Source: Macrostomum lignano (taxonomy: Eukaryota). Taken from it: 64,000 bases of DNA. Numbering within the stretch: the first letter of the stretch is position 1; each line of letters opens with the position of its first letter. Of this stretch, positions 1 through 64,000 are shown in pieces. The notes under the pieces are model-generated. The model had not been told where the DNA came from. It searched no databases and saw only the letters and a program-made list of their open reading frames with translations. The DNA is taken from positions 1 through 64,000 of the forward strand of contig NIVC01000513.1 in NCBI GenBank assembly GCA_002269645.1, given 5' to 3'. The translations under genes were made by a program, and so were the position numbers.

Positions 1-65
1 TCTGGCGTCATCACCGAAGCGGTCGTGTCCTGGTACATCGCCATGATGGCGGAAATCAGTTTCTC
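1..65 (-). mobile_element. RTE-type non-LTR retrotransposon reverse transcriptase fragment (runs off left edge)
   Basis: Minus strand translates EKLISAIMAMYQDTTASVMTP(D), the typical RT segment just before the G-V-x-Q-G motif in RTE-clade LINEs. Confidence 0.7.
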
Positions 66-389
66 CCTTCAATGCTCAAGGAGCATTGATAAATACATTA
101 CAGAGATAGGAAATAACAGATTTGTGGATATTATGGATATTTTCACCCATTTCTTAATAATTGAAATTAAACATTTAAACGCCACATAGACACTCCCCAT
201 AATATTTCCGATCCATTGGCTCAAGTCAGGTGAAAATCAATCTAGCCGTTTTTCCTCTAGGCTGTCATTTACACACAGACACATTCATTTTAGTATATAG
301 ACAAACAACACGTCAACTTTAGTATATACAGGTTTTGATTTTTAGTATATTGGATTTACACACAGACACATTCATTTTTAGTATATAGA
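66..389 (-). mobile_element. Helitron 5'-terminal fragment with duplicated terminus
   Basis: Minus strand A|TCTATATACTAAAAATGAATGTGTCTGTGTG at 389 is the classic Helitron 5' TC start. The same ~30 bp recurs ending near 300. Left boundary is approximate. Confidence 0.55.
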
Positions 390-1039
390 TTATTGGCAAT
401 CAATACTAATTCGATAATACGAAACCGCTACATACGAGCGTAAGGGCGCGCATCTGTCATTATGCATTTTTAGGTGCATGCCTGAAAAGTATGATACTGA
501 ATCGTTATAATCTGGGTTCCTTAATTTGTACATAATCCACTTTGCCTGTTCCCCTTGTCTTTTGTGCTCGGTTTTTATCGTCTCGCTTGAGCCTCAGCTC
601 CAAATAGTTTGGCGGACCATCCGTCTCTTCTACACAGTGCTGGGCGTTAACTAGTTTTTTTAAATCGTTAAAAAAATTTAAAAAATAACATTTCTGCTCT
701 CATTTCTGCTCTCTTAATTCCCTTCTCTCATTTGTCATATTTACTCTCATATATTCTCTCACCTCTCTCCTCTTGTACTCTTCTCTTTTCCCTTTTTTGA
801 CTCAGGACTCTCCTTCTTTCTTCTCGTTTAAACAAAAAAAGAAAAAAAAACTTATGAAAGAATAAATAATTTAACAAAGAAATAAGTAACTTTTGTCATT
901 TAACTTTAACTTAAAGAAAAAATTTAACGATTTTTGTTAATTAGTTAATACATAAAAATTACCGAAATTAACCAATTTTAAAAAAAATTAACTAGTTAAT
1001 TAACAATTAACAATTGAGGTGAAGGTTCTCACGCCGAAA

Positions 1040-1260
1040 ACCGCTCCCTTAAATAGACCTCACTGCCGCCACTCTAAGGTCGTTTCCATGACTCCCTCTC
1101 TGATTGGCTGCCGGAGAAATGACGTCAGAATGAGTCATGATGAGAAGCATGAGAACGGCATAGCAACATGAGAAATGGGAAAATTGCGCAATCCGGAGTA
1201 GGGGTGGGTGGATAATGAGCACAGCGGGGGGTCGAGAAAGTGTTGCGCAAGCAAACATTG
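1040..1260 (-). promoter_or_regulatory. Minus-strand Pol II promoter-like module (TATA, CCAAT, CRE, AP-1, C/EBP sites)
   Basis: TATTTAA on the minus strand at 1049-1055, CCAAT (plus ATTGG) 1103-1107, TGACGTCA 1120-1127, TGAGTCA 1131-1137, ATTGCGCAAT 1183-1192, TTGCGCAA 1243-1250. Confidence 0.5.
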
Positions 1261-1444
1261 AGAACAATGGGGCTCGGGTCGAGAACAAAGGAAATGGAAA
1301 TCGGAGTAAAGGAGAAAAGTAAAAATTGGAGAAAAGGTACTTATTGGGTGCGAAAATGAGAACAATAGAAAAAGAAAATCTGGGAAAATGTGATAATTAG
1401 GTGCGAAAATGAGAACAAATAATTGTTGGGCTGCGCCCTTCCAG

Positions 1445-2164
1445 TGTGTATGTACTCGTACTTGTGTATCAATTTTGCTTGCCATCCCGCCCCGTCCCCT
1501 GTCTCGCGCCCGGGCCAGGGTTTGTGAGGGGCGTAAGTCTCAACTATGACCTAGCCCTTTGCACCCAGCCCCGGCCCAACCTCTGTCCAATCTGGGTGCT
1601 GACCCTAACCCCTCCCTCGTTGCCCGCCTCACCCTGGGGCTGCTCGTATTGGCTGGCTGGTTGATAAGCCGGCTGGGCCCCAGGGTTTGGCTCGCCCTCT
1701 CCAGTCTGCCCCACCCCTTCCCCCTTTTTTGTGTATTATTTAAATGCTAGCCCTGAGCGGGCTGCGCTCCACGTTTTTCTCTATTGGTGTCCGCTCGTTG
1801 TTCATCTGCACTTTGCTCGTTCGTCTGCATTCTGCTTGTTCGTTCGCCTAACTGTTGTGATCGATTGCAATTTGTTCGATCAAACTATCTGCTCTCGGCC
1901 AATAAATACTTCGTTAAATTCCAAGTATCTGACTGGAGAGGTGAGCTCGAGCTTTCGTTCTTCTGGGTTGCCACGTGGGGCCGGGATCTGCAGGGACCTG
2001 GGAACGGTGAACTCTCGCCGATCCCAGGGTGTTCGGTCAGGCGAACTCTCGCCGAACCGAGCGAGACAGGGTAGGAATAGCCGGGATGAGGGCTGGGACC
2101 GGGGTGTCTCAGGCGGGGAGGGCCCGAACCTTGACCCGTCCATCGGCCATTAGGCCGAGACACA
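1445..2164 (+). mobile_element. Solo LTR (720 bp)
   Basis: Termini TGTGT...ACACA, flanks ccag/acag (4-bp TSD with 1 mismatch), TATTTAAA 1737-1744 and AATAAA 1901-1906. It is a GC-rich block interrupting a purine-rich host whose GAGAACAA/TTGCGCAA motifs resume on both sides. Confidence 0.65.
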
Positions 2165-2354
2165 ACAGAATCAAAAACGAGAACAATAGAAGCGGATGTG
2201 GGGTGGGTGTCGCATGAGAAATCTTGAGAAGAGAACAATAGCATGAGAAAAGGTTGCGCAAGAGGGGGTGATGAGTCATCGGGGTGCAGGAGGGGGTCAG
2301 GAGGCTTGCGTCACCGTTTGGGATTCTAGAAGGAGATGGGGCGACGGTGAGCAC

Positions 2355-3096
<742 letters not shown>

Positions 3097-3108
3097 CTCC
3101 CACTTAAT
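3097..3108 (-). other. Copia polypurine tract
   Basis: Minus strand TTAAGTGGGAG immediately precedes the 3' LTR TG. Confidence 0.7.
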
Positions 3109-3254
3109 GAAAATTGTCTATCTATGCAGTTACAAAAATTTGTCCAGTCTTCACAAAATTCTGATTAAGATGTCAGTAAATTCAAACTCCTCTGTTACAT
3201 TTTAACAGCTCCAAGCATTGTTCGCAGTTGCATGAACTTGTCCTTCGGTAACGG

Positions 3255-6200
3255 CTAAGTAAGCGCATCTGCAACCATATCGCCAGTTGGACAGTAGACC
3301 ACCCGAATAGTCCCATTGCTGACGGCTTCACAAATGAAGTGATGTCTGATATCAATGTGCTTTGTCCGTCGGCTTCCAGCAGAATTCTCATAAAGGGCAA
3401 TGGTTCCTTGGTTGTCCTCGTAGATCACAGTGGGTCGCTCAGATCCTGATCTTTCAAGATCACTTAGTAGCCGCCGTAGCCACATGGCTTCTTGTGCTGC
3501 AGAGCTCAGCGCAACGTACTCAGCTTCCGTTGTCGAGAGTGAGACAGTTGATTGCTTCTTGCTAAGCCAGCTGATAGCGCCACCAGATAGCTTAAACACG
3601 ATGCCAGAGGTGGAGTGTCGATCATCTACGTCACTCGCCCAGTCTGCATCAGAATAGCCGATCAAGTTCTCTACACCAGAGTTGTACTCTAGGCCAAAGT
3701 CGATTGTTCCCTTTAGGTATCGGAAGATTCGTTTTACCGCGGTTAGATGTATCTCTCTTGGTTTTTTGTTGAACTTAAAGACAACTCCCACTGCATACGA
3801 GATGTCTGGACGTGTAGCAGTTGCTGCATAAAGCAAGCTTCCAACCATTGACTGGTAAACTGTAGAGTCAACTGGCTTGCTGCCCTCGTCGTATTTGGCT
3901 AGTTTTACGTTGGGATCCATCGGAGTTAAGGCTGGATTCGCCTCTGCAAGTCCATAGCGTTCAAGCAGATTGGTTATGTACTGCTTCTGATTAAGCTTGA
4001 CACAGCAGTCCTCCTTGTTTGCTTGGATGTTGACACCTAGGCAGTAGTGCAACTCGCCCATGTCTTTCATCTTGAACCTTTTGGAAAGTTCATCCTTGAT
4101 TTGTTGCATTTCCACCAGACTCTTCGCAATTAGTATTAGGTCGTCAACGTACACAGCTAGGGCCGTGAGATCCTCCCTTTTCCTAATGAAGACACAGCTG
4201 TCGGCTGAGCTTTCCTCGAAGTTAATTCTGGCTAGGTAGTCGCAAAAGGCTTTGTTCCAACAGCGGGGCGCTTGCTTAAGTCCATAAAGCGACTTCTTTA
4301 ACTTGCAAACCAGCTCTTCCTCTCCTGGCTTGACGAAACAGGGTGGCTGCTCCATGTAAATTTCTTCGCACAATTCGCCGTTCAAAAAGGCAGTTACAAC
4401 GTCCATCTGGTGAACGTGTAATCCATGTTTAGCCGCTAATGCCAACATTGCACGAACTGATGGGAATTTTACAACTGGCGCGAAAGTCTCTTCATAATCA
4501 ATGCCGAACTTCTGTGAATAGCCCTTGGCTACAAGTCTTCCCTTAAAACGATCTACCTTGCCATCACCGTCATACTTGACCTTAAAGATCCATTTGGATC
4601 CGATTGCCTTGCGTCCTTCAGGTAGTCGTACGAGATCCCAGGTTTCATTCTCCATCAGGGAATTATACTCTGAGTCAGCGGCAGCTTTCCATTGCTTCGC
4701 GTAGTCACCTTTCAGGGCTTCGTCGATCGTTTTCGGTTCGATAATTTCGGTCATTCTGAACGCAAAGTGTTCGGTTTCAGATGCCACTTTTGCACCTTCA
4801 TATTTGAGACGGTCAGGGGCTCTCCTTTCACGTTGAGGGTATCGCTTCTGATCAGTTTCTGTCGACACCGACTGTTCCTGTTCTTGACCTGGTGTCTCTT
4901 CAGTCATATTGGGCTCATCAAGTTCCAAGTTGAACCAGCTCGCATCCTTGTCTCTTGCTCTATTCTTTGAGCTCCCAAAATCAGTCTCGTTGAACACCAC
5001 ATCGTAGCGGATGACTGTCTTTCTCAACCTTTCATCAAACAGTCTGTAGCTTCTTCCATCCGTATTGTAGCCAACGAACCGTAGCTTTTCAGCCTTCTTG
5101 TCCAGCTTCTTTCGCTTCACATCTGGTATGTGGGCATAGGCTACGCAGCCGAAAACACGAAAGTGCCCAACGTCTGGCTTGCGCCCATACCAACGCTGGT
5201 ACGGCGTCATTTGCGGAGTAACAGCAGTCGTCACGACTCGATTTCGCACATAAGCTGCGATGTTTACTGCTTCTGCCCAGAACTGGTTGCTTACTCCAGC
5301 ATGGGCCATCATTGTGCGGGCTGATTCAACGAGAGTGCGATTCATCCGTTCGGCAACGCCATTTTGCTGAGGTGTATGAGCCACAGTAGTCTCATGCCGA
5401 ATGCCCTTCTGCTCCAGGAATTTTGTAAATTGGCTTGATGCATACTCTCCGCCGCCGTCAGTTCGCAGTGATTTGATATTGAGTCCTGTTTCTGTTGTAA
5501 CCATGGCCTCAAACTTCTTAAACTTATCAAGCACTTCTGACCTTTGTCGCATGAAGAAAACCTTAACGCAGCGTGAGTAGTCATCAATAAAGGTGACGAA
5601 GTACTTGTTTCCACCAAATGACTCTGTTTGCATAGGACCGCATATATCGCTGTGAATTAGTTGTAGCCTATCGGTAGAGCGGATTTCGGAAATTGACCTA
5701 TGAGGCTTGCAGTGCATTTTGCCCTCGATACATCCTTCACAGAAGTCTACACATGCAGTCTGCAACTTAGAGATACCACTCACGAGTTGGTCTTTGCTCA
5801 TTTGATTTAGCTGGTGTTCGTTGACATGACCAAGGCGCTGGTGCCATAAAGTTGCACTTGTGTCTGGTGAATCAGCATTTGCTACTGCCGCAGTGTTCGC
5901 CGGCAATTTTACTTCACAGTCAAGCTGGTACATTCTGTTAACAACAGATCCCTTTCCAACAAGGAGTCCATCCTTGTTGCGAATCCAGCATTTAGAGTGA
6001 TCGAACTGTATCACTTTATCCTTTGCTGCTGCTGCTCGAACACTAAACAGATTGCACGACAGCTGAGGCACTAGAAGTACATCTGTTGCAGCTGTCTTGA
6101 AACGCTTGCCATGTGGCAGGAGCATAATGAGTTTTACCTGACCACTGCCGCAGGCCTCGACTGTTCGACCATCACCTAGGCTGACCCGTTCAGGTCGTCC

Positions 6201-7160
6201 AAACTGCTTATAGTTGACTAGTAGCTCTCTAGAGTATGTCATGTGGCAGGACGCTCCAGAGTCAATTATCCAGGTGGATATGTCAGAGCTGGTCTTCGCG
6301 GGCGACATAAAGAATGTCTCGTTGCAGCTACTTTTATGTCCATCGTCATCAGGCGAGGTTTCAGCGATGTCCCGGGTCGCAGCACCATCGGCTGTTTTGG
6401 CGACATACCGTGCAGGTCCTGGGTCCTTGACGAACTTTTTCGCTCCTCCTGAACGACAGTCTCGGGCAAAGTGACCCATCTTTCCGCAATTGAAACATTT
6501 GATAGCACGACGTGGCAGACCTTGGCCTTTTTGGGTCTTCAGTGCAGACTCTCCACCCTGTGTACCACCAGACCCTCGCTCACCTAATTCACTCCGCTTT
6601 TGCTCCTCGTTGATGAGTGCTTGGTGAACCATCTGCAGAGTAAGATCATCACCGCGAGCTTCCAAGGCAGTAACCAAGGTAGAGTAGCTCTCAGGCAGGC
6701 TGCTGAGCAGCATGACCACTTGGTCCTCTTCACTGACGGGTGCGTTGACAGAGGCCAGTTTGTCGGTCAGCTCCTTCATATGGCGTATATGATCCTGTAC
6801 GCGGGTCCTTTCACTCATCTGCAGCCGGAAAATCTGTTTCTTCAAATAGATCTTATTCGCAGTTGATTCTCGTTCGAAGTGCTGTTGGAGAGCTTGCCAC
6901 ATCCGATGTGGATCTTCGCCACACGAAGTTATTAGATAGATGAACTCTTTCTTGATTGAAACAACGATCACTGCAGCAGCTCTCTGTTCCTGCTCTCGAA
7001 ATTCGTTTTCTTGCTCCTGAGTAGCATCCTCTGCGAGAATTACGGAACCGTCGACGACTCCCCAGAGCTTCCTCGCTATAAGACAGAACTTGATCTGGAT
7101 CTTCCAGGTAGTCCAGTTTCCGCTTCCCAGCTTGTCGACTTGAAACTTATCATCCGCCAT
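3255..7160 (-). CDS. Copia gag-pol polyprotein (1301 aa; the natural end at 3195 is cut off by one nonsense codon)
   Basis: CCHC CFNCGKMGHFARDC, protease WIIDSGAS, GAG-pre-integrase WHQRLGH, integrase with QQNGVAERMNRTL, RT YVDD, RNase H GYSDADWA. ADALT is followed by TAG where the conserved motif is ADxLTK, and the frame then continues PLPKDKFMQLRTMLGAVKM*. Confidence 0.95.
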   Translation of the reverse strand: MADDKFQVDKLGSGNWTTWKIQIKFCLIARKLWGVVDGSVILAEDATQEQENEFREQEQRAAAVIVVSIKKEFIYLITSCGEDPHRMWQALQQHFERESTANKIYLKKQIFRLQMSERTRVQDHIRHMKELTDKLASVNAPVSEEDQVVMLLSSLPESYSTLVTALEARGDDLTLQMVHQALINEEQKRSELGERGSGGTQGGESALKTQKGQGLPRRAIKCFNCGKMGHFARDCRSGGAKKFVKDPGPARYVAKTADGAATRDIAETSPDDDGHKSSCNETFFMSPAKTSSDISTWIIDSGASCHMTYSRELLVNYKQFGRPERVSLGDGRTVEACGSGQVKLIMLLPHGKRFKTAATDVLLVPQLSCNLFSVRAAAAKDKVIQFDHSKCWIRNKDGLLVGKGSVVNRMYQLDCEVKLPANTAAVANADSPDTSATLWHQRLGHVNEHQLNQMSKDQLVSGISKLQTACVDFCEGCIEGKMHCKPHRSISEIRSTDRLQLIHSDICGPMQTESFGGNKYFVTFIDDYSRCVKVFFMRQRSEVLDKFKKFEAMVTTETGLNIKSLRTDGGGEYASSQFTKFLEQKGIRHETTVAHTPQQNGVAERMNRTLVESARTMMAHAGVSNQFWAEAVNIAAYVRNRVVTTAVTPQMTPYQRWYGRKPDVGHFRVFGCVAYAHIPDVKRKKLDKKAEKLRFVGYNTDGRSYRLFDERLRKTVIRYDVVFNETDFGSSKNRARDKDASWFNLELDEPNMTEETPGQEQEQSVSTETDQKRYPQRERRAPDRLKYEGAKVASETEHFAFRMTEIIEPKTIDEALKGDYAKQWKAAADSEYNSLMENETWDLVRLPEGRKAIGSKWIFKVKYDGDGKVDRFKGRLVAKGYSQKFGIDYEETFAPVVKFPSVRAMLALAAKHGLHVHQMDVVTAFLNGELCEEIYMEQPPCFVKPGEEELVCKLKKSLYGLKQAPRCWNKAFCDYLARINFEESSADSCVFIRKREDLTALAVYVDDLILIAKSLVEMQQIKDELSKRFKMKDMGELHYCLGVNIQANKEDCCVKLNQKQYITNLLERYGLAEANPALTPMDPNVKLAKYDEGSKPVDSTVYQSMVGSLLYAATATRPDISYAVGVVFKFNKKPREIHLTAVKRIFRYLKGTIDFGLEYNSGVENLIGYSDADWASDVDDRHSTSGIVFKLSGGAISWLSKKQSTVSLSTTEAEYVALSSAAQEAMWLRRLLSDLERSGSERPTVIYEDNQGTIALYENSAGSRRTKHIDIRHHFICEAVSNGTIRVVYCPTGDMVADALT

Positions 7161-7250
7161 TTCTTCGGAAAGTTCGTGTCGAGAACAAGCCTATTTTCCG
7201 TCTGAGCGAGGCTTCTGGATCAGCTACCACTTATGCGCAGTGGAAGCGTG

Positions 7251-7264
7251 CTGGGCCCATAACC
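7251..7264 (-). other. Copia primer-binding site GGTTATGGGCCCAG
   Basis: Directly abuts the 5' LTR CA. It has the same sequence as the Drosophila copia-type PBS, which pairs with an internal fragment of initiator tRNA-Met. Confidence 0.85.
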
Positions 7265-7488
7265 TGTTGGCTTTTCAAACGCAGTAGTGTAGCTGATCGA
7301 GTATATTTCTTAGTCAACGAGCAAAAGGGGAAAGTTAAGAGAGGATGAAGCCAGTGGCTGATTTAATAGCTTTAGTTTTAGGCATAGACAAACTTATACA
7401 GTATCGTTCTAGAAAGTTCTAAGACTTGGGGAATCTAACGAGAGTTACTATAATTAGCATAGAGACAATTTACATTACTTTTTCAACA
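7265..7488 (-). repeat. Copia 5' LTR (224 bp)
   Basis: TGTTGG...TCAACA and near-identical to the left LTR. Confidence 0.97.
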
Positions 7489-8620
7489 AGCACAAGAAGT
7501 ACTGTAAGTAAGCACAGGATGAGGAAGGGACAGCGCAAGAAAAACGAGCTAAAGCGTAACATAAAGATGGGAAGCGGGAGAAGTACATGATAGATGGGGT
7601 GGGGCGCATGGGAAACGGGGAGACGAGTGAGGGGCAGAAAGAAAAGGGGGCTCCGAAAAGGCACGTGTGGCTGAGTGGGAGACGGAACCGAGACAACAGG
7701 GGGATGCAACAGAGCAGGAGTCAGTTGGCCTGGTCAGAGACCCGGCCCAGTCTCGACAGCTCTGCCCAGTAGGTGCACGGAGGCCGGAGGAGGAGGTAAA
7801 AAAAATTTCCCTCACCAGATCCCGCGACCAAAGCGTGGTTACATCACTCTCAACATGAAAAATACGAGATTTTTCATTTTCGACAATTTATAAATGTTCT
7901 ATTAGATACAACTGTTTTACTAAACTGAAAAAGTTAATATAGCATTTTGCGGCCTAGTTTAGACTGCGGAACTAGCAATCTACACCCCAGTTGGGGAGCA
8001 AAGAAAGAATGTAATAATTTTAATAATGATGTAATATAGCAAGCAATCCCCACAGACAGCAAGCATCCCTCAGACAGCAAGCATCCCCCAGACAGCAAGC
8101 TAATTCAAACAGCGTTTGGATTTGTATAGCTAGACATGAAAAAACAATACAAACAAAGACACACTGTTGCTGGTTCTAGTAAATTTCGAGTAAGGTTGAA
8201 ATTGATATGAAAAAAGCAGACTACGTTTTTGTCTTTTGCATACTATATATAATATAATTTTCATTAAAAACTCGGCCAAATGGGAAATATTTTATCAATA
8301 TACGAACGTAATAATCCCTACATTTTGTGAGGTCTAATTTGACTAAATATTTAACTAATTAGACCAATATATGTAAATCATTTCTAATATTAGTAAAGTA
8401 GTACGAGCTCGTAAAAATTTTTTTGTCTAATCCCCGTCAAAAAAAAAATTGCGCGGTATAAGTACAATATATTTGTCTCAATATTTATTGTTTACACAAA
8501 TAGTTAAACTCTATTCTTGTTACAGGTAACCCACGAATTGCTTTTATATCAACTTTTGAGCAAAAGATATTTCTAAGACCTACGTAGAAACCTACGCAGA
8601 CCTACGAGCTACGCTTAATT

Positions 8621-8869
8621 TTAACATTGACAGGCGCAACTCTTCCAGCCGTGTTTGCCGTTCCGCTTCCATCTCCTTTGCCCGGCTCTCGGAAACACGC
8701 TGGCGCAACTCTTCCAGTCTAGCTTGCGTTCCGCAGCTTCCGTCTCCTTTGCCCGGCGATCCGCCATCCTCAGCCTCTCTTTTTCGCGCTGCAACTCGCT
8801 TTGTTGAAGACGCCTTCGTTTGGCTTCACGATTTTTATTCAAGTTGCTAGCACAACGTCCTCGAAGCAT
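8621..8869 (-). pseudogene. Helitron RepHel N-terminal charged/coiled-coil fragment (frameshifted)
   Basis: REAKRRRLQQSELQREKERLRMADRRAKETEAAERK then, in a shifted frame, RLEELRQRVSESRAKEMEAERQTRLEELR. This R/E-rich repeat is typical of RepHel N-termini. The assignment rests on composition and context. Confidence 0.5.
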
Positions 8870-9028
8870 TTCTGTTCAAGTGATTATGCACTTTAGTAAC
8901 ACCCGGCTTAATTCAAACAATCAGTTCTGGTTTCAAACAATTCAAGTTGAAGATGAGGATATTCATAAATTCTAAAACATACATAAGTTCTAAAATTTAT
9001 GAGTTCATAAAAAGCCAAGGCAAATTAG

Positions 9029-11415
9029 GTGTAGGTAATATCGTATCGCGTGACTCAGCGGGTGTACAGTGAGTACACTCGCTGTTTTATTTTATCGATT
9101 GACTGACAATGCTTCATTGTCAGTGTCTAGTGTGTGCGTTCTTTTAAAACCCTTGTGCTTTTATGCATCAATTACTCTTACGTTCGCTTGTACCAAAAAT
9201 ATAAAAGTCGACGAGGATTGTGGCTGAGAAATGCCTAACCACGCAATCGGAGAATATGAGGACTCCGAGGAAACCTGGGATGAGTACCAGGAGCGTCTGG
9301 AGCAACATTTCCTGGCACAGGACATCACCGACGAAAGTAAAAAGAGGGCCACCCTGCTGAGCTTCTGCGGTAGAAAAACCTTCCAGTTGGCCAGAAGCCT
9401 CTGCTCTCCAGATAAAGTCGCGGACAAATCCTATGCCGAAATATGCGAGCTGCTGAGCGCTCATTTCAACCCAAGGCCGAGTGAGGTCATTCAGAGGTTC
9501 CACTTCAATAACCGAGTTCAGCGCCCTGGAGAGTCGGTGCGGAGCTGCGGAAGCTTGCGGAGTTCTGCAATTACGGCGGCAGCCTGTCTGACATGCTGCG
9601 CGACAGGCTGGTGTGCGGCATTGCGGACCAGCAAATCCAGCGCCGGCTCCTGATGGAGGCCGAGCTCACCCTCGATACTGCCAAACAGATTGCGCAAGCG
9701 GGCGAGTCAGCAGCCAAAAACTGTCAATCGCTGGGCTCAGCAAAACCTGCGGCAGCGACATCGGCATCGTCAGCGACAGAGAGCGACTCCATGCTTCGAA
9801 TGGAACGACAGCGACCGCAAGACCACCGTCAGTCTGGAACAGAAGGCCGGCGGCGCTGTTTCCGCTGCTTGTCGACTCGCCATCCGGCAGCCAAATGTCC
9901 CTTCGCGGACAAACGCTGTTTCAACTGCAGCAAAACCGGGCACACCGCGAAGGCATGCAAGGCGGGGACACAGCACCAGCAAATGCACCAGCTGGTTGAC
10001 CAGCAGCCTTCAGACAGCAGCTCAGCTCAGGCCGCCGAGCCGCCCAGCCCAGCCGAGGTCGCTTATCCCTTCTACCATCTGGGTGCTGACCGATCGCAGG
10101 CCAGGTTTCCTCCAATCGTGACCTCTGTCTTCAGCGAGGAGAAGCGATTCGAGATGGAGGTGGACACGGGGCATCCGTATCGCTGATGTCCGAACGTACG
10201 TTCAAGGAAAACCTGGAAAGCCGGATGTCTCTGTCTGCGTCAACGGTTCAGCTCAGTACGTACACCGGTCAAACCGTCCGTGTCCTCGGTCAGCTCTTCG
10301 TACGCGTGTGAGCTTCGCAAGGTTCGGCCGAGGAACAGCTGCCGCTGCTGGTTGTCGCCGGTTGTCGTCCGAGCCTGCGACCAAAAATTCTTCTATCAAG
10401 CGAATGGAAGAAGCTGATGCAGCCAAGGAGTTGCTACAGGAGTTCTCAGAAGTCTTCCAAGGTCTGGGCGAGCTCAGCGGCAAGCCGGTGTCCATCAGTC
10501 TGAAGGAGAACGCCAGACCAAGGTTCTGTAAGGCGCGGCCGGTGCCGTTTGCGCTGCGCGAGAAGGTTGAGCAGCAGCTGCAGAAGGAAATCGACCAAAG
10601 AATCCTGGTGCCGGTCAAAAATTCCGACTGGGCGTCCCCGATCGTGCCGGTAATGAAGTTCGACGGCAGCGTGCGCATCTGCGCTGATTTCAAGCAGTCG
10701 GTCAACGCAGCTATCCGGCCTGAGGCTTACCCGCTGCCGAACATCGACGAGCTGTTTTCACGCTTGGCTGGCGGTAAGAAGTTCTCAAAACTGGATCTGA
10801 GCCAGGCATTTTCGCAGCTTCCCCTGGATGAGGATGCTCAGGAGCTATGTACCATCAACACCTCGCTGGGACTTCTTCGCTACACCCGTCTGCCTTTCGG
10901 CGTGTCGATCGCCGCCAGCTTGTTTCAGCGGGTGATGGACAGCTTATTGCGAGAAATTCCGCACTCTGCATCCTTCATCGATGATGTCATCATCACAGCC
11001 GAAGATGACGCCAGTCACCTCCGCAACCTGAGAGCAGTTCTGAAGGTCTTCAAGGAGTCCGGGCTGACCTGCAAGCTTGAGAAGTGCACCTTTTTCAGGG
11101 ACGAAGTCACATACCTAGGCAACCGCATCGACGCCGAAGGGCTGCACCTGCTGGACGATAAGGTTCAAGCTGTGCTGGACGCGCCTGCACCGACTAACAC
11201 GACTCAACCGAGGAGCTTCTTGGGCCTCATCAACTACTACGGCAAGTTTTTGCCAAATCTCTCTAGTGTTCTGGCCCCGCTGCACAGGCAATGCTTTATT
11301 GTCAGTGACTAGCGTGTGCGTTCTTTTAAAACCCTTGTGCTTTTATGCATCAATTATACTTACGTTCGCTTGTACCAAAAAATAAAAGTCGTCTAGTGAG
11401 CTCGGAGCTCAATAC
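9029..11415 (+). mobile_element. Ty3/Gypsy LTR retrotransposon (Mag/K02A2.6-like), internally deleted
   Basis: A shared LTR segment 9107-9210 matches 11289-11391, and a PBS remnant (G)ACGAGGAT lies at 9210-9218. The gag-PR-RT coding region is present, while RNase H and integrase are missing. No TSD is visible. Confidence 0.88.
9231..11288 (+). pseudogene. Gypsy gag-pol pseudogene
   Basis: gag WDEYQERLEQHF..LRDRLVCGI with two zinc knuckles, protease MEVDTG(A)SVS with a frameshift near 10170, and RT WASPIVPVMK..VRICADFK, LPFGV, FIDD, YLG. There are additional frameshifts near 9540 and 10300. Confidence 0.9.
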
Positions 11416-11832
11416 TTTTTGATTTCTCGCACCAACCACTATAGAGTTGTTTTAAGTAAGCGTTAGTATCAGAAAAAGAGTATATGGAGACAAACCTTGC
11501 ACTCAATAAGCTAGGTATAGCTATTTATAGCTCATAGCATCAGCTCAAGAATTAATAATTTGTGACCGTAGACGTATTGAGCTCTCACTGCAAGAAAAAT
11601 GCACTAATTAGATAGGAAAATACAGTTTTTCGAATATTTAATATCTCTAAAATGAAGCAATCTCTTCGCCAAGAGAACTGTACCCATTCGCAAGAATTTC
11701 TGATCGAATGGGCAAGTTTGAAAAAAACCGGTTGGATAAACTCCTTTAAAATGGATTATGTACATACATACATACATACATACATACATACATGCATAGA
11801 AACTTTTCAGATTCAGATTTAGTATATTGTGA

Positions 11833-13577
11833 CTAGCCATTTAGCCCCCCGCTGGGGGGGGGCTTAAAAATGACACCAAATTGTCATGAATCAAAACTTT
11901 CATCAGCCAAAAAAGTTTACTTTATCAACCCAATACTCTTTCTCAATCAGCAAATAGTGCTTATCCTTTCACGCACAAACTCTTAGTGCATATTGTCACT
12001 GGCCGGGGCATATTCTGGTCTACAGCAGGAGCTCACGGCCTTGGACCCCTTATTATTAGCCTAACTGAAAGAACAAAACCTTTATTAAATACAGGTATTT
12101 CCTATTAGAAGAAATCAGCATCACTTGTGTGTACTATTTCATTATCCTAAATACATGAGCTACTTGAGCCGTACTACTTGACGATCTTACAATGGCTCAG
12201 CAACCTAACCCCCTCCCCAACAATTCAGCCATCCCCTATGAGCCACGATAGTCCAAGGGCTATCTCAAGACCCCAGTAGGCCTTAATATCTCAGTACTTT
12301 CCCCAGTTAATCTTGGCATCTGAGGAATTCCCTCATTAAACATCGACATCACAGCAATTAAACTCGAGCGTTGACATCTATGCAATTTGCCCAGCCCAGT
12401 AAGCTGTGAAATCTTTAGCAATCTACACCCCCGTTGGAGAGCAAAGAAAGAATGTAATAATTTTAATAATGATGTAATCTACCAAGCATCTCCGAGACAG
12501 CAAGCATTCCCCAGACAGCAAAAAATCCCACAGACAACAAGCATTCCACAAACTGCACGCAGCCGCTGAGCATTGATCTATCCCTTGCATATACTATATA
12601 GTGGCGCCAGTCAGCAAGCATCCAACAGACGTAGCAAGCACCGGAGACCCGGGGCACGCACAGACAGACCATTTTTAGCATCAGCCATATATGCTTCGGT
12701 ACTGCAGTCAAATACATAGCAGTGATATACACAGTGAGTGATATTGGTTTTGACAATCAATATGAGAAAATGGACAATCAAAATGAAAACAGCCTCATTT
12801 CGATCGTCAAAAGTCTATGGCCTAAGCCGCAGCTGCTGCGAAGCTGAGCTGAGCTGCTGCATGCAGATCTACGGCTGTTTTCATTTTGATTGTCCATTTT
12901 CTCATATTGATTGTCAAAACCAATATATAGCAGTGAGGCCTATACACAGTTGCGCAATACTTTAAGACTTTTAAAGTGCACTGGCTGATATCTGTAATTT
13001 ATGCAAAAAGCAGGTTTTCGAATACTCGTATTTAATTATTGATAGCTCGTAACATTAGCTCAAGAAGTTGAAGTTTAGTCTATGGTCATAGACATATTGA
13101 CCTGAATTTAGCGGCTTGCGAAAACGAGGTAAGTTGCAAGCGAGAAAAGTAAAATTTTATTAGCTTTACGCGTCGGGTATAAATAAGCACGCGATCACAT
13201 GGGGAGGTGCGACAAAAAGGTGGCACGATTGAAGGCCAACCCCCCCCCCGACTTAGCATATTAGCTGTCTGTCCGAGTACACCCATCCACCAGCCTGGCG
13301 GGCAGGGGTTTTCAGTGCAGATGTACTCGCAATCGCTGGCTGCGTGCTGATTGGGCCGCCACAGCCCTGACTGCAAGAAAAATACATTAATTAAATACAG
13401 TTTTCGAATATCTAACCATCTTCCCATTCGATTTTTTTTCAATGCAATTACACCCACACAATTTAACAAGAATTTCCGATTTATTTAAGCAAGTTTGAAA
13501 TAATCGGTTTAGGCATTCAGGCTGTAGACTGGAATACCGGTCAGACAGACAGATCTAAGAGATTTACTATATTGCGA
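11833..13577 (-). mobile_element. Helitron unit B, complete non-autonomous element (1745 bp)
   Basis: 5' TCGCAATATAGTAAAT at 13577, 3' GC hairpin (CCCCCC-gct-GGGGGG, 11845-11862) followed by CTAG at 11836-11833, and an internal CAGACAGCAAGCAT minisatellite. Confidence 0.75.
12741..12926. repeat. Perfect 54-bp inverted repeat with 78-bp spacer (MITE-like or foldback)
   Basis: 12741-12794 is the exact reverse complement of 12873-12926. Confidence 0.9.
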
Positions 13578-14069
13578 CTAGCCATTTTGCCCCCCCCCGC
13601 TGGGGGGCCTTAAAAATGACACCAAATTGCCACTAATCAAAACTTTCCAAACAAAGCCAAAAAAGTTTCCTTCATCAACCCAAAACCCTTTCTCAATCAA
13701 CAAATAGTGCTTAAATAGTGCTTATCCTTTCAAGCACAAACTCTTAGTGCCTATTGTCACTGGCTGGGGCATATTCTGGTCTACAGCAGGAGCTCACGGC
13801 CTTAGACCCCTCTTTATTAGCCTAATTCAAAGAATCCCCCAGAAAGCAAGCATCACCAAGACAGCAAGCATCACCAAGACAGCAAGCATCACCAAGACAG
13901 CAAGCATCCATTAGACAGCAGGCATTCCTTAGACAGCAAGCATCAGCAAGCATTCCCCAGACAGCAAGCAATTCTCCAGACAGCAAGCGTCCCCCCAGAA
14001 AGCAAATTAGAGTAATGCAGGGGGGATTAGCTTAATACCAAACTTCTGCTCCCAGAGGAGTAAATACAT

Positions 14070-14738
14070 TCCTAATAAACAATATACTAATTTTATAAAT
14101 TCTGTATGTCTGTTTGTCTTTCTGTCTGTCTGTAACGCTCTACATATTGGTAGCTTTGATCAATTTTGATCGCGTTTTCACAAAAATATTTCTCTTCTAA
14201 AGAGAACTAGGTTTCGACTACTAAACAGCTATTAAACAAATATTATAATATTCAACAACTATCAACTACTAAACAACTATTACGTTCAATGGTTAATCGT
14301 GTCCTTTTTGGACAAAAGCAAAGTAATGAAGCGTGGCATTTAAATGTTCGGTTCGGTTTCGGTTTCCGTTTTTTTTTCAATCGTCTCCAGCTCTTCCGGG
14401 TTGCTCATTGCGACAGTGTTGCGAAAATGAGTCACATTCTGAAGACAGACTGTGAATAGCCGAGTCGAGTCGTAGAGTCGCTTCGGCTGCAATTGTTTGT
14501 GTGCGTGTGTGCGCGTGTGTCATTATGTACGTTTAAGCAACGTATAAATATAATATCTCACTGTGCGCTAGAATTATGGTTATTTCTTTCAATACAAATT
14601 ACTGTCTGCAAATTAAATTAAGTGCAGCGAATATTAGACGCAAGTGAATTTTCAAATGAAATTAGATATATAGCAAAAAAACATACCTCCCAGTTACCCT
14701 GACGTATGCCCACGCTTAATTGATTGTGGGACGTCTAG
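14070..14738 (+). mobile_element. Non-autonomous Helitron, plus strand, truncating the RPA70-like gene
   Basis: 5' TCCTAATAAACAATATACTAA, 3' hairpin GACGT.CCCAC...GTGGG.ACGTC then CTAG at 14735-14738. Its 5' part is repeated at 16003-16130. Confidence 0.7.
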
Positions 14739-14739
14739 C

Positions 14740-15728
14740 ACAAGTTCTTCAGCAGAAATTGTCATGGCGCCACCTCGGCAGCCAGTTTGATGGGGTGGTA
14801 CCTGTATTTGTGACTGTACAGATTGTACAGTTTGGGCATCTGAATGTTCTTCAAACCAAGCCCGAGCTTTTTAGCCTCGAGTAGGTTCGGGTCAATTTGA
14901 CAGTATGCACCACTGCAGTTGAGAGATACTGACCCGTAACTCGTTGTCTTTACGCCTTTAATTGCAAGGGCACACCCGACTGGCCACGCCGTGATTTTCT
15001 CTGCGCAAGGACCCATAAAGGTGCATGTGACGCTTTTGTTAGATTGGTCGCCAAGGACCAGCGACGCCTTTGCGCACCCTCCAAACGTTGTTGTGATATG
15101 GTCCGGGCCTTGCTTCGACATCACAATGCCAAGTACATCAAGGATGGCCCTATTGGGAAAGTACACATTCAAGAGATTGTGCATTTAAATGCACAGATTT
15201 TGAATTTTAAATTATGCTACACACCTGTCAGTTCGAATTTCGGCGAGTTCAGAAATGGCATGGAGTCTGAAGGTAACGTCCCCTTGAACATTTTCAGTCA
15301 CTTCGTCGACGGCGCCGCCATTGTCGATGTCGACTCTGAGTTCCTTTTTGTTGTGGGAAATATTATAGCGTTCGTCTGCTGGTCTAATTAGCGCGCCATT
15401 TACAACCACGCTGTTCTCCTCGGAGCATTTTTCCCAATTTGCCTGTAGTTGGCGCCCAAAAAAGCCCTAATCTCACTGGTCTCGTCAACAAGCAGGGCAG
15501 AAAAAAGAGTACCGTCGCCGCCTTTAGCGGTTTTAAACTTGTGTACCCGAGGGGTATATTAGTGCAAAGCCAGCCATTTATTTACTGCATCGGCCAGGTA
15601 TGCAATAATTTTATAAGACCGTCGTTTCAATGAGATGAAAGTATAATCAAGTAACTTGCCTCACTTCGCAGCAACACTCGGGCAACCACCGATGCTGTTC
15701 CACTATGCGGCAGATCCAAAATTTTCAT
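14740..15728 (-). pseudogene. RPA1: Helitron-borne RPA70-like ssDNA-binding protein (OB folds A and B), 3 exons, 2 frameshifts
   Basis: Exons 15728-15660, 15546-15225 and 15149-~14740 read ARVLLRSE|VHKFKTAKGGDGTLFSALLVDETSEIRAF, then ILDVLGIV..LVLGDQS..LAIKGVKTTSYG..IDPNLLEAKKL(R)AWF. These align from memory to RPA1 ARVTNKS..GKLFSLELVDESGEIRAT and NPDIPEAYKLRGWF. Confidence 0.8.
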
Positions 15729-15959
15729 TGTTTGTTAGTATTACTGAAAGAAACGTGTAATAAAAGTAGTATTAGGAATGAGACTTTTTAAATTTTGTAG
15801 ACAGTCACCGGTCTGACTATCAAGAAAAGTTTCGAGCCTTAAACAAGTGCATTCATAGACAAAAGATTTTTTTTTCTAGTTGTAGTCCGCTCTATTAACA
15901 ATCCTAAGCTGCGCATGCTATAGCTATTGCTAAGCTGTGATTTTACTGAAACTACGGTT

Positions 15960-16130
15960 TTATGCCACCCAGAGGGGGGCTACATGGCTAAATGTAAATA
16001 CATCCTTCCAAATATACTAAATATCTAATGTCTGTTTGTCTGTTTGTCTGTCTGTAACGCTCTACAGATTGGTAGCTTTGATCAATTTTGATAGCGTTTT
16101 CACAAAAATATTTCTCTTTTAACAAGGATA
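15960..16130 (+). mobile_element. Helitron 3'/5' junction fragment of the plus-strand subfamily
   Basis: GCCACCCAGAGGGGGGC-tacatggCTAA resembles the family 3' end. It is followed by A|TCCTTCCAAATATACTAAAT at 16003 and ~110 bp matching 14075-14200. Confidence 0.55.
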
Positions 16131-16185
16131 ATAAAAGGGTAATGTAGAGCAGCTAACACTCGAGGCAATTACAATCTTGAGCAGC

Positions 16186-16557
16186 CTAATAATCAGAAAG
16201 CACCTCTGGGTACACAATGTTCCTCGTTCGATTGCCTGATATCCGAATACGAACATTGGCAGCATCTTTTGCTCGAGACAGCGCAGTGTACAGTTGGCCG
16301 TGGGCGAAGCAGCCGTCAGTCAGTTCGATACCAACGGACACCAGCGACTGGCCTTGCGACTTATGAATCGTCAGACAGAAGCTGGGTCTTACAGGAAATT
16401 GCAACCGCTTAAAGGCAATGGGTAGGTCTACATTGTTCGGCTCCAGCAGGATGCGAGGCAGCAGCACCTCATCGCCTGCGAACTGGCCAGCTGCCACTTT
16501 GCAGCGAAGTACATTGTCACTAAGTGCCAGAACAATTAATCTCGTGCCATTGCACGA
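16186..16557 (-). pseudogene. Helitron RepHel PIF1-like helicase C-terminal fragment
   Basis: CNGTRLIV..G...G..VLLPRI..FKRLQFPVRPSFCLTIHKSQGQSL..CFAHGQLYTALSR..TRNIVYPEVL, the canonical Helitron PIF1 motifs. Confidence 0.92.
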
Positions 16558-16825
16558 TCGCTGGATCCCGACCTGTGGATGGTGGAGATTGCCGACTAGA
16601 ATTCAGGGTCTCTACAAATGCTTTTAATCCTTTGAGATAAAAAATTATGTTGCTGTGGCTCCTTAGCCCAGAGGAACACCCAACGACAGTGTATTGTATT
16701 GTGTTTTTTCAACTAAAACTCATCACATCTACTGGCTGTTTGCTATGCAATATATATTGTAATAGAAACTAAAGCGAGCGTTAAAAAATGCTTCAATGTT
16801 TATTTATGGACATGTAAGGGTATGA

Positions 16826-17164
16826 CACTGCACTCGCATATCGTGCAAAACGCATTGGCGCGATACAGGATTTTCTTGGTTTTAGAACTAGTCGGTATTT
16901 GTCTATTGCGAAAGCCGCTTCAGCGCTGTTTAAAAAAAGCAAATCTTTACCAAATCTGTTTAGAGAGCACAACGGAACTATTTTGAGCATTGTTGCTCTC
17001 CAAAAATGCTTCTTTTCAATTCTAAAAAATTGGTGGAGTACACCTCGAACGAAACACATACTGGATTTACAATATTTGGAAGTCAAGAGGTGAAGCATTT
17101 AAATTTGTGCTAAAAAACTGCACGAAAAACTGCTAGGAAATTCGTACGATTTGCGAGTGCAGCG
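16826..17164. mobile_element. MITE-like element (339 bp) with 21-bp imperfect TIRs
   Basis: CACTGCACTCGCATATCGTGC (16826-16846) matches the reverse complement of 17144-17164 at 18/21 positions. The interior is AT-rich and no clear TSD is present. Confidence 0.5.
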
Positions 17165-18246
17165 TATCTCGGTCATTTAAGTTTTTACGCGCGCAGAAAT
17201 ACTGGGTTAAGGTTTTAACGAATTTTAATTAGTGAGTACAATTAAAAGCACAAAAAACTGCTATTGCTACAGGAATGCACGGGCTAAGCTGTTGTTTAAT
17301 TTTTAAGCCAACTAACGCGGTGCGCGAAGCATATTATATATCTCATAGTTAGGATATTACGAGCGTATATGTTAGCTTGCAACTCTAAAAATAGCAAGTT
17401 CAATTCCATGCCTTTCATTTGCACCAGCATGAGCCTCTTATGTACTACGTCTTTATGCTTAAGCAAAGTCTGCCAAATTCTCATTGTTTATCTAGCGAGC
17501 CTGTGAGCTCCTAGCTCAAACTCTCCTACAAAATTCTCTTTCTAGGCAGCATTCTCATTTTCGATTTTACCCCGTCGGTTTCTAAGCGCGATGGTCTTTT
17601 TCGTACTCTCACCTTGGCACCCAACCAACTGGGCTTGGCCAGTCTCCTCTCGCCCAGCCCCTGTTCTGCCCTCTTCAATCCTGTCTACTAAAAGACGCTT
17701 TGCCAAGCGAGGGGCACACAGGCAGTCTTACAGCTGGGCTGGACACTTTTGCACAAAGATAGCATCAAGAGTGTCAATTTTCGCGACAGAAGAGAGCTCT
17801 GGTTAAGCTAAAAGGTAAAGATAACCATCTAGACATGCTTGTACCAGCTGTTGCTGGGGGACTGAACGGATCTAATCTGCTTGCTGCTAAGTCTAATGCC
17901 AGTTCTTGTTGATTGACTTCACAGAGTTGCAGATACTAACATCACATGCTTTTTTAAGGTTAATTTATTGCATAGTGAAACATCGCTCAAGCACTTTTAA
18001 CAAGCGACGTAACCAGATCAAAATGAACTCTTATCAACATTATTTTACTTCGTTAGACTGCTCTTATCATGCGCTGACGGTGTGATCCAAATAAATTGCT
18101 AGTTTGAGACGAAACTGAATGCCTACTTCAGCGAATTTAATAATAGTGCTTTACGCTGCGAAATGAATGCGTATTGAAGGTCTAAATTATCAAATGTCTC
18201 AGAAAATCACACGGAAGCCACACACTTCTTCCCTCGTATTCTGCAG

Positions 18247-21200
18247 ATGTCCGCATTCTATGGCCCCGAATCGCCGAGGCCCTTCAGCGTCATCTCCGAG
18301 CGATACCAACGCGACGTGCCAATTCAACGCCAATTGCCCGCCATTGACGACGGCTCTCAGTTCAGCTTCGGCGATGAGTACAATAAGGCCATCTGCGATT
18401 CCGTGTCCCGTCTAGCCGAAATCAACGTTGACGATCTTGTCTGCTATGTCGGTCCAAAGAAGGGCTCGCTGGCCAAAGTACTGGAGCAGCGACTAAAGCT
18501 TGTCAAAGGCATTCAAGAGGTGACACCGGGCGAAATTGTCTACGAGGCGGCCAAAACCGGACGGTAAGGAAAAAAACGTTTTGTGCCACTAGTCTTTGAG
18601 CTCTACATAAATCACCGAGTAGTTTTCTGCATAGTCTTTTGCAAGTTTTGTTTGAGGTTGTCTACCCTAACACTCGGTTTGACATTGACAGCTGTCTTTG
18701 TTCTGGCGCTGCAGGAAAATATATGAAAAACCTCAGCGAGACTCTTTGTTCAAGTCGGTTGCCCTTTCAGAAAACAGAATCAATTCTATTCAGAATAGGA
18801 GGACTCGCTCTCAGGACAGAAAAATCACCATCAGGACAGGAGCATCACCTTCAGGACAGGAACATCGCCTCCAGGACAAGAAAATCACCTTCAAGACAGA
18901 AAAATCCCCTCCGGGATAGGAAAATCACTTTCACGACAAAAACATCGCCTTCAGGACAGGAAAATTGCCTCCGGGACAGAAAAAATCCCCTTCAGGACAG
19001 GAGCATCCTTCAGGACAGGAACATCGCCTTCAGGACAGGAACATCGTCTCCTGGACAGGAAAATCTCCTTCAGGACAGGAACATCGCCTCCGGGACAGGA
19101 AAATCACTTTCAGGACAGTAGCATCACCTTCAGGACAGACGTGATACCTAATGGCAAAAGTATCCTTCAGAACAGATGTACCATCTTTAGAACATGTACG
19201 AGTATATTATCTTCACTACTGAGGGCAGGATAATGTCATGGACCGTCAGTTTAAGGTCCAGTTGTAATCCAATACTACGAGTACTTCGTAGTACAAAACA
19301 ATGTAAAAACTGTGGTCTATATCCTACTTTTATCCCCATCCCAAAACTTTTAACATATCCCGATGCCATTTAAATCCGTGTGCCACTGCAGTCTGATCCC
19401 AGTCTCGGTGGTGAACAGTGAAGCTGAAGAGCACTTTAGTCAACTCGCTTCCCAACGCGATGACGACGAAGACTCACCTCCGATACGCTACGACAAGGTG
19501 ATTGTTCGCGACTCGCTCGAGTACCTTCAGGATCGGAAGACGTTCTACATGAACGCGATGCGCTGCCTTCGACCCCAGGGAAGCCTGTTGATAATCCAGC
19601 GACCAGCCGACATGATCACGCTGCCGTACTACTCGGAAGCCAGGGACCGGGTGCAAGACTCCGACGTACCGGTGGTGGACACGATCAACGAGATTCAATC
19701 TTTAGGATTCGATGTTGAATGGGATGTAAGCAATCACTTTATGATGCTACTACCACTAATATAATAGAGTTTGTAGTTGGCATGTATAGTTATGCCTAAT
19801 TTACTTACTGGTCATATTTTCTTGAACTCGATGCCTGATAGACAGTTTTCTTACAGACAGTACTCGAAACAGTCTTTGATACACTGTCTAACAGTCTTTG
19901 AGATACTGTCTAACAGTCTTTGAGATACTGTCTAACAGTCTTTGAGATACTGTCTAACAGTCTTTGATACACTGTCTAACAGTCTTTAATACACTGTCTA
20001 ACAGTCTTTGAGATACTGTCTAACAGTCTTTGAGACACTGTCTAACAGTCTTTGAGACACTGTCTAACAGTCTTTAATACACTGTCTAACAGTCTTTGAA
20101 ACACTGTCTAACAGTCTTTAATACACTGTCTAACAGTCTTTAATACACTGTCTAACAGTCTTTGATACACTGTCTAACAGTCTTTGAGACACTGTCTAAC
20201 AGTCTTTAATACACTGTCTAACAGTCTTTGAGACACTGTCTAACAGTCTTTGAGACACTGTCTAACAGTCTTTGAGACACTGTCTAACAGTCTTTGAGAC
20301 ACTGTCTAACAGTCTTTGAGACACTGTCTAACAGTCTTTGAGATACTGTCTAACAGTCTTTGAGACACTGTCTAACAGTCTTTGAGACACTGTCTAACAG
20401 TCTTTGATACACTGTCTAACAGTCTTTGATACACTGTCTAACAGTCTTTGATACACTGTCTAACAGTCTTTGAGACACTGTCTAACAGTCTTTGAGATAC
20501 TGTCTAACAGTCTTTGAGACACTGTCTAACAGTCTTTGAGACACTGTCTAACAGTCTTTGAGACACTGTCTAACAGTCTTTGAGACACTGTCTAACAGTC
20601 TTTAATACACTGTCTAACAGTCTTTGAGACACTGTCTAACAGTCTTTGATACACTGTCTAACAGTCTTTGATACACTGTCTAACAGTCTTTGAGACACTG
20701 TCTAACAGTCTTTGAGACACTGTCTAACAGTCTTTAATACACTGTCTAACAGTCTTTGAGACACTGTCTAACAGTCTTTGAGACACTGTCTAACAGTCTT
20801 TGAGACACTGTCTAACAGTCTTTGAGATACTGTCTAACAGTCTTTGAGACACTGTCTAACAGTCTTTGAGACACTGTCTAACAGTCTTTGATACACTGTC
20901 TAACAGTCTTTGATACACTGTCTAACAGTCTTTGAGACACTGTCTAACAGTCTTTGAGACACTGTCTAACAGTCTTTAATACACTGTCTAACAGTCTTTG
21001 AGACACTGTCTAACAGTCTTTGAGACACTGTCTAACAGTCTTTAATACACTGTCTAACAGTCTTTGATACACTGTCTAACAGTCTTTGAGACACTGTCTA
21101 ACAGTCTTTGAGACACTGTCTAACAGTCTTTGAGATACTGTCTAACAGTCTTTGAGACACTGTCTAACAGTCTTTGAGACACTGTCTAACAGTCTTTGAT

Positions 21201-21908
21201 ACACTGTCTAACAGTCTTTGATACACTGTCTAACAGTCTTTGAGACACTGTCTAACAGTCTTTGAGACACTGTCTAACAGTCTTTAATACACTGTCTAAC
21301 AGTCTTTGAGACACTGTCTAACAGTCTTTGAGACACTGTATTTGAGGCACTGTCCAATAGGCTTTGAGGCACTAACAGGCTTTAGACATTGCCTAAGAGT
21401 TTTTTATGCTCAAGTTTGCGATATAAGTTATAACAAATGATTTTCGCAGATAATCGCTCTGCCAGTGCTGCTAAGCCGGACTCAGTGGCTCAGCCTGCTG
21501 TACCATCGCTATCCCAACCACCTGGAGGTGACATCGGATGCGGACGTGACCTCCGGGGTTCGAGAACTATCCGAAGGTTCCCTAAAGTACATGTGGGACC
21601 GCCTGGAGTTCACCGATCGCCTTCTGTTTGTCAGCGTCAGCCAGCCGCTGCAGTCGGACGCGCTGCCCGAGTGTCGGCGACACGGCGGCTCGGTGCTGAC
21701 CACGGAGCCGGCGCCGTTGATCTTCACCATGCCGATATCGCCGGAGATGCGCCCGATGGTGCGCGACGACAACTCGGAGGAGCTGGAGCGGAGGCGACGA
21801 CTGGCTGCGGAGTCCAGGAAGGAATGGTTTGGCACCTTCTGCATGGAGAACTGGCGACACGTGGACTCCAGCGTGATTCCGTCTCAGCTGACCAGTCGGC
21901 GGGTGTGA
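18247..21908 (+). CDS. Class I SAM-dependent methyltransferase-like protein, 3 exons (18247-18563, 19392-19725, 21450-21908), 369 aa
   Basis: GT-AG introns with consistent phases (2, 0). YDKVIVRDSLEYLQDRKTFYMNAMRCLRPQGSLLII and the C-terminal RY..HL..SD.D...GV.E....D.LEFTDRLLFV resemble type-11 methyltransferases. Motif I reads VCYVGPKKG. Confidence 0.75.
18805..19140. repeat. Intronic minisatellite, 20-21 bp unit CAGGACAGGAACATCGCCTT
   Basis: Degenerate tandem array in intron 1 of the methyltransferase gene. Confidence 0.85.
19873..21340. repeat. Intronic minisatellite, 22-bp unit TCTAACAGTCTTTGAGACACTG, ~66 copies
   Basis: Highly homogeneous and fills most of intron 2. Confidence 0.97.
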
Positions 21909-21992
21909 CTTCCGGCTAGGGAGCAGGTTGTGACTTCCGGCTAGGGAGCAGGTTGTGACTTCGGGTTGGGGAGCTGGGTGTGACTTCCGGTT
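21903..21992. repeat. 25-bp repeat GTGACTTCCGGCTAGGGAGCAGGTT, ~3.5 copies, overlapping the stop codon
   Basis: Four GTGACTTC(C/G)GG cores. The first contains the TGA stop. Confidence 0.85.
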
Positions 21993-22686
21993 TTATAGTG
22001 TGGGTCTTCAAGTTCGAATTGCTGTGAGATCTTTAAAAACCTTAAATTATAATATTAAACATTTTTACTTAGGAACGCCGGTTCAATGCCTAAATTTCTG
22101 TTTATGAAATAAATGATATGATAATTAGCTATTGTATTCGCTAAAACTATACATTATGTACAGTAGATGCATGAGAATCTCTGCGGAAATATTTTGTTTT
22201 TATAAATAAACAGCACTGGGCATTTTAATTCTTCAGCGTAAAATGATGTATGCTTTGTAGAAACTTTGTTGTTTATCAATGATCAGTTCAGTTTGACCTA
22301 CAAGACATTCTCTCCCAAATTTAGGGATGGAAAAATGTCGAATAGCATATGAATGTAAAGTCCAACCCGAGTTCTTAACGTAAACAACCAGAAGTTACAG
22401 TCCTCTTGGGAGCTAATTAGAACATCGTAAATGGCGGAAACTCTGTCTGACGGGCCAGTAGGTCCCCTGCTGCGCAACTGAGCGAGAAATTTACCCAAAT
22501 GTGGCATGAGCACAGACAAACAAGCAGTACAACGCTTGGGTAAATGTTTATCCTGTTAGATCCCCCAAGAGATCCAGGAGCCAGCGATCTGCAGTGAATC
22601 TGCTTTTAGCAGGGACCCACGTCACCGACTGTTTTGACATCCAGATAGATAGAAGAAGGCTAGAAAGATAGATCTATCTATCTATC

Positions 22687-23817
<1,131 letters not shown>

Positions 23818-24134
23818 CTCGTGCGAATTTCCTACAAGTGCAGTGAGGCACAGCTTCAAGGAGAAGATTGATGTCTCCCCAGAGGCCACACGGCAGCCAA
23901 TTCTGCCCCATGCGGAGCTTCTCCGGTTCAATTTGTAGCAAAGCGAGCCAGACGCACTCAACTCACGAGGCTTAAAAGATTATGGGAACAGCCGAGGGGT
24001 CCTGCTGCTTATTTTTTTTCGGGATCTGTGCTCACAATTCGAGCAAAGTGATTCCATTCTATTCGGGTCGAAGTTCACGCACTGGATTTAGCCACATCTA
24101 TTGCTTGCTCGTAATATAAACAGAGACAAACTGA

Positions 24135-24568
<434 letters not shown>

Positions 24569-24889
24569 AACTCTTGAATCCCACTCAGCCAGCTCAAGTG
24601 CAGTTTCCTAGTCAGAATAAGGCAACAAGGAGACCCAGGGCTATGCCCTCACAAATAAGTTTCCACAGCTGAACCCACCGAAGTGCACAGAGTCTGCATG
24701 ACTGTCAATCAAATTTGCGGTTAATCTGACAGACAGACCAAGACTCAAAGAGAAGTTTTGTAGCTTCTAAAAGTGCTTTTTGTGCTGTCTGTGTTCCCGA
24801 TTCGTCGTTTGATTCTGGCTTTCTGTAAGCCTTCTTCACTCTTGCACTGTCTGCAACCGGTCTCTCGTCTCTATCTTATTGCACTGCAC

Positions 24890-25740
24890 CCTCTCTCTCT
24901 CCTCATCCTCTCTCTCCTCATCCTCTGTCTCCTCATCCTCTCTCTCCTCACCCTCTGTCTCCTTACCCTCTGTCTCCTCACCCTCTGTCTCCTCACCCTC
25001 TGTCTCCTCACCCTCTGTCTCCTCACCCTCTGTCTCCTCACCCTCTCTCTCCTCATCCTCTCTCTCCTCATCCTCTGTCTCCTCACCCTCTCTCTCCTCA
25101 TCCTCTGTCTCCTCACCCTCTCTCTCCTCACCCTGTCTCCTCACCCTCTGTCTCCTCACCCTCTGTCTCCTCACCCTCTCTCTCCTCACCCTGTCTCCTC
25201 ACCCTCTGTCTCTTTACCCTCTGTCTCCTCACCCTCTCTCTCCTCATCCTCTCTTTCCTCATCCTCTCTCTCCTCACCCTCTGTCTCCTCACCCTCTGTC
25301 TCCTCACCCTCTGTCTCCTCACCCTCTCTCTCCTCATCCTCTCTCTCCTCATCCTCTGTCTCCTCACCCTCTCTCTCCTCATCCTCTGTCTCCTCACCCT
25401 CTCTCTCCTCACCCTGTCTCCTCACCCTCTGTCTCCTCACCCTCTGTCTCCTCACCCTCTCTCTCCTCACCCTGTCTCCTCACCCTCTGTCTCTTTACCC
25501 TCTGTCTCCTCACCCTCTCTCTCCTCATCCTCTCTTTCCTCATCCTCTCTCTCCTCACCCTCTGTCTCCTCACCCTCTGTCTCCTCACCCTCTGTCTCCT
25601 CACCCTCTCTCTCCTCACCCTCTGTCTCCTCACCCTCTCTCTCCTCACCCTCTGTCTCCTCATCCTCTCTCTCCTCATCCTCTGTCTCCTCACCCTCTGT
25701 CTCCTCATCCTCTCTCTCCTCACCCTCTGTCTCCTCAGTA
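24890..25740. repeat. Pyrimidine-rich 15-bp minisatellite CTCACCCTCTGTCTC with ~281-bp higher-order duplication
   Basis: Direct reading. Identical variant strings are offset by 281 bp. Confidence 0.95.
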
Positions 25741-26603
25741 CCCTCTCTTTGCATCTCACTCTCTCTCTTTGTTTTACCCTCATTTTCTTTCTCTCTCTAC
25801 TCCTTACCTTATCTCTCCTCTCCCTGCTCATTTAGTTTTACAACCCTTTGTCTCATTCATGCAATCTATTCTCACTTTCTAAATTATCCTCATCATCAAT
25901 ACACTGGTCTCAATCTCATGCTTTATTGTTAATCCTATCAGATCTCGTGATAACCTATCGCATGCTAGACTGCATTTTTATAGAAAAAAATTCAACACAC
26001 CTGTACGTATTGTGCGTCAATAATGATTACATGTAATTACTAAATAAATATAGTAATTTGTGAAGCTTAATGAAAATTGACTATATTAAGTAATTATTTT
26101 TCTCCTTCAAATCTACCTTCGAGACTTTCAATCGGGACCATTTTCCTGGCAGGAAATGGCTGGCCGACTTGACAGTTGTCCGAGGCAGCCATCTCCACCT
26201 CTTCTTGTTACCCGCAACTAGCTGGTATTCGTGCGTCACGAGCTCTTCCAGCTTCTGTTCGACACCTTCACCTGCCAATTTGCAGGATTATAGCTATTAC
26301 TCAGTGCTTTCGTGCACTACGCTCTTCCTGACTTCAGCCGCCAAAACAATTCAATCTTAGTCTAGCCAGCGTGGACCTCTCGGAGAGGAAGATACTTGGG
26401 AATTAAGCGCGGAGCGACTTTTGAAAACTCTTGGAAACTGAGGGTGGCTGCGTCCGATGCGTTTAGCGCTCACGCAAGCATAAAAAGTTAATTTATTGAA
26501 GTAGAATTCAATGCTACTATGATGCAGGGAACTTTCAGTTAGTTAGTCAATAAAATCTCCTCTTTTCCTCGCCCTTATATTCTTCTCCCCTTCCTTCTCT
26601 CCC

Positions 26604-27110
26604 ATGTCTCCCTCTCCCCTGTCTCCCTCTCCCCTGTCTCCCTCTCCCCTGTCTCCCTCTCCCCTGTCTCCCTCTCCCCTGTCTCCCTCTCCCCTGTCTC
26701 CCTCTCCCCTGTCTCCCTCTCCCCTGTCTCCCTCTCCCCTGTCTCCCTCTCCCCTGTCTCCCTCTCCCCTGTCTCCCTCTCCCCTGTCTCCCTCTCCCCT
26801 GTCTCCCTCTCCCCTGTCTCCCTCTCCCCTGTCTCCCTCTCCCCTGTCTCCCTCTCCCCTGTCTCCCTCTCCCCTGTCTCCCTCTCCCCTGTCTCCCTCT
26901 CCCCTGTCTCCCTCTCCCCTGTCTCCCTCTCCCCTGTCTCCCTCTCCCCTGTCTCCCTCTCCCCTGTCTCCCTCTCCCCTGTCTCCCTCTCCCCTGTCTC
27001 CCTCTCTCCTGTCTCCCTCTCCCCTGTCTCCCTCTCCCCTGTCACCCTCTCCCCTGTCTCCCTCTCTCCTGTCTCCCTCTCCCCTGTCTCCCTCTCCCAT
27101 GTCTCCCTCT
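26604..27110. repeat. 15-bp minisatellite CTCTCCCCTGTCTCC
   Basis: Direct reading. Confidence 0.97.
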
Positions 27111-27949
27111 GCCTCGTCTCCTCTCCACTCTCTCCCCTCTTCCTTCCCTATCCAACTATCCTGTCTACCTCTCCTCTCTATTCTATCTCGTATTTCCTAC
27201 CCTACTGTCTCTAATCTCTTTCTCCATGCTACACTCCATCGATCTGCACTATCCCATTCGCTTACGCGAAGAAATCCTTCTAACTCAGCCCGTCCCCAGC
27301 CAGTAGGATAATAGTCAGTAGCTGCTCTCCCTGCTCCCCCGATCTTGCTCACAACTAGCCGACCCCACCCCCTGCCTCAGAGCAGGCATAATTGGTCAGT
27401 GGGAGCAGTCTGTCCTGGTCAGAGATAAGTCCGCAAAAAAATCCCCCAGAGCGATACTCGGCCGGTCCGCAAACACTGAGACTCAGTTCTGAGCAACTTC
27501 AGCTTCGCCGATAAACACGCACCCACCGCAGAAAAGTCTTCTTTCCTGTCTGATATCGCGAAATTAGAAGAGCAAAACAGGTAAGAAAATCCGGATTTAT
27601 AACTGGCTGCTTTGTTTACCTGACTGGCTGAGATTGATACGGGTGCAGCCAATTTTGTCACGGCACAGAAGAACTTGAACAATGATTGAGTGGCATATAT
27701 GTTCTGCCGTAGCGAGATTCAATAGCCATGCCAGAGTGTTTTGTCGTGTTTGTCGTGAGAGGGCTTTTGTTACTGCCGAATATCAAGGCACTGATAACTT
27801 AGGGATGCCTGCCATTTCACTCTGACCCTTGAGCACACACCCGCACAACGATGCATGCGTACTCAAGCACTCGCTCACAGAATGTACAGCGTCCCCCCCC
27901 CCGAAACAAAAATGGCAACCTGTTTTTATACTCTGAGTGTCGGCAAGGA

Positions 27950-28231
27950 TGATGCAGCGTGAAAGCTCGAGTCGACAAAATGGTGCAACAGGTCCGCTTC
28001 AACTTGTTGTCCGGACGGGTCTTTCAGCGTTCAGGTTGAGTACCGCTTCGAACAACACCGCATTCTGGTCGTCAAACAGCAGCACCGCCCCACACAAGCA
28101 AGCTTGACGGACGCAGCCGAGGTAGACGAACTGCAGATACTGCGGAAGCTACATCGCCTGCCCGTCAGCGCCTTGATGTTGTCGGACTCACAAAGCCCGA
28201 CGGTCTTCTGCGTGTTGATCACCAGGCCGAC
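27950..28231 (-). mobile_element. RTE-type RT fragment, degraded
   Basis: VGLVINTQKT followed in another frame by QFVYLG, the conserved post-YADD motifs of RTE RT. Confidence 0.65.
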
Positions 28232-28959
28232 ACTTGAGACAGGTTGGTGTCGACCCACACGTCGCCGCAGCAGAGAGCAGTCTTCGCTGGTAGGAAGATC
28301 CCAAAGAACTCCAGTAACAGTCAAATCAGCAACTTTCGCGTCACGATAAAACAAGTCGAACGTGCTATCGGCTCTAAATTCGAGAAAGAAGTGCAAACAC
28401 ACAGTCGTCGTGGTGATTTCCCGTCTGGTAGTTCCTCCGCTAACTGAAACAATCGGTAAAGGCTTTTGTACTTTAACAACACGACGGAGGTTTTGCCTGC
28501 CAGCCAGCCAGAGTTAAAAAGGAAAGCTACACATGAAACAAAGCATTGACTCAAGAAATGTCTCAAAAAGCTTGCTACTGCAGGGTGCGCCGTCCCTGCT
28601 GCCTTTGAGGCTTTTTCAACCAAGCACGAATTTTACGGTTGCCAATTTGAGCTTATCGCCCTCTGAATCATTTTCACACACGGATTCGCGTTTATAAATG
28701 AGCTCTGTGTTTGCATGTGTTTGCAAATCAGAAAGCTTTTTTGGCTCTACATATTCTACTTACTCGATTCCAACAGACTTGTTAACCATACTGAACATTG
28801 GCATTCTTTTTGCACTAGCTAACGGCTTTGCTCTTCATGCTTTGCTACTATAGTCAAAGGTGATGCAACTACAAGCATTAGGATTCTTTTTGTCAGCTTT
28901 TCGCGCATTTTTTGCGCTCGAGTGATGTCTAAAAGTAATGGGAGGGAGAAGACGATAAA

Positions 28960-29262
28960 TAAAGGGAGAAAATGAAGGGAGATAATGAAGGAATAGAACG
29001 AATAGAAAGAATGATGGGAGGGAATGAAGGGAGGGAATGACGGGAGGGAATGAAGGGAGGGAATGAAGGGAGGGAATGAAGGGAGAGAATGAAGGGAGGG
29101 AATGACGGGAGGGAATGAAGGGAGGGAATGAAGGGAGGGAATGAAGGGAGAATGAAGGGAGGGAATGAAGGGAGGGAATGAAGGGAGGGAATGAGGAGAG
29201 GGAATGAAGGGAGAGAATGAAGGGAAATCATGAATGAAGAAACTGAAGGGAGGGAATGAAGG
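28960..29262. repeat. 13-bp purine minisatellite GAAGGGAGGGAAT
   Basis: Direct reading. Confidence 0.92.
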
Positions 29263-29974
29263 GAGGCCAGAGAGACAAAATCAGCGCAAAAGTCAAGCCC
29301 TTTATCCCTCGCCAGGTGAAAACATGCAAGTTTTAGAAAGTCTAATGCCCCAAAAAATGATTCTGAAAGCACAGAAGAAGACAGAGAAAGCAAGGATGAA
29401 ACGAGTCGATGAGGTTTCTCGTTGCTAAGCGGAGATATGCGGATGATCAGATAGATAGATCTTCTGCAAAGCCATGCATTGAAGCCTTAATAAAACAGCT
29501 GAATTTCTTGTCACAAAGCGGAGCTCGATAACCTTGAAGACAATTCAACATCGATTCATATGTAATCGCGATGTACACAGAATCTCTGTCTGTCGGTAAA
29601 ATCGGGAAACAAAATCCTTTTACTCGCGACCGTATCTTATTGATGTGAGATTTACTAATTTAACTCTGGTTGAGGCGGCTCTTCGATTTTTTCCTGTGCC
29701 CATTTGCTGCCATAAGCAGAGAGCGCGGCATCCTTTGCGAGGCTGAGGTTTGCGCAGCTGGCCGAACAAAGGTGTACTTTTATCGATTTTCTGTCCGTCG
29801 CAGCGAGCATTCGAAAGGTGGTGCTGATGTTTATCTTCCAGTCTGACCGCCTCACGCATCTGTCATGGACTGAGTAGAGAGAAGCTGAGCGGGAGCTGGA
29901 AGGGATGATTAATTGCAAGATATCTCCCTGACTCGGTGTTTGTCTTTCTCTGTGTGTCGCTGTGTCTGCCTGTC

Positions 29975-31255
29975 TGTCCATCTCTGTCTGTCTGTCTTTG
30001 TGACTTTCTGTCCATCTGTGTCTGTCTGTCTTTGTGACTTTCTGTCCATCTGTGTCTGCCTGTCTTTGTGACTTTCTGTCCATCTGTGTCTGCGTGTCTT
30101 TGTGACTTTCTGTCCATCTGTGTCTGCGTGTCTTTGTGACTTTCTGTCCATCTGTGTCTGCGTGTCTTTGTGACTTTCTGTCCATCTGTGTCTGTCTGTC
30201 TTTGTGACTTTCTGTCCATCTGTGTCTGCCTGTCTTTGTGACTTTCTGTCCATCTGTGTCTGCGTGTCTTTGTGACTTTCTGTCCATCTGTGTCTGTCTG
30301 TCTTTGTGACTTTCTGTCCATCTGTGTCTGCCTGTCTTTGTGACTTTCTGTCCATCTGTGTCTGCGTGTCTTTGTGACTTTCTGTTCATCTGTGTCTGTC
30401 TGTCTTTGTGACTTTCTGTCCATCTGTGTCTGCCTGTCTTTGTGACTTTCTGTCCATCTGTGTCTGCGTGTCTTTGTGACTTTCTGTCCATCTGTGTCTG
30501 TCTGTCTTTGTGACTTTCTGTCCATCTGTGTCTGCCTGTCTTTGTGACTTTCTGTCCATCTGTGTCTGTCTGTCTTTGTGACTTTCTGTCCATCTGTGTC
30601 TGCCTGTCTTTGTGACTTTCTGTTCATCTGTGTCTGTCTGTCTTTGTGACTTTCTGTTCATCTGTGTCTGCCTGTCTTTGTGACTTTCTGTCCATCTGTG
30701 TCTGCCTGTCTTTGTGACTTTCTGTTCATCTGTGTCTGTCTGTCTTTGTGACTTTCTGTTCATCTGTGTCTGCCTGTCTTTGTGACTTTCTGTTCATCTG
30801 TGTCTGCCTGTATTTGTGACTTTCTGCCCATCTGTGTCTGCCTGTCTTTGTGACTTTCTGTCCCTCTATGTCTGCCTCTTTTTGTGACTTTCTGTCCCTC
30901 TATGTCTGCCTCTTTTTGTGACTTTCTGTCCTTCTATGTCTGCCTCTTTTTGTGACTTTCTGTCCCTCTATGTCTGCCTCTTTTTGTGACTTTCTGTCCC
31001 TCTATGTCTGCCTCTTTTTGTGACTTTCTGTCCCTCTATGTCTGCCTCTTTTTGTGAATTTCTGTCCCTCTATGTCTGCCTCTTTTTGTGACTTTCTATT
31101 CCTCTATGTCTGCCTCTTTTTGTGACTTTCTGTCCCTCTATGTCTGCCTCTTTTTGTGACTTTCTGTCCCTCTATGTCTGCCTCTTTTTGTGAATTTCTA
31201 TTCCTCTATGTCTGCCTCTTTTTGTGACTTTCTGTCCTTCTATGTCTGCCTGTCT
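29975..31255. repeat. 34-bp minisatellite GTGACTTTCTGTCCATCTGTGTCTGCCTGTCTTT with a variant block from ~30860
   Basis: Direct reading. The right third uses GTGACTTTCTGTCCCTCTATGTCTGCCTCTTTTT. Confidence 0.96.
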
Positions 31256-31643
31256 TTGAAATGAGGAGGGGGCACAAAAAAGTTAGCAGCTTAGGGGCGC
31301 AGAGAGAGACTGACAGTCAGAGATTACTCATCGATGCAAGTGCACCTGGGCGCAATAGTATATGATTGTCGCGGTGTCTGACCGTCTTTGCTTCAGTCTG
31401 TCTTCCTTAAGGTTTTTTCACACCGCCATGAAAAGAGGCCAATGTTCGTGTGATCACACGTGCAGTTTTTGCATAGCCTTTTGTCACTTTAGTCATGATT
31501 ATAATAATTTGACTAAAGTCCAATTATTAGAAATTAGAACATTAGAATATTAGAACAGATTAGAACATTAGTCATAATTTGAATGTAAGACTTTCTGTCT
31601 GTCAATAAATGCTTTACTTCCTCACGATTGCACAGATCGCAGC

Positions 31644-33290
31644 ATGGACGCGCACCAGTTCCAGGACCTCTCGGAGATGATGCAACTCCGCAGGCGCAGT
31701 CAGAGCATCTCCACGCCTGTGCTCATCACCATCACTCTGTGGCTGGTTGTCATCTCTGTGCTCGGCATCGTGGGCAACAGTCTGGTTATCATGTTCTTCT
31801 CGCGCAGTCTCAAAGATCTGCCCCAGAATGTCTACGTGATCGCTCTGGCCGCTCTCGACCTGGTCGTGTGCGCCGTCGTGATTCCGTCCACGATCTACCA
31901 GGACGTGTGGCTGGAGTCCAGCAGCGACCTGGCCTGCAAACTGTTCAACGTCCTGCGCTACTCCTTGGTGCCCTCGTCGGCGTTCCTGCTCTGCCTGATC
32001 TCCATTGATCGATTCGTCATAATCTGCTTTGTGCCGGGCATCCAGTCCACAAGGAAGAACTCGCTGCTGTACATCGCTCTGGTGCTGCTTCTCGGCTTCG
32101 CTCTGGGCGCGCCGGGTGGCCTCACCACGGGAGCCAGCGTCCGCATCGCCTTCGACGCCAATCTGAGCAGCAGGCTGAGCGGCGGCGACTTTGGGGTCAC
32201 TCACTGCACCACAGATTACAGCATCGTGTCCGAGTCCGTCTACAAAGTCTACCGAACGGTGCTGACAGTGATCTTCTCCATAATGCTGCTGCTCCTAGTT
32301 TTCTTCTACGCCAACATTTTCTGCTTCGTTCGGAAGCGACAGCTGCGCTGGGACAAGTCGCGGAACTACGTGGCGGCCAAGATGAAGCAGCGAGCCGACA
32401 GAGTCGAAGAGGTCGGCGGCAGGGGCGCCGGGCGAAGGTGGCTGCCGAATCGCCGGTGGAGCAGCGGAGGCGGCGGCGGACGCAGATCTCGCCGGCTGCT
32501 GTCTGTTGGCCGCCTAGACGAGGTCACCGAGGTGACCAGCTACGTCGACGCCAGAAGAACGTCTGGCATCGTCAGTCAGCCGCCAGAAGCAGCTGCAGAG
32601 CCGCTGCAGTGTCTCGAGACCGACATCGATGAAGCTCTGGCCGCTGATTCCGAGAGCGCCATCAAGAACGGTCGCCAGAAGCGAATCTCCGAAGTCTCAA
32701 ACGAAGCCGAACAAGCCGGCGAAGCGATCGAACTCAGCGCGATGCTGACTCCAACTTTCGCCGATGAAGATGCTGCCGATGACGTCAGACCCGAAAGAAT
32801 CAACTCAGTGGCCTCGGAGCATCTGACTTTGGCCCAGCAGGACCTGGCGGAGCGGACAAGGAAGCGGCCGCACATCAAGACGGCCAAGGTACTCAGCGTC
32901 ATCACGTTCTTCTACGTATTGTCCTATCTGCCCTTCTTTCTGGTGTACAATTTTAACAAATCGGTGAGCGAAGGCGTCTCTGGCAAGTTCTTTGTCGAGA
33001 CTGGCAACGCCTCGATTTTATCCGGACCTGGCGATGGGTGGCGGCCAACTTTTCCCGGAAATCATAATTTTACCCCATTCGAGACTGCGCTCGATTCTCG
33101 CCAGCCTGTCGGGGCGCAGAACGCGGGCGATGCCGACGCCGGCTGGGGCTACAAACAGGCGGTGAAGGTGATGTTCTATTTCTACTTCATCAATCACGGA
33201 GCCAACCCGCTGATCTACGGCTGCATGAACACCTACTTCAAGCAGCAGGTGTGCGCTCTGATCGGCTCCTTCAGGTGTCGGAGAAGATGA
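31644..33290 (+). CDS. Rhodopsin-family (class A) GPCR, 548 aa, intronless CDS, neuropeptide-receptor-like orphan
   Basis: Seven hydrophobic segments: GN in TM1, LAALDL in TM2, C..DRF at TM3, SYLPFF in TM6, NPLIY in TM7. GC-rich codon usage and a clean ORF. Confidence 0.93.
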   Translation: MDAHQFQDLSEMMQLRRRSQSISTPVLITITLWLVVISVLGIVGNSLVIMFFSRSLKDLPQNVYVIALAALDLVVCAVVIPSTIYQDVWLESSSDLACKLFNVLRYSLVPSSAFLLCLISIDRFVIICFVPGIQSTRKNSLLYIALVLLLGFALGAPGGLTTGASVRIAFDANLSSRLSGGDFGVTHCTTDYSIVSESVYKVYRTVLTVIFSIMLLLLVFFYANIFCFVRKRQLRWDKSRNYVAAKMKQRADRVEEVGGRGAGRRWLPNRRWSSGGGGGRRSRRLLSVGRLDEVTEVTSYVDARRTSGIVSQPPEAAAEPLQCLETDIDEALAADSESAIKNGRQKRISEVSNEAEQAGEAIELSAMLTPTFADEDAADDVRPERINSVASEHLTLAQQDLAERTRKRPHIKTAKVLSVITFFYVLSYLPFFLVYNFNKSVSEGVSGKFFVETGNASILSGPGDGWRPTFPGNHNFTPFETALDSRQPVGAQNAGDADAGWGYKQAVKVMFYFYFINHGANPLIYGCMNTYFKQQVCALIGSFRCRRR

Positions 33291-33884
33291 CGCCAAGGAG
33301 GCAGAATCTACAAGTATTTGATGTTACCATGTTCAACATGACTTGTAGCAAAAGCACTTCAACCCGCTTGACTTCAACCACCATTTTAACACAGCATAAG
33401 GCTATTTAAGAAGATAAACAAGAGAGCTTAAAGACATGTTTAACACAGGTATTGGCACTACGAGTTATGTACTTTTAACACAGAAGTGTTAGCACCATGT
33501 ACTATAAACAGAAACTGGAACCACATACTTTTTAATACAGTTTTAACAGCGAATCAAAGACAGGCCTGTCTTCATTATGACCTCTTTTTTTCAACTCATT
33601 CAACTTATCCTATGCATGTTAATTTTTGTCCATTATCGATTCTTCATCCCCATACCCATCCCCAAATTAAAGTACATGCTCTGGCGTATTTATTTTTTAC
33701 ACTAATAACAAATATGCTCTAAAGGTCACCGTATTGTAAACAATCGTTTAAAAATACTTTGTTGTGTTGATTTGAAAAATGAAAAAAATTGTAATTCACG
33801 AATAATAGCTATAAATGTGTGATTCTGTGCGCTTCCACTTTTTGATTAATCTCATAAGTTGTTATCTTAACCTTATGTGCTTGT

Positions 33885-35445
<1,561 letters not shown>

Positions 35446-36339
35446 CCGCCTTGTTGTCCATTTAAAATATTTCATTGAGGAATTATTTGGTTAATTTTTA
35501 TCCCGCAAAGCAACACAGAAATTTCTGTAAACTCAGTAAAAATATTTTGTCCAATAATTTTGCAACAAGTAATAAAATAACGGCTATCTTGATAAATAAT
35601 TTGCGAAAAATTTCATCTCGTATCATATAATTTTTGAGGGATTCTCTTGTGTTTTCAAATTGACTTGAGACTTCACATGCGATCAATTAACATTCGAATT
35701 TAAACAAAAACAAATTTTCATAATAGATTGGCGTCAGTTCATAGCAGCCGTTTGAAAACATTAAAGTACAATCCATTATAAACCTAACTTTATTTACAAC
35801 CAGTTTCCATAACTGAGCTCACAATCATGAGCTGCTTATGCAATAAAATATTTATAAAGCGCCCCATTTCTGGTTGAAGAAACTGTGACCCAAAACGGTG
35901 CCAGATTGAGACAACAAATCAAGTCTTGACATAAAATAGAATTATAAATAATAATAAATACGATCGAAAATAGAAGATTGATTTGAGGCTAACCGACAGT
36001 GCTGCTGGGTAGATTTCGCGGTCGTGCATATTTCCTAGAATGGAAGAATTAATCACTCCCCAGGCCAGTCTGACCAGTTTACTGGGTTTTGGATCAAAGG
36101 CTTTATGCCGACTATTTTTCTCAAATCCTCGCCATTGAGAGATTTATCAAATTTGTGGATTTTCGCCTTGCAGAGGTCCGCGGAATCCCGGAGCTGAAGA
36201 TCTGGTTATGAAGATGTGTGACCAATTTTTTTTATAAACAGAGGTTGTCTGAGAAGTTCTTCCAACTTTGGTACCGCCTCAGTGTGGTGCATTTCTTCTT
36301 TGCAATGACTTTAGAAAGAATAGTTCAATCATACCTTAC

Positions 36340-36820
36340 CCAGCACCAGGGGCGCCAGCACCAGGGGCGCCAGCACCAGGGGCGCCAGCACCAGGGGCGC
36401 CAGCACCAGGGGCGCCAGCACCAGGGGCGCCAGCACCAGGGGCGCCAGCACCAGGGGCGCCAGCACCAGGGGCGCCAGCACCAGGGGCGCCAGCACCAGG
36501 GGCGCCAGCACCAGGGGCGCCAGCACCAGGGGCGCCAGCACCAGGGGCGCCAGCACCAGGGGCGCCAGCACCAGGGGCGCCAGCACCAGGGGCGCCAGCA
36601 CCAGGGGCGCCAGCACCAGGGGCGCCAGCACCAGGGGCGCCAGCACCAGGGGCGCCAGCACCAGGGGCGCCAGCACCAGGGGCGCCAGCACCAGGGGCGC
36701 CAGCACCAGGGGCGCCAGCACCAGGGGCGCCAGCACCAGGGGCTCCAGCACCAGGGCGCCAGCACCAAGGGGCGCCAGCACCAAGGGGCGCCAGCACCAA
36801 GGGGCGCTAGCACCAAAGGG
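36340..36820. repeat. 15/16-bp minisatellite CCAGCACCA(A)GGGGCG
   Basis: Direct reading. It switches to a 16-bp unit at the right end. Confidence 0.97.
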
Positions 36821-37354
36821 GAAGGTTTCTGCTTAATTATTATTCAGCGAGTTACAGCTACCTGGACGAGTTTCCTTATTTGGCCAGCCAGTTTCCAAAC
36901 CAGATGCTGCACCTAGAAGTCCATGACTCTGACGAAAGACAGCAAACTTGTCAGCCAGCCAACTGGTCACGGCGAGATCAAAGCAAATACAATACGATGT
37001 TTGCCCCGCGGTGGTTCGAGTTCGAAATTTTCCGAACTTATTGCCTCAACCAGTTGAACCCGAGTTGACTTGGCACTTCACAACTTGACAGGGCAGGAAT
37101 TATCCCAGAGTTGGGGCCGGTTTATTGCAGCTGCGCCTGCGAGGTTCGAATTGAGCAGCCACCCTTGGGACAATTTATTTATGCTGCTTATTTCGGGGGA
37201 AACTCGGGCATAGTAGTTTACCGTGAGTAAAAATTGCAAATATATGCAGATTTCTTGCTCTCTGGTGCGCGTAAGTTCAAAATGTGTTATTGCACTAATT
37301 CTTGAATTATTAAGACTTCTCACCGATCAAAAATACCACTGCCGACCCTCAAAC

Positions 37355-37540
37355 CTTCAGATGCCAAGGCTCATGGGAAATTACTCAGATACTTTAGATG
37401 CCAAGGCTCATGGGGAATTACTTAGATACTTTAGATGCCAAGGCTCATGGGGAATTACTTAGATACTTTAGATGCCAAGGCTCATGGGGAATTACTTAGA
37501 TACTTTAGATGCCAAGGCTCATGGGGAATTACTTAGACAG
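37355..37540. repeat. 37-bp repeat GATGCCAAGGCTCATGGGGAATTACTTAGATACTTTA, ~4.5 copies
   Basis: Direct reading. Confidence 0.93.
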
Positions 37541-39029
37541 ATGCTAAGGAATCCAAGGGCCTCTGCGTCATGCATATTTACTGTTTGCTTGCAAAGTCCC
37601 AAGACTCTAATGCTGTAATCTCTGTACATATCGAAGAAAATCCCAAATTACTTCATCCAACGATAATTATAAGCGAGGAACTTGCATAATCGAGAGTAGA
37701 TATTAGTAACTTTGAGATGTTTTGCACCTGCTAGTCGCTTAAAATGAAAGATGTCTGAGTCGATACAGCACCGCGAGGCAGATATTCGCTAATTGCTGAA
37801 ATATCTCCTCTGCACCGTGACCTCCTCTTCATCTAGACTCGAATCAGCCCGAATGCGTGACTAATTGAATGCAGCAATGTTTTTTCCTCGGGGGCACGTG
37901 TGGAGGACTTGGGACTCTATATAAGCATGATTACTGCGAACGCGGTTTTCAGGTTTAATGGTGAAGTTGCCAATCACCTCAAAAACATTCTACAATTGTA
38001 ACAAATTACTTACTGAGACAGAATATTCGTTGTTTACAAATTCTACCCTACTTTCTAACCTTAATGTACATTAAACGAAAATGTACACTCACGGATTAAA
38101 TTAGTAGACTGCCCCTAAAACTTCTGAATGTACATTCCTTTTTTTCGCGCGCACCCGCCACCCCACCCTGGGCCTGTCAACTGTACTTTAACTTCTTATC
38201 TTTGCCCTGCTGAGTGTACATTCAAAAGCGCCTGTCGTTTTTCTTTTTTAGTGTAAAGTTAGGCGGGCACTTAACTACCAGCACTGCAGGTTAAGCAGAG
38301 TTGACTTTGGTTAGTCAAAGTTTCGATGATGTGAAGTTCGAAACTTATAAAGGGGACCTCAATGTAAGCCTCTATAACATTTCAGGCATCCAATATCCTA
38401 CAAAGCAATTCGACACCAGAGCTCCTGTGCAGGATTTCTCGGACAAAAATCTCTCTACAGCCGGAATGAATTTGCATACACTATGCTCGTAGAATCTAGA
38501 TAAGAGATAAAAGACCGTCTGGAGTGCTCTTCAACTCAGAAAATGTGCTCCGCAGAAAAAAACTGTCCAGTACCAACAAGTGTCTCTGTGTACGATGAAG
38601 TCGCTATTGATGAACACAGTTGATGAATAATAAACTATCCCCCAAGCCGATCTTGTCAAAGCAGTCCGACTCGCTTTGGGAATAATTTCCCAGCTCGAAA
38701 ATAGAAGCAAAGAACCGTCCAATGATATGAGTAAATTCATAAGCTTGGCCTAATTAGATTAGTTAATCACAAGTTTCGCTCTTAGCTTTTCTGATAAAAC
38801 AACGCACGCAACAGGACAAACTTCCATATATGGAAGTCCTTGAATTTGCACGGCAAACTTCTTTGAGGCCGCTCAAAGACAAAGTCATATGGGATTCTTG
38901 ACGCAGAGGTAGCTTCACATTATTTTTTGAATTTCAGCACCTAATTAAATTTATTTAAGGCAAAAAATCTATTTGCTTTAAACTTGATTCAATTTTGTCT
39001 CTTGTTATCTCTTTCGATCAGAGAGATTG

Positions 39030-39495
39030 TGGCGCCTATAGGGAGAGTGTGGCGCCATTAGAGACTGTGTGGCGCCATTACAGAGAGTGAGAGTGGGGCG
39101 CCATTAGAGACAGTGAGAGGCGCGAGAGGAGACGGTGAGAGGCGTCAGAGGAGACAGTGAGAGGCGCCAGAGGAGACAGTGAGAGGCGCCAGAGGAGACA
39201 GTGAGAGGCGCCATAGGAGACAGTGAGAGGCGCCAGAGGAGACAGTAAGAGGCGCCATAGGAGACAGTGAGAGGCGCCAGAAGAGACAGTGAGAGGCGCC
39301 AGAGGATACAGTGAGAGGCGCCAGAGGAGACAGTGAGAGGCGCCAGAAGAGACAGTGAGAGGCGCCAGAAGAGACAGTGAGAGGCGCCAGAGGATACAGT
39401 GAGAGGCGCCAGAGGATACAGTGAGAGGCGCCAGAGGATACAGTGAGAGGCGCCAGAGGAGACAGTGAGAGGCGCCAGAAGAGACAGTGAGAGTG
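39030..39495. repeat. Compound minisatellite: GTGGCGCCATTAGAGACT units grading into 22-bp GAGAGGCGCCAGAGGAGACAGT
   Basis: Direct reading. Confidence 0.93.
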
Positions 39496-40844
39496 GCAGG
39501 GTTGGCTGATGCAGGAGGCAGTTTGGCGCCAGCACTGAGTTTACCATCTGGCATCCCCCGGATGACCCCTGTTGAGCATTCCCTGAGCCCCGCCACCATT
39601 GCGACAGCTTGCCCCGTTGGGAAGCCACACAAACGAATTTCGATGAAAATCTGTGCATGCAAAATCGTTGAATAACCAGTTCGCATGAGCTGCGCCTGCA
39701 ATTCGATGCAAATCAGATTCGGGTTCCGAGTGCCAGATCGGAACGATGCGCTTAAAAAGGAATCCTCTATCACTTACTTACATCTGCCTATGCTATGTAT
39801 AGTCTAGTTATATCTCTAGTTATATCTAGTTATATCACTGTTCTGATCAAGTTCGCCGGGTGCCCTATGGAGTTTATGGAAAATTGGCCTCATTTATTTG
39901 CCATGGATTCGCCCAGATTAGTATGTTCCTTTAGGCGCAATACTACTAAGTTGGCCTCTCTGTAGTAGTACGATACGGTTTTTGAGTTTTCAGATTGTTC
40001 TCAAATTGTTGTTTAAAAAAACAATACGATGAATAAGGCGGATTAAATAAATAGAATTCTTTGATGTGAACTGTTGGACACTTCATATCCGTTGTTTTCT
40101 GACTACTCTGTGTTTCTCTCCCCTTTCCTCTCCCCTATAGCTCTTCCCTTTCCCTCTTTCCTCTCTCATCTCTCCTCTATTTCTCTTCTCTCCTCTCTCC
40201 CCTCTCTCCCCTCTCTCCTCTCTCCTCTCTCTTTCCTTTCCACAAAGAGAAGCACTCTCCTCACTTGCCACTGGTCTGCACATCTGCTCCCCTCTCTATA
40301 CCCTGACAATATCGCCCGCTGATGTACTTACAAATATTGAGCACCTTCAGGGAATCGGATTGTTTATCGCGCTGAACCTCTCTCCCAGTCCGTTACTCAG
40401 CTGCATTGCGCAGATCTAGAGAGAGGGGGAGAAAAAAGACTTCGATGCGTTTCCGGATTTCTGACAGTGCGGAAAGAGACAACGGGAGAGGGGGAGAGAG
40501 AGGGAGAGAGAGAGGCTGAGCAGACAGACAGACTGGCTGACAGGGACCAAAAGGCTTGACTGACTGACTCACTGCCTGCCGAACTCATCTTCAATCGCTC
40601 AAGTCGAGTGGTGGAGCAGCCGAGTGACGTGTTCTTTCCCCGCAATTTCCTCTTTCATAGTGACGGCCTGGCTGAAGCCTCCGTCAACTTCACAGGCGGG
40701 GTCTGACAGCAGCTCCAGGGCTCAAAGAAGTAATCATTTTTATGACGCTGAAGCGGGTAATTCTGTGGCTATAGGGAGCAGGAGGGGTATTTTGAGCTAT
40801 CGGAGGCAGTGTGGTGCTGTTAGAGACTGTGGAGTACCATTAGA

Positions 40845-41520
40845 GGGCGTGTGGCGCCATTAATGAGAGTGTGGCGCCATTAATGAGAGTGTGGCGCTAT
40901 TAATGAGAGTGTGGCGCTATTAATGAGAGTGTGGCGCTATTAATGAGAGTGTGGCGCTATTAATGAGAGTGTGGCGCTATTAATGAGAGTGTGGCGCTAT
41001 TAATGAGAGTGTGGCGCTATTAATGAGAGTGTGGCGCTATTAATGAGAGTGTGGCGCTATTAATGAGAGTGTGGCGCTATTAATGAGAGTGTGGCGCTAT
41101 TAATGAGAGTGTGGCGCTATTAATGAGAGTGTGGTGCTATTAATGAGAGTGTGGCGCTATTAATGAGAGTGTGGCGCTATTAATGAGAGTGTGGCGCCAT
41201 TAATGAGAGTGTGGCGCCATTAATGAGAGTGTGGCGCTATTAATGAGAGTGTGGCGCTATTAATGAGAGTGTGGCGCTATTAATGAGAGTGTGGCGCTAT
41301 TAATGAGAGTTTGGCGCTATTAATGAGAGTGTGGCGCTATTAATGAGAGTTTGGCGCTATTAATGAGAGTGTGGCGCTATTAATGAGAGTGTGGCGCTAT
41401 TAATGAGAGTGTGGCGCTATTAATGAGAGTGTGGCGCTATTAATGAGAGTGTGGCGCTATTAATAAGAGTGTGGCGCCATTAATGAGAGTGTGGCGCCAT
41501 TAATGAGAGTGTCGCGGCAT
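40845..41520. repeat. 20-bp minisatellite GTGGCGCTATTAATGAGAGT, ~33 copies
   Basis: Direct reading. Confidence 0.97.
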
Positions 41521-41574
41521 TAGAGACTGTGAAGCACAATTATAGACTGTGTGGCACCAGAGTTGCGTCATTAG

Positions 41575-41975
41575 AGAGAGTGTGGCGACAGAGGAGACAG
41601 TGAGAGGCGACAGAGGAGACAGTGAGAGGCGCCAGAGGAGACAGTGAGAGGCGTTAGAGGAGACAGTGAGAGGCGACAGAGGAGACAGTGAGAGGCGCCA
41701 GAGGAGACAGTGAGAGGCGTTAGAGGAGACAGTGAGAGGCGACAGAGGAGACAGTGAGAGGCGCCAGAGGAGACAGTGAGAGGCGTTAGAGGAGACAGTG
41801 AGAGGCGACAGAGGAGACAGTGAGAGGCGCCAGAGGAGACAGTGAGAGGCGTTAGAGGAGACAGTGAGAGGCGACAGAGGAGACAGTGAGAGGCGCCAGA
41901 GGAGACAGTGAGAGGCGTTAGAGGAGACAGTGAGAGGCGACAGAGGAGACAGTGAGAGGCGACAGAACAGACAGT
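41575..41975. repeat. 22-bp minisatellite GAGAGGCG(AC/CC/TT)AGAGGAGACAGT with 66-bp trimer periodicity
   Basis: Variants cycle GCGAC, GCGCC, GCGTT. Same unit family as 39100-39495. Confidence 0.95.
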
Positions 41976-42334
41976 CGCCGGGGCTGTGGGCAGTGAAGAA
42001 AGCAAGCAGTCACGCCCATTCCGCTGACTCTGAGCACGCAGACTCTGTGCCTTGAGGGTGGGCCATCGTGGGCGGTGGAGTGTGAGCAGTACCGTAGATG
42101 GAAAGAAATCAAATGAAATTAATTAAGAAAATCAAAGCAATTAAATTTTATAATCACTCACAAAGCACTTGTCAGCGCAAATTTCAAATTTAGACATCTC
42201 TCTCTTTTTTACAAACAAGAGGATTTGGACACATGGCTAAATATATCTTTGTAATAAGAGTGGGAAGGTGCTCAAGGCTAACGGCATGAGCTTCAGTTGA
42301 ATTCCATGGATTCAACCCCCTCCCGCGCCCCTGA

Positions 42335-43380
42335 CCATTGATGGTCGCCCCCTGTCTCTTGGTGAGCGCCCCCTGGCTCTCGGTGAGCGCCCCCTGGCTC
42401 TCGGTGAGCGCCCCCTGGCTCTCGGTGGGCGCCCCTGTCTCTTGGTGGCGCCCCTGTCTCTTGGTGGCGTCCCTGTCTTTTGGTGACGCCCCCTGGCTCT
42501 TGGTGGCGCCCCCTGTCTTTTGGTGAGCGCCCCTGGCTCTCGGTGGCGCCCCCTGTCTTTTGGTGAGCGCCCCCTGGCTCTCGGTTGCGCCCCCTGTCTT
42601 TTGGTGAGCGCCCCCTGGCTCTCGGTGAGCGCCCCTGGCTCTCGGTGAGCGCCCCCTGGCTCTCGGTGAGCGCCCCTGGCTCTCGGTGAGCGCCCCCTGG
42701 CTCTCGGTGAGCGCCCCCTGGCTCTCGGTGAGCGCCCCTGGCTCTCGGTGAGCGCCCCCTGGCTCTCGGTGAGCGCCCCTGGCTCTCGGTGAGCGCCCCC
42801 TGGCTCTCGGTGAGCGCCCCTGGCTCTCGGTGAGCGCCCCCTGGCTCTCGGTGGGTTCCCCCTGTCTTTTGGTGGGCGCCCCCTGGCTCTCGGTGGGCGC
42901 CCCCTGGCTCTCGGTGGCGCCCCCTGTCTTTTGGTGAGCGCCCCCTGGCTCTCGGTGGCGCCCCCTGTCTTTTGGTGAGCGCCCCCTGGCTCTCGGTTGC
43001 GCCCCCTGTCTTTTGGTGAGCGCCCCCTGGCTCTCGGTGAGCGCCCCTGGCTCTCGGTGAGCGCCCCCTGGCTCTCGGTGAGCGCCCCTGGCTCTCGGTG
43101 AGCGCCCCCTGGCTCTCGGTGAGCGCCCCCTGGCTCTCGGTGAGCGCCCCTGGCTCTCGGTGAGCGCCCCCTGGCTCTCGGTGAGCGCCCCTGGCTCTCG
43201 GTGAGCGCCCCCTGGCTCTCGGTGGGTTCCCCCTGTCTTTTGGTGGGCGCCCCCTGGCTCTCGGTGGGCGCCCCCTGGCTCTCGGTGGGCGCCCCCTGGC
43301 TCTCGGTGGGCGCCCCCTGGCTCTCGGTGAGCGCCCCCTGGCTCTCGGTGAGCGCCCCCTGGCTCTCGGTGGGCGTCCTT
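42335..43380. repeat. 21-22-bp minisatellite GAGCGCCCCCTGGCTCTCGGT / GGCGCCCCCTGTCTTTTGGT
   Basis: Direct reading. Confidence 0.95.
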
Positions 43381-43859
43381 GTCTTTCGGTGGGTAGATGC
43401 CACGCCCAAGAGGGTGCAGTAGTTGAGCTTCTGTCAATCGTTGAGTTTAGCTGCCCCTTTCATTGGTGGCTATTTGAGAGAGGCCGCGACCCCCCCCCCC
43501 TGGCTCCCTCTTCCCTAGCTGCTGAGACACTGGGTGGGGGTAGGCAGCTGTTTTTGTCACGGGATTCGCATGCAGACAATGGCAGAACGAGCTGAGCTAA
43601 GAGAGACAATGGTGGTCTTACGCTTGGCCTTTTGGAAAAGGTTCAGAGCTCTGCTGGTCAATAATTGTACAGCTATTATTTGTATGAAACTATAAAATTT
43701 ATTGCAGAGTATAGTTAACTGCAATTCAGTTGGTCAAATTTCACACCAGCATTATTTCACGTTATTCAATTTAGTTGTTTAAAATATTATAAAAATTGGC
43801 ACCAACATAGCTTGAAAGTCTGCGTTCACCGCTTTATCTTGCTTTGGGATTTGAGGGCT

Positions 43860-44165
43860 CTTTCCCCCTCTCCCCCTCTCTCCCTTCTCTCTCCCTTCCC
43901 TCCCCCTTCTCTCTCCCTTCTCTCTCCCTTCTCTCTCCCTTCTCTCTCCCTTCTCTCTCCCTTCTCTCTCCCTTCTCTCTCCATTCTCTCTCCCTTCTCT
44001 CTCCCTTCTCTCTCCCTTCCCTCTCAATTTTCTCTCCATTCTCTCCGCCTTCTCTCTCCCTTCTCTCTCCATTCTCTCTCCATTCTCTCTCCATTCTCTC
44101 TCCCTTCTCTCTCCCTTCTCTCTCCCTTCTCTCTCCCTTCTCTCTCCCTTCTCTCTCCATTCTTT
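43860..44165. repeat. 11-bp pyrimidine repeat CCTTCTCTCTC
   Basis: Direct reading. Confidence 0.92.
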
Positions 44166-44604
44166 TCTTTTCCAGCCTCTGTCAGTTACTACGATACATC
44201 TGGAGTCCTCAATCTCCAGCGGTGATCACAGGAGGACTGCTGAGTCTGCTGATCATGAGTTCAATTTTCAGGAACTGGGGTGGGTGGCGCATAAGCCGGC
44301 TCGCTGCTAAATAATGGCTCCGCCACCAGCCGCTGCAGATCCGGGCAGCCCGCAGTCATAATTCCGTAATTTTATTAAGATAATATCCGCAATGATCGAA
44401 CGGTCCAACAAAGCGGGCTCCTACCTCTCCTACCTGATTATCCTTCCTGCCAATGTGAAGGCGATTTGATGCAGATTAAATACCCCCTTATATACCATAA
44501 CTGAGTCTGTGGATGCTGTGGCATGCTTCATCATATTAATGCTCGCTTGGATGCTCGGCGGTTGGGGGTCATGGCATTGGGATGCAGCCAGAAAATCGCT
44601 ACTC

Positions 44605-45030
44605 AGAAAAAAATTCACTCAGAAAAGTTCAACATAGAAAAACGCTACTGAGAGAAATCACCACTCAGAAAATCGCTACTTAGAAAATCTCCACTCAAAA
44701 AAATCGCCACTCAAAAAATCACCACTCAGAAAAATCGCTATACTCAGAAAATCGCTACTCAGAAATATCACGATTCAGAAAATCGCTACTCAGAGAAATC
44801 ACTACTCAGAAAATCGCAACTCAAAAAATCGCCACGCAGAAAATGGCCACTCAGAAAATCGACACGCAGAAAATCGCCACTCAGAAAATCGCCACTCAGA
44901 AAAATCTTCACTCAGAAAAATTACCACTCAGAAAATCGCCACTCAGAAAAATCTTCACTCAGAAAAATCGCCACTCAGAAAATTGCCACTCAGAAAATCG
45001 CCACTCAGAAAATCGACACGCAGAAAATCG
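44605..45030. repeat. 15-16-bp degenerate minisatellite CAGAAAATCGCCACT
   Basis: Direct reading. Confidence 0.9.
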
Positions 45031-45494
45031 CCTCGCTCTTGATAATTAGTGCATTCGTTGGTGAGTTCGGCATTTCGATGCAAGGCATTATTGCCTGCAC
45101 CATGAATGAGTCTGGAGGTTGAGTCATCCGCCTCAGACGAAGCTCTAAACCAAAACCCGTCCTCAGAAGGGTTGGCAAGGCCACCGATAACAATCGGAAT
45201 GCTTTATTTTATGGTTTCCTCAATTAAAAAAATCACGCAAATCATCTTTTCTTATCAAGCGCATGGGCGGAAGTCAACTTTGATGCCCCGCTTCCTTGGC
45301 CTGCTCAAAAATTGAGTTATGAGGGAGCCCAAAGATGAAGGAAAGCTTTTCCAGCTTCCGATGGGAGATGTGAGAGGGAGACTGCGAGCTGAAAGTTAAT
45401 GGTTTGATGGCACTTTTAAGCCGGCTTTGTTTGAAAATTCACATTAAGAGCTCTGCATTGTGGAATGGAGAAATGAATAGCAGAAGAGTGGAAT

Positions 45495-46190
45495 GACAAG
45501 GAAGAGAGTGACAAAAGAGAGTGACAAGAAAGAGAGTGACAAGGAAGAGAGTGACAAGGAAGAGAGTGACAAGGAAGAGAGTGACAAGGAAGAGAGTGAC
45601 AAGGAAGAGAGTGACAAGGAAGAGAGTGACAAGGAAGAGAGTGACAAGGAAGAGAGTGACAAGGAAGAGAGTGACAAGGAAGAGAGTGACAAGGAAGAGA
45701 GTGACAAGGAAGAGAGTGACAAGGAAGAGAGTGACAAGGAAGAGAGTGACAAGGAAGAGAGTGACAAGGAAGAGAGTGACAAGGAAGAGAGTGACAAGGA
45801 AGAGAGTGACAAGGAAGAGAGTGACAAGGAAGAGAGTGACAAGGTAGATAGTGACAAGGAAGAGAGTGACAAGGAAGAGAGTGACAAGGAAGAGAGTGAC
45901 AAGGAAGAGAGTGACAAGGAAGAGAGTGACAAGGAAGAGAGTGACAAGGAAGAGAGTGACAAGGAAGAGAGTGACAAGGAAGAGAGTGACAAGGAAGAGA
46001 GTGACAAGGAAGAGAGTGACAAGGAAGAGAGTGACAAGGAAGAGAGTGACAAGGAAGAGAGTGACAAGGCAGAGAGTGACAAAGAAGAGAGTGACAAGGC
46101 AGAGAGTGACAAAGAAGAGAGTGGCAAGGAAGAAAATGACAAGGATTAGGAGTGACAAGGAAGAGAGTGACAAGGCAGAGAGTGACAAGA
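45495..46190. repeat. 15-bp minisatellite GACAAGGAAGAGAGT, ~46 copies
   Basis: Direct reading. Confidence 0.97.
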
Positions 46191-46559
46191 CAGGCGTCAG
46201 TGAAATCACAGCGAAGTTTTTACGGTCAGAAATCTGTAGACCTTAGTAATAATTAGGAGCCCATTGTTTTTCAGTTCCACTATCTGTCAGGAAGTTTCGC
46301 GTAGCAACAGACTATTCTAGACTGTGGCTCAGAGCTTAGATAGGCTTATTCTAGAAAATGTGACTGCCAATTATAGGATCAACTTAATCAACCAGGACAA
46401 AAGAGCTTCGGTACTGAGCCATATGGGACTCGATTGAAACCATTTTTACCCCCGACAGTTATAATCCCGTAATTACAGGTGGATTTAAAATAGAAAAATT
46501 CAGATTGAATCCTTAAACTCTTTCTCTTTGGACTTGGCGTTTAGGCTCGTTTGAAATTT

Positions 46560-46822
46560 TGTGGCGCTAAAAGGGACGCTAACCGGGGGCGCTAAAAGTG
46601 GCGTTAGAAGTGGCGCCAGAAGTGGCGCTAAATGTGGCGCTAAAACGGGCGCTAAAAAGGCGCTAAAATTGGCGCTAAACTGGTGCTAAAGTGGCTCCAA
46701 AAGTGGCGGTAATAGGGGCGCTAAACAGAATACTAAAAGTGATGCTAAAAGGGACGCTCGAAGTGACACCTAAAAGTGGCGCTAAACGGGATGCTAAAAG
46801 TGGCGCTAAAAGGGGTGCTAGA
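46560..46822. repeat. Degenerate 11-12-bp repeat AAGTGGCGCTAA upstream of SoxB1
   Basis: About 20 imperfect copies. Confidence 0.85.
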
Positions 46823-46984
46823 ATGAAAGCGTACTCAAGGCTTAAAGACTATATTAGGAAGCCAGTAAAATAATTCCACTGCAACTTATTTCAAAGCCAG
46901 CAAGCTTTTTCCATCTTCTGACAAGATCTGGCAATCGTCCGACTGACTGACTTTCTATCTGTCCCGTCCCGTCGAGCCCGCGCT

Positions 46985-47460
46985 CCGGCCACGCGCGCTG
47001 TCATTGGCTGGCCGCTCAGCCAATAGCAAGCGTCCATTGACAATCAAACCCCAAATTGCTCACATCAATTGAGACCGCACCCGCCACCCCACCGCCCGAA
47101 GCCCCCCTCCCCCAACCCCCTCATTACTCCAGCGCTTTCACACACGCACACAAAGCGGCGCCCCCCACCCCCAGTCCTCAACAAAAGCTCCAGCGCAGGT
47201 GCATGCAGACTGAGTCAGTAATTCATTTTCATTCAATTCACTCAGAGAGTGAGCTCAATTGTGTTAAAAACAATCAAGCCCAATCTTTCCACAGCTCCTA
47301 TTCAATTCAATTGACAATAATAATAGATAGAGTTTAGCCAAGCGCTTGGGAATAGACAGAAAAACTCCTATAGAGGCGCCAACAACCCCTTCAATTTTTA
47401 TTTTGTTGTTTGAATTGCTGTGTCGCTCTCAGACACAGCCAACTATATATAAATAGACCC
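46985..47460 (+). promoter_or_regulatory. SoxB1 proximal promoter region
   Basis: Inverted CCAAT pair CATTGGCTGGCCGCTCAGCCAAT (~47002-47024), several ACAAT Sox-type motifs, and CTATATATAAAT at 47443-47454. Confidence 0.5.
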
Positions 47461-47479
47461 GCAATTCCTTTGCCAAGCT

Positions 47480-50400
47480 ATGGAGACAAAGGAGCTGACA
47501 GACCTTCACGAGCAGAGGCTGCGCAATGACGGCTTGCATATCTCGCCAGGTAGTTATTACCTGTCAACCGTGGGTGACCATGTCCACCGAACTGACCCAG
47601 TTCAAAGGTACGCTGCAGGGCACCAACTGCAGCAGCATGACTGCTACAGCATGGAGGACAACTCCGACGACCACGAGAGCAGCGACTGCGGCGCGAACGC
47701 GAACAACAACAACAACAGCAGCAATTGTCAGCTATCGCCTCTGATGACGTTGGCAGCCATGGGAGCACCTCAGACTGCTTCTGTGAGTCTCAGCTGTCAA
47801 CTTACTGCCTGCATGCTTATTTGAGTGTTAATATTATTAATTCTGGAATCTCTGGCGCTTTTGTTGTATCTAGTACGAGCTACATCTGGTACCCCTGTCG
47901 CCCTCACCTGGAATCCCAGTCACTCCCCACCTTGAATCCCGATTACTCACCTGGAATCCCAGTCACTCCCCACCTTGAATCCCGATTACTCACCTGGAAT
48001 CCCAGTCACTCCCCACCTTGAATCCCGATTACTCACCTGGAATCCCAGTCACTCCCCACCTTGAATCCCGATTACTCACCTGGAATCCCAGTCACTCCCC
48101 ACCTTGAATCCCGATTACTCACCTGGAATCCCAGTCACTCCCCACCTAGAATCCCGATTACTCACCTGGAATCCAGGACCTCACTCCCACCTGGAATCCC
48201 GGTCACTCTCACCTGGAATCCCGGTCACTCTCACCTGGAACCCCGATCACTCTCACCTGGAATCCCGGTCACTCTCACCTGGAACCCCGATCACTCTCAC
48301 CTGGAATCCCGGTCACTCCCCACCTGGAATCCCGGTCACTCTCACCTGGAACCCCGATCACTCTCACCTGGAATCCCGGTCACTCTCACCTGGAACCCCG
48401 ATCACTCTCACCTGGAATCCCGGTCACTCCCCACCTGGAATACCGGTCACTCCCCACCTGAAATCCCTGTCACTCCCCAACTGGAATTCCGGTCACTCCC
48501 CACCTGGAATCCCGGTCACTCTCACCTGGAATCCCGGTCACTCCCCACCTGGAATCCCGGTCACTCTCACCTGGAATCCCTGTCACTCTCACCTGGAATC
48601 CCGGTCACTCCCCACCTGGAATCCCGGTCACTCTCACCTGGAATCCCTGTCACTCCCCAACTGGAAATCCGGTCACTCCCCACCTGGAATCCCGGTCACT
48701 CGCACCTGGATCCTGGAATCCCGGTCACTCCCCACCTGGAATCCTGGTCACTCCCCACCTGGAATCCCTGTCACTCCCCAACTGGAATTCCGGTCACTCT
48801 CACCTGGAATCCCGGTCACTCTCACCTGGGATCCCGGTCACTCACCTGGAATCCCGGACCTCACTCTCACCTTGAATCCCGGTCACTCCCCACCTGGAAT
48901 TCCGGTCAGTCTCACCTGGAATCCCGGTCACTCCCCACCTGGAATCCCGGTCACTCCCCACCTGGAATCCCGGTCACTCTCACCTGGAATCCCGGTCACT
49001 CCCCACCTGGAATCCCGGTCACTCCCCACCTGGAATCCCGGTCACTCTCACCTGGGATCCCGGTCACTCACCTGGAATCCCGGACCTCACTCTCACCTTG
49101 AATCCCGGTCACTCCCCACCTGGAATTCCGGTCACTCTCACCTGGAATCCCGGTCACTCCCCACCTGGAATCCCGGTCACTCCCCACCTGGAATCCCGGT
49201 CACTCTCACCTGGAATCCCGGTCACTCCCCACCTGGAATCCCGGTCACTCCCCACCTGGAATCCCGGTCACTCTCACCTGGGATCCCGGTCACTCACCTG
49301 GAATCCCGGACCTCACTCTCACCTTGAATCCCGGTCACTCCCCACCTGGAATCCCGGTCACTCTCACTTGGTATCCCTGTCACTTCTCAAACCTATTTGC
49401 TCCATTTTTTTCGGTTCGGGTTCTATTCAATGACCACAGTTATTAATTAAGATTTTGTTAATATTTTTACAGTTCGAGGATGTCTATTACCTTTATTATA
49501 CATACACAACTGGATGTTAAAAACGTACAATATATGAACAAATCGATAATGCTTGAAATAAGACTGTGACATAACTAGTATGGGTACAGCGTGGAGTGTT
49601 GCCAAGCCTCAAATCGAAGCTTCGCTATGTGTCGCTATGTGCTGCACGTGATGCCCTGGTTACACTGGAGTGGTTCGAGAGTGGGAGAATGAATTAGAAA
49701 TTCGAGTTCCTAATATTACCTGGCGAAGCCCGAGGACCGAACTGCTACAATCCCCGTAGCTAATAAGGGAGCGGAGGAGTGGAGGAGGCAGGTGACACGA
49801 GCAGGTGTTGGGGCCCTAGCAACCAGCCTGTATGCCGCAGCTGGGCGCGTTGGCGGGCAAGCCCCAATCCGATTACTCACTGCGCTACTCACAGTGGTGG
49901 TTGAATCGAATCAATGAGTATGATAATTGGGTCTTATATAGAGTCCATGGGGCTGCATGTGGACAAATTTGCCCTCAAGGCTTGTTTGGTAGGTAAGAAA
50001 TGAAATAATTGAGGCTATTTTCGGTTCAGAGGGCTCGCTAGTAAAATTCCAGTAATGTACCAAACAGTCGCGGACGAGCAGATCGACCACAAACTTGTTT
50101 AATTTGCCAGTAGCTTTGGTCTTGGTGCTGGCGCCCCTTGGTGCTGGCGCCCCTTGGTGCTGGCGCCCCTTGGTGCTGGCGCCCCTTGGTGCTGGCGCCC
50201 CTTGGTGCTGGCGCCCCTTGGTGCTGGCGCCCCTTGGTGCTGGCGCCCCTTGGTGCTGGCGCCCCTTGGTGCTGGCGCCCCTTGGTGCTGGCGCCCCTTG
50301 GTGCTGGCGCCCCTTGGTGCTGGCGCCCCTTGGTGCTGGCGCCCCTTGGTGCTGGCGCCCCTTGGTGCTGGCGCCCCTTGGTGCTGGCGCCCCTTGGTGC

Positions 50401-51013
50401 TGGCGCCCCTTGGTGCTGGCGCCCCTTGGTGCTGGCGCCCCTTGGTGCTGGCGCCCCTTGGTGCTGGCGCCCCTTGGTGCTGGCGCCCCTTGGTGCTGGC
50501 GCCCCTTGGTGCTGGCGCCCCTTGGTGCTGGCGCCCCTTGGTGCTGGCGCCCCTTGGTGCTGGCGCCCCTTGGTGCTGGCGCCCCTTGGTGCTGGCGCCC
50601 CTTGGTGCTGGCGCCCCTTGGTGCTGGCGCCCCTTGGTGCTGGCGCCCCTTGGTGCTGGCGCCCCTTGGTGCTGGCGCCCCTTGGTGCTGGCGCCCCTTG
50701 GTGCTGGCGCCCCTTGGTGCTGGCGCCCCTTGGTGCTGGCGCCCCTTGGTGCTGGCGCCCCTTGGTGCTGGCGCCCCTTGGTGCTGGCACCAACGTTTCT
50801 TTTGAGACACCTTTGTAATTTATTGACATTTGCCATTATTGGCCCGAATGGTGGTGCTACAATGAGGTTTCATAAAAACTTGTACAAGAGAAGTTGTTGC
50901 ACTAATAAAAATGAGATGATTTATATTGCCAATCTTCTCCATTGATTTTTTGTCCAGTTCGCTACAACGGGAAAACAGCAGCAATACCAGCACCAGCAGC
51001 TGCCGCCGCAGCC

Positions 51014-51068
<55 letters not shown>

Positions 51069-51643
51069 GTTCCGACAACCGCCAAGCTCGAGGACCGTGT
51101 CAAACGCCCGATGAACGCCTTCATGGTGTGGAGCCGGGGCCAGCGCCGCAAGATGGCCCAGGAGAACCCGAAGATGCACAACTCGGAGATCAGCAAGCGC
51201 CTGGGCTCGGACTGGAAGAGCCTCTCCGAGTCCGAGAAGCGGCCATTCATCGACGAAGCGAAACGTCTGCGCGCGATGCACATGAAGGACCATCCGGACT
51301 ACAAGTACCGGCCGAGGCGCAAGGCTAAGACGCTGGTGAAGCGGCAGGATCGTTACGCGGTGGCTGCTGCTGCTGCGGCTGCGGCTGCAGCAGCGGTGGT
51401 GACAGCAGGCCAACAGCAGCAGCCAGCATCGGCTCCGCCAGCTCCAGCGGTTGCTCAGCAACCGGGGGCAGTTTATGCGGCCCAGAGTCAGCCGCTGCAT
51501 CAGCTGGACGAGTCTGAGTTGCACTATCAGCATCAGCAGGCTTATCATCAGCCTCCTGGCTACTTGCCGTCTGGTTATCACCCCGACATTCAGCATCAAC
51601 AGCTGGCCCAGCAGGCGCATTGGCACCCGATGTACATGACAGC

Positions 51644-51679
<36 letters not shown>

Positions 51680-51785
51680 ACATCCGTTTGTTGACTTAAA
51701 CCAGATGCACATGCAGATGTACACAATGCACTATGCTCAGTCTGGCATGGATTCTACAGGTCAAACTCTTCTAGGTGATATGTAG
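47480..51785 (+). CDS. SoxB1: SoxB1-class HMG-box transcription factor, 2 exons (47480-47782, 50958-51785), 376 aa
   Basis: The HMG box [38 protein letters not shown]...[15 protein letters not shown] is nearly identical to SOX2. R-V-K-R-P and the lack of the B2-type P in RRKxK favour B1. The intron TCT|GTGAGT...GTCCAG|TTC is phase 0. Exon 1 assignment is less certain than the HMG exon. Confidence 0.88.
47895..49385. repeat. 22/23-bp minisatellite CCTGGAATCCCGGTCACTC(T/CC)CA in the SoxB1 intron
   Basis: Direct reading. A ~226-bp higher-order repeat occurs near 48830-49300. Confidence 0.96.
50120..50790. repeat. 16-bp minisatellite CTTGGTGCTGGCGCCC, ~42 perfect copies, in the SoxB1 intron
   Basis: Direct reading. 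Confidence 0.98.
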
Positions 51786-51917
51786 CCACAACTGACCAAT
51801 ACGTTTGAAACTGAGTTGCTCTGTGAGTTAGACTGCACTCTGTAGGTCCTGCATGTTTAGTTAATAATGTAAGTCGACACCTTTACGTGAGTACAGTTCT
51901 TCTCCCTGACTGCGGCA

Positions 51918-52495
51918 GTGGGTCAGAGGGGTAGAAATTTTGGGATGGAGTGGTGGGTTAGAGGGGTAGGAATTGGGATGGGGTGGTGGGTTCGAGGGGT
52001 AGAAATTGGGATGGGGTGTTGGGTTAGAGGGGTAGGAATTGGGATGGGGTGGTGGGTTCGAGGGGTAGAAATTGGGATGGGGTGGTGGGTTCGAGGGGTA
52101 GAAATTGGGATGGGGTGGTGGGTTAGAGGGGTAGGAATTGGGATGGGGTGGTGGGTTAGAGGGTAGGAATTGGGATGGGGTGGTGGGTTAGAGGGTAGGA
52201 ATTGGGATGGTGCGGTGGGTTAGAGGGGTAGGAATTTGGATGGGGTGGTTAGAGGGGTAGGAATTGGGATTGGGTGGTGGGTTAGAGGGGTAGGAATTGG
52301 GATGGGGTGGTGGGTTAGAGGGGTAGGAATTGGGATGGGGTGGTGGGTTAGAGGGGTAGGAATTGGGATGGGGTGGTGGGTTAGAGGGGTAGGAATTGGG
52401 ATGGGGGTGGGTTAGAGGGGTAGGAATTGGGATGGGGTGGTGGGTTAGAGGAGTAGGAATTGGGATGGGGTGGTGGGTTAGAGGGGTAGGAAGTA
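51918..52495. repeat. ~33-bp G-rich minisatellite GGGTTAGAGGGGTAGGAATTGGGATGGGGTGGT
   Basis: Direct reading. Each unit has four G3+ runs. Confidence 0.95.
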
Positions 52496-54141
52496 TGAGT
52501 AGCTAGTAGCTCGTATGACAATGGTTTGCTACCTAATGCTTCATCAATCATCAGAGACATTCAGTGAGTAGCTAAGTGAACTAAATATAATAAATTAAAA
52601 AACTGATTGAAAGTAAATATGTGCAAAAACAACAAAAATATTTGCTTACTTTTCTTGCCATTGATTTTTGAACACTATAGATCTCAAAAAGCCACTTGTT
52701 ACATTGTTTTTTTGTACGTTTCAACTGTTCCCAGCCTTTTGTCTCTCGTCGTCGAATTCTAAGTGACGTAGTAGCTAGTGCTCCTTGTACAAACATTCTT
52801 TGCTGAACTGCCTTCTATCTAAAATTTTCATTACTGAAATTGTCCTACTATAAACCGCTGTTTTGCAACTTTTATATTTGAATAGCTAACCTACGCTCGT
52901 ATATGTTAATGCAGCTAGTCTTTGTTGGTTATAAAAATGGACCACAAATGCAATCTTGTACAAATGATAAGGTGCGGCCACCAACCACCAACCTGAACTA
53001 AATAGAATAATAAATTAAATAAACTCCATCAAATCATTGACTGAAAAGTCTATGGAAAGAAACATTATTTTAGTTTCATAGCGTACGCTCGTACTGTGGG
53101 TGTTTTGTCAAACGTATAACTATATTATATTTAAATCGCTTTAGCAGATGTTTAAACAAACCGTAAATTTGCTAATAAATATATATATGAAAATGTCTAA
53201 AAAGCTTTCAAATTTGATATTCATTTTAAACTACATTAAAAAAGAGCAATGTTACAAACAGTCAGTTGGTTTTGTATTATTATTATTATTATGCTAATTG
53301 TGGGTTAATTAATAATTACTCCCGAATCGTGCGCTTGATCAGTAAAAATATTGGTGCTAAAACGTTAAAGAACAAATATAAATTAGCTAGGTAAAACAAA
53401 AAGATTTTTTGGAGCAAACTTCTTGTGTTTAAAATGGCGTGTACTGAAAAGTGTATTAATAAAAGTGAAAAGTCTAACAAAATAACTAATTGCAATTGCT
53501 GCGTGCTAAATTAATAGAAAAATATGAGCGAAAACTAAAAATTTAAGCAAAGCGTTCTAGAATTAACAAAAAGTATTATGCTTCAGAGTTTCGTGCGATG
53601 TAATTATAAATTGACTATATGGGCCTGGCACTCCGATTTAGGAAAAATGTGGATATTTTCTTTTAAAATTATCATTATTTTTTAAGACACTAATAAATGA
53701 AACATTGTTTTAAATTGAAAACGAAATAGTTTTGCTGACTACGATTCCTGATTTCAATTTATATTCACATTTAACCTGCCACGAGGTATAGTCCCATGTA
53801 CATGTAACAGTGCAATCAATTTATTTTATGAGAGGCAAAATTGGTAAATCGCTAAAGGAAATTTGGATAACAATTATATATTCAATTAGTAAAGTATAGT
53901 TTCCGTGAGTTTCAAAATTAAATAAAATTATTGCTGGAACTTTGATTTGTTTGAATTAGCAATAAGCACTAAAAGAGCGCTAAGTAGTTATGAACTATTA
54001 AACACTGAAATGTTTTTAGCTAAGGAATTTAGATAATAAAATGAATAAGCATTGTTCCGCCAGGTTGTTCACTGTGTCGGAGACGTTTTTGTCAGAGAAA
54101 CTTTCAAGTCGACATCAAAGCTGCACTCGCGTGCACACTCG

Positions 54142-57100
54142 TCACATCTGGTGTAGGGAGGATGACATCCCGGATACGCCATAGCTGGGCATGACCATTC
54201 GGTCCAAGCTCTGGAACAGCATCGCCTGCTGGTCTGCGGGCGGCATTCCAGAAACGGGTTTCCAGCTGATTTACGTGTGCAAAACAATTTCTAATTGATG
54301 CTCGGAGAACCGGCCAAAAACACAACAGAGAATCGGCCAAAAACACAACAGAGAATCGGCCAAGGACACCACAGAGAATCGGCCAAGGACACCACAGAGA
54401 ATCGCCAAAGACACAACAGAGAATCGCCAAAGACACCACAGAGAATCGCCAAAGACACCACAGAGAATCGGCCAAGGACACCACAGAGAATCGCCAAAGA
54501 CACCACAGAGAATCGGCCAAGGACACCACAGAGAATCGCCAAAGACACAACAGAGAATCGGCCAAGGACACTGCAGACAATCGCCCAAAGACACCGCAGA
54601 CAATCGCCCAAAGAAACCACAGAGAATCGCCCAAAGACATTGCAGAGAATCGCCCAAGGACAACACAGAGAATCGCCAAAGACACCACAGAGAATCGCCA
54701 AAGACACAACAGAGAATCGCCAAAGACACCACAGAGAATCGCCAAAGACACCACAGAGAATCGGCCAAGGACACCACAGAGAATCGCCAAAGACACCACA
54801 GAGAATCGGCCAAGGACACCACAGAGAATCGCCAAAGACACAACAGAGAATCGGCCAAGGACACTGCAGACAATCGCCCAAAGACACCGCAGACAATCGC
54901 CCAAAGAAACCACAGAGAATCGCCCAAAGACATTGCAGAGAATCGCCCAAGGACAACACAGAGAATCGCCCAAGGACAACACAGAGAATCGCCCGAAGAT
55001 ACCACAGAGAATCGCCCAAAGAAACTGCAGACGATCGCCCAAAGACACTACAGAGAATCAGTCAAGGACACCACAGAGAATCGCCAGAAGATCCCCCACA
55101 GAGAATCGCCCAAAGACACCACAGAGAATCGCACAAGGACACTGCAGACAATCGGCCAAAGACACTACAGAGAATCGCCCAAAGACACCACAGAGAATCG
55201 GCCAAGGACACCACAGAGAATCGGCCAAGGACACCACAGAGAATCGCCCAAGGACACTACAGAGAATCGCCCAAAGACACCACAGAGAATCATCTAAAGA
55301 CATCACAGAGAATCATCCAAAGAAACCACAGATAATCGTCCAAAGACACCACATGCAGAGAATAGCCGAAAGACACCAAAAAACCGTTTGCCTTCAACTG
55401 CTGCATCTACACTCACCTGGCGGGATGTGGTGCAACTCGCACTGTTTCCGAACAAAGTCAGCTATGACTTCTCGTCGCAGCTCGAGGCCTTGCATTTTGG
55501 TGACAAACGAACTGCAATGTTGAATTCATTTGGGCGGAGGGCTCACTGTCGCTTCAGAAACTTTATAAGAACTTTGGAAAATCAGAAGTTTTTGTGCGAT
55601 ACACAATCAACACATGCACACAGGGATAAGCAAAATAAATAGAACTATTTTGCTGATTACCACCTAGCCTGAGCACATACTTCTCAAGCGTACAGGCGCA
55701 CCAATACTGTACACAAAGGCACGCACTCATTGGGGGTTGGCCCTCATTTCTGTGATTCGCACGACAACCCCGGCTGATTTTCGCGCAGAAGAATTGGATT
55801 TCTCTAAAACTCATAAAATTATAATTTAATTTTTAATCAATAATTACTCAGGGAAATTTCTACCCTAGAAAACCTTCAATTTTACTGAAGCCTGAAAGTT
55901 TCACTATGCACAAATATTACGTTTTTCATTTCTTGATGGATTCCGAATGCATCGCGCGATTGATTTTACGCATTTAAACAAATTGAGTTCCAATTTGAAA
56001 ATAGATCGAGGGCAATGATTTTTTGAAAATTGTCAATCAATCTGCGAAATTGCTGCTCGGGTGATGCCAGAGCTTCCAATCCAGGTCACTTGAAATATCT
56101 GACTCTGAATAACCCTGAAAACATTTCGGTTGATACTTCACTCAATTCAACTCTGCACACTGCATCTCAATCCGCGTAGGTGAGCACAGTCAATGCTCAA
56201 GAGCTTTGCAGAGCCAGGAGCATTCTCAACCGAAATTCTGTGTGACAACGCAGATGCAGCTGCGTTACCTTTTTCTATATATAAATGAAGCCTCATCTTC
56301 ATCTCAACCAGCCTCTCTCAAAGAGTGGAACGGTTGAGCCTAATTTGAATAGAATTTCTGCCAGCAGCAGCAGCAGCAGCAGAAGCAGCCGCTTCAAGCA
56401 GACAGTTTGCAGACTTTTCGACGCCAAGAATTTCCCGTTCCGGAGAGCTGGCCGCTGCTGCTCAGGCGGAGTTGGGCGCCGGGGCTGACTCAGGGCGGCC
56501 CCCCCCGCTGCCTTCACTTCCTCTGTTGTGGGCTTGGGGTGGCCGTCAGGGCAGCGGCATTGTCAGGCGGACCTGCTTTTTCTCCGCAGCTACCCAGGCA
56601 AAGCTGAAAGCTGGATATTCTTCTTCTGCTTTTCCCCTCCTCTTTGCATGGCCTTAGAGGCAGCTGGTTACACACTGCCTGCCTTCTGGCTTTGAAGAAT
56701 ACTCACAAACAAGCAGTTCATAATAAGTTGCCGATTCTGAAGCAGCCAAGATAGAGTCTTGGGGAGTCCTCTGCCCCCTCTCCGGCTTGATTAAAATTGC
56801 CGTTCATTAAAGTTGTTTCTTTCTTCGGACACAATGCGGCCTGCGTTTTGGCCTCACGCGGCGCGGCACAGCGGGTGCCTGGCATTGGGGCCGCTAATTA
56901 ATGCGAACAAATAGAATATTAAAGTGGCGATTCTGTTTTGTCTTGTCAAACACAACAGCTGCGGGGGCAGAGGCTGTAACTAAGGATGTCAAGAATGTTT
57001 CTGGACTGACAGCAAGTGGTGCACAGGAGCAGAGAGAGCGTACGCTCTCAAAAAGATTAACATCTTCAAAATTCCAAGGCGCTTCATTCAGGTTTTAACA

Positions 57101-60100
57101 ACTTTGAAGCCTTTTTTAATTGGCTGAATAATCATTATGTCAAACTTTCATGCAGGCTGAATGTTTACAAAGTAATTCAGTAAGTCAAATTTTCATTTAA
57201 GAGTTCTTCTCTTTAGAAAAGGGCGCCATTTCATTAAGGGGTGGCGCCATTTCATCTGAGGGGGCTCCATTTCATCTGATGGGACGTCATTTCATCTGAG
57301 GGGGGCGCCATTTCATCTGACGGGGCGCCATTTCATCTGAGGGGGGCGCCATTTCATCTGAGGGGGCGCCATTTCATCTGAGGGGGGCGCCATTTCATCT
57401 GAGGGGGCGCCATTTCATCTGAGGGGGCGCCATTTCATCTGAGGGGGCGCCATTTCATCTGAGGGGGCGCCATTTCATCTGAGGGGGCGCCATTTCATCT
57501 GAGGGGGCGCCATTTCATCTGAGGGGGGCGCCATTTCATCTGAGGGGGGCTCCATTTCATCTGAGGGGGCGCCATTTCATCTGAGGGGGGCGCCATTTCA
57601 TCTGAGGGGGGCGCCATTTCATCTGAGGGGGCGCCATTTCATCTGAGGGGGGCGCCATTTCATCTGAGGGGGGCGCCATTTCATCTGAGGGGGCTCCATT
57701 TCATCTGAGGGGGGCTCCATTTCATCTGAGGGGGGCGCCATTTCATCTGAGGGGGGCGCCATTTCATCTGAGGGGGGCGCCTTTTCATCTGAGGGGGCAC
57801 CTTTTTATTTGAGGTGATGCTAAATCAACTGCAGTACAGCCCTTGGTCTGTACTTTTAATCTGGAAATCTATTTATTCGTTGCCTATCTCGATGATAAAA
57901 AAGTAAGATCAATATGATTTCGAAAGCAGGAAAGTTAGCAAATTATCATAGTTACTGTTTGCTACTGTCTATCACTAATTTTTATAATGTTAAAAACGCG
58001 CATTGTGCTACTCATAGTACATGCTAAAACTGTGTGCATCCATTGTTCCCTTTAGTCTAAGCTGCTCAATTTCAGCGAAATAATGCCATAATTACACGCG
58101 CATCTCAGCTCACCTGATGAGGGCGGTGATCCGGTACGATGACTGGTCGTAGCTCCCCGTCCTGAAAGTTTTCAATTTAGGGAATCTCATGAGTGGAAAT
58201 CTAATGAAGATTCGAGTCTCATTGAGAGCCAGTCTTCACAAGCTGAGATAAAGATTAGTGAAAAAATCATGAAAAGACGAGTCACAGCTCAAGGAGATAA
58301 TCTCATATGGAGAAGGGAAAGAAGATTAATTTTTAAGGGGATAATCTCATAGGTTGGAGAATCTCATGGGTTAGAGAATCTCACGGGCTGGAGAATCTCA
58401 GGTTGGAGAATCTCATAGGTTAGAGAATCTCAGGTTGGAGAATCTCATAGTTTGGAGGATCTCACTGGCTGGATACTCTCATGGGGCTGAAGAATCTCAC
58501 GTTTTGGAGGATCTCATTGGTAGGAGAATCTCACAGGTTGGAGAATCTCATAGGTTGGAGAATCTCACGGGTTGGAGAATCTCACAGGTTGGAGAATCTC
58601 ATAGGTTGGAGAATCTCATAGGTAGGAGAATCTCACGGGTTGGAGAATCTCACGGGTTGGAGAATCTCACGGGTTGGAGAATCGCACGTTTTGGAGGATT
58701 TCATAGGTTGGAGAATATCATAGGTTGGAGAATCTCACGGGTTGGAGAATCTCACAGGTTGGAGAATCTCACGGGTTGGAGAATCTCATAGGTTGGAGAA
58801 TCTCACGGGTTGGAGAATCTTACGGGTTGGAGAATCGCGCCTGGTGCTGAAATATTTCACTGTCTCCTTATTTATACATGAATTACTTGGAGAAAAAATT
58901 GTTATAAGCTGTTTATTATGCTACTGTAAGTAAGCGACATGCGTATGAGAACCGGTCCCCAGCCCGGGACCCCACCTGGAGCGCTGCTCGGCCTCGAGAG
59001 CGTCGGCGAATGCGGCAGTCCAGAACCGCTGCGACTGCCAGATGCCCTGGTCCTTCAGGTAGTTGTACAGGTAGGTCTTGCGGTCCGAGGTGAACTGGTT
59101 CGATGGCACTGGGGGGATCAGGGCGTCAGGTGTCAGATTAACGATGCTCTGAGTGTCACATTAGCGATGCTTTGAGTGTCAGATTAGCGATGCTTTGAGT
59201 GTCAGATTAGCGATGATTTGGGTGTCAGATTAGCGATGATTTGGGTGTCAGATTAGCGATGATTTGGGTGTCAGATTAGCGATGATTTGGGTGTCAGATT
59301 AGCGATGATTTGGGTGTCAGATTAGCGATGATTTGGGTGTCAGATTAGCGATGATTTGGGTGTCAGATTAGCGATGATTTGGGTGTCAGATTAGCGATGA
59401 TTTGGGTGTCAGATTAGCGATGATTTGGATGTCAGATTAGCGATGATTTGGGTGTCAGATTAGCGATGATTTGGGTGTCAGATTAGCGATGATTTGGGTG
59501 TCAGATTAGCGATGATTTGGGTGTCAGATTAGCGATGATTTGGGTGTCAGATTAGCGATGATTTGGGTGTCAGATTAGCGATGATTTGGGTGTCAGATTA
59601 GCGATGATTTGGGTGTCAGATTAGCGATGATTTGGGTGTCAGATTAGCGATGATTTGGGTGTCAGATTAGCGATGATTTGGGTGTCAGATTAGCGATGAT
59701 TTGGGTGTCAGATTAGCGATGATTTGGGTGTCAGATTAGCGATGCTTTAAGTGTCAGATTAGCGATGCTTTGGGTGTCAGATTAGCGATGATTTGGGTGT
59801 CAGATCTACAAAGCTGTGGGTGTCAGGGATGACAAAGGAGTCCCAGGGTTTCCAGGAGTGGCCTCGGGCAGCTCACTGGTGTAAAACACGAAGGCGGCAT
59901 CCAGCAGAGCCCTGGCGGAGCGCCAGTCCTCGGCGAGGCTGCACTCCATCAGGGCAGCCGCCAGGCTCTGCGCCATGGCGTAGAAGGCCGACTCGTCAAG
60001 TCTGTCGGCGAAGCCGCCTCCAATGCCGCGACTCTGCTGCTGCTGTTGGTACATCTCCAGGGCCTTGACGAACCAGACTCGGCCTGGCAGCTTCTGAAAT

Positions 60101-63100
60101 CAAGGAATAGAGGATGATGTTTTAACATTTGGCGCCACCGATAGACAATTTTGATGGCGTCTGGATTCTGATTCATGGACAAAAAATTTGTTTCTAGCGC
60201 CTCTCACTAAACAGATTTCGGCGCCTCTCACTAAACAGATTTCGGCGCCACCAATAAACAGATTTCGGCGCCACCAATAAACTGATTTCGGCGCCACCAA
60301 AAAATCGACTTCGGCGCCACCAATAAACCGACTTCGGCACCACCAATAAACTGATTTCGGCGCCACCAATAAACCGCTTTCGGCGCCATCAATAAACCGA
60401 TTTTGGCGCCACATTTAAACTGATTTCGGCGCCACCAATAAACTGATTTCGGCGCCACCAATAAACCGATTTCGGCGCCACCAATAAACTGATTTCGGCG
60501 CCACCAATAAACCGATTTCGGCGCCACCAATAAACTGATTTCGGCGCCACCAATAAACCGATTACGGCGCCACGAATAAACTGATTTCGGCGCCACCAAT
60601 AAACCGATTTCGGCGCCATCAATAAACTGATTTTGGCGCTACCAATAAACTGATTTCGGCGCCACCAATAAACCGCTTTCGGCGCCATCAATAAACCGAT
60701 TTTGGCGCCACATTTAAACTGATTTCGGCGCCACCAATAAACCGATTTCGGCGCCACCAATAAACCGATTTCGGCGCCACCAATAAACTGATTTCGGCGC
60801 CACCAATAAACCGATTTCGGCGCCACCAATAAACTGATTTCGGCGCCACCAATAAACCGATTACGGCGCCACGAATAAACTGATTTCGGCGCCACCAATA
60901 AACCGATTTCGGCGCCATCAATAAACTGATTTTGGCGCTACCAATAAACTGATTTCGGCGCCATTATTAAACTGATTTCGGCGCCACCAATAAACCGCTT
61001 TCGGCGCCATCAATAAACCGATTTCGGCGCCACCAATAAACTGATTTCGGCGCCATCAATAAACTGATTTCGGCGCCATCAATAAACCGATTTCGGCGCC
61101 ACCAATAAACCGATTTCGGCGCCATCAATAAACTGATTTAGGCGCCACCAATAAACCGATTTCGGCGCCACCAATAAACCGATTTCGGCGCCACCAATAA
61201 ACTGATTTCGGCGCCACCAATAAACCGCTTTCGGCGCCACCAATAAACTGATTTCGGCGCCACCAATAAACTGATTTCGGCGCCACCAATAAACTGATTT
61301 CGGCGCCACCAATAAACCGATTTCGGCGCCACCAATAAACTGATTTCAGCGCCACCAATAAACTGATTTCGGCGCCACCAATAAACCGCTTTCGGCGCCA
61401 TCAATAAACCGATTTCGGCGCCACCAATAAACCGATTTCGGCGCCACCAATAAACCGATTTCGGCGCCACCAATAAACTGATTTCGGCGCCACCAATAAA
61501 CCGATTTCGGCGCCACCAATAAACTGATTTCGGCGCCACCAATAAACTGATTTCGGCGCCACCAATAAACTGATTTCGGCGCCACCAATAAACTGATTTC
61601 GGCGCCACCAATAAACCGCTTTCAGCGCCACCAATAAACTGATTTCGGCGCCACCAATAAACCGCTTTCGGCGCCATCAATAAACCGAATTCGGCGCCAC
61701 CAATAAACCGATTTCGGCGCCACCAATAAACTGATTTCGGCGCCACCAATAAACTGATTTCGGCGCCACCAATAAACCGATTTCGGCGCCACCAATAAAC
61801 TGATTTCGGCGCCACCAATAAACCGATTTCGGCGCCACCAATAAACCGATTTCGGCGCCACCAATAAACTGGTTTCAGCGCCACCAATAAACTGACTTCG
61901 GCGCCACCAATAAACCGCTTTCGGCGCCATCAATAAACCGATTTCGGCGCCACCAATAAACTGATTTCGGCGCCACCAATAAACTGATTTCGGCGCCACC
62001 AATAAACTGATTTCGGCGCCACCAATAAACTGATTTCGGCGCCACCAATAAACTGATTTCGGCGCCACCAATAAACTGATTTCGGCGCCACCAATAAACT
62101 GATTTCGGCGCCACCAATAAACTGATTTCGGCGCCACCTATAAACCGATTTCGGCGCCACCAATAAACTGATTTCGGCGCCACCAATAAACCGAATTCGG
62201 CGCCGCCAATAAACCGCTTTCGGCGCCATCAATAAACTGATTTCGGCGCCACCAATAAACCGATTTCGGCGCCACCAATAAACCGATTTCGGCGCCACCA
62301 ATAAACTGATTTCGGCGCCATCAATAAACAGATTTTATTGACGTCTGAATCTTATTCACAATTTTTAACTTCAACATCAAATTTTCTCACCTGACACATC
62401 CTTGAAAAGTTGGCCTTGTCCGGCTGACCCATCATGTGACTGCAATGATCAGATTAGTCATCAACTTTTGCCGAACTTTTATAGCAGAATAGTTAAGCAT
62501 TGTTCAACCGTCCTCACCTCCTATTGATGACCAGATCCACATACTTGGTCATGAACTCGCGGCACATCTGCACGCCCGGGTCACTCAGGTCCTCCGCCTT
62601 CTGCCATTCGAGACTCATCGGCCCGGAGATGCCGCCGCCGACATTCCAGCCGCCGTCATCTCGCCATCCGCCGACGCCGCCTCCACCGACACCTCCGATG
62701 CCGCCGTCCAGCTGCTGCATCTGGGGGTCCATGCCGGCCAGGGACTGCCGGCGGACCAGCGCTAAACTGTCGGTGCCGCCGAGGCCACCGAAGCCTCCTC
62801 CGGACATCATCCAGCGCTCCTGCTGCTGCTGCTGCGGCTGCGACGGCGGCGGACCTCCGGCTTCGAACCTGGCGGAGCCGTAGCTGGTCGGCAGCACGCT
62901 GGTGCTCAGGCGCGAGCCGGGCAGCTGGTAGGTGCGAAACTCCTGGCTGAACATGGGCTGCTGCTGCGGCTGTTGCTGCTGCTGTTGTTGCTGGTCAAAC
63001 CCACCAGAGTCCAAGCCCAGCCCTTGGCTGTAGGTTGCCACAATCTCCCGCGAGAGACTCGACATGTTCCACGAGCCTCCGCCAGTCAGAGGGTCGCCGC

Positions 63101-64000
63101 CGAGCTGCTGCTGCTCAGCGGCCGAGCCAGGTGCCAGGCCGTAGCTCCTACCGACGCCGCCGTAGTCGCCGAGATTCGACGAGTCGGCGACATTCTGGTA
63201 GGACAACGAGGCTCGTCGCTGGCCGAGGGGCCCGCCAAACCGGTTCGAGCCGTAGTCGCCAAAGCCGCCACCTCCGCCATAGTCGCCAACGCCGGCGGCG
63301 CCGGAGGAGAAGCGCTTTCGAATGCCGTAGATTTCGTCCGAGGTCGGTCGGCACTCGTTGTAGCGACTGCCAAGTGCTCCGAGATCCTGTTGCTGCTGCT
63401 GCTGCTGCTGCTGCTGAATGTCCAAGCCGCCGAATTCCGAACGACTGGCGCCGAAATGCGAAGGCAGCGAGCCGGCCGCCCCCATGCCCATCTGGCTCGC
63501 CTGGGACACCCCCAGGCCGAACTGATTAGCCTGAGATCCCATACCTATTTGGCCGCCGAGCTGAGATCCCATCTGGCCGAACTGAGATCCCATTTGTCCA
63601 GACTGAGATCCAGTCTGGCCGTACTGAGATCCCATTTGTCCAGATTGAGATCCCATCTGGCCGAACTGAGATCCCATCTGTCCAGACTGAGATCCCATCT
63701 GACCAGGCTGAGATCCCATCTGGCCGAACTGAGATCCCATCTGTCCAGGCTGAGATCCCATCTGACCAGGCTGAGATCCCATCTGGCCGAACTGAGATCC
63801 TATCTGTCCAGACTGAGATCCCATCTGACCAGGCTGAGATCCCATCTGGCCGAACTGAGATCCCATCTGTCCAGGCTGAGATCCCATCTGACCAGGCTGA
63901 GATCCCGCCTGGCCGAACTGAGATCCCATCTGACCAGACTGAGATCCCATTTGGCCGAACTGAGGTCCCATTTGTCCAGATTGAGATCCCATTTGGCCTG
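54142..64000 (-). CDS. KIAA0513: KIAA0513-like (SBF2/MADD-related helical domain) protein, 5'-partial; exons >64000-62518, 62439-62391, 60093-59877, 59108-58976, 58161-58114, 55511-55417, 54233-54142
   Basis: All six introns are GT-AG with consistent phases. The spliced product reads CREFMTKYVDLVINRS..DKANFSRMC..GRVWFVKAL..AFYAMAQSLAAALMEC..DWRSARALLDAAFVFY..RKTYLYNYLKDQGIWQSQRFWTAAFADAL..SFVTKMQGL..DFVRKQC..QAMLFQSLDRM. This is collinear with KIAA0513 motifs as I recall them ([41 protein letters not shown]). Confidence 0.82.
54305..55380. repeat. 22/23-bp intronic minisatellite CACAGAGAATCG(G)CCAAAGACAC
   Basis: Direct reading. ~293-bp higher-order duplication. Confidence 0.95.
57222..57800. 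repeat. 20/21-bp intronic minisatellite GGGGGCGCCATTTCATCTGA
   Basis: Direct reading. Confidence 0.96.
58335..58840. repeat. 17-bp intronic minisatellite GGAGAATCTCACGGGTT
   Basis: Direct reading. Confidence 0.93.
59130..59805. repeat. 23-bp intronic minisatellite GATTAGCGATGATTTGGGTGTCA
   Basis: Direct reading. Confidence 0.97.
60190..62335. repeat. 23-bp intronic minisatellite AATAAACTGATTTCGGCGCCACC, ~90 copies
   Basis: Direct reading. 299-bp (13-unit) higher-order repeat. Confidence 0.98.
63530..64000 (-). repeat. In-frame coding 21-bp repeat encoding GSQ(S/F/P)GQM heptads
   Basis: Part of the open exon continuous with the KIAA0513-like CDS. Confidence 0.9.

What the first reader, a model, noticed from the sequence alone, without database searches (positions are those of the whole stretch)
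36340..62335. About ten unrelated minisatellites converge on a GGCG(CC) core around SoxB1: candidate repeat-built regulatory platform
Arrays with different unit lengths and otherwise different sequence share the core: 36.3 (GGGGCGCCAG), 39.0 and 41.6 (GAGGCGCCAG), 40.8 (GTGGCGCTAT/CCAT), 42.3 (GGCGCCCC), 46.6 (GTGGCGCTAA), 50.1 (CTGGCGCCCC), 57.2 (GGGCGCCATTT), 60.2 (TCGGCGCCAC), and on the minus strand 44.6 and 54.3 (TGGCGATT). None of the arrays from 19.8 to 35.5 kb has it. Together they supply roughly 300 CpG-containing copies within ~15 kb of a developmental regulator. GCCAT(TT) is the YY1/Pho core and TGGCGC resembles E2F sites. One hypothesis is that tandem repeats here build CpG-island or Polycomb-response-like domains. 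An alternative is that GGCGCC seeds repeat expansion. Both are inference.
Basis: partly seen in the sequence, partly recalled or inferred. Interest (0 to 1): 0.72.

Follow-up and report, generated by a model that had tools for sequence, protein, structure and literature searches.

The report
Flatworm minisatellites sharing a GGCGCC core
Half of a 26-kb stretch around a SoxB gene of the flatworm Macrostomum lignano is variable tandem repeats, and many share a short self-complementary (T)GGCGC(C) motif; the sharing is real, but it looks like ordinary local repeat evolution, not a demonstrated gene-control device.

Summary
The window is the first 64 kb of Macrostomum lignano contig NIVC01000513.1. 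All the arrays exist at the stated coordinates. Twelve arrays between 36.3 and 62.3 kb carry GGCG/CGCC in about 350 units, and no array between 19.8 and 35.5 kb does.

"Unrelated" is only half right. 36340 and 50121 are one family in inverted orientation. 39020/40849 and 39107/41584 are one lineage, joined by transitional units and present as a duplicated block. About five to eight groups remain, and these share only a ~7-nt core. That sharing survives a look-elsewhere test (P<1/300).

The regulatory reading finds no support:
- E2F, YY1 and CTCF consensus strings are essentially absent.
- Background CpG is not depleted (o/e 0.88).
- The core is not protected within arrays.
- Copy numbers differ up to five-fold between two genomic copies.
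- The arrays at 13.8-41.6 kb share a different core, GACAG/CTGTC, so neighbouring arrays share cores in general.

The self-complementary core does let single strands form in-register hairpins (z -2.5 versus 0).

Best reading: a locally evolving minisatellite cluster, with shared ancestry plus possible amplification bias.

The parts
36340..36815 (-). Array G1a: 15-mer CCAGCACCAGGGGCG, 31.7 copies. TGGCGCC reads on the minus strand. The last units are 16-mers identical to the 50121 unit.
39020..39089 (+). A-type 20-mer, 3.5 degenerate copies (AGAGAswGTGTGGCGCCATT). It grades into the B-type array through a 26-nt unit at about 39080-39106.
39107..39493 (-). B-type 22-mer GAGACAGTGAGAGGCGCCAGAG, 17.6 copies. 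It carries both the GGCGCC core and the GACAG core.
40849..41516 (+). A-type 20-mer GTGTGGCGCTATTAATGAGA, 33.4 copies. GGCGCT is the major form; GGCGCC occurs in 6 units. Degenerate GTGTGGCGCCATTAGAGACT units sit at both edges.
41584..41975 (-). B-type 22-mer organised as a 66-bp higher-order repeat (GGCGAC / GGCGCC / GGCGTT), 17.8 copies.
42346..43375 (-). 21-mer CGCCCCCTGGCTCTCGGTGAG, 49 copies, with a 41-bp higher-order repeat. The minus strand reads CCAGGGGGCGCT.
44589..45032 (-). Degenerate 15-mer CAGAAAATCGCCACT, 29.6 copies, 79% matches. The core (TGGCGATT) occurs in only 7-8 units.
46561..46820 (+). Degenerate 12-mer GTGGCGCTAAAA, 21.7 copies, 72% matches. GGCG occurs in 13 units.
47480..47782 (+). 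SoxB gene exon 1 (METKELT...QTAS). A GTGAGT splice donor follows at 47783.
50121..50788 (+). Array G1b: 16-mer CTTGGTGCTGGCGCCC, 41.8 copies, 100% pure. It lies inside the Sox intron and ends 170 bp before exon 2. It is the reverse complement of the 36340 unit.
50958..51785 (+). SoxB gene exon 2: poly-Q tract, HMG box and C-terminal part. A ttttttgtccag splice acceptor precedes it.
54305..55353 (-). 23-mer GAGAATCGGCCAAAGACACCACA, 45.6 copies. CGCC occurs in 28 units and AATCGCCA in 12. It lies inside the range of an annotated minus-strand gene.
57221..57797 (-). 21/20-mer GGGCGCCATTTCATCTGAGGG, 27.5 copies. This is the only array with GCCAT in most units.
60208..62335 (-). 23-mer TAAACTGATTTCGGCGCCACCAA, 92.5 copies here against 17.6 in the second genomic copy.

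Best explanation
This is a dense cluster of ordinary, copy-number-unstable minisatellites in a genome unusually rich in them. The arrays turn over locally by replication slippage and unequal exchange. New arrays arise from variant units at array edges and from short-range duplication or inversion of array pieces. Neighbouring arrays therefore inherit short pieces of a common unit. The (T)GGCGC(C) core is such an inherited piece. It may persist because it is self-complementary and GC-rich: it lets a single strand fold back on the next unit exactly in register, which would favour slippage by whole units and so favour amplification of units that keep it. No role in Sox regulation is needed.

Shown:
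- the arrays, their relationships and their variability between two genomic copies;
- the statistical over-sharing of the core;
- the predicted hairpin potential.

Inferred:
- common ancestry of the groups that share only the core;
- the amplification bias.
For: - The species and locus are identified. A second genomic copy, 95-97% identical, keeps every array in place with the same consensus. Copy numbers differ widely: 92.5 vs 17.6, 49 vs 24, 17.8 vs 5.8, 4.9 vs 13.4.
- Descent is direct for six arrays. 36340 equals the reverse complement of 50121. The A-type 20-mer grades into the B-type 22-mer. The A-B composite occurs twice, and its junctions align at 83%.
- Neighbouring arrays share more 5- and 6-mers than distant ones (P 0.006-0.02).
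- A second core, GACAG/CTGTC, is shared by ten arrays from 13.8 to 41.6 kb. The B-type unit carries both cores and so bridges the two domains.
- The core is not protected from variation within arrays. This fits inheritance or drive better than purifying selection on a binding site.
- Single-stranded DNA of the TGGCGC arrays folds into inter-unit hairpins through the core. Mean z is -2.46 against -0.06 for arrays without it (P 3e-4).
- Tandem and simple repeats make up 15% of this genome (PMC5730564).
Against: - Between the 5-8 groups, no similarity beyond about 7 nt is detectable once the extended core is held fixed (P 0.17-0.3). Ancestry of those groups is assumed, not shown.
- The unique flanks of the arrays share no homology.
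- Arrays without the core in the same region (37355, 45494, 47903, 51918, 58339, 59129) are just as pure and just as variable in copy number. The core is therefore not required for amplification.
- Copy-number divergence between the two copies is not significantly larger for core arrays (P 0.47).
- A better fold than shuffles is partly built in for any repeated 6-bp GC palindrome.
- Everything rests on one 64-kb window plus one near-identical copy.
Confidence: 0.5

Rival explanations
1. Repeat-built regulatory platform. The arrays present hundreds of binding sites for a factor that recognises (T)GGCGC(C), such as a YY1/Pho-like, E2F-like, CxxC-type or lineage-specific zinc-finger protein. Together they set up a Polycomb-like or otherwise special chromatin domain around the SoxB gene.
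For: - The core is over-shared among otherwise dissimilar arrays.
- The core arrays lie on both sides of the Sox gene and inside its intron, spanning 36.3-62.3 kb with the gene at 47.5-51.8 kb.
- One array (57221) has GCCAT in 22 of 27 units.
Against: - No known consensus that I tested is shared by the arrays.
- The core is not less variable than the rest of the unit.
- Site number is unconstrained between two genomic copies, up to 5-fold.
- The background is not CpG-depleted.
- A different core is shared by arrays upstream, next to a GPCR gene.
- Unique DNA between the arrays is not enriched for the core.
- No chromatin or binding data are available.
Confidence: 0.1
2. Protein-recognised instability or recombination signal. 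The core is the target of a factor that initiates breaks or exchange, in the way the human minisatellite core and PRDM9 motifs are linked to hotspot activity. Any sequence containing it tends to become, and stay, a minisatellite.
For: - Convergent-looking sharing of a 6-7-nt core among groups with no other similarity.
- Large copy-number differences between the two copies.
Against: - Copy-number divergence is not significantly higher for core arrays.
- Single-copy TGGCGCC sites in unique DNA (12602, 14765, 15450, 47375) are not expanded.
- Many coreless arrays sit in the same region.
- No candidate protein has been identified.
Confidence: 0.12
3. The arrays are pieces of dispersed, transposon-borne tandem-repeat families, for example arrays carried by Helitron/Helentron-like or other elements. 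The shared core would come from the element rather than from local evolution.
For: - The window holds several transposon remnants, including an ORF with a replication-protein-A OB domain, of the kind I recall being reported in Helitrons (the Helitron association is from memory, untested here).
- Distant arrays share unit pieces: 18811 versus 44589 (GAAAATCrCC) and 54305 versus 58339 (GAGAATC). This comes from direct reading of the consensus units.
Against: - The array flanks share no homology with each other, and no terminal structures were seen.
- Each array family occurs once or twice in the window.
- This could not be tested genome-wide.
Confidence: 0.13
4. Chance plus composition: GC-rich units in a genome without CpG depletion happen to share a short motif.
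For: - After the most conservative merging of related arrays, only 3 independent families keep TGGCGC.
- The contrast between the right and left halves falls to P 0.12 when groups are counted.
Against: A composition-aware look-elsewhere test gives P<1/300 with 6 families, and also with 5.
Confidence: 0.1

Closest known systems
Core-sharing hypervariable minisatellite families (Jeffreys et al. 1985, human; cited from my own knowledge)
   Same: Many tandem arrays with different unit lengths and sequences share a short GC-rich core and are highly variable in copy number. The core was proposed as a signal that promotes array instability.
   Different: - The core here is (T)GGCGC(C), a 6-bp palindrome, not the human GGGCAGGAxG-type core.
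- The arrays are physically clustered within 26 kb, and half are demonstrably related by descent.
- No recombination data exist.
- The organism is a flatworm.
Hairpin-prone tandem repeats (CNG triplet repeats, palindromic AT-rich repeats; cited from my own knowledge)
   Same: Self-complementary elements let a single strand fold back in register with the repeat. Such folding is an established route to slippage (searches show the predicted folds).
   Different: - Stems here are only 6 bp (up to 12 imperfect bp in 50121) with 4-17-nt loops, so stability is marginal.
- No instability measurements tie the effect to the core.
Polycomb response elements built from clustered Pho/YY1 sites (Drosophila; cited from my own knowledge)
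   Same: Multiple copies of a short CG-containing motif near a developmental transcription-factor gene.
   Different: - GCCAT is the majority form in only one of twelve arrays, and the extended YY1 consensus occurs in none.
- PREs are not tandem minisatellites.
- No chromatin data exist.
CTCF-site tandem arrays (e.g. DXZ4/Firre-type macrosatellites in mammals; cited from my own knowledge)
   Same: RKGGCGCY, the 3' half of the CTCF consensus, is present in most units of seven arrays. 42346 carries CCAGGGGGCGCT.
   Different: - The full consensus occurs in no unit.
- There is no orientation pattern around the gene.
- CTCF is reported missing from Platyhelminthes (PMC7021899, PMC10658182).

Membership tests
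Minisatellite / VNTR | Head-to-tail tandem copies of a 10-100-bp unit | tested here: met
   TRF finds periods of 12-23 bp, 3.5-92.5 copies and 72-100% matches.
Minisatellite / VNTR | Copy number varies between alleles or genomic copies | tested here: met
   Window versus L002 (95-97% identical in unique DNA): 8 of 11 core arrays and 6 of 7 coreless arrays differ by more than one copy, by up to 5-fold.
Core-sharing minisatellite superfamily (Jeffreys type) | Arrays of otherwise dissimilar units share a short core more often than chance | tested here: met
   TGGCGC/GCGCCA occurs in 5-6 families, look-elsewhere P<1/300. Similarity between groups is confined to about 7 nt. Caveat: independence of the families is uncertain.
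Core-sharing minisatellite superfamily (Jeffreys type) | The core promotes recombination or instability | tested here: inconclusive
   Copy-number divergence of core versus coreless arrays: median |ln ratio| 0.46 versus 0.18, P 0.47. Real mutation rates are not measurable here.
Polycomb response element | Clustered Pho/YY1 sites (GCCAT core, extended AANATGGCG) | tested here: not met
   GCCAT is the majority form only in 57221 (22 of 27 units). AANATGGCG occurs in 0 of about 414 units (the consensus strings are from memory).
Polycomb response element | H3K27me3 / PcG protein occupancy | not testable with these tools
   No chromatin data are accessible.
CpG island | CpG-rich segment standing out from a CpG-depleted, methylated genome | tested here: not met
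   CpG o/e in non-array DNA is 0.88 overall and 0.78-0.94 by segment. Only low 5mC is reported in M. lignano (PMC10658182).
E2F site cluster | TTTSSCGC consensus | tested here: not met
   6 of about 414 units match.
CTCF site array | Full consensus CCASYAGRKGGCRSY in the units | tested here: not met
   No match. The 3' half AGRKGGCRS occurs only in 42346 (33 of 49 units) and 57221 (9 of 27).
CTCF site array | The organism encodes CTCF | not tested
   The literature reports no CTCF in flatworms (PMC7021899, PMC10658182).

The most novel reading that the evidence does not exclude
(T)GGCGC(C) is a genuine 'minisatellite core' of Macrostomum. It would be a short signal, read either by a sequence-specific protein or through its own hairpin, that makes any unit containing it prone to tandem amplification. 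Unrelated sequences would then converge on it genome-wide. Dense core arrays, such as those around and inside this SoxB gene, would in turn create a distinct chromatin or recombination domain.
Probability: 0.12. Interest if true: 0.6.

Novelty: new member of a known kind. Interest (0 to 1): 0.3.

Why it matters
The question of why minisatellites share cores has been open since the 1980s. If the core sharing holds genome-wide, M. lignano could address it: the animal is transgenic-tractable, and tandem and simple repeats make up 15% of its genome. One could mutate the core in a defined array and measure its stability. One could also delete the intronic array and read out Sox expression. As it stands, the locus mainly shows that neighbouring minisatellites in this genome are related and exchange or inherit motifs. 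That matters for repeat annotation, for assembly of this hidden polyploid, and for not over-reading repeated 'binding sites' next to developmental genes.

Tried and rejected
1. **CTCF half-site idea (my own lead).** RKGGCGCY is common in the arrays. But the full consensus is absent, there is no orientation pattern, and flatworms are reported to lack CTCF. Dropped.
2. **tRNA-primer-site idea.** The 7-nt core might have derived from an LTR-element primer-binding site. The intact Copia element in the window has an unrelated sequence next to its LTR. Dropped.
3. **Segmental duplication with flanks.** A self-BLAST with the arrays masked found no homology between array flanks in 36-62 kb.
4. **Sampling other M. 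lignano loci for a genome-wide baseline.** This failed. The GPCR ORF gave no scored hits. The Copia polyprotein gave only hits of 57% identity or less from other organisms. Exact look-ups of the Copia and GPCR ORFs found nothing on record. Protein searches were then exhausted.
5. **Metagenome scan for two units of the 36340/50121 family.** It returned only ten contigs of 60-71% GC carrying 2-4 units each, probably bacterial and unrelated.
6. **Rfam.** No RNA family matched anywhere in the window.
7. **Exact 11-13-mers shared between groups.** AGTGAGAGGCGCC, for example, is shared between the B-type arrays and the edge of 60208. These looked like bridges of descent, but they are no more frequent than expected once the extended core is held fixed.
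8. **First unit-splitting attempt.** The fuzzy-regex method skipped most units. I replaced it with alignment to a consensus concatemer.
9. **Literature.** I found no paper on Macrostomum minisatellites.
Full report
**Source and setting**

The HMG-box exon at 50958-51785 matches one named protein far better than any other: Macrostomum lignano BOX15_Mlig030826g2. The contig that carries that gene is identical to window 37480-61785, and record position 37480 equals window position 37480. The window is therefore the first 64 kb of NIVC01000513.1 in assembly Mlig_3_7.

The gene has two exons:
- Exon 1 is 47480-47782, followed by a GTGAGT splice donor.
- Exon 2 is 50958-51785, preceded by ttttttgtccag.

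Two arrays, 47903 and 50121, therefore lie in its 3.2-kb intron. The protein belongs to the SoxB group. Its best named relatives include both Sox-2-like and Sox-14/21-like proteins, so I did not resolve B1 versus B2.

An annotated minus-strand gene spans 54142 to beyond 61785 and so contains the arrays from 54.3 to 62.3 kb. Arrays make up 47% of 18.8-64 kb and 49.5% of 36.3-62.3 kb. Tandem and simple repeats make up 15% of this genome (PMC5730564).

**The observation**

Counting GGCG/CGCC gives about 350 core-bearing units in twelve arrays between 36340 and 62335. The arrays between 19.8 and 35.5 kb have none. TGGCGCC occurs 235 times against 5.1 expected, almost entirely inside these arrays.

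Two of the twelve arrays are weak members:
- 44589 carries AATCGCCA in 7 of 30 units.
- 54305 carries it in 12 of 46 units, and its consensus is CGGCC.

In 41584 the 'CC' of the core alternates as AC / CC / TT within a 66-bp higher-order repeat. The unique DNA between arrays is not enriched for the motif: TGGCGC occurs 12 times against 9.9 expected, and GCGCCA 10 against 10.4.

**Are the arrays unrelated?**

They are not all unrelated.
- Anchoring the units on the core shows that 36340(+) and 50121(-) are the same unit with a one-base indel (ccagcacca[a]ggGGCG). The right end of 36340 contains the 16-mer form. The flank match has P 0.0005.
- 39107 and 41584 are the same 22-mer.
- 39020 and 40849 are the same 20-mer.
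- The raw sequence shows the 20-mer grading into the 22-mer through a 26-nt unit.
- The A-to-B junctions of the two blocks (39000-39165 and 41478-41640) align at 83% identity through degenerate, non-periodic units. The A-B composite was therefore duplicated or split.

Six arrays thus form two lineages. For the remaining groups I looked for similarity beyond the core. The groups are the 36340/50121 pair, the A/B lineage, 42346, 44589, 46561, 54305, 57221 and 60208.
- Ungapped flank matches are at chance, except for a marginal 39020-57221 match (P 0.027).
- The 11-13-nt exact matches that link groups exceed a naive null (P 0.001).
- They do not exceed the null once one or two bases on each side of GGCG are held fixed (P 0.17-0.3).

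Between groups, then, the similarity is a roughly 7-nt extended core and nothing more that can be detected.

**Is the sharing more than chance?**

I used a look-elsewhere test that scores every k-mer against the composition of each unit.
- TGGCGC/GCGCCA is the most over-shared 6-mer among 27 array families. It occurs in 6 families (nominal p 5e-8). None of 300 shuffled sets is as extreme.
- With the A and B lineages merged, it occurs in 5 families and the result holds.
- With 46561 and 57221 also merged into the A/B lineage, it falls to 3 families and is no longer the top motif.

The contrast between the right and left halves of the window is strong when arrays are counted (12 of 21 versus 0 of 13, P 0.0006). 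It is weak when conservative groups are counted (5 of 14 versus 0 of 9, P 0.12). So the sharing is real, but its strength depends on how independent the families are.

**A second core**

GACAG/CTGTC (AGACAG as a 6-mer) is shared by ten arrays from 13.8 to 41.6 kb. These include the (ACAG)n and (TGTC)n microsatellites and the arrays at 19.9, 24.9, 26.6 and 30 kb.

The B-type 22-mer carries both cores. Arrays that are close neighbours share more 5-mers and 6-mers than distant ones (permutation P 0.006-0.02). This holds with the obvious same-family pairs removed. Core sharing is therefore a property of neighbourhoods in this window, not of the Sox gene.

**Tests of the regulatory reading**

- *Binding-site consensus strings (recalled from memory).* E2F TTTSSCGC occurs in 6 of about 414 units. 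YY1 AANATGGCG occurs in none. GCCAT is the majority form only in 57221. The full CTCF consensus occurs in none, and its 3' half occurs only in 42346 and 57221. CTCF is reported absent from flatworms (PMC7021899, PMC10658182).
- *CpG islands.* CpG o/e in non-array DNA is 0.88, so CpG-bearing repeats do not stand out from a depleted background. Only low 5mC is reported in this species.
- *Constraint within arrays.* Per-position variation shows the core is more variable than the rest of the unit in six arrays, less variable in three, and invariant along with everything else in two.
- *Constraint on dose.* A second genomic copy on NIVC01000157.1 is 95-97% identical in unique DNA and keeps every array in place with the same consensus. 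Copy numbers differ freely: 60208 has 92.5 versus 17.6 copies, 42346 has 49 versus 24, and 41584 has 17.8 versus 5.8. The coreless array 37355 has 4.9 versus 13.4.

None of this excludes protein binding, but nothing supports it.

**Tests of the 'core favours expansion' reading**

- GGCGCC is self-complementary. One hundred nucleotides of each TGGCGC array, folded as single-stranded DNA, pair each core with the next one. In 50121 the pairing forms 12-bp imperfect hairpins with 4-nt loops.
- The z-scores against dinucleotide shuffles average -2.46 for the eight TGGCGC arrays and -0.06 for nine coreless arrays (P 3e-4).
- This is partly built in for any repeated GC palindrome.
- Copy-number divergence between the two genomic copies is larger for core arrays (median |ln ratio| 0.46 versus 0.18) but not significantly so (P 0.47).
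- Coreless arrays in the same region are equally pure.

**Conclusion**

The best-supported account is a locally evolving cluster of unstable minisatellites. Array pieces are duplicated, inverted and remodelled over a few kilobases, so neighbours carry common motifs. The self-complementary GGCGCC core may additionally be favoured during amplification.

The regulatory-platform idea is unsupported, and the named transcription-factor resemblances fail at the consensus level. A protein-read instability signal or a transposon origin cannot be excluded.

The decisive test is a genome-wide census of array families and their cores, plus the orthologous loci in other Macrostomum species. I could not run it, because no route to further M. 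lignano sequence was available.

Noticed in passing
window 13830-41975 (arrays 13830, 18811, 19868, 24136, 24893, 26597, 29973, 33882, 39107, 41584): A second shared core, GACAG/CTGTC (AGACAG as a 6-mer), runs through ten arrays, including the (ACAG)n and (TGTC)n microsatellites. The 22-mer at 39107/41584 carries both this core and GGCGCC.
   Followed up: partly
window 2354-7458: An apparently intact Copia-type LTR retrotransposon on the minus strand. It has a 1301-aa uninterrupted gag-pol ORF (3255-7160) and 195-bp LTRs that are 98% identical (2354-2546 and 7264-7458). The closest database proteins are only 57% identical, and none is from M. lignano.
   Followed up: partly
window 14762-15184 (-): A 140-aa ORF with a replication-protein-A OB domain (PF16900, E 5e-10), lying among short dispersed repeats (11815-12064 ~ 13560-13825; 14106-14200 ~ 16028-16122). 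It may be a piece of a Helitron-like element.
   Followed up: no
window 9231-11312 (+): Fragments of a second retroelement: a gag-like ORF and a reverse-transcriptase ORF (PF00078, E 2e-25), broken across frames.
   Followed up: no
window 31644-33290 (+): A 548-aa single-exon rhodopsin-family GPCR ORF (PF00001, E 9e-29), wedged between two large arrays. The large protein search returned no hit at E<=1e-5, and the exact protein is not on record as a called gene.
   Followed up: partly
window 50976-51067 and 51640-51678: CAG (poly-Q) tracts in Sox exon 2. The genome encodes a longer first poly-Q run than the deposited protein P0001, which the look-up flags as 'does not translate to query'. The two deposited copies (368 and 369 aa) also differ by one Asn in a poly-N run. 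The coding microsatellites are therefore variable as well.
   Followed up: partly
window 62514-63992 (-), array 63561-63998: The 21-bp array at the window end lies in frame inside a 492-aa ORF and encodes about 20 copies of a 7-residue repeat (MGSQxGQ) in a Q/G-rich protein with no Pfam match. This is a coding minisatellite. It probably belongs to the annotated gene of more than 1000 aa whose range covers the arrays from 54.3 to 62.3 kb.
   Followed up: partly
window 50121-50788; L002 12627-13390: The intronic 16-mer array is 100% pure in both genomic copies (41.8 and 47.8 units), whereas the flanking unique DNA differs by about 3%. The array was therefore homogenised or expanded very recently.
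   Followed up: partly
window 19363-19764 (+): A 133-aa ORF with weak, below-threshold similarity to the C-terminal part of SAM-dependent methyltransferase domains. It is probably one exon of a gene between the 18811 and 19868 arrays.
   Followed up: no
window 24136-24568 vs 33882-35445; 36340-36815 vs 50121-50788: Two pairs of same-family arrays lie in inverted orientation 10-14 kb apart: (ACAG)n versus (TGTC)n, and the 15/16-mer pair. This hints at local inverted duplications.
   Followed up: no
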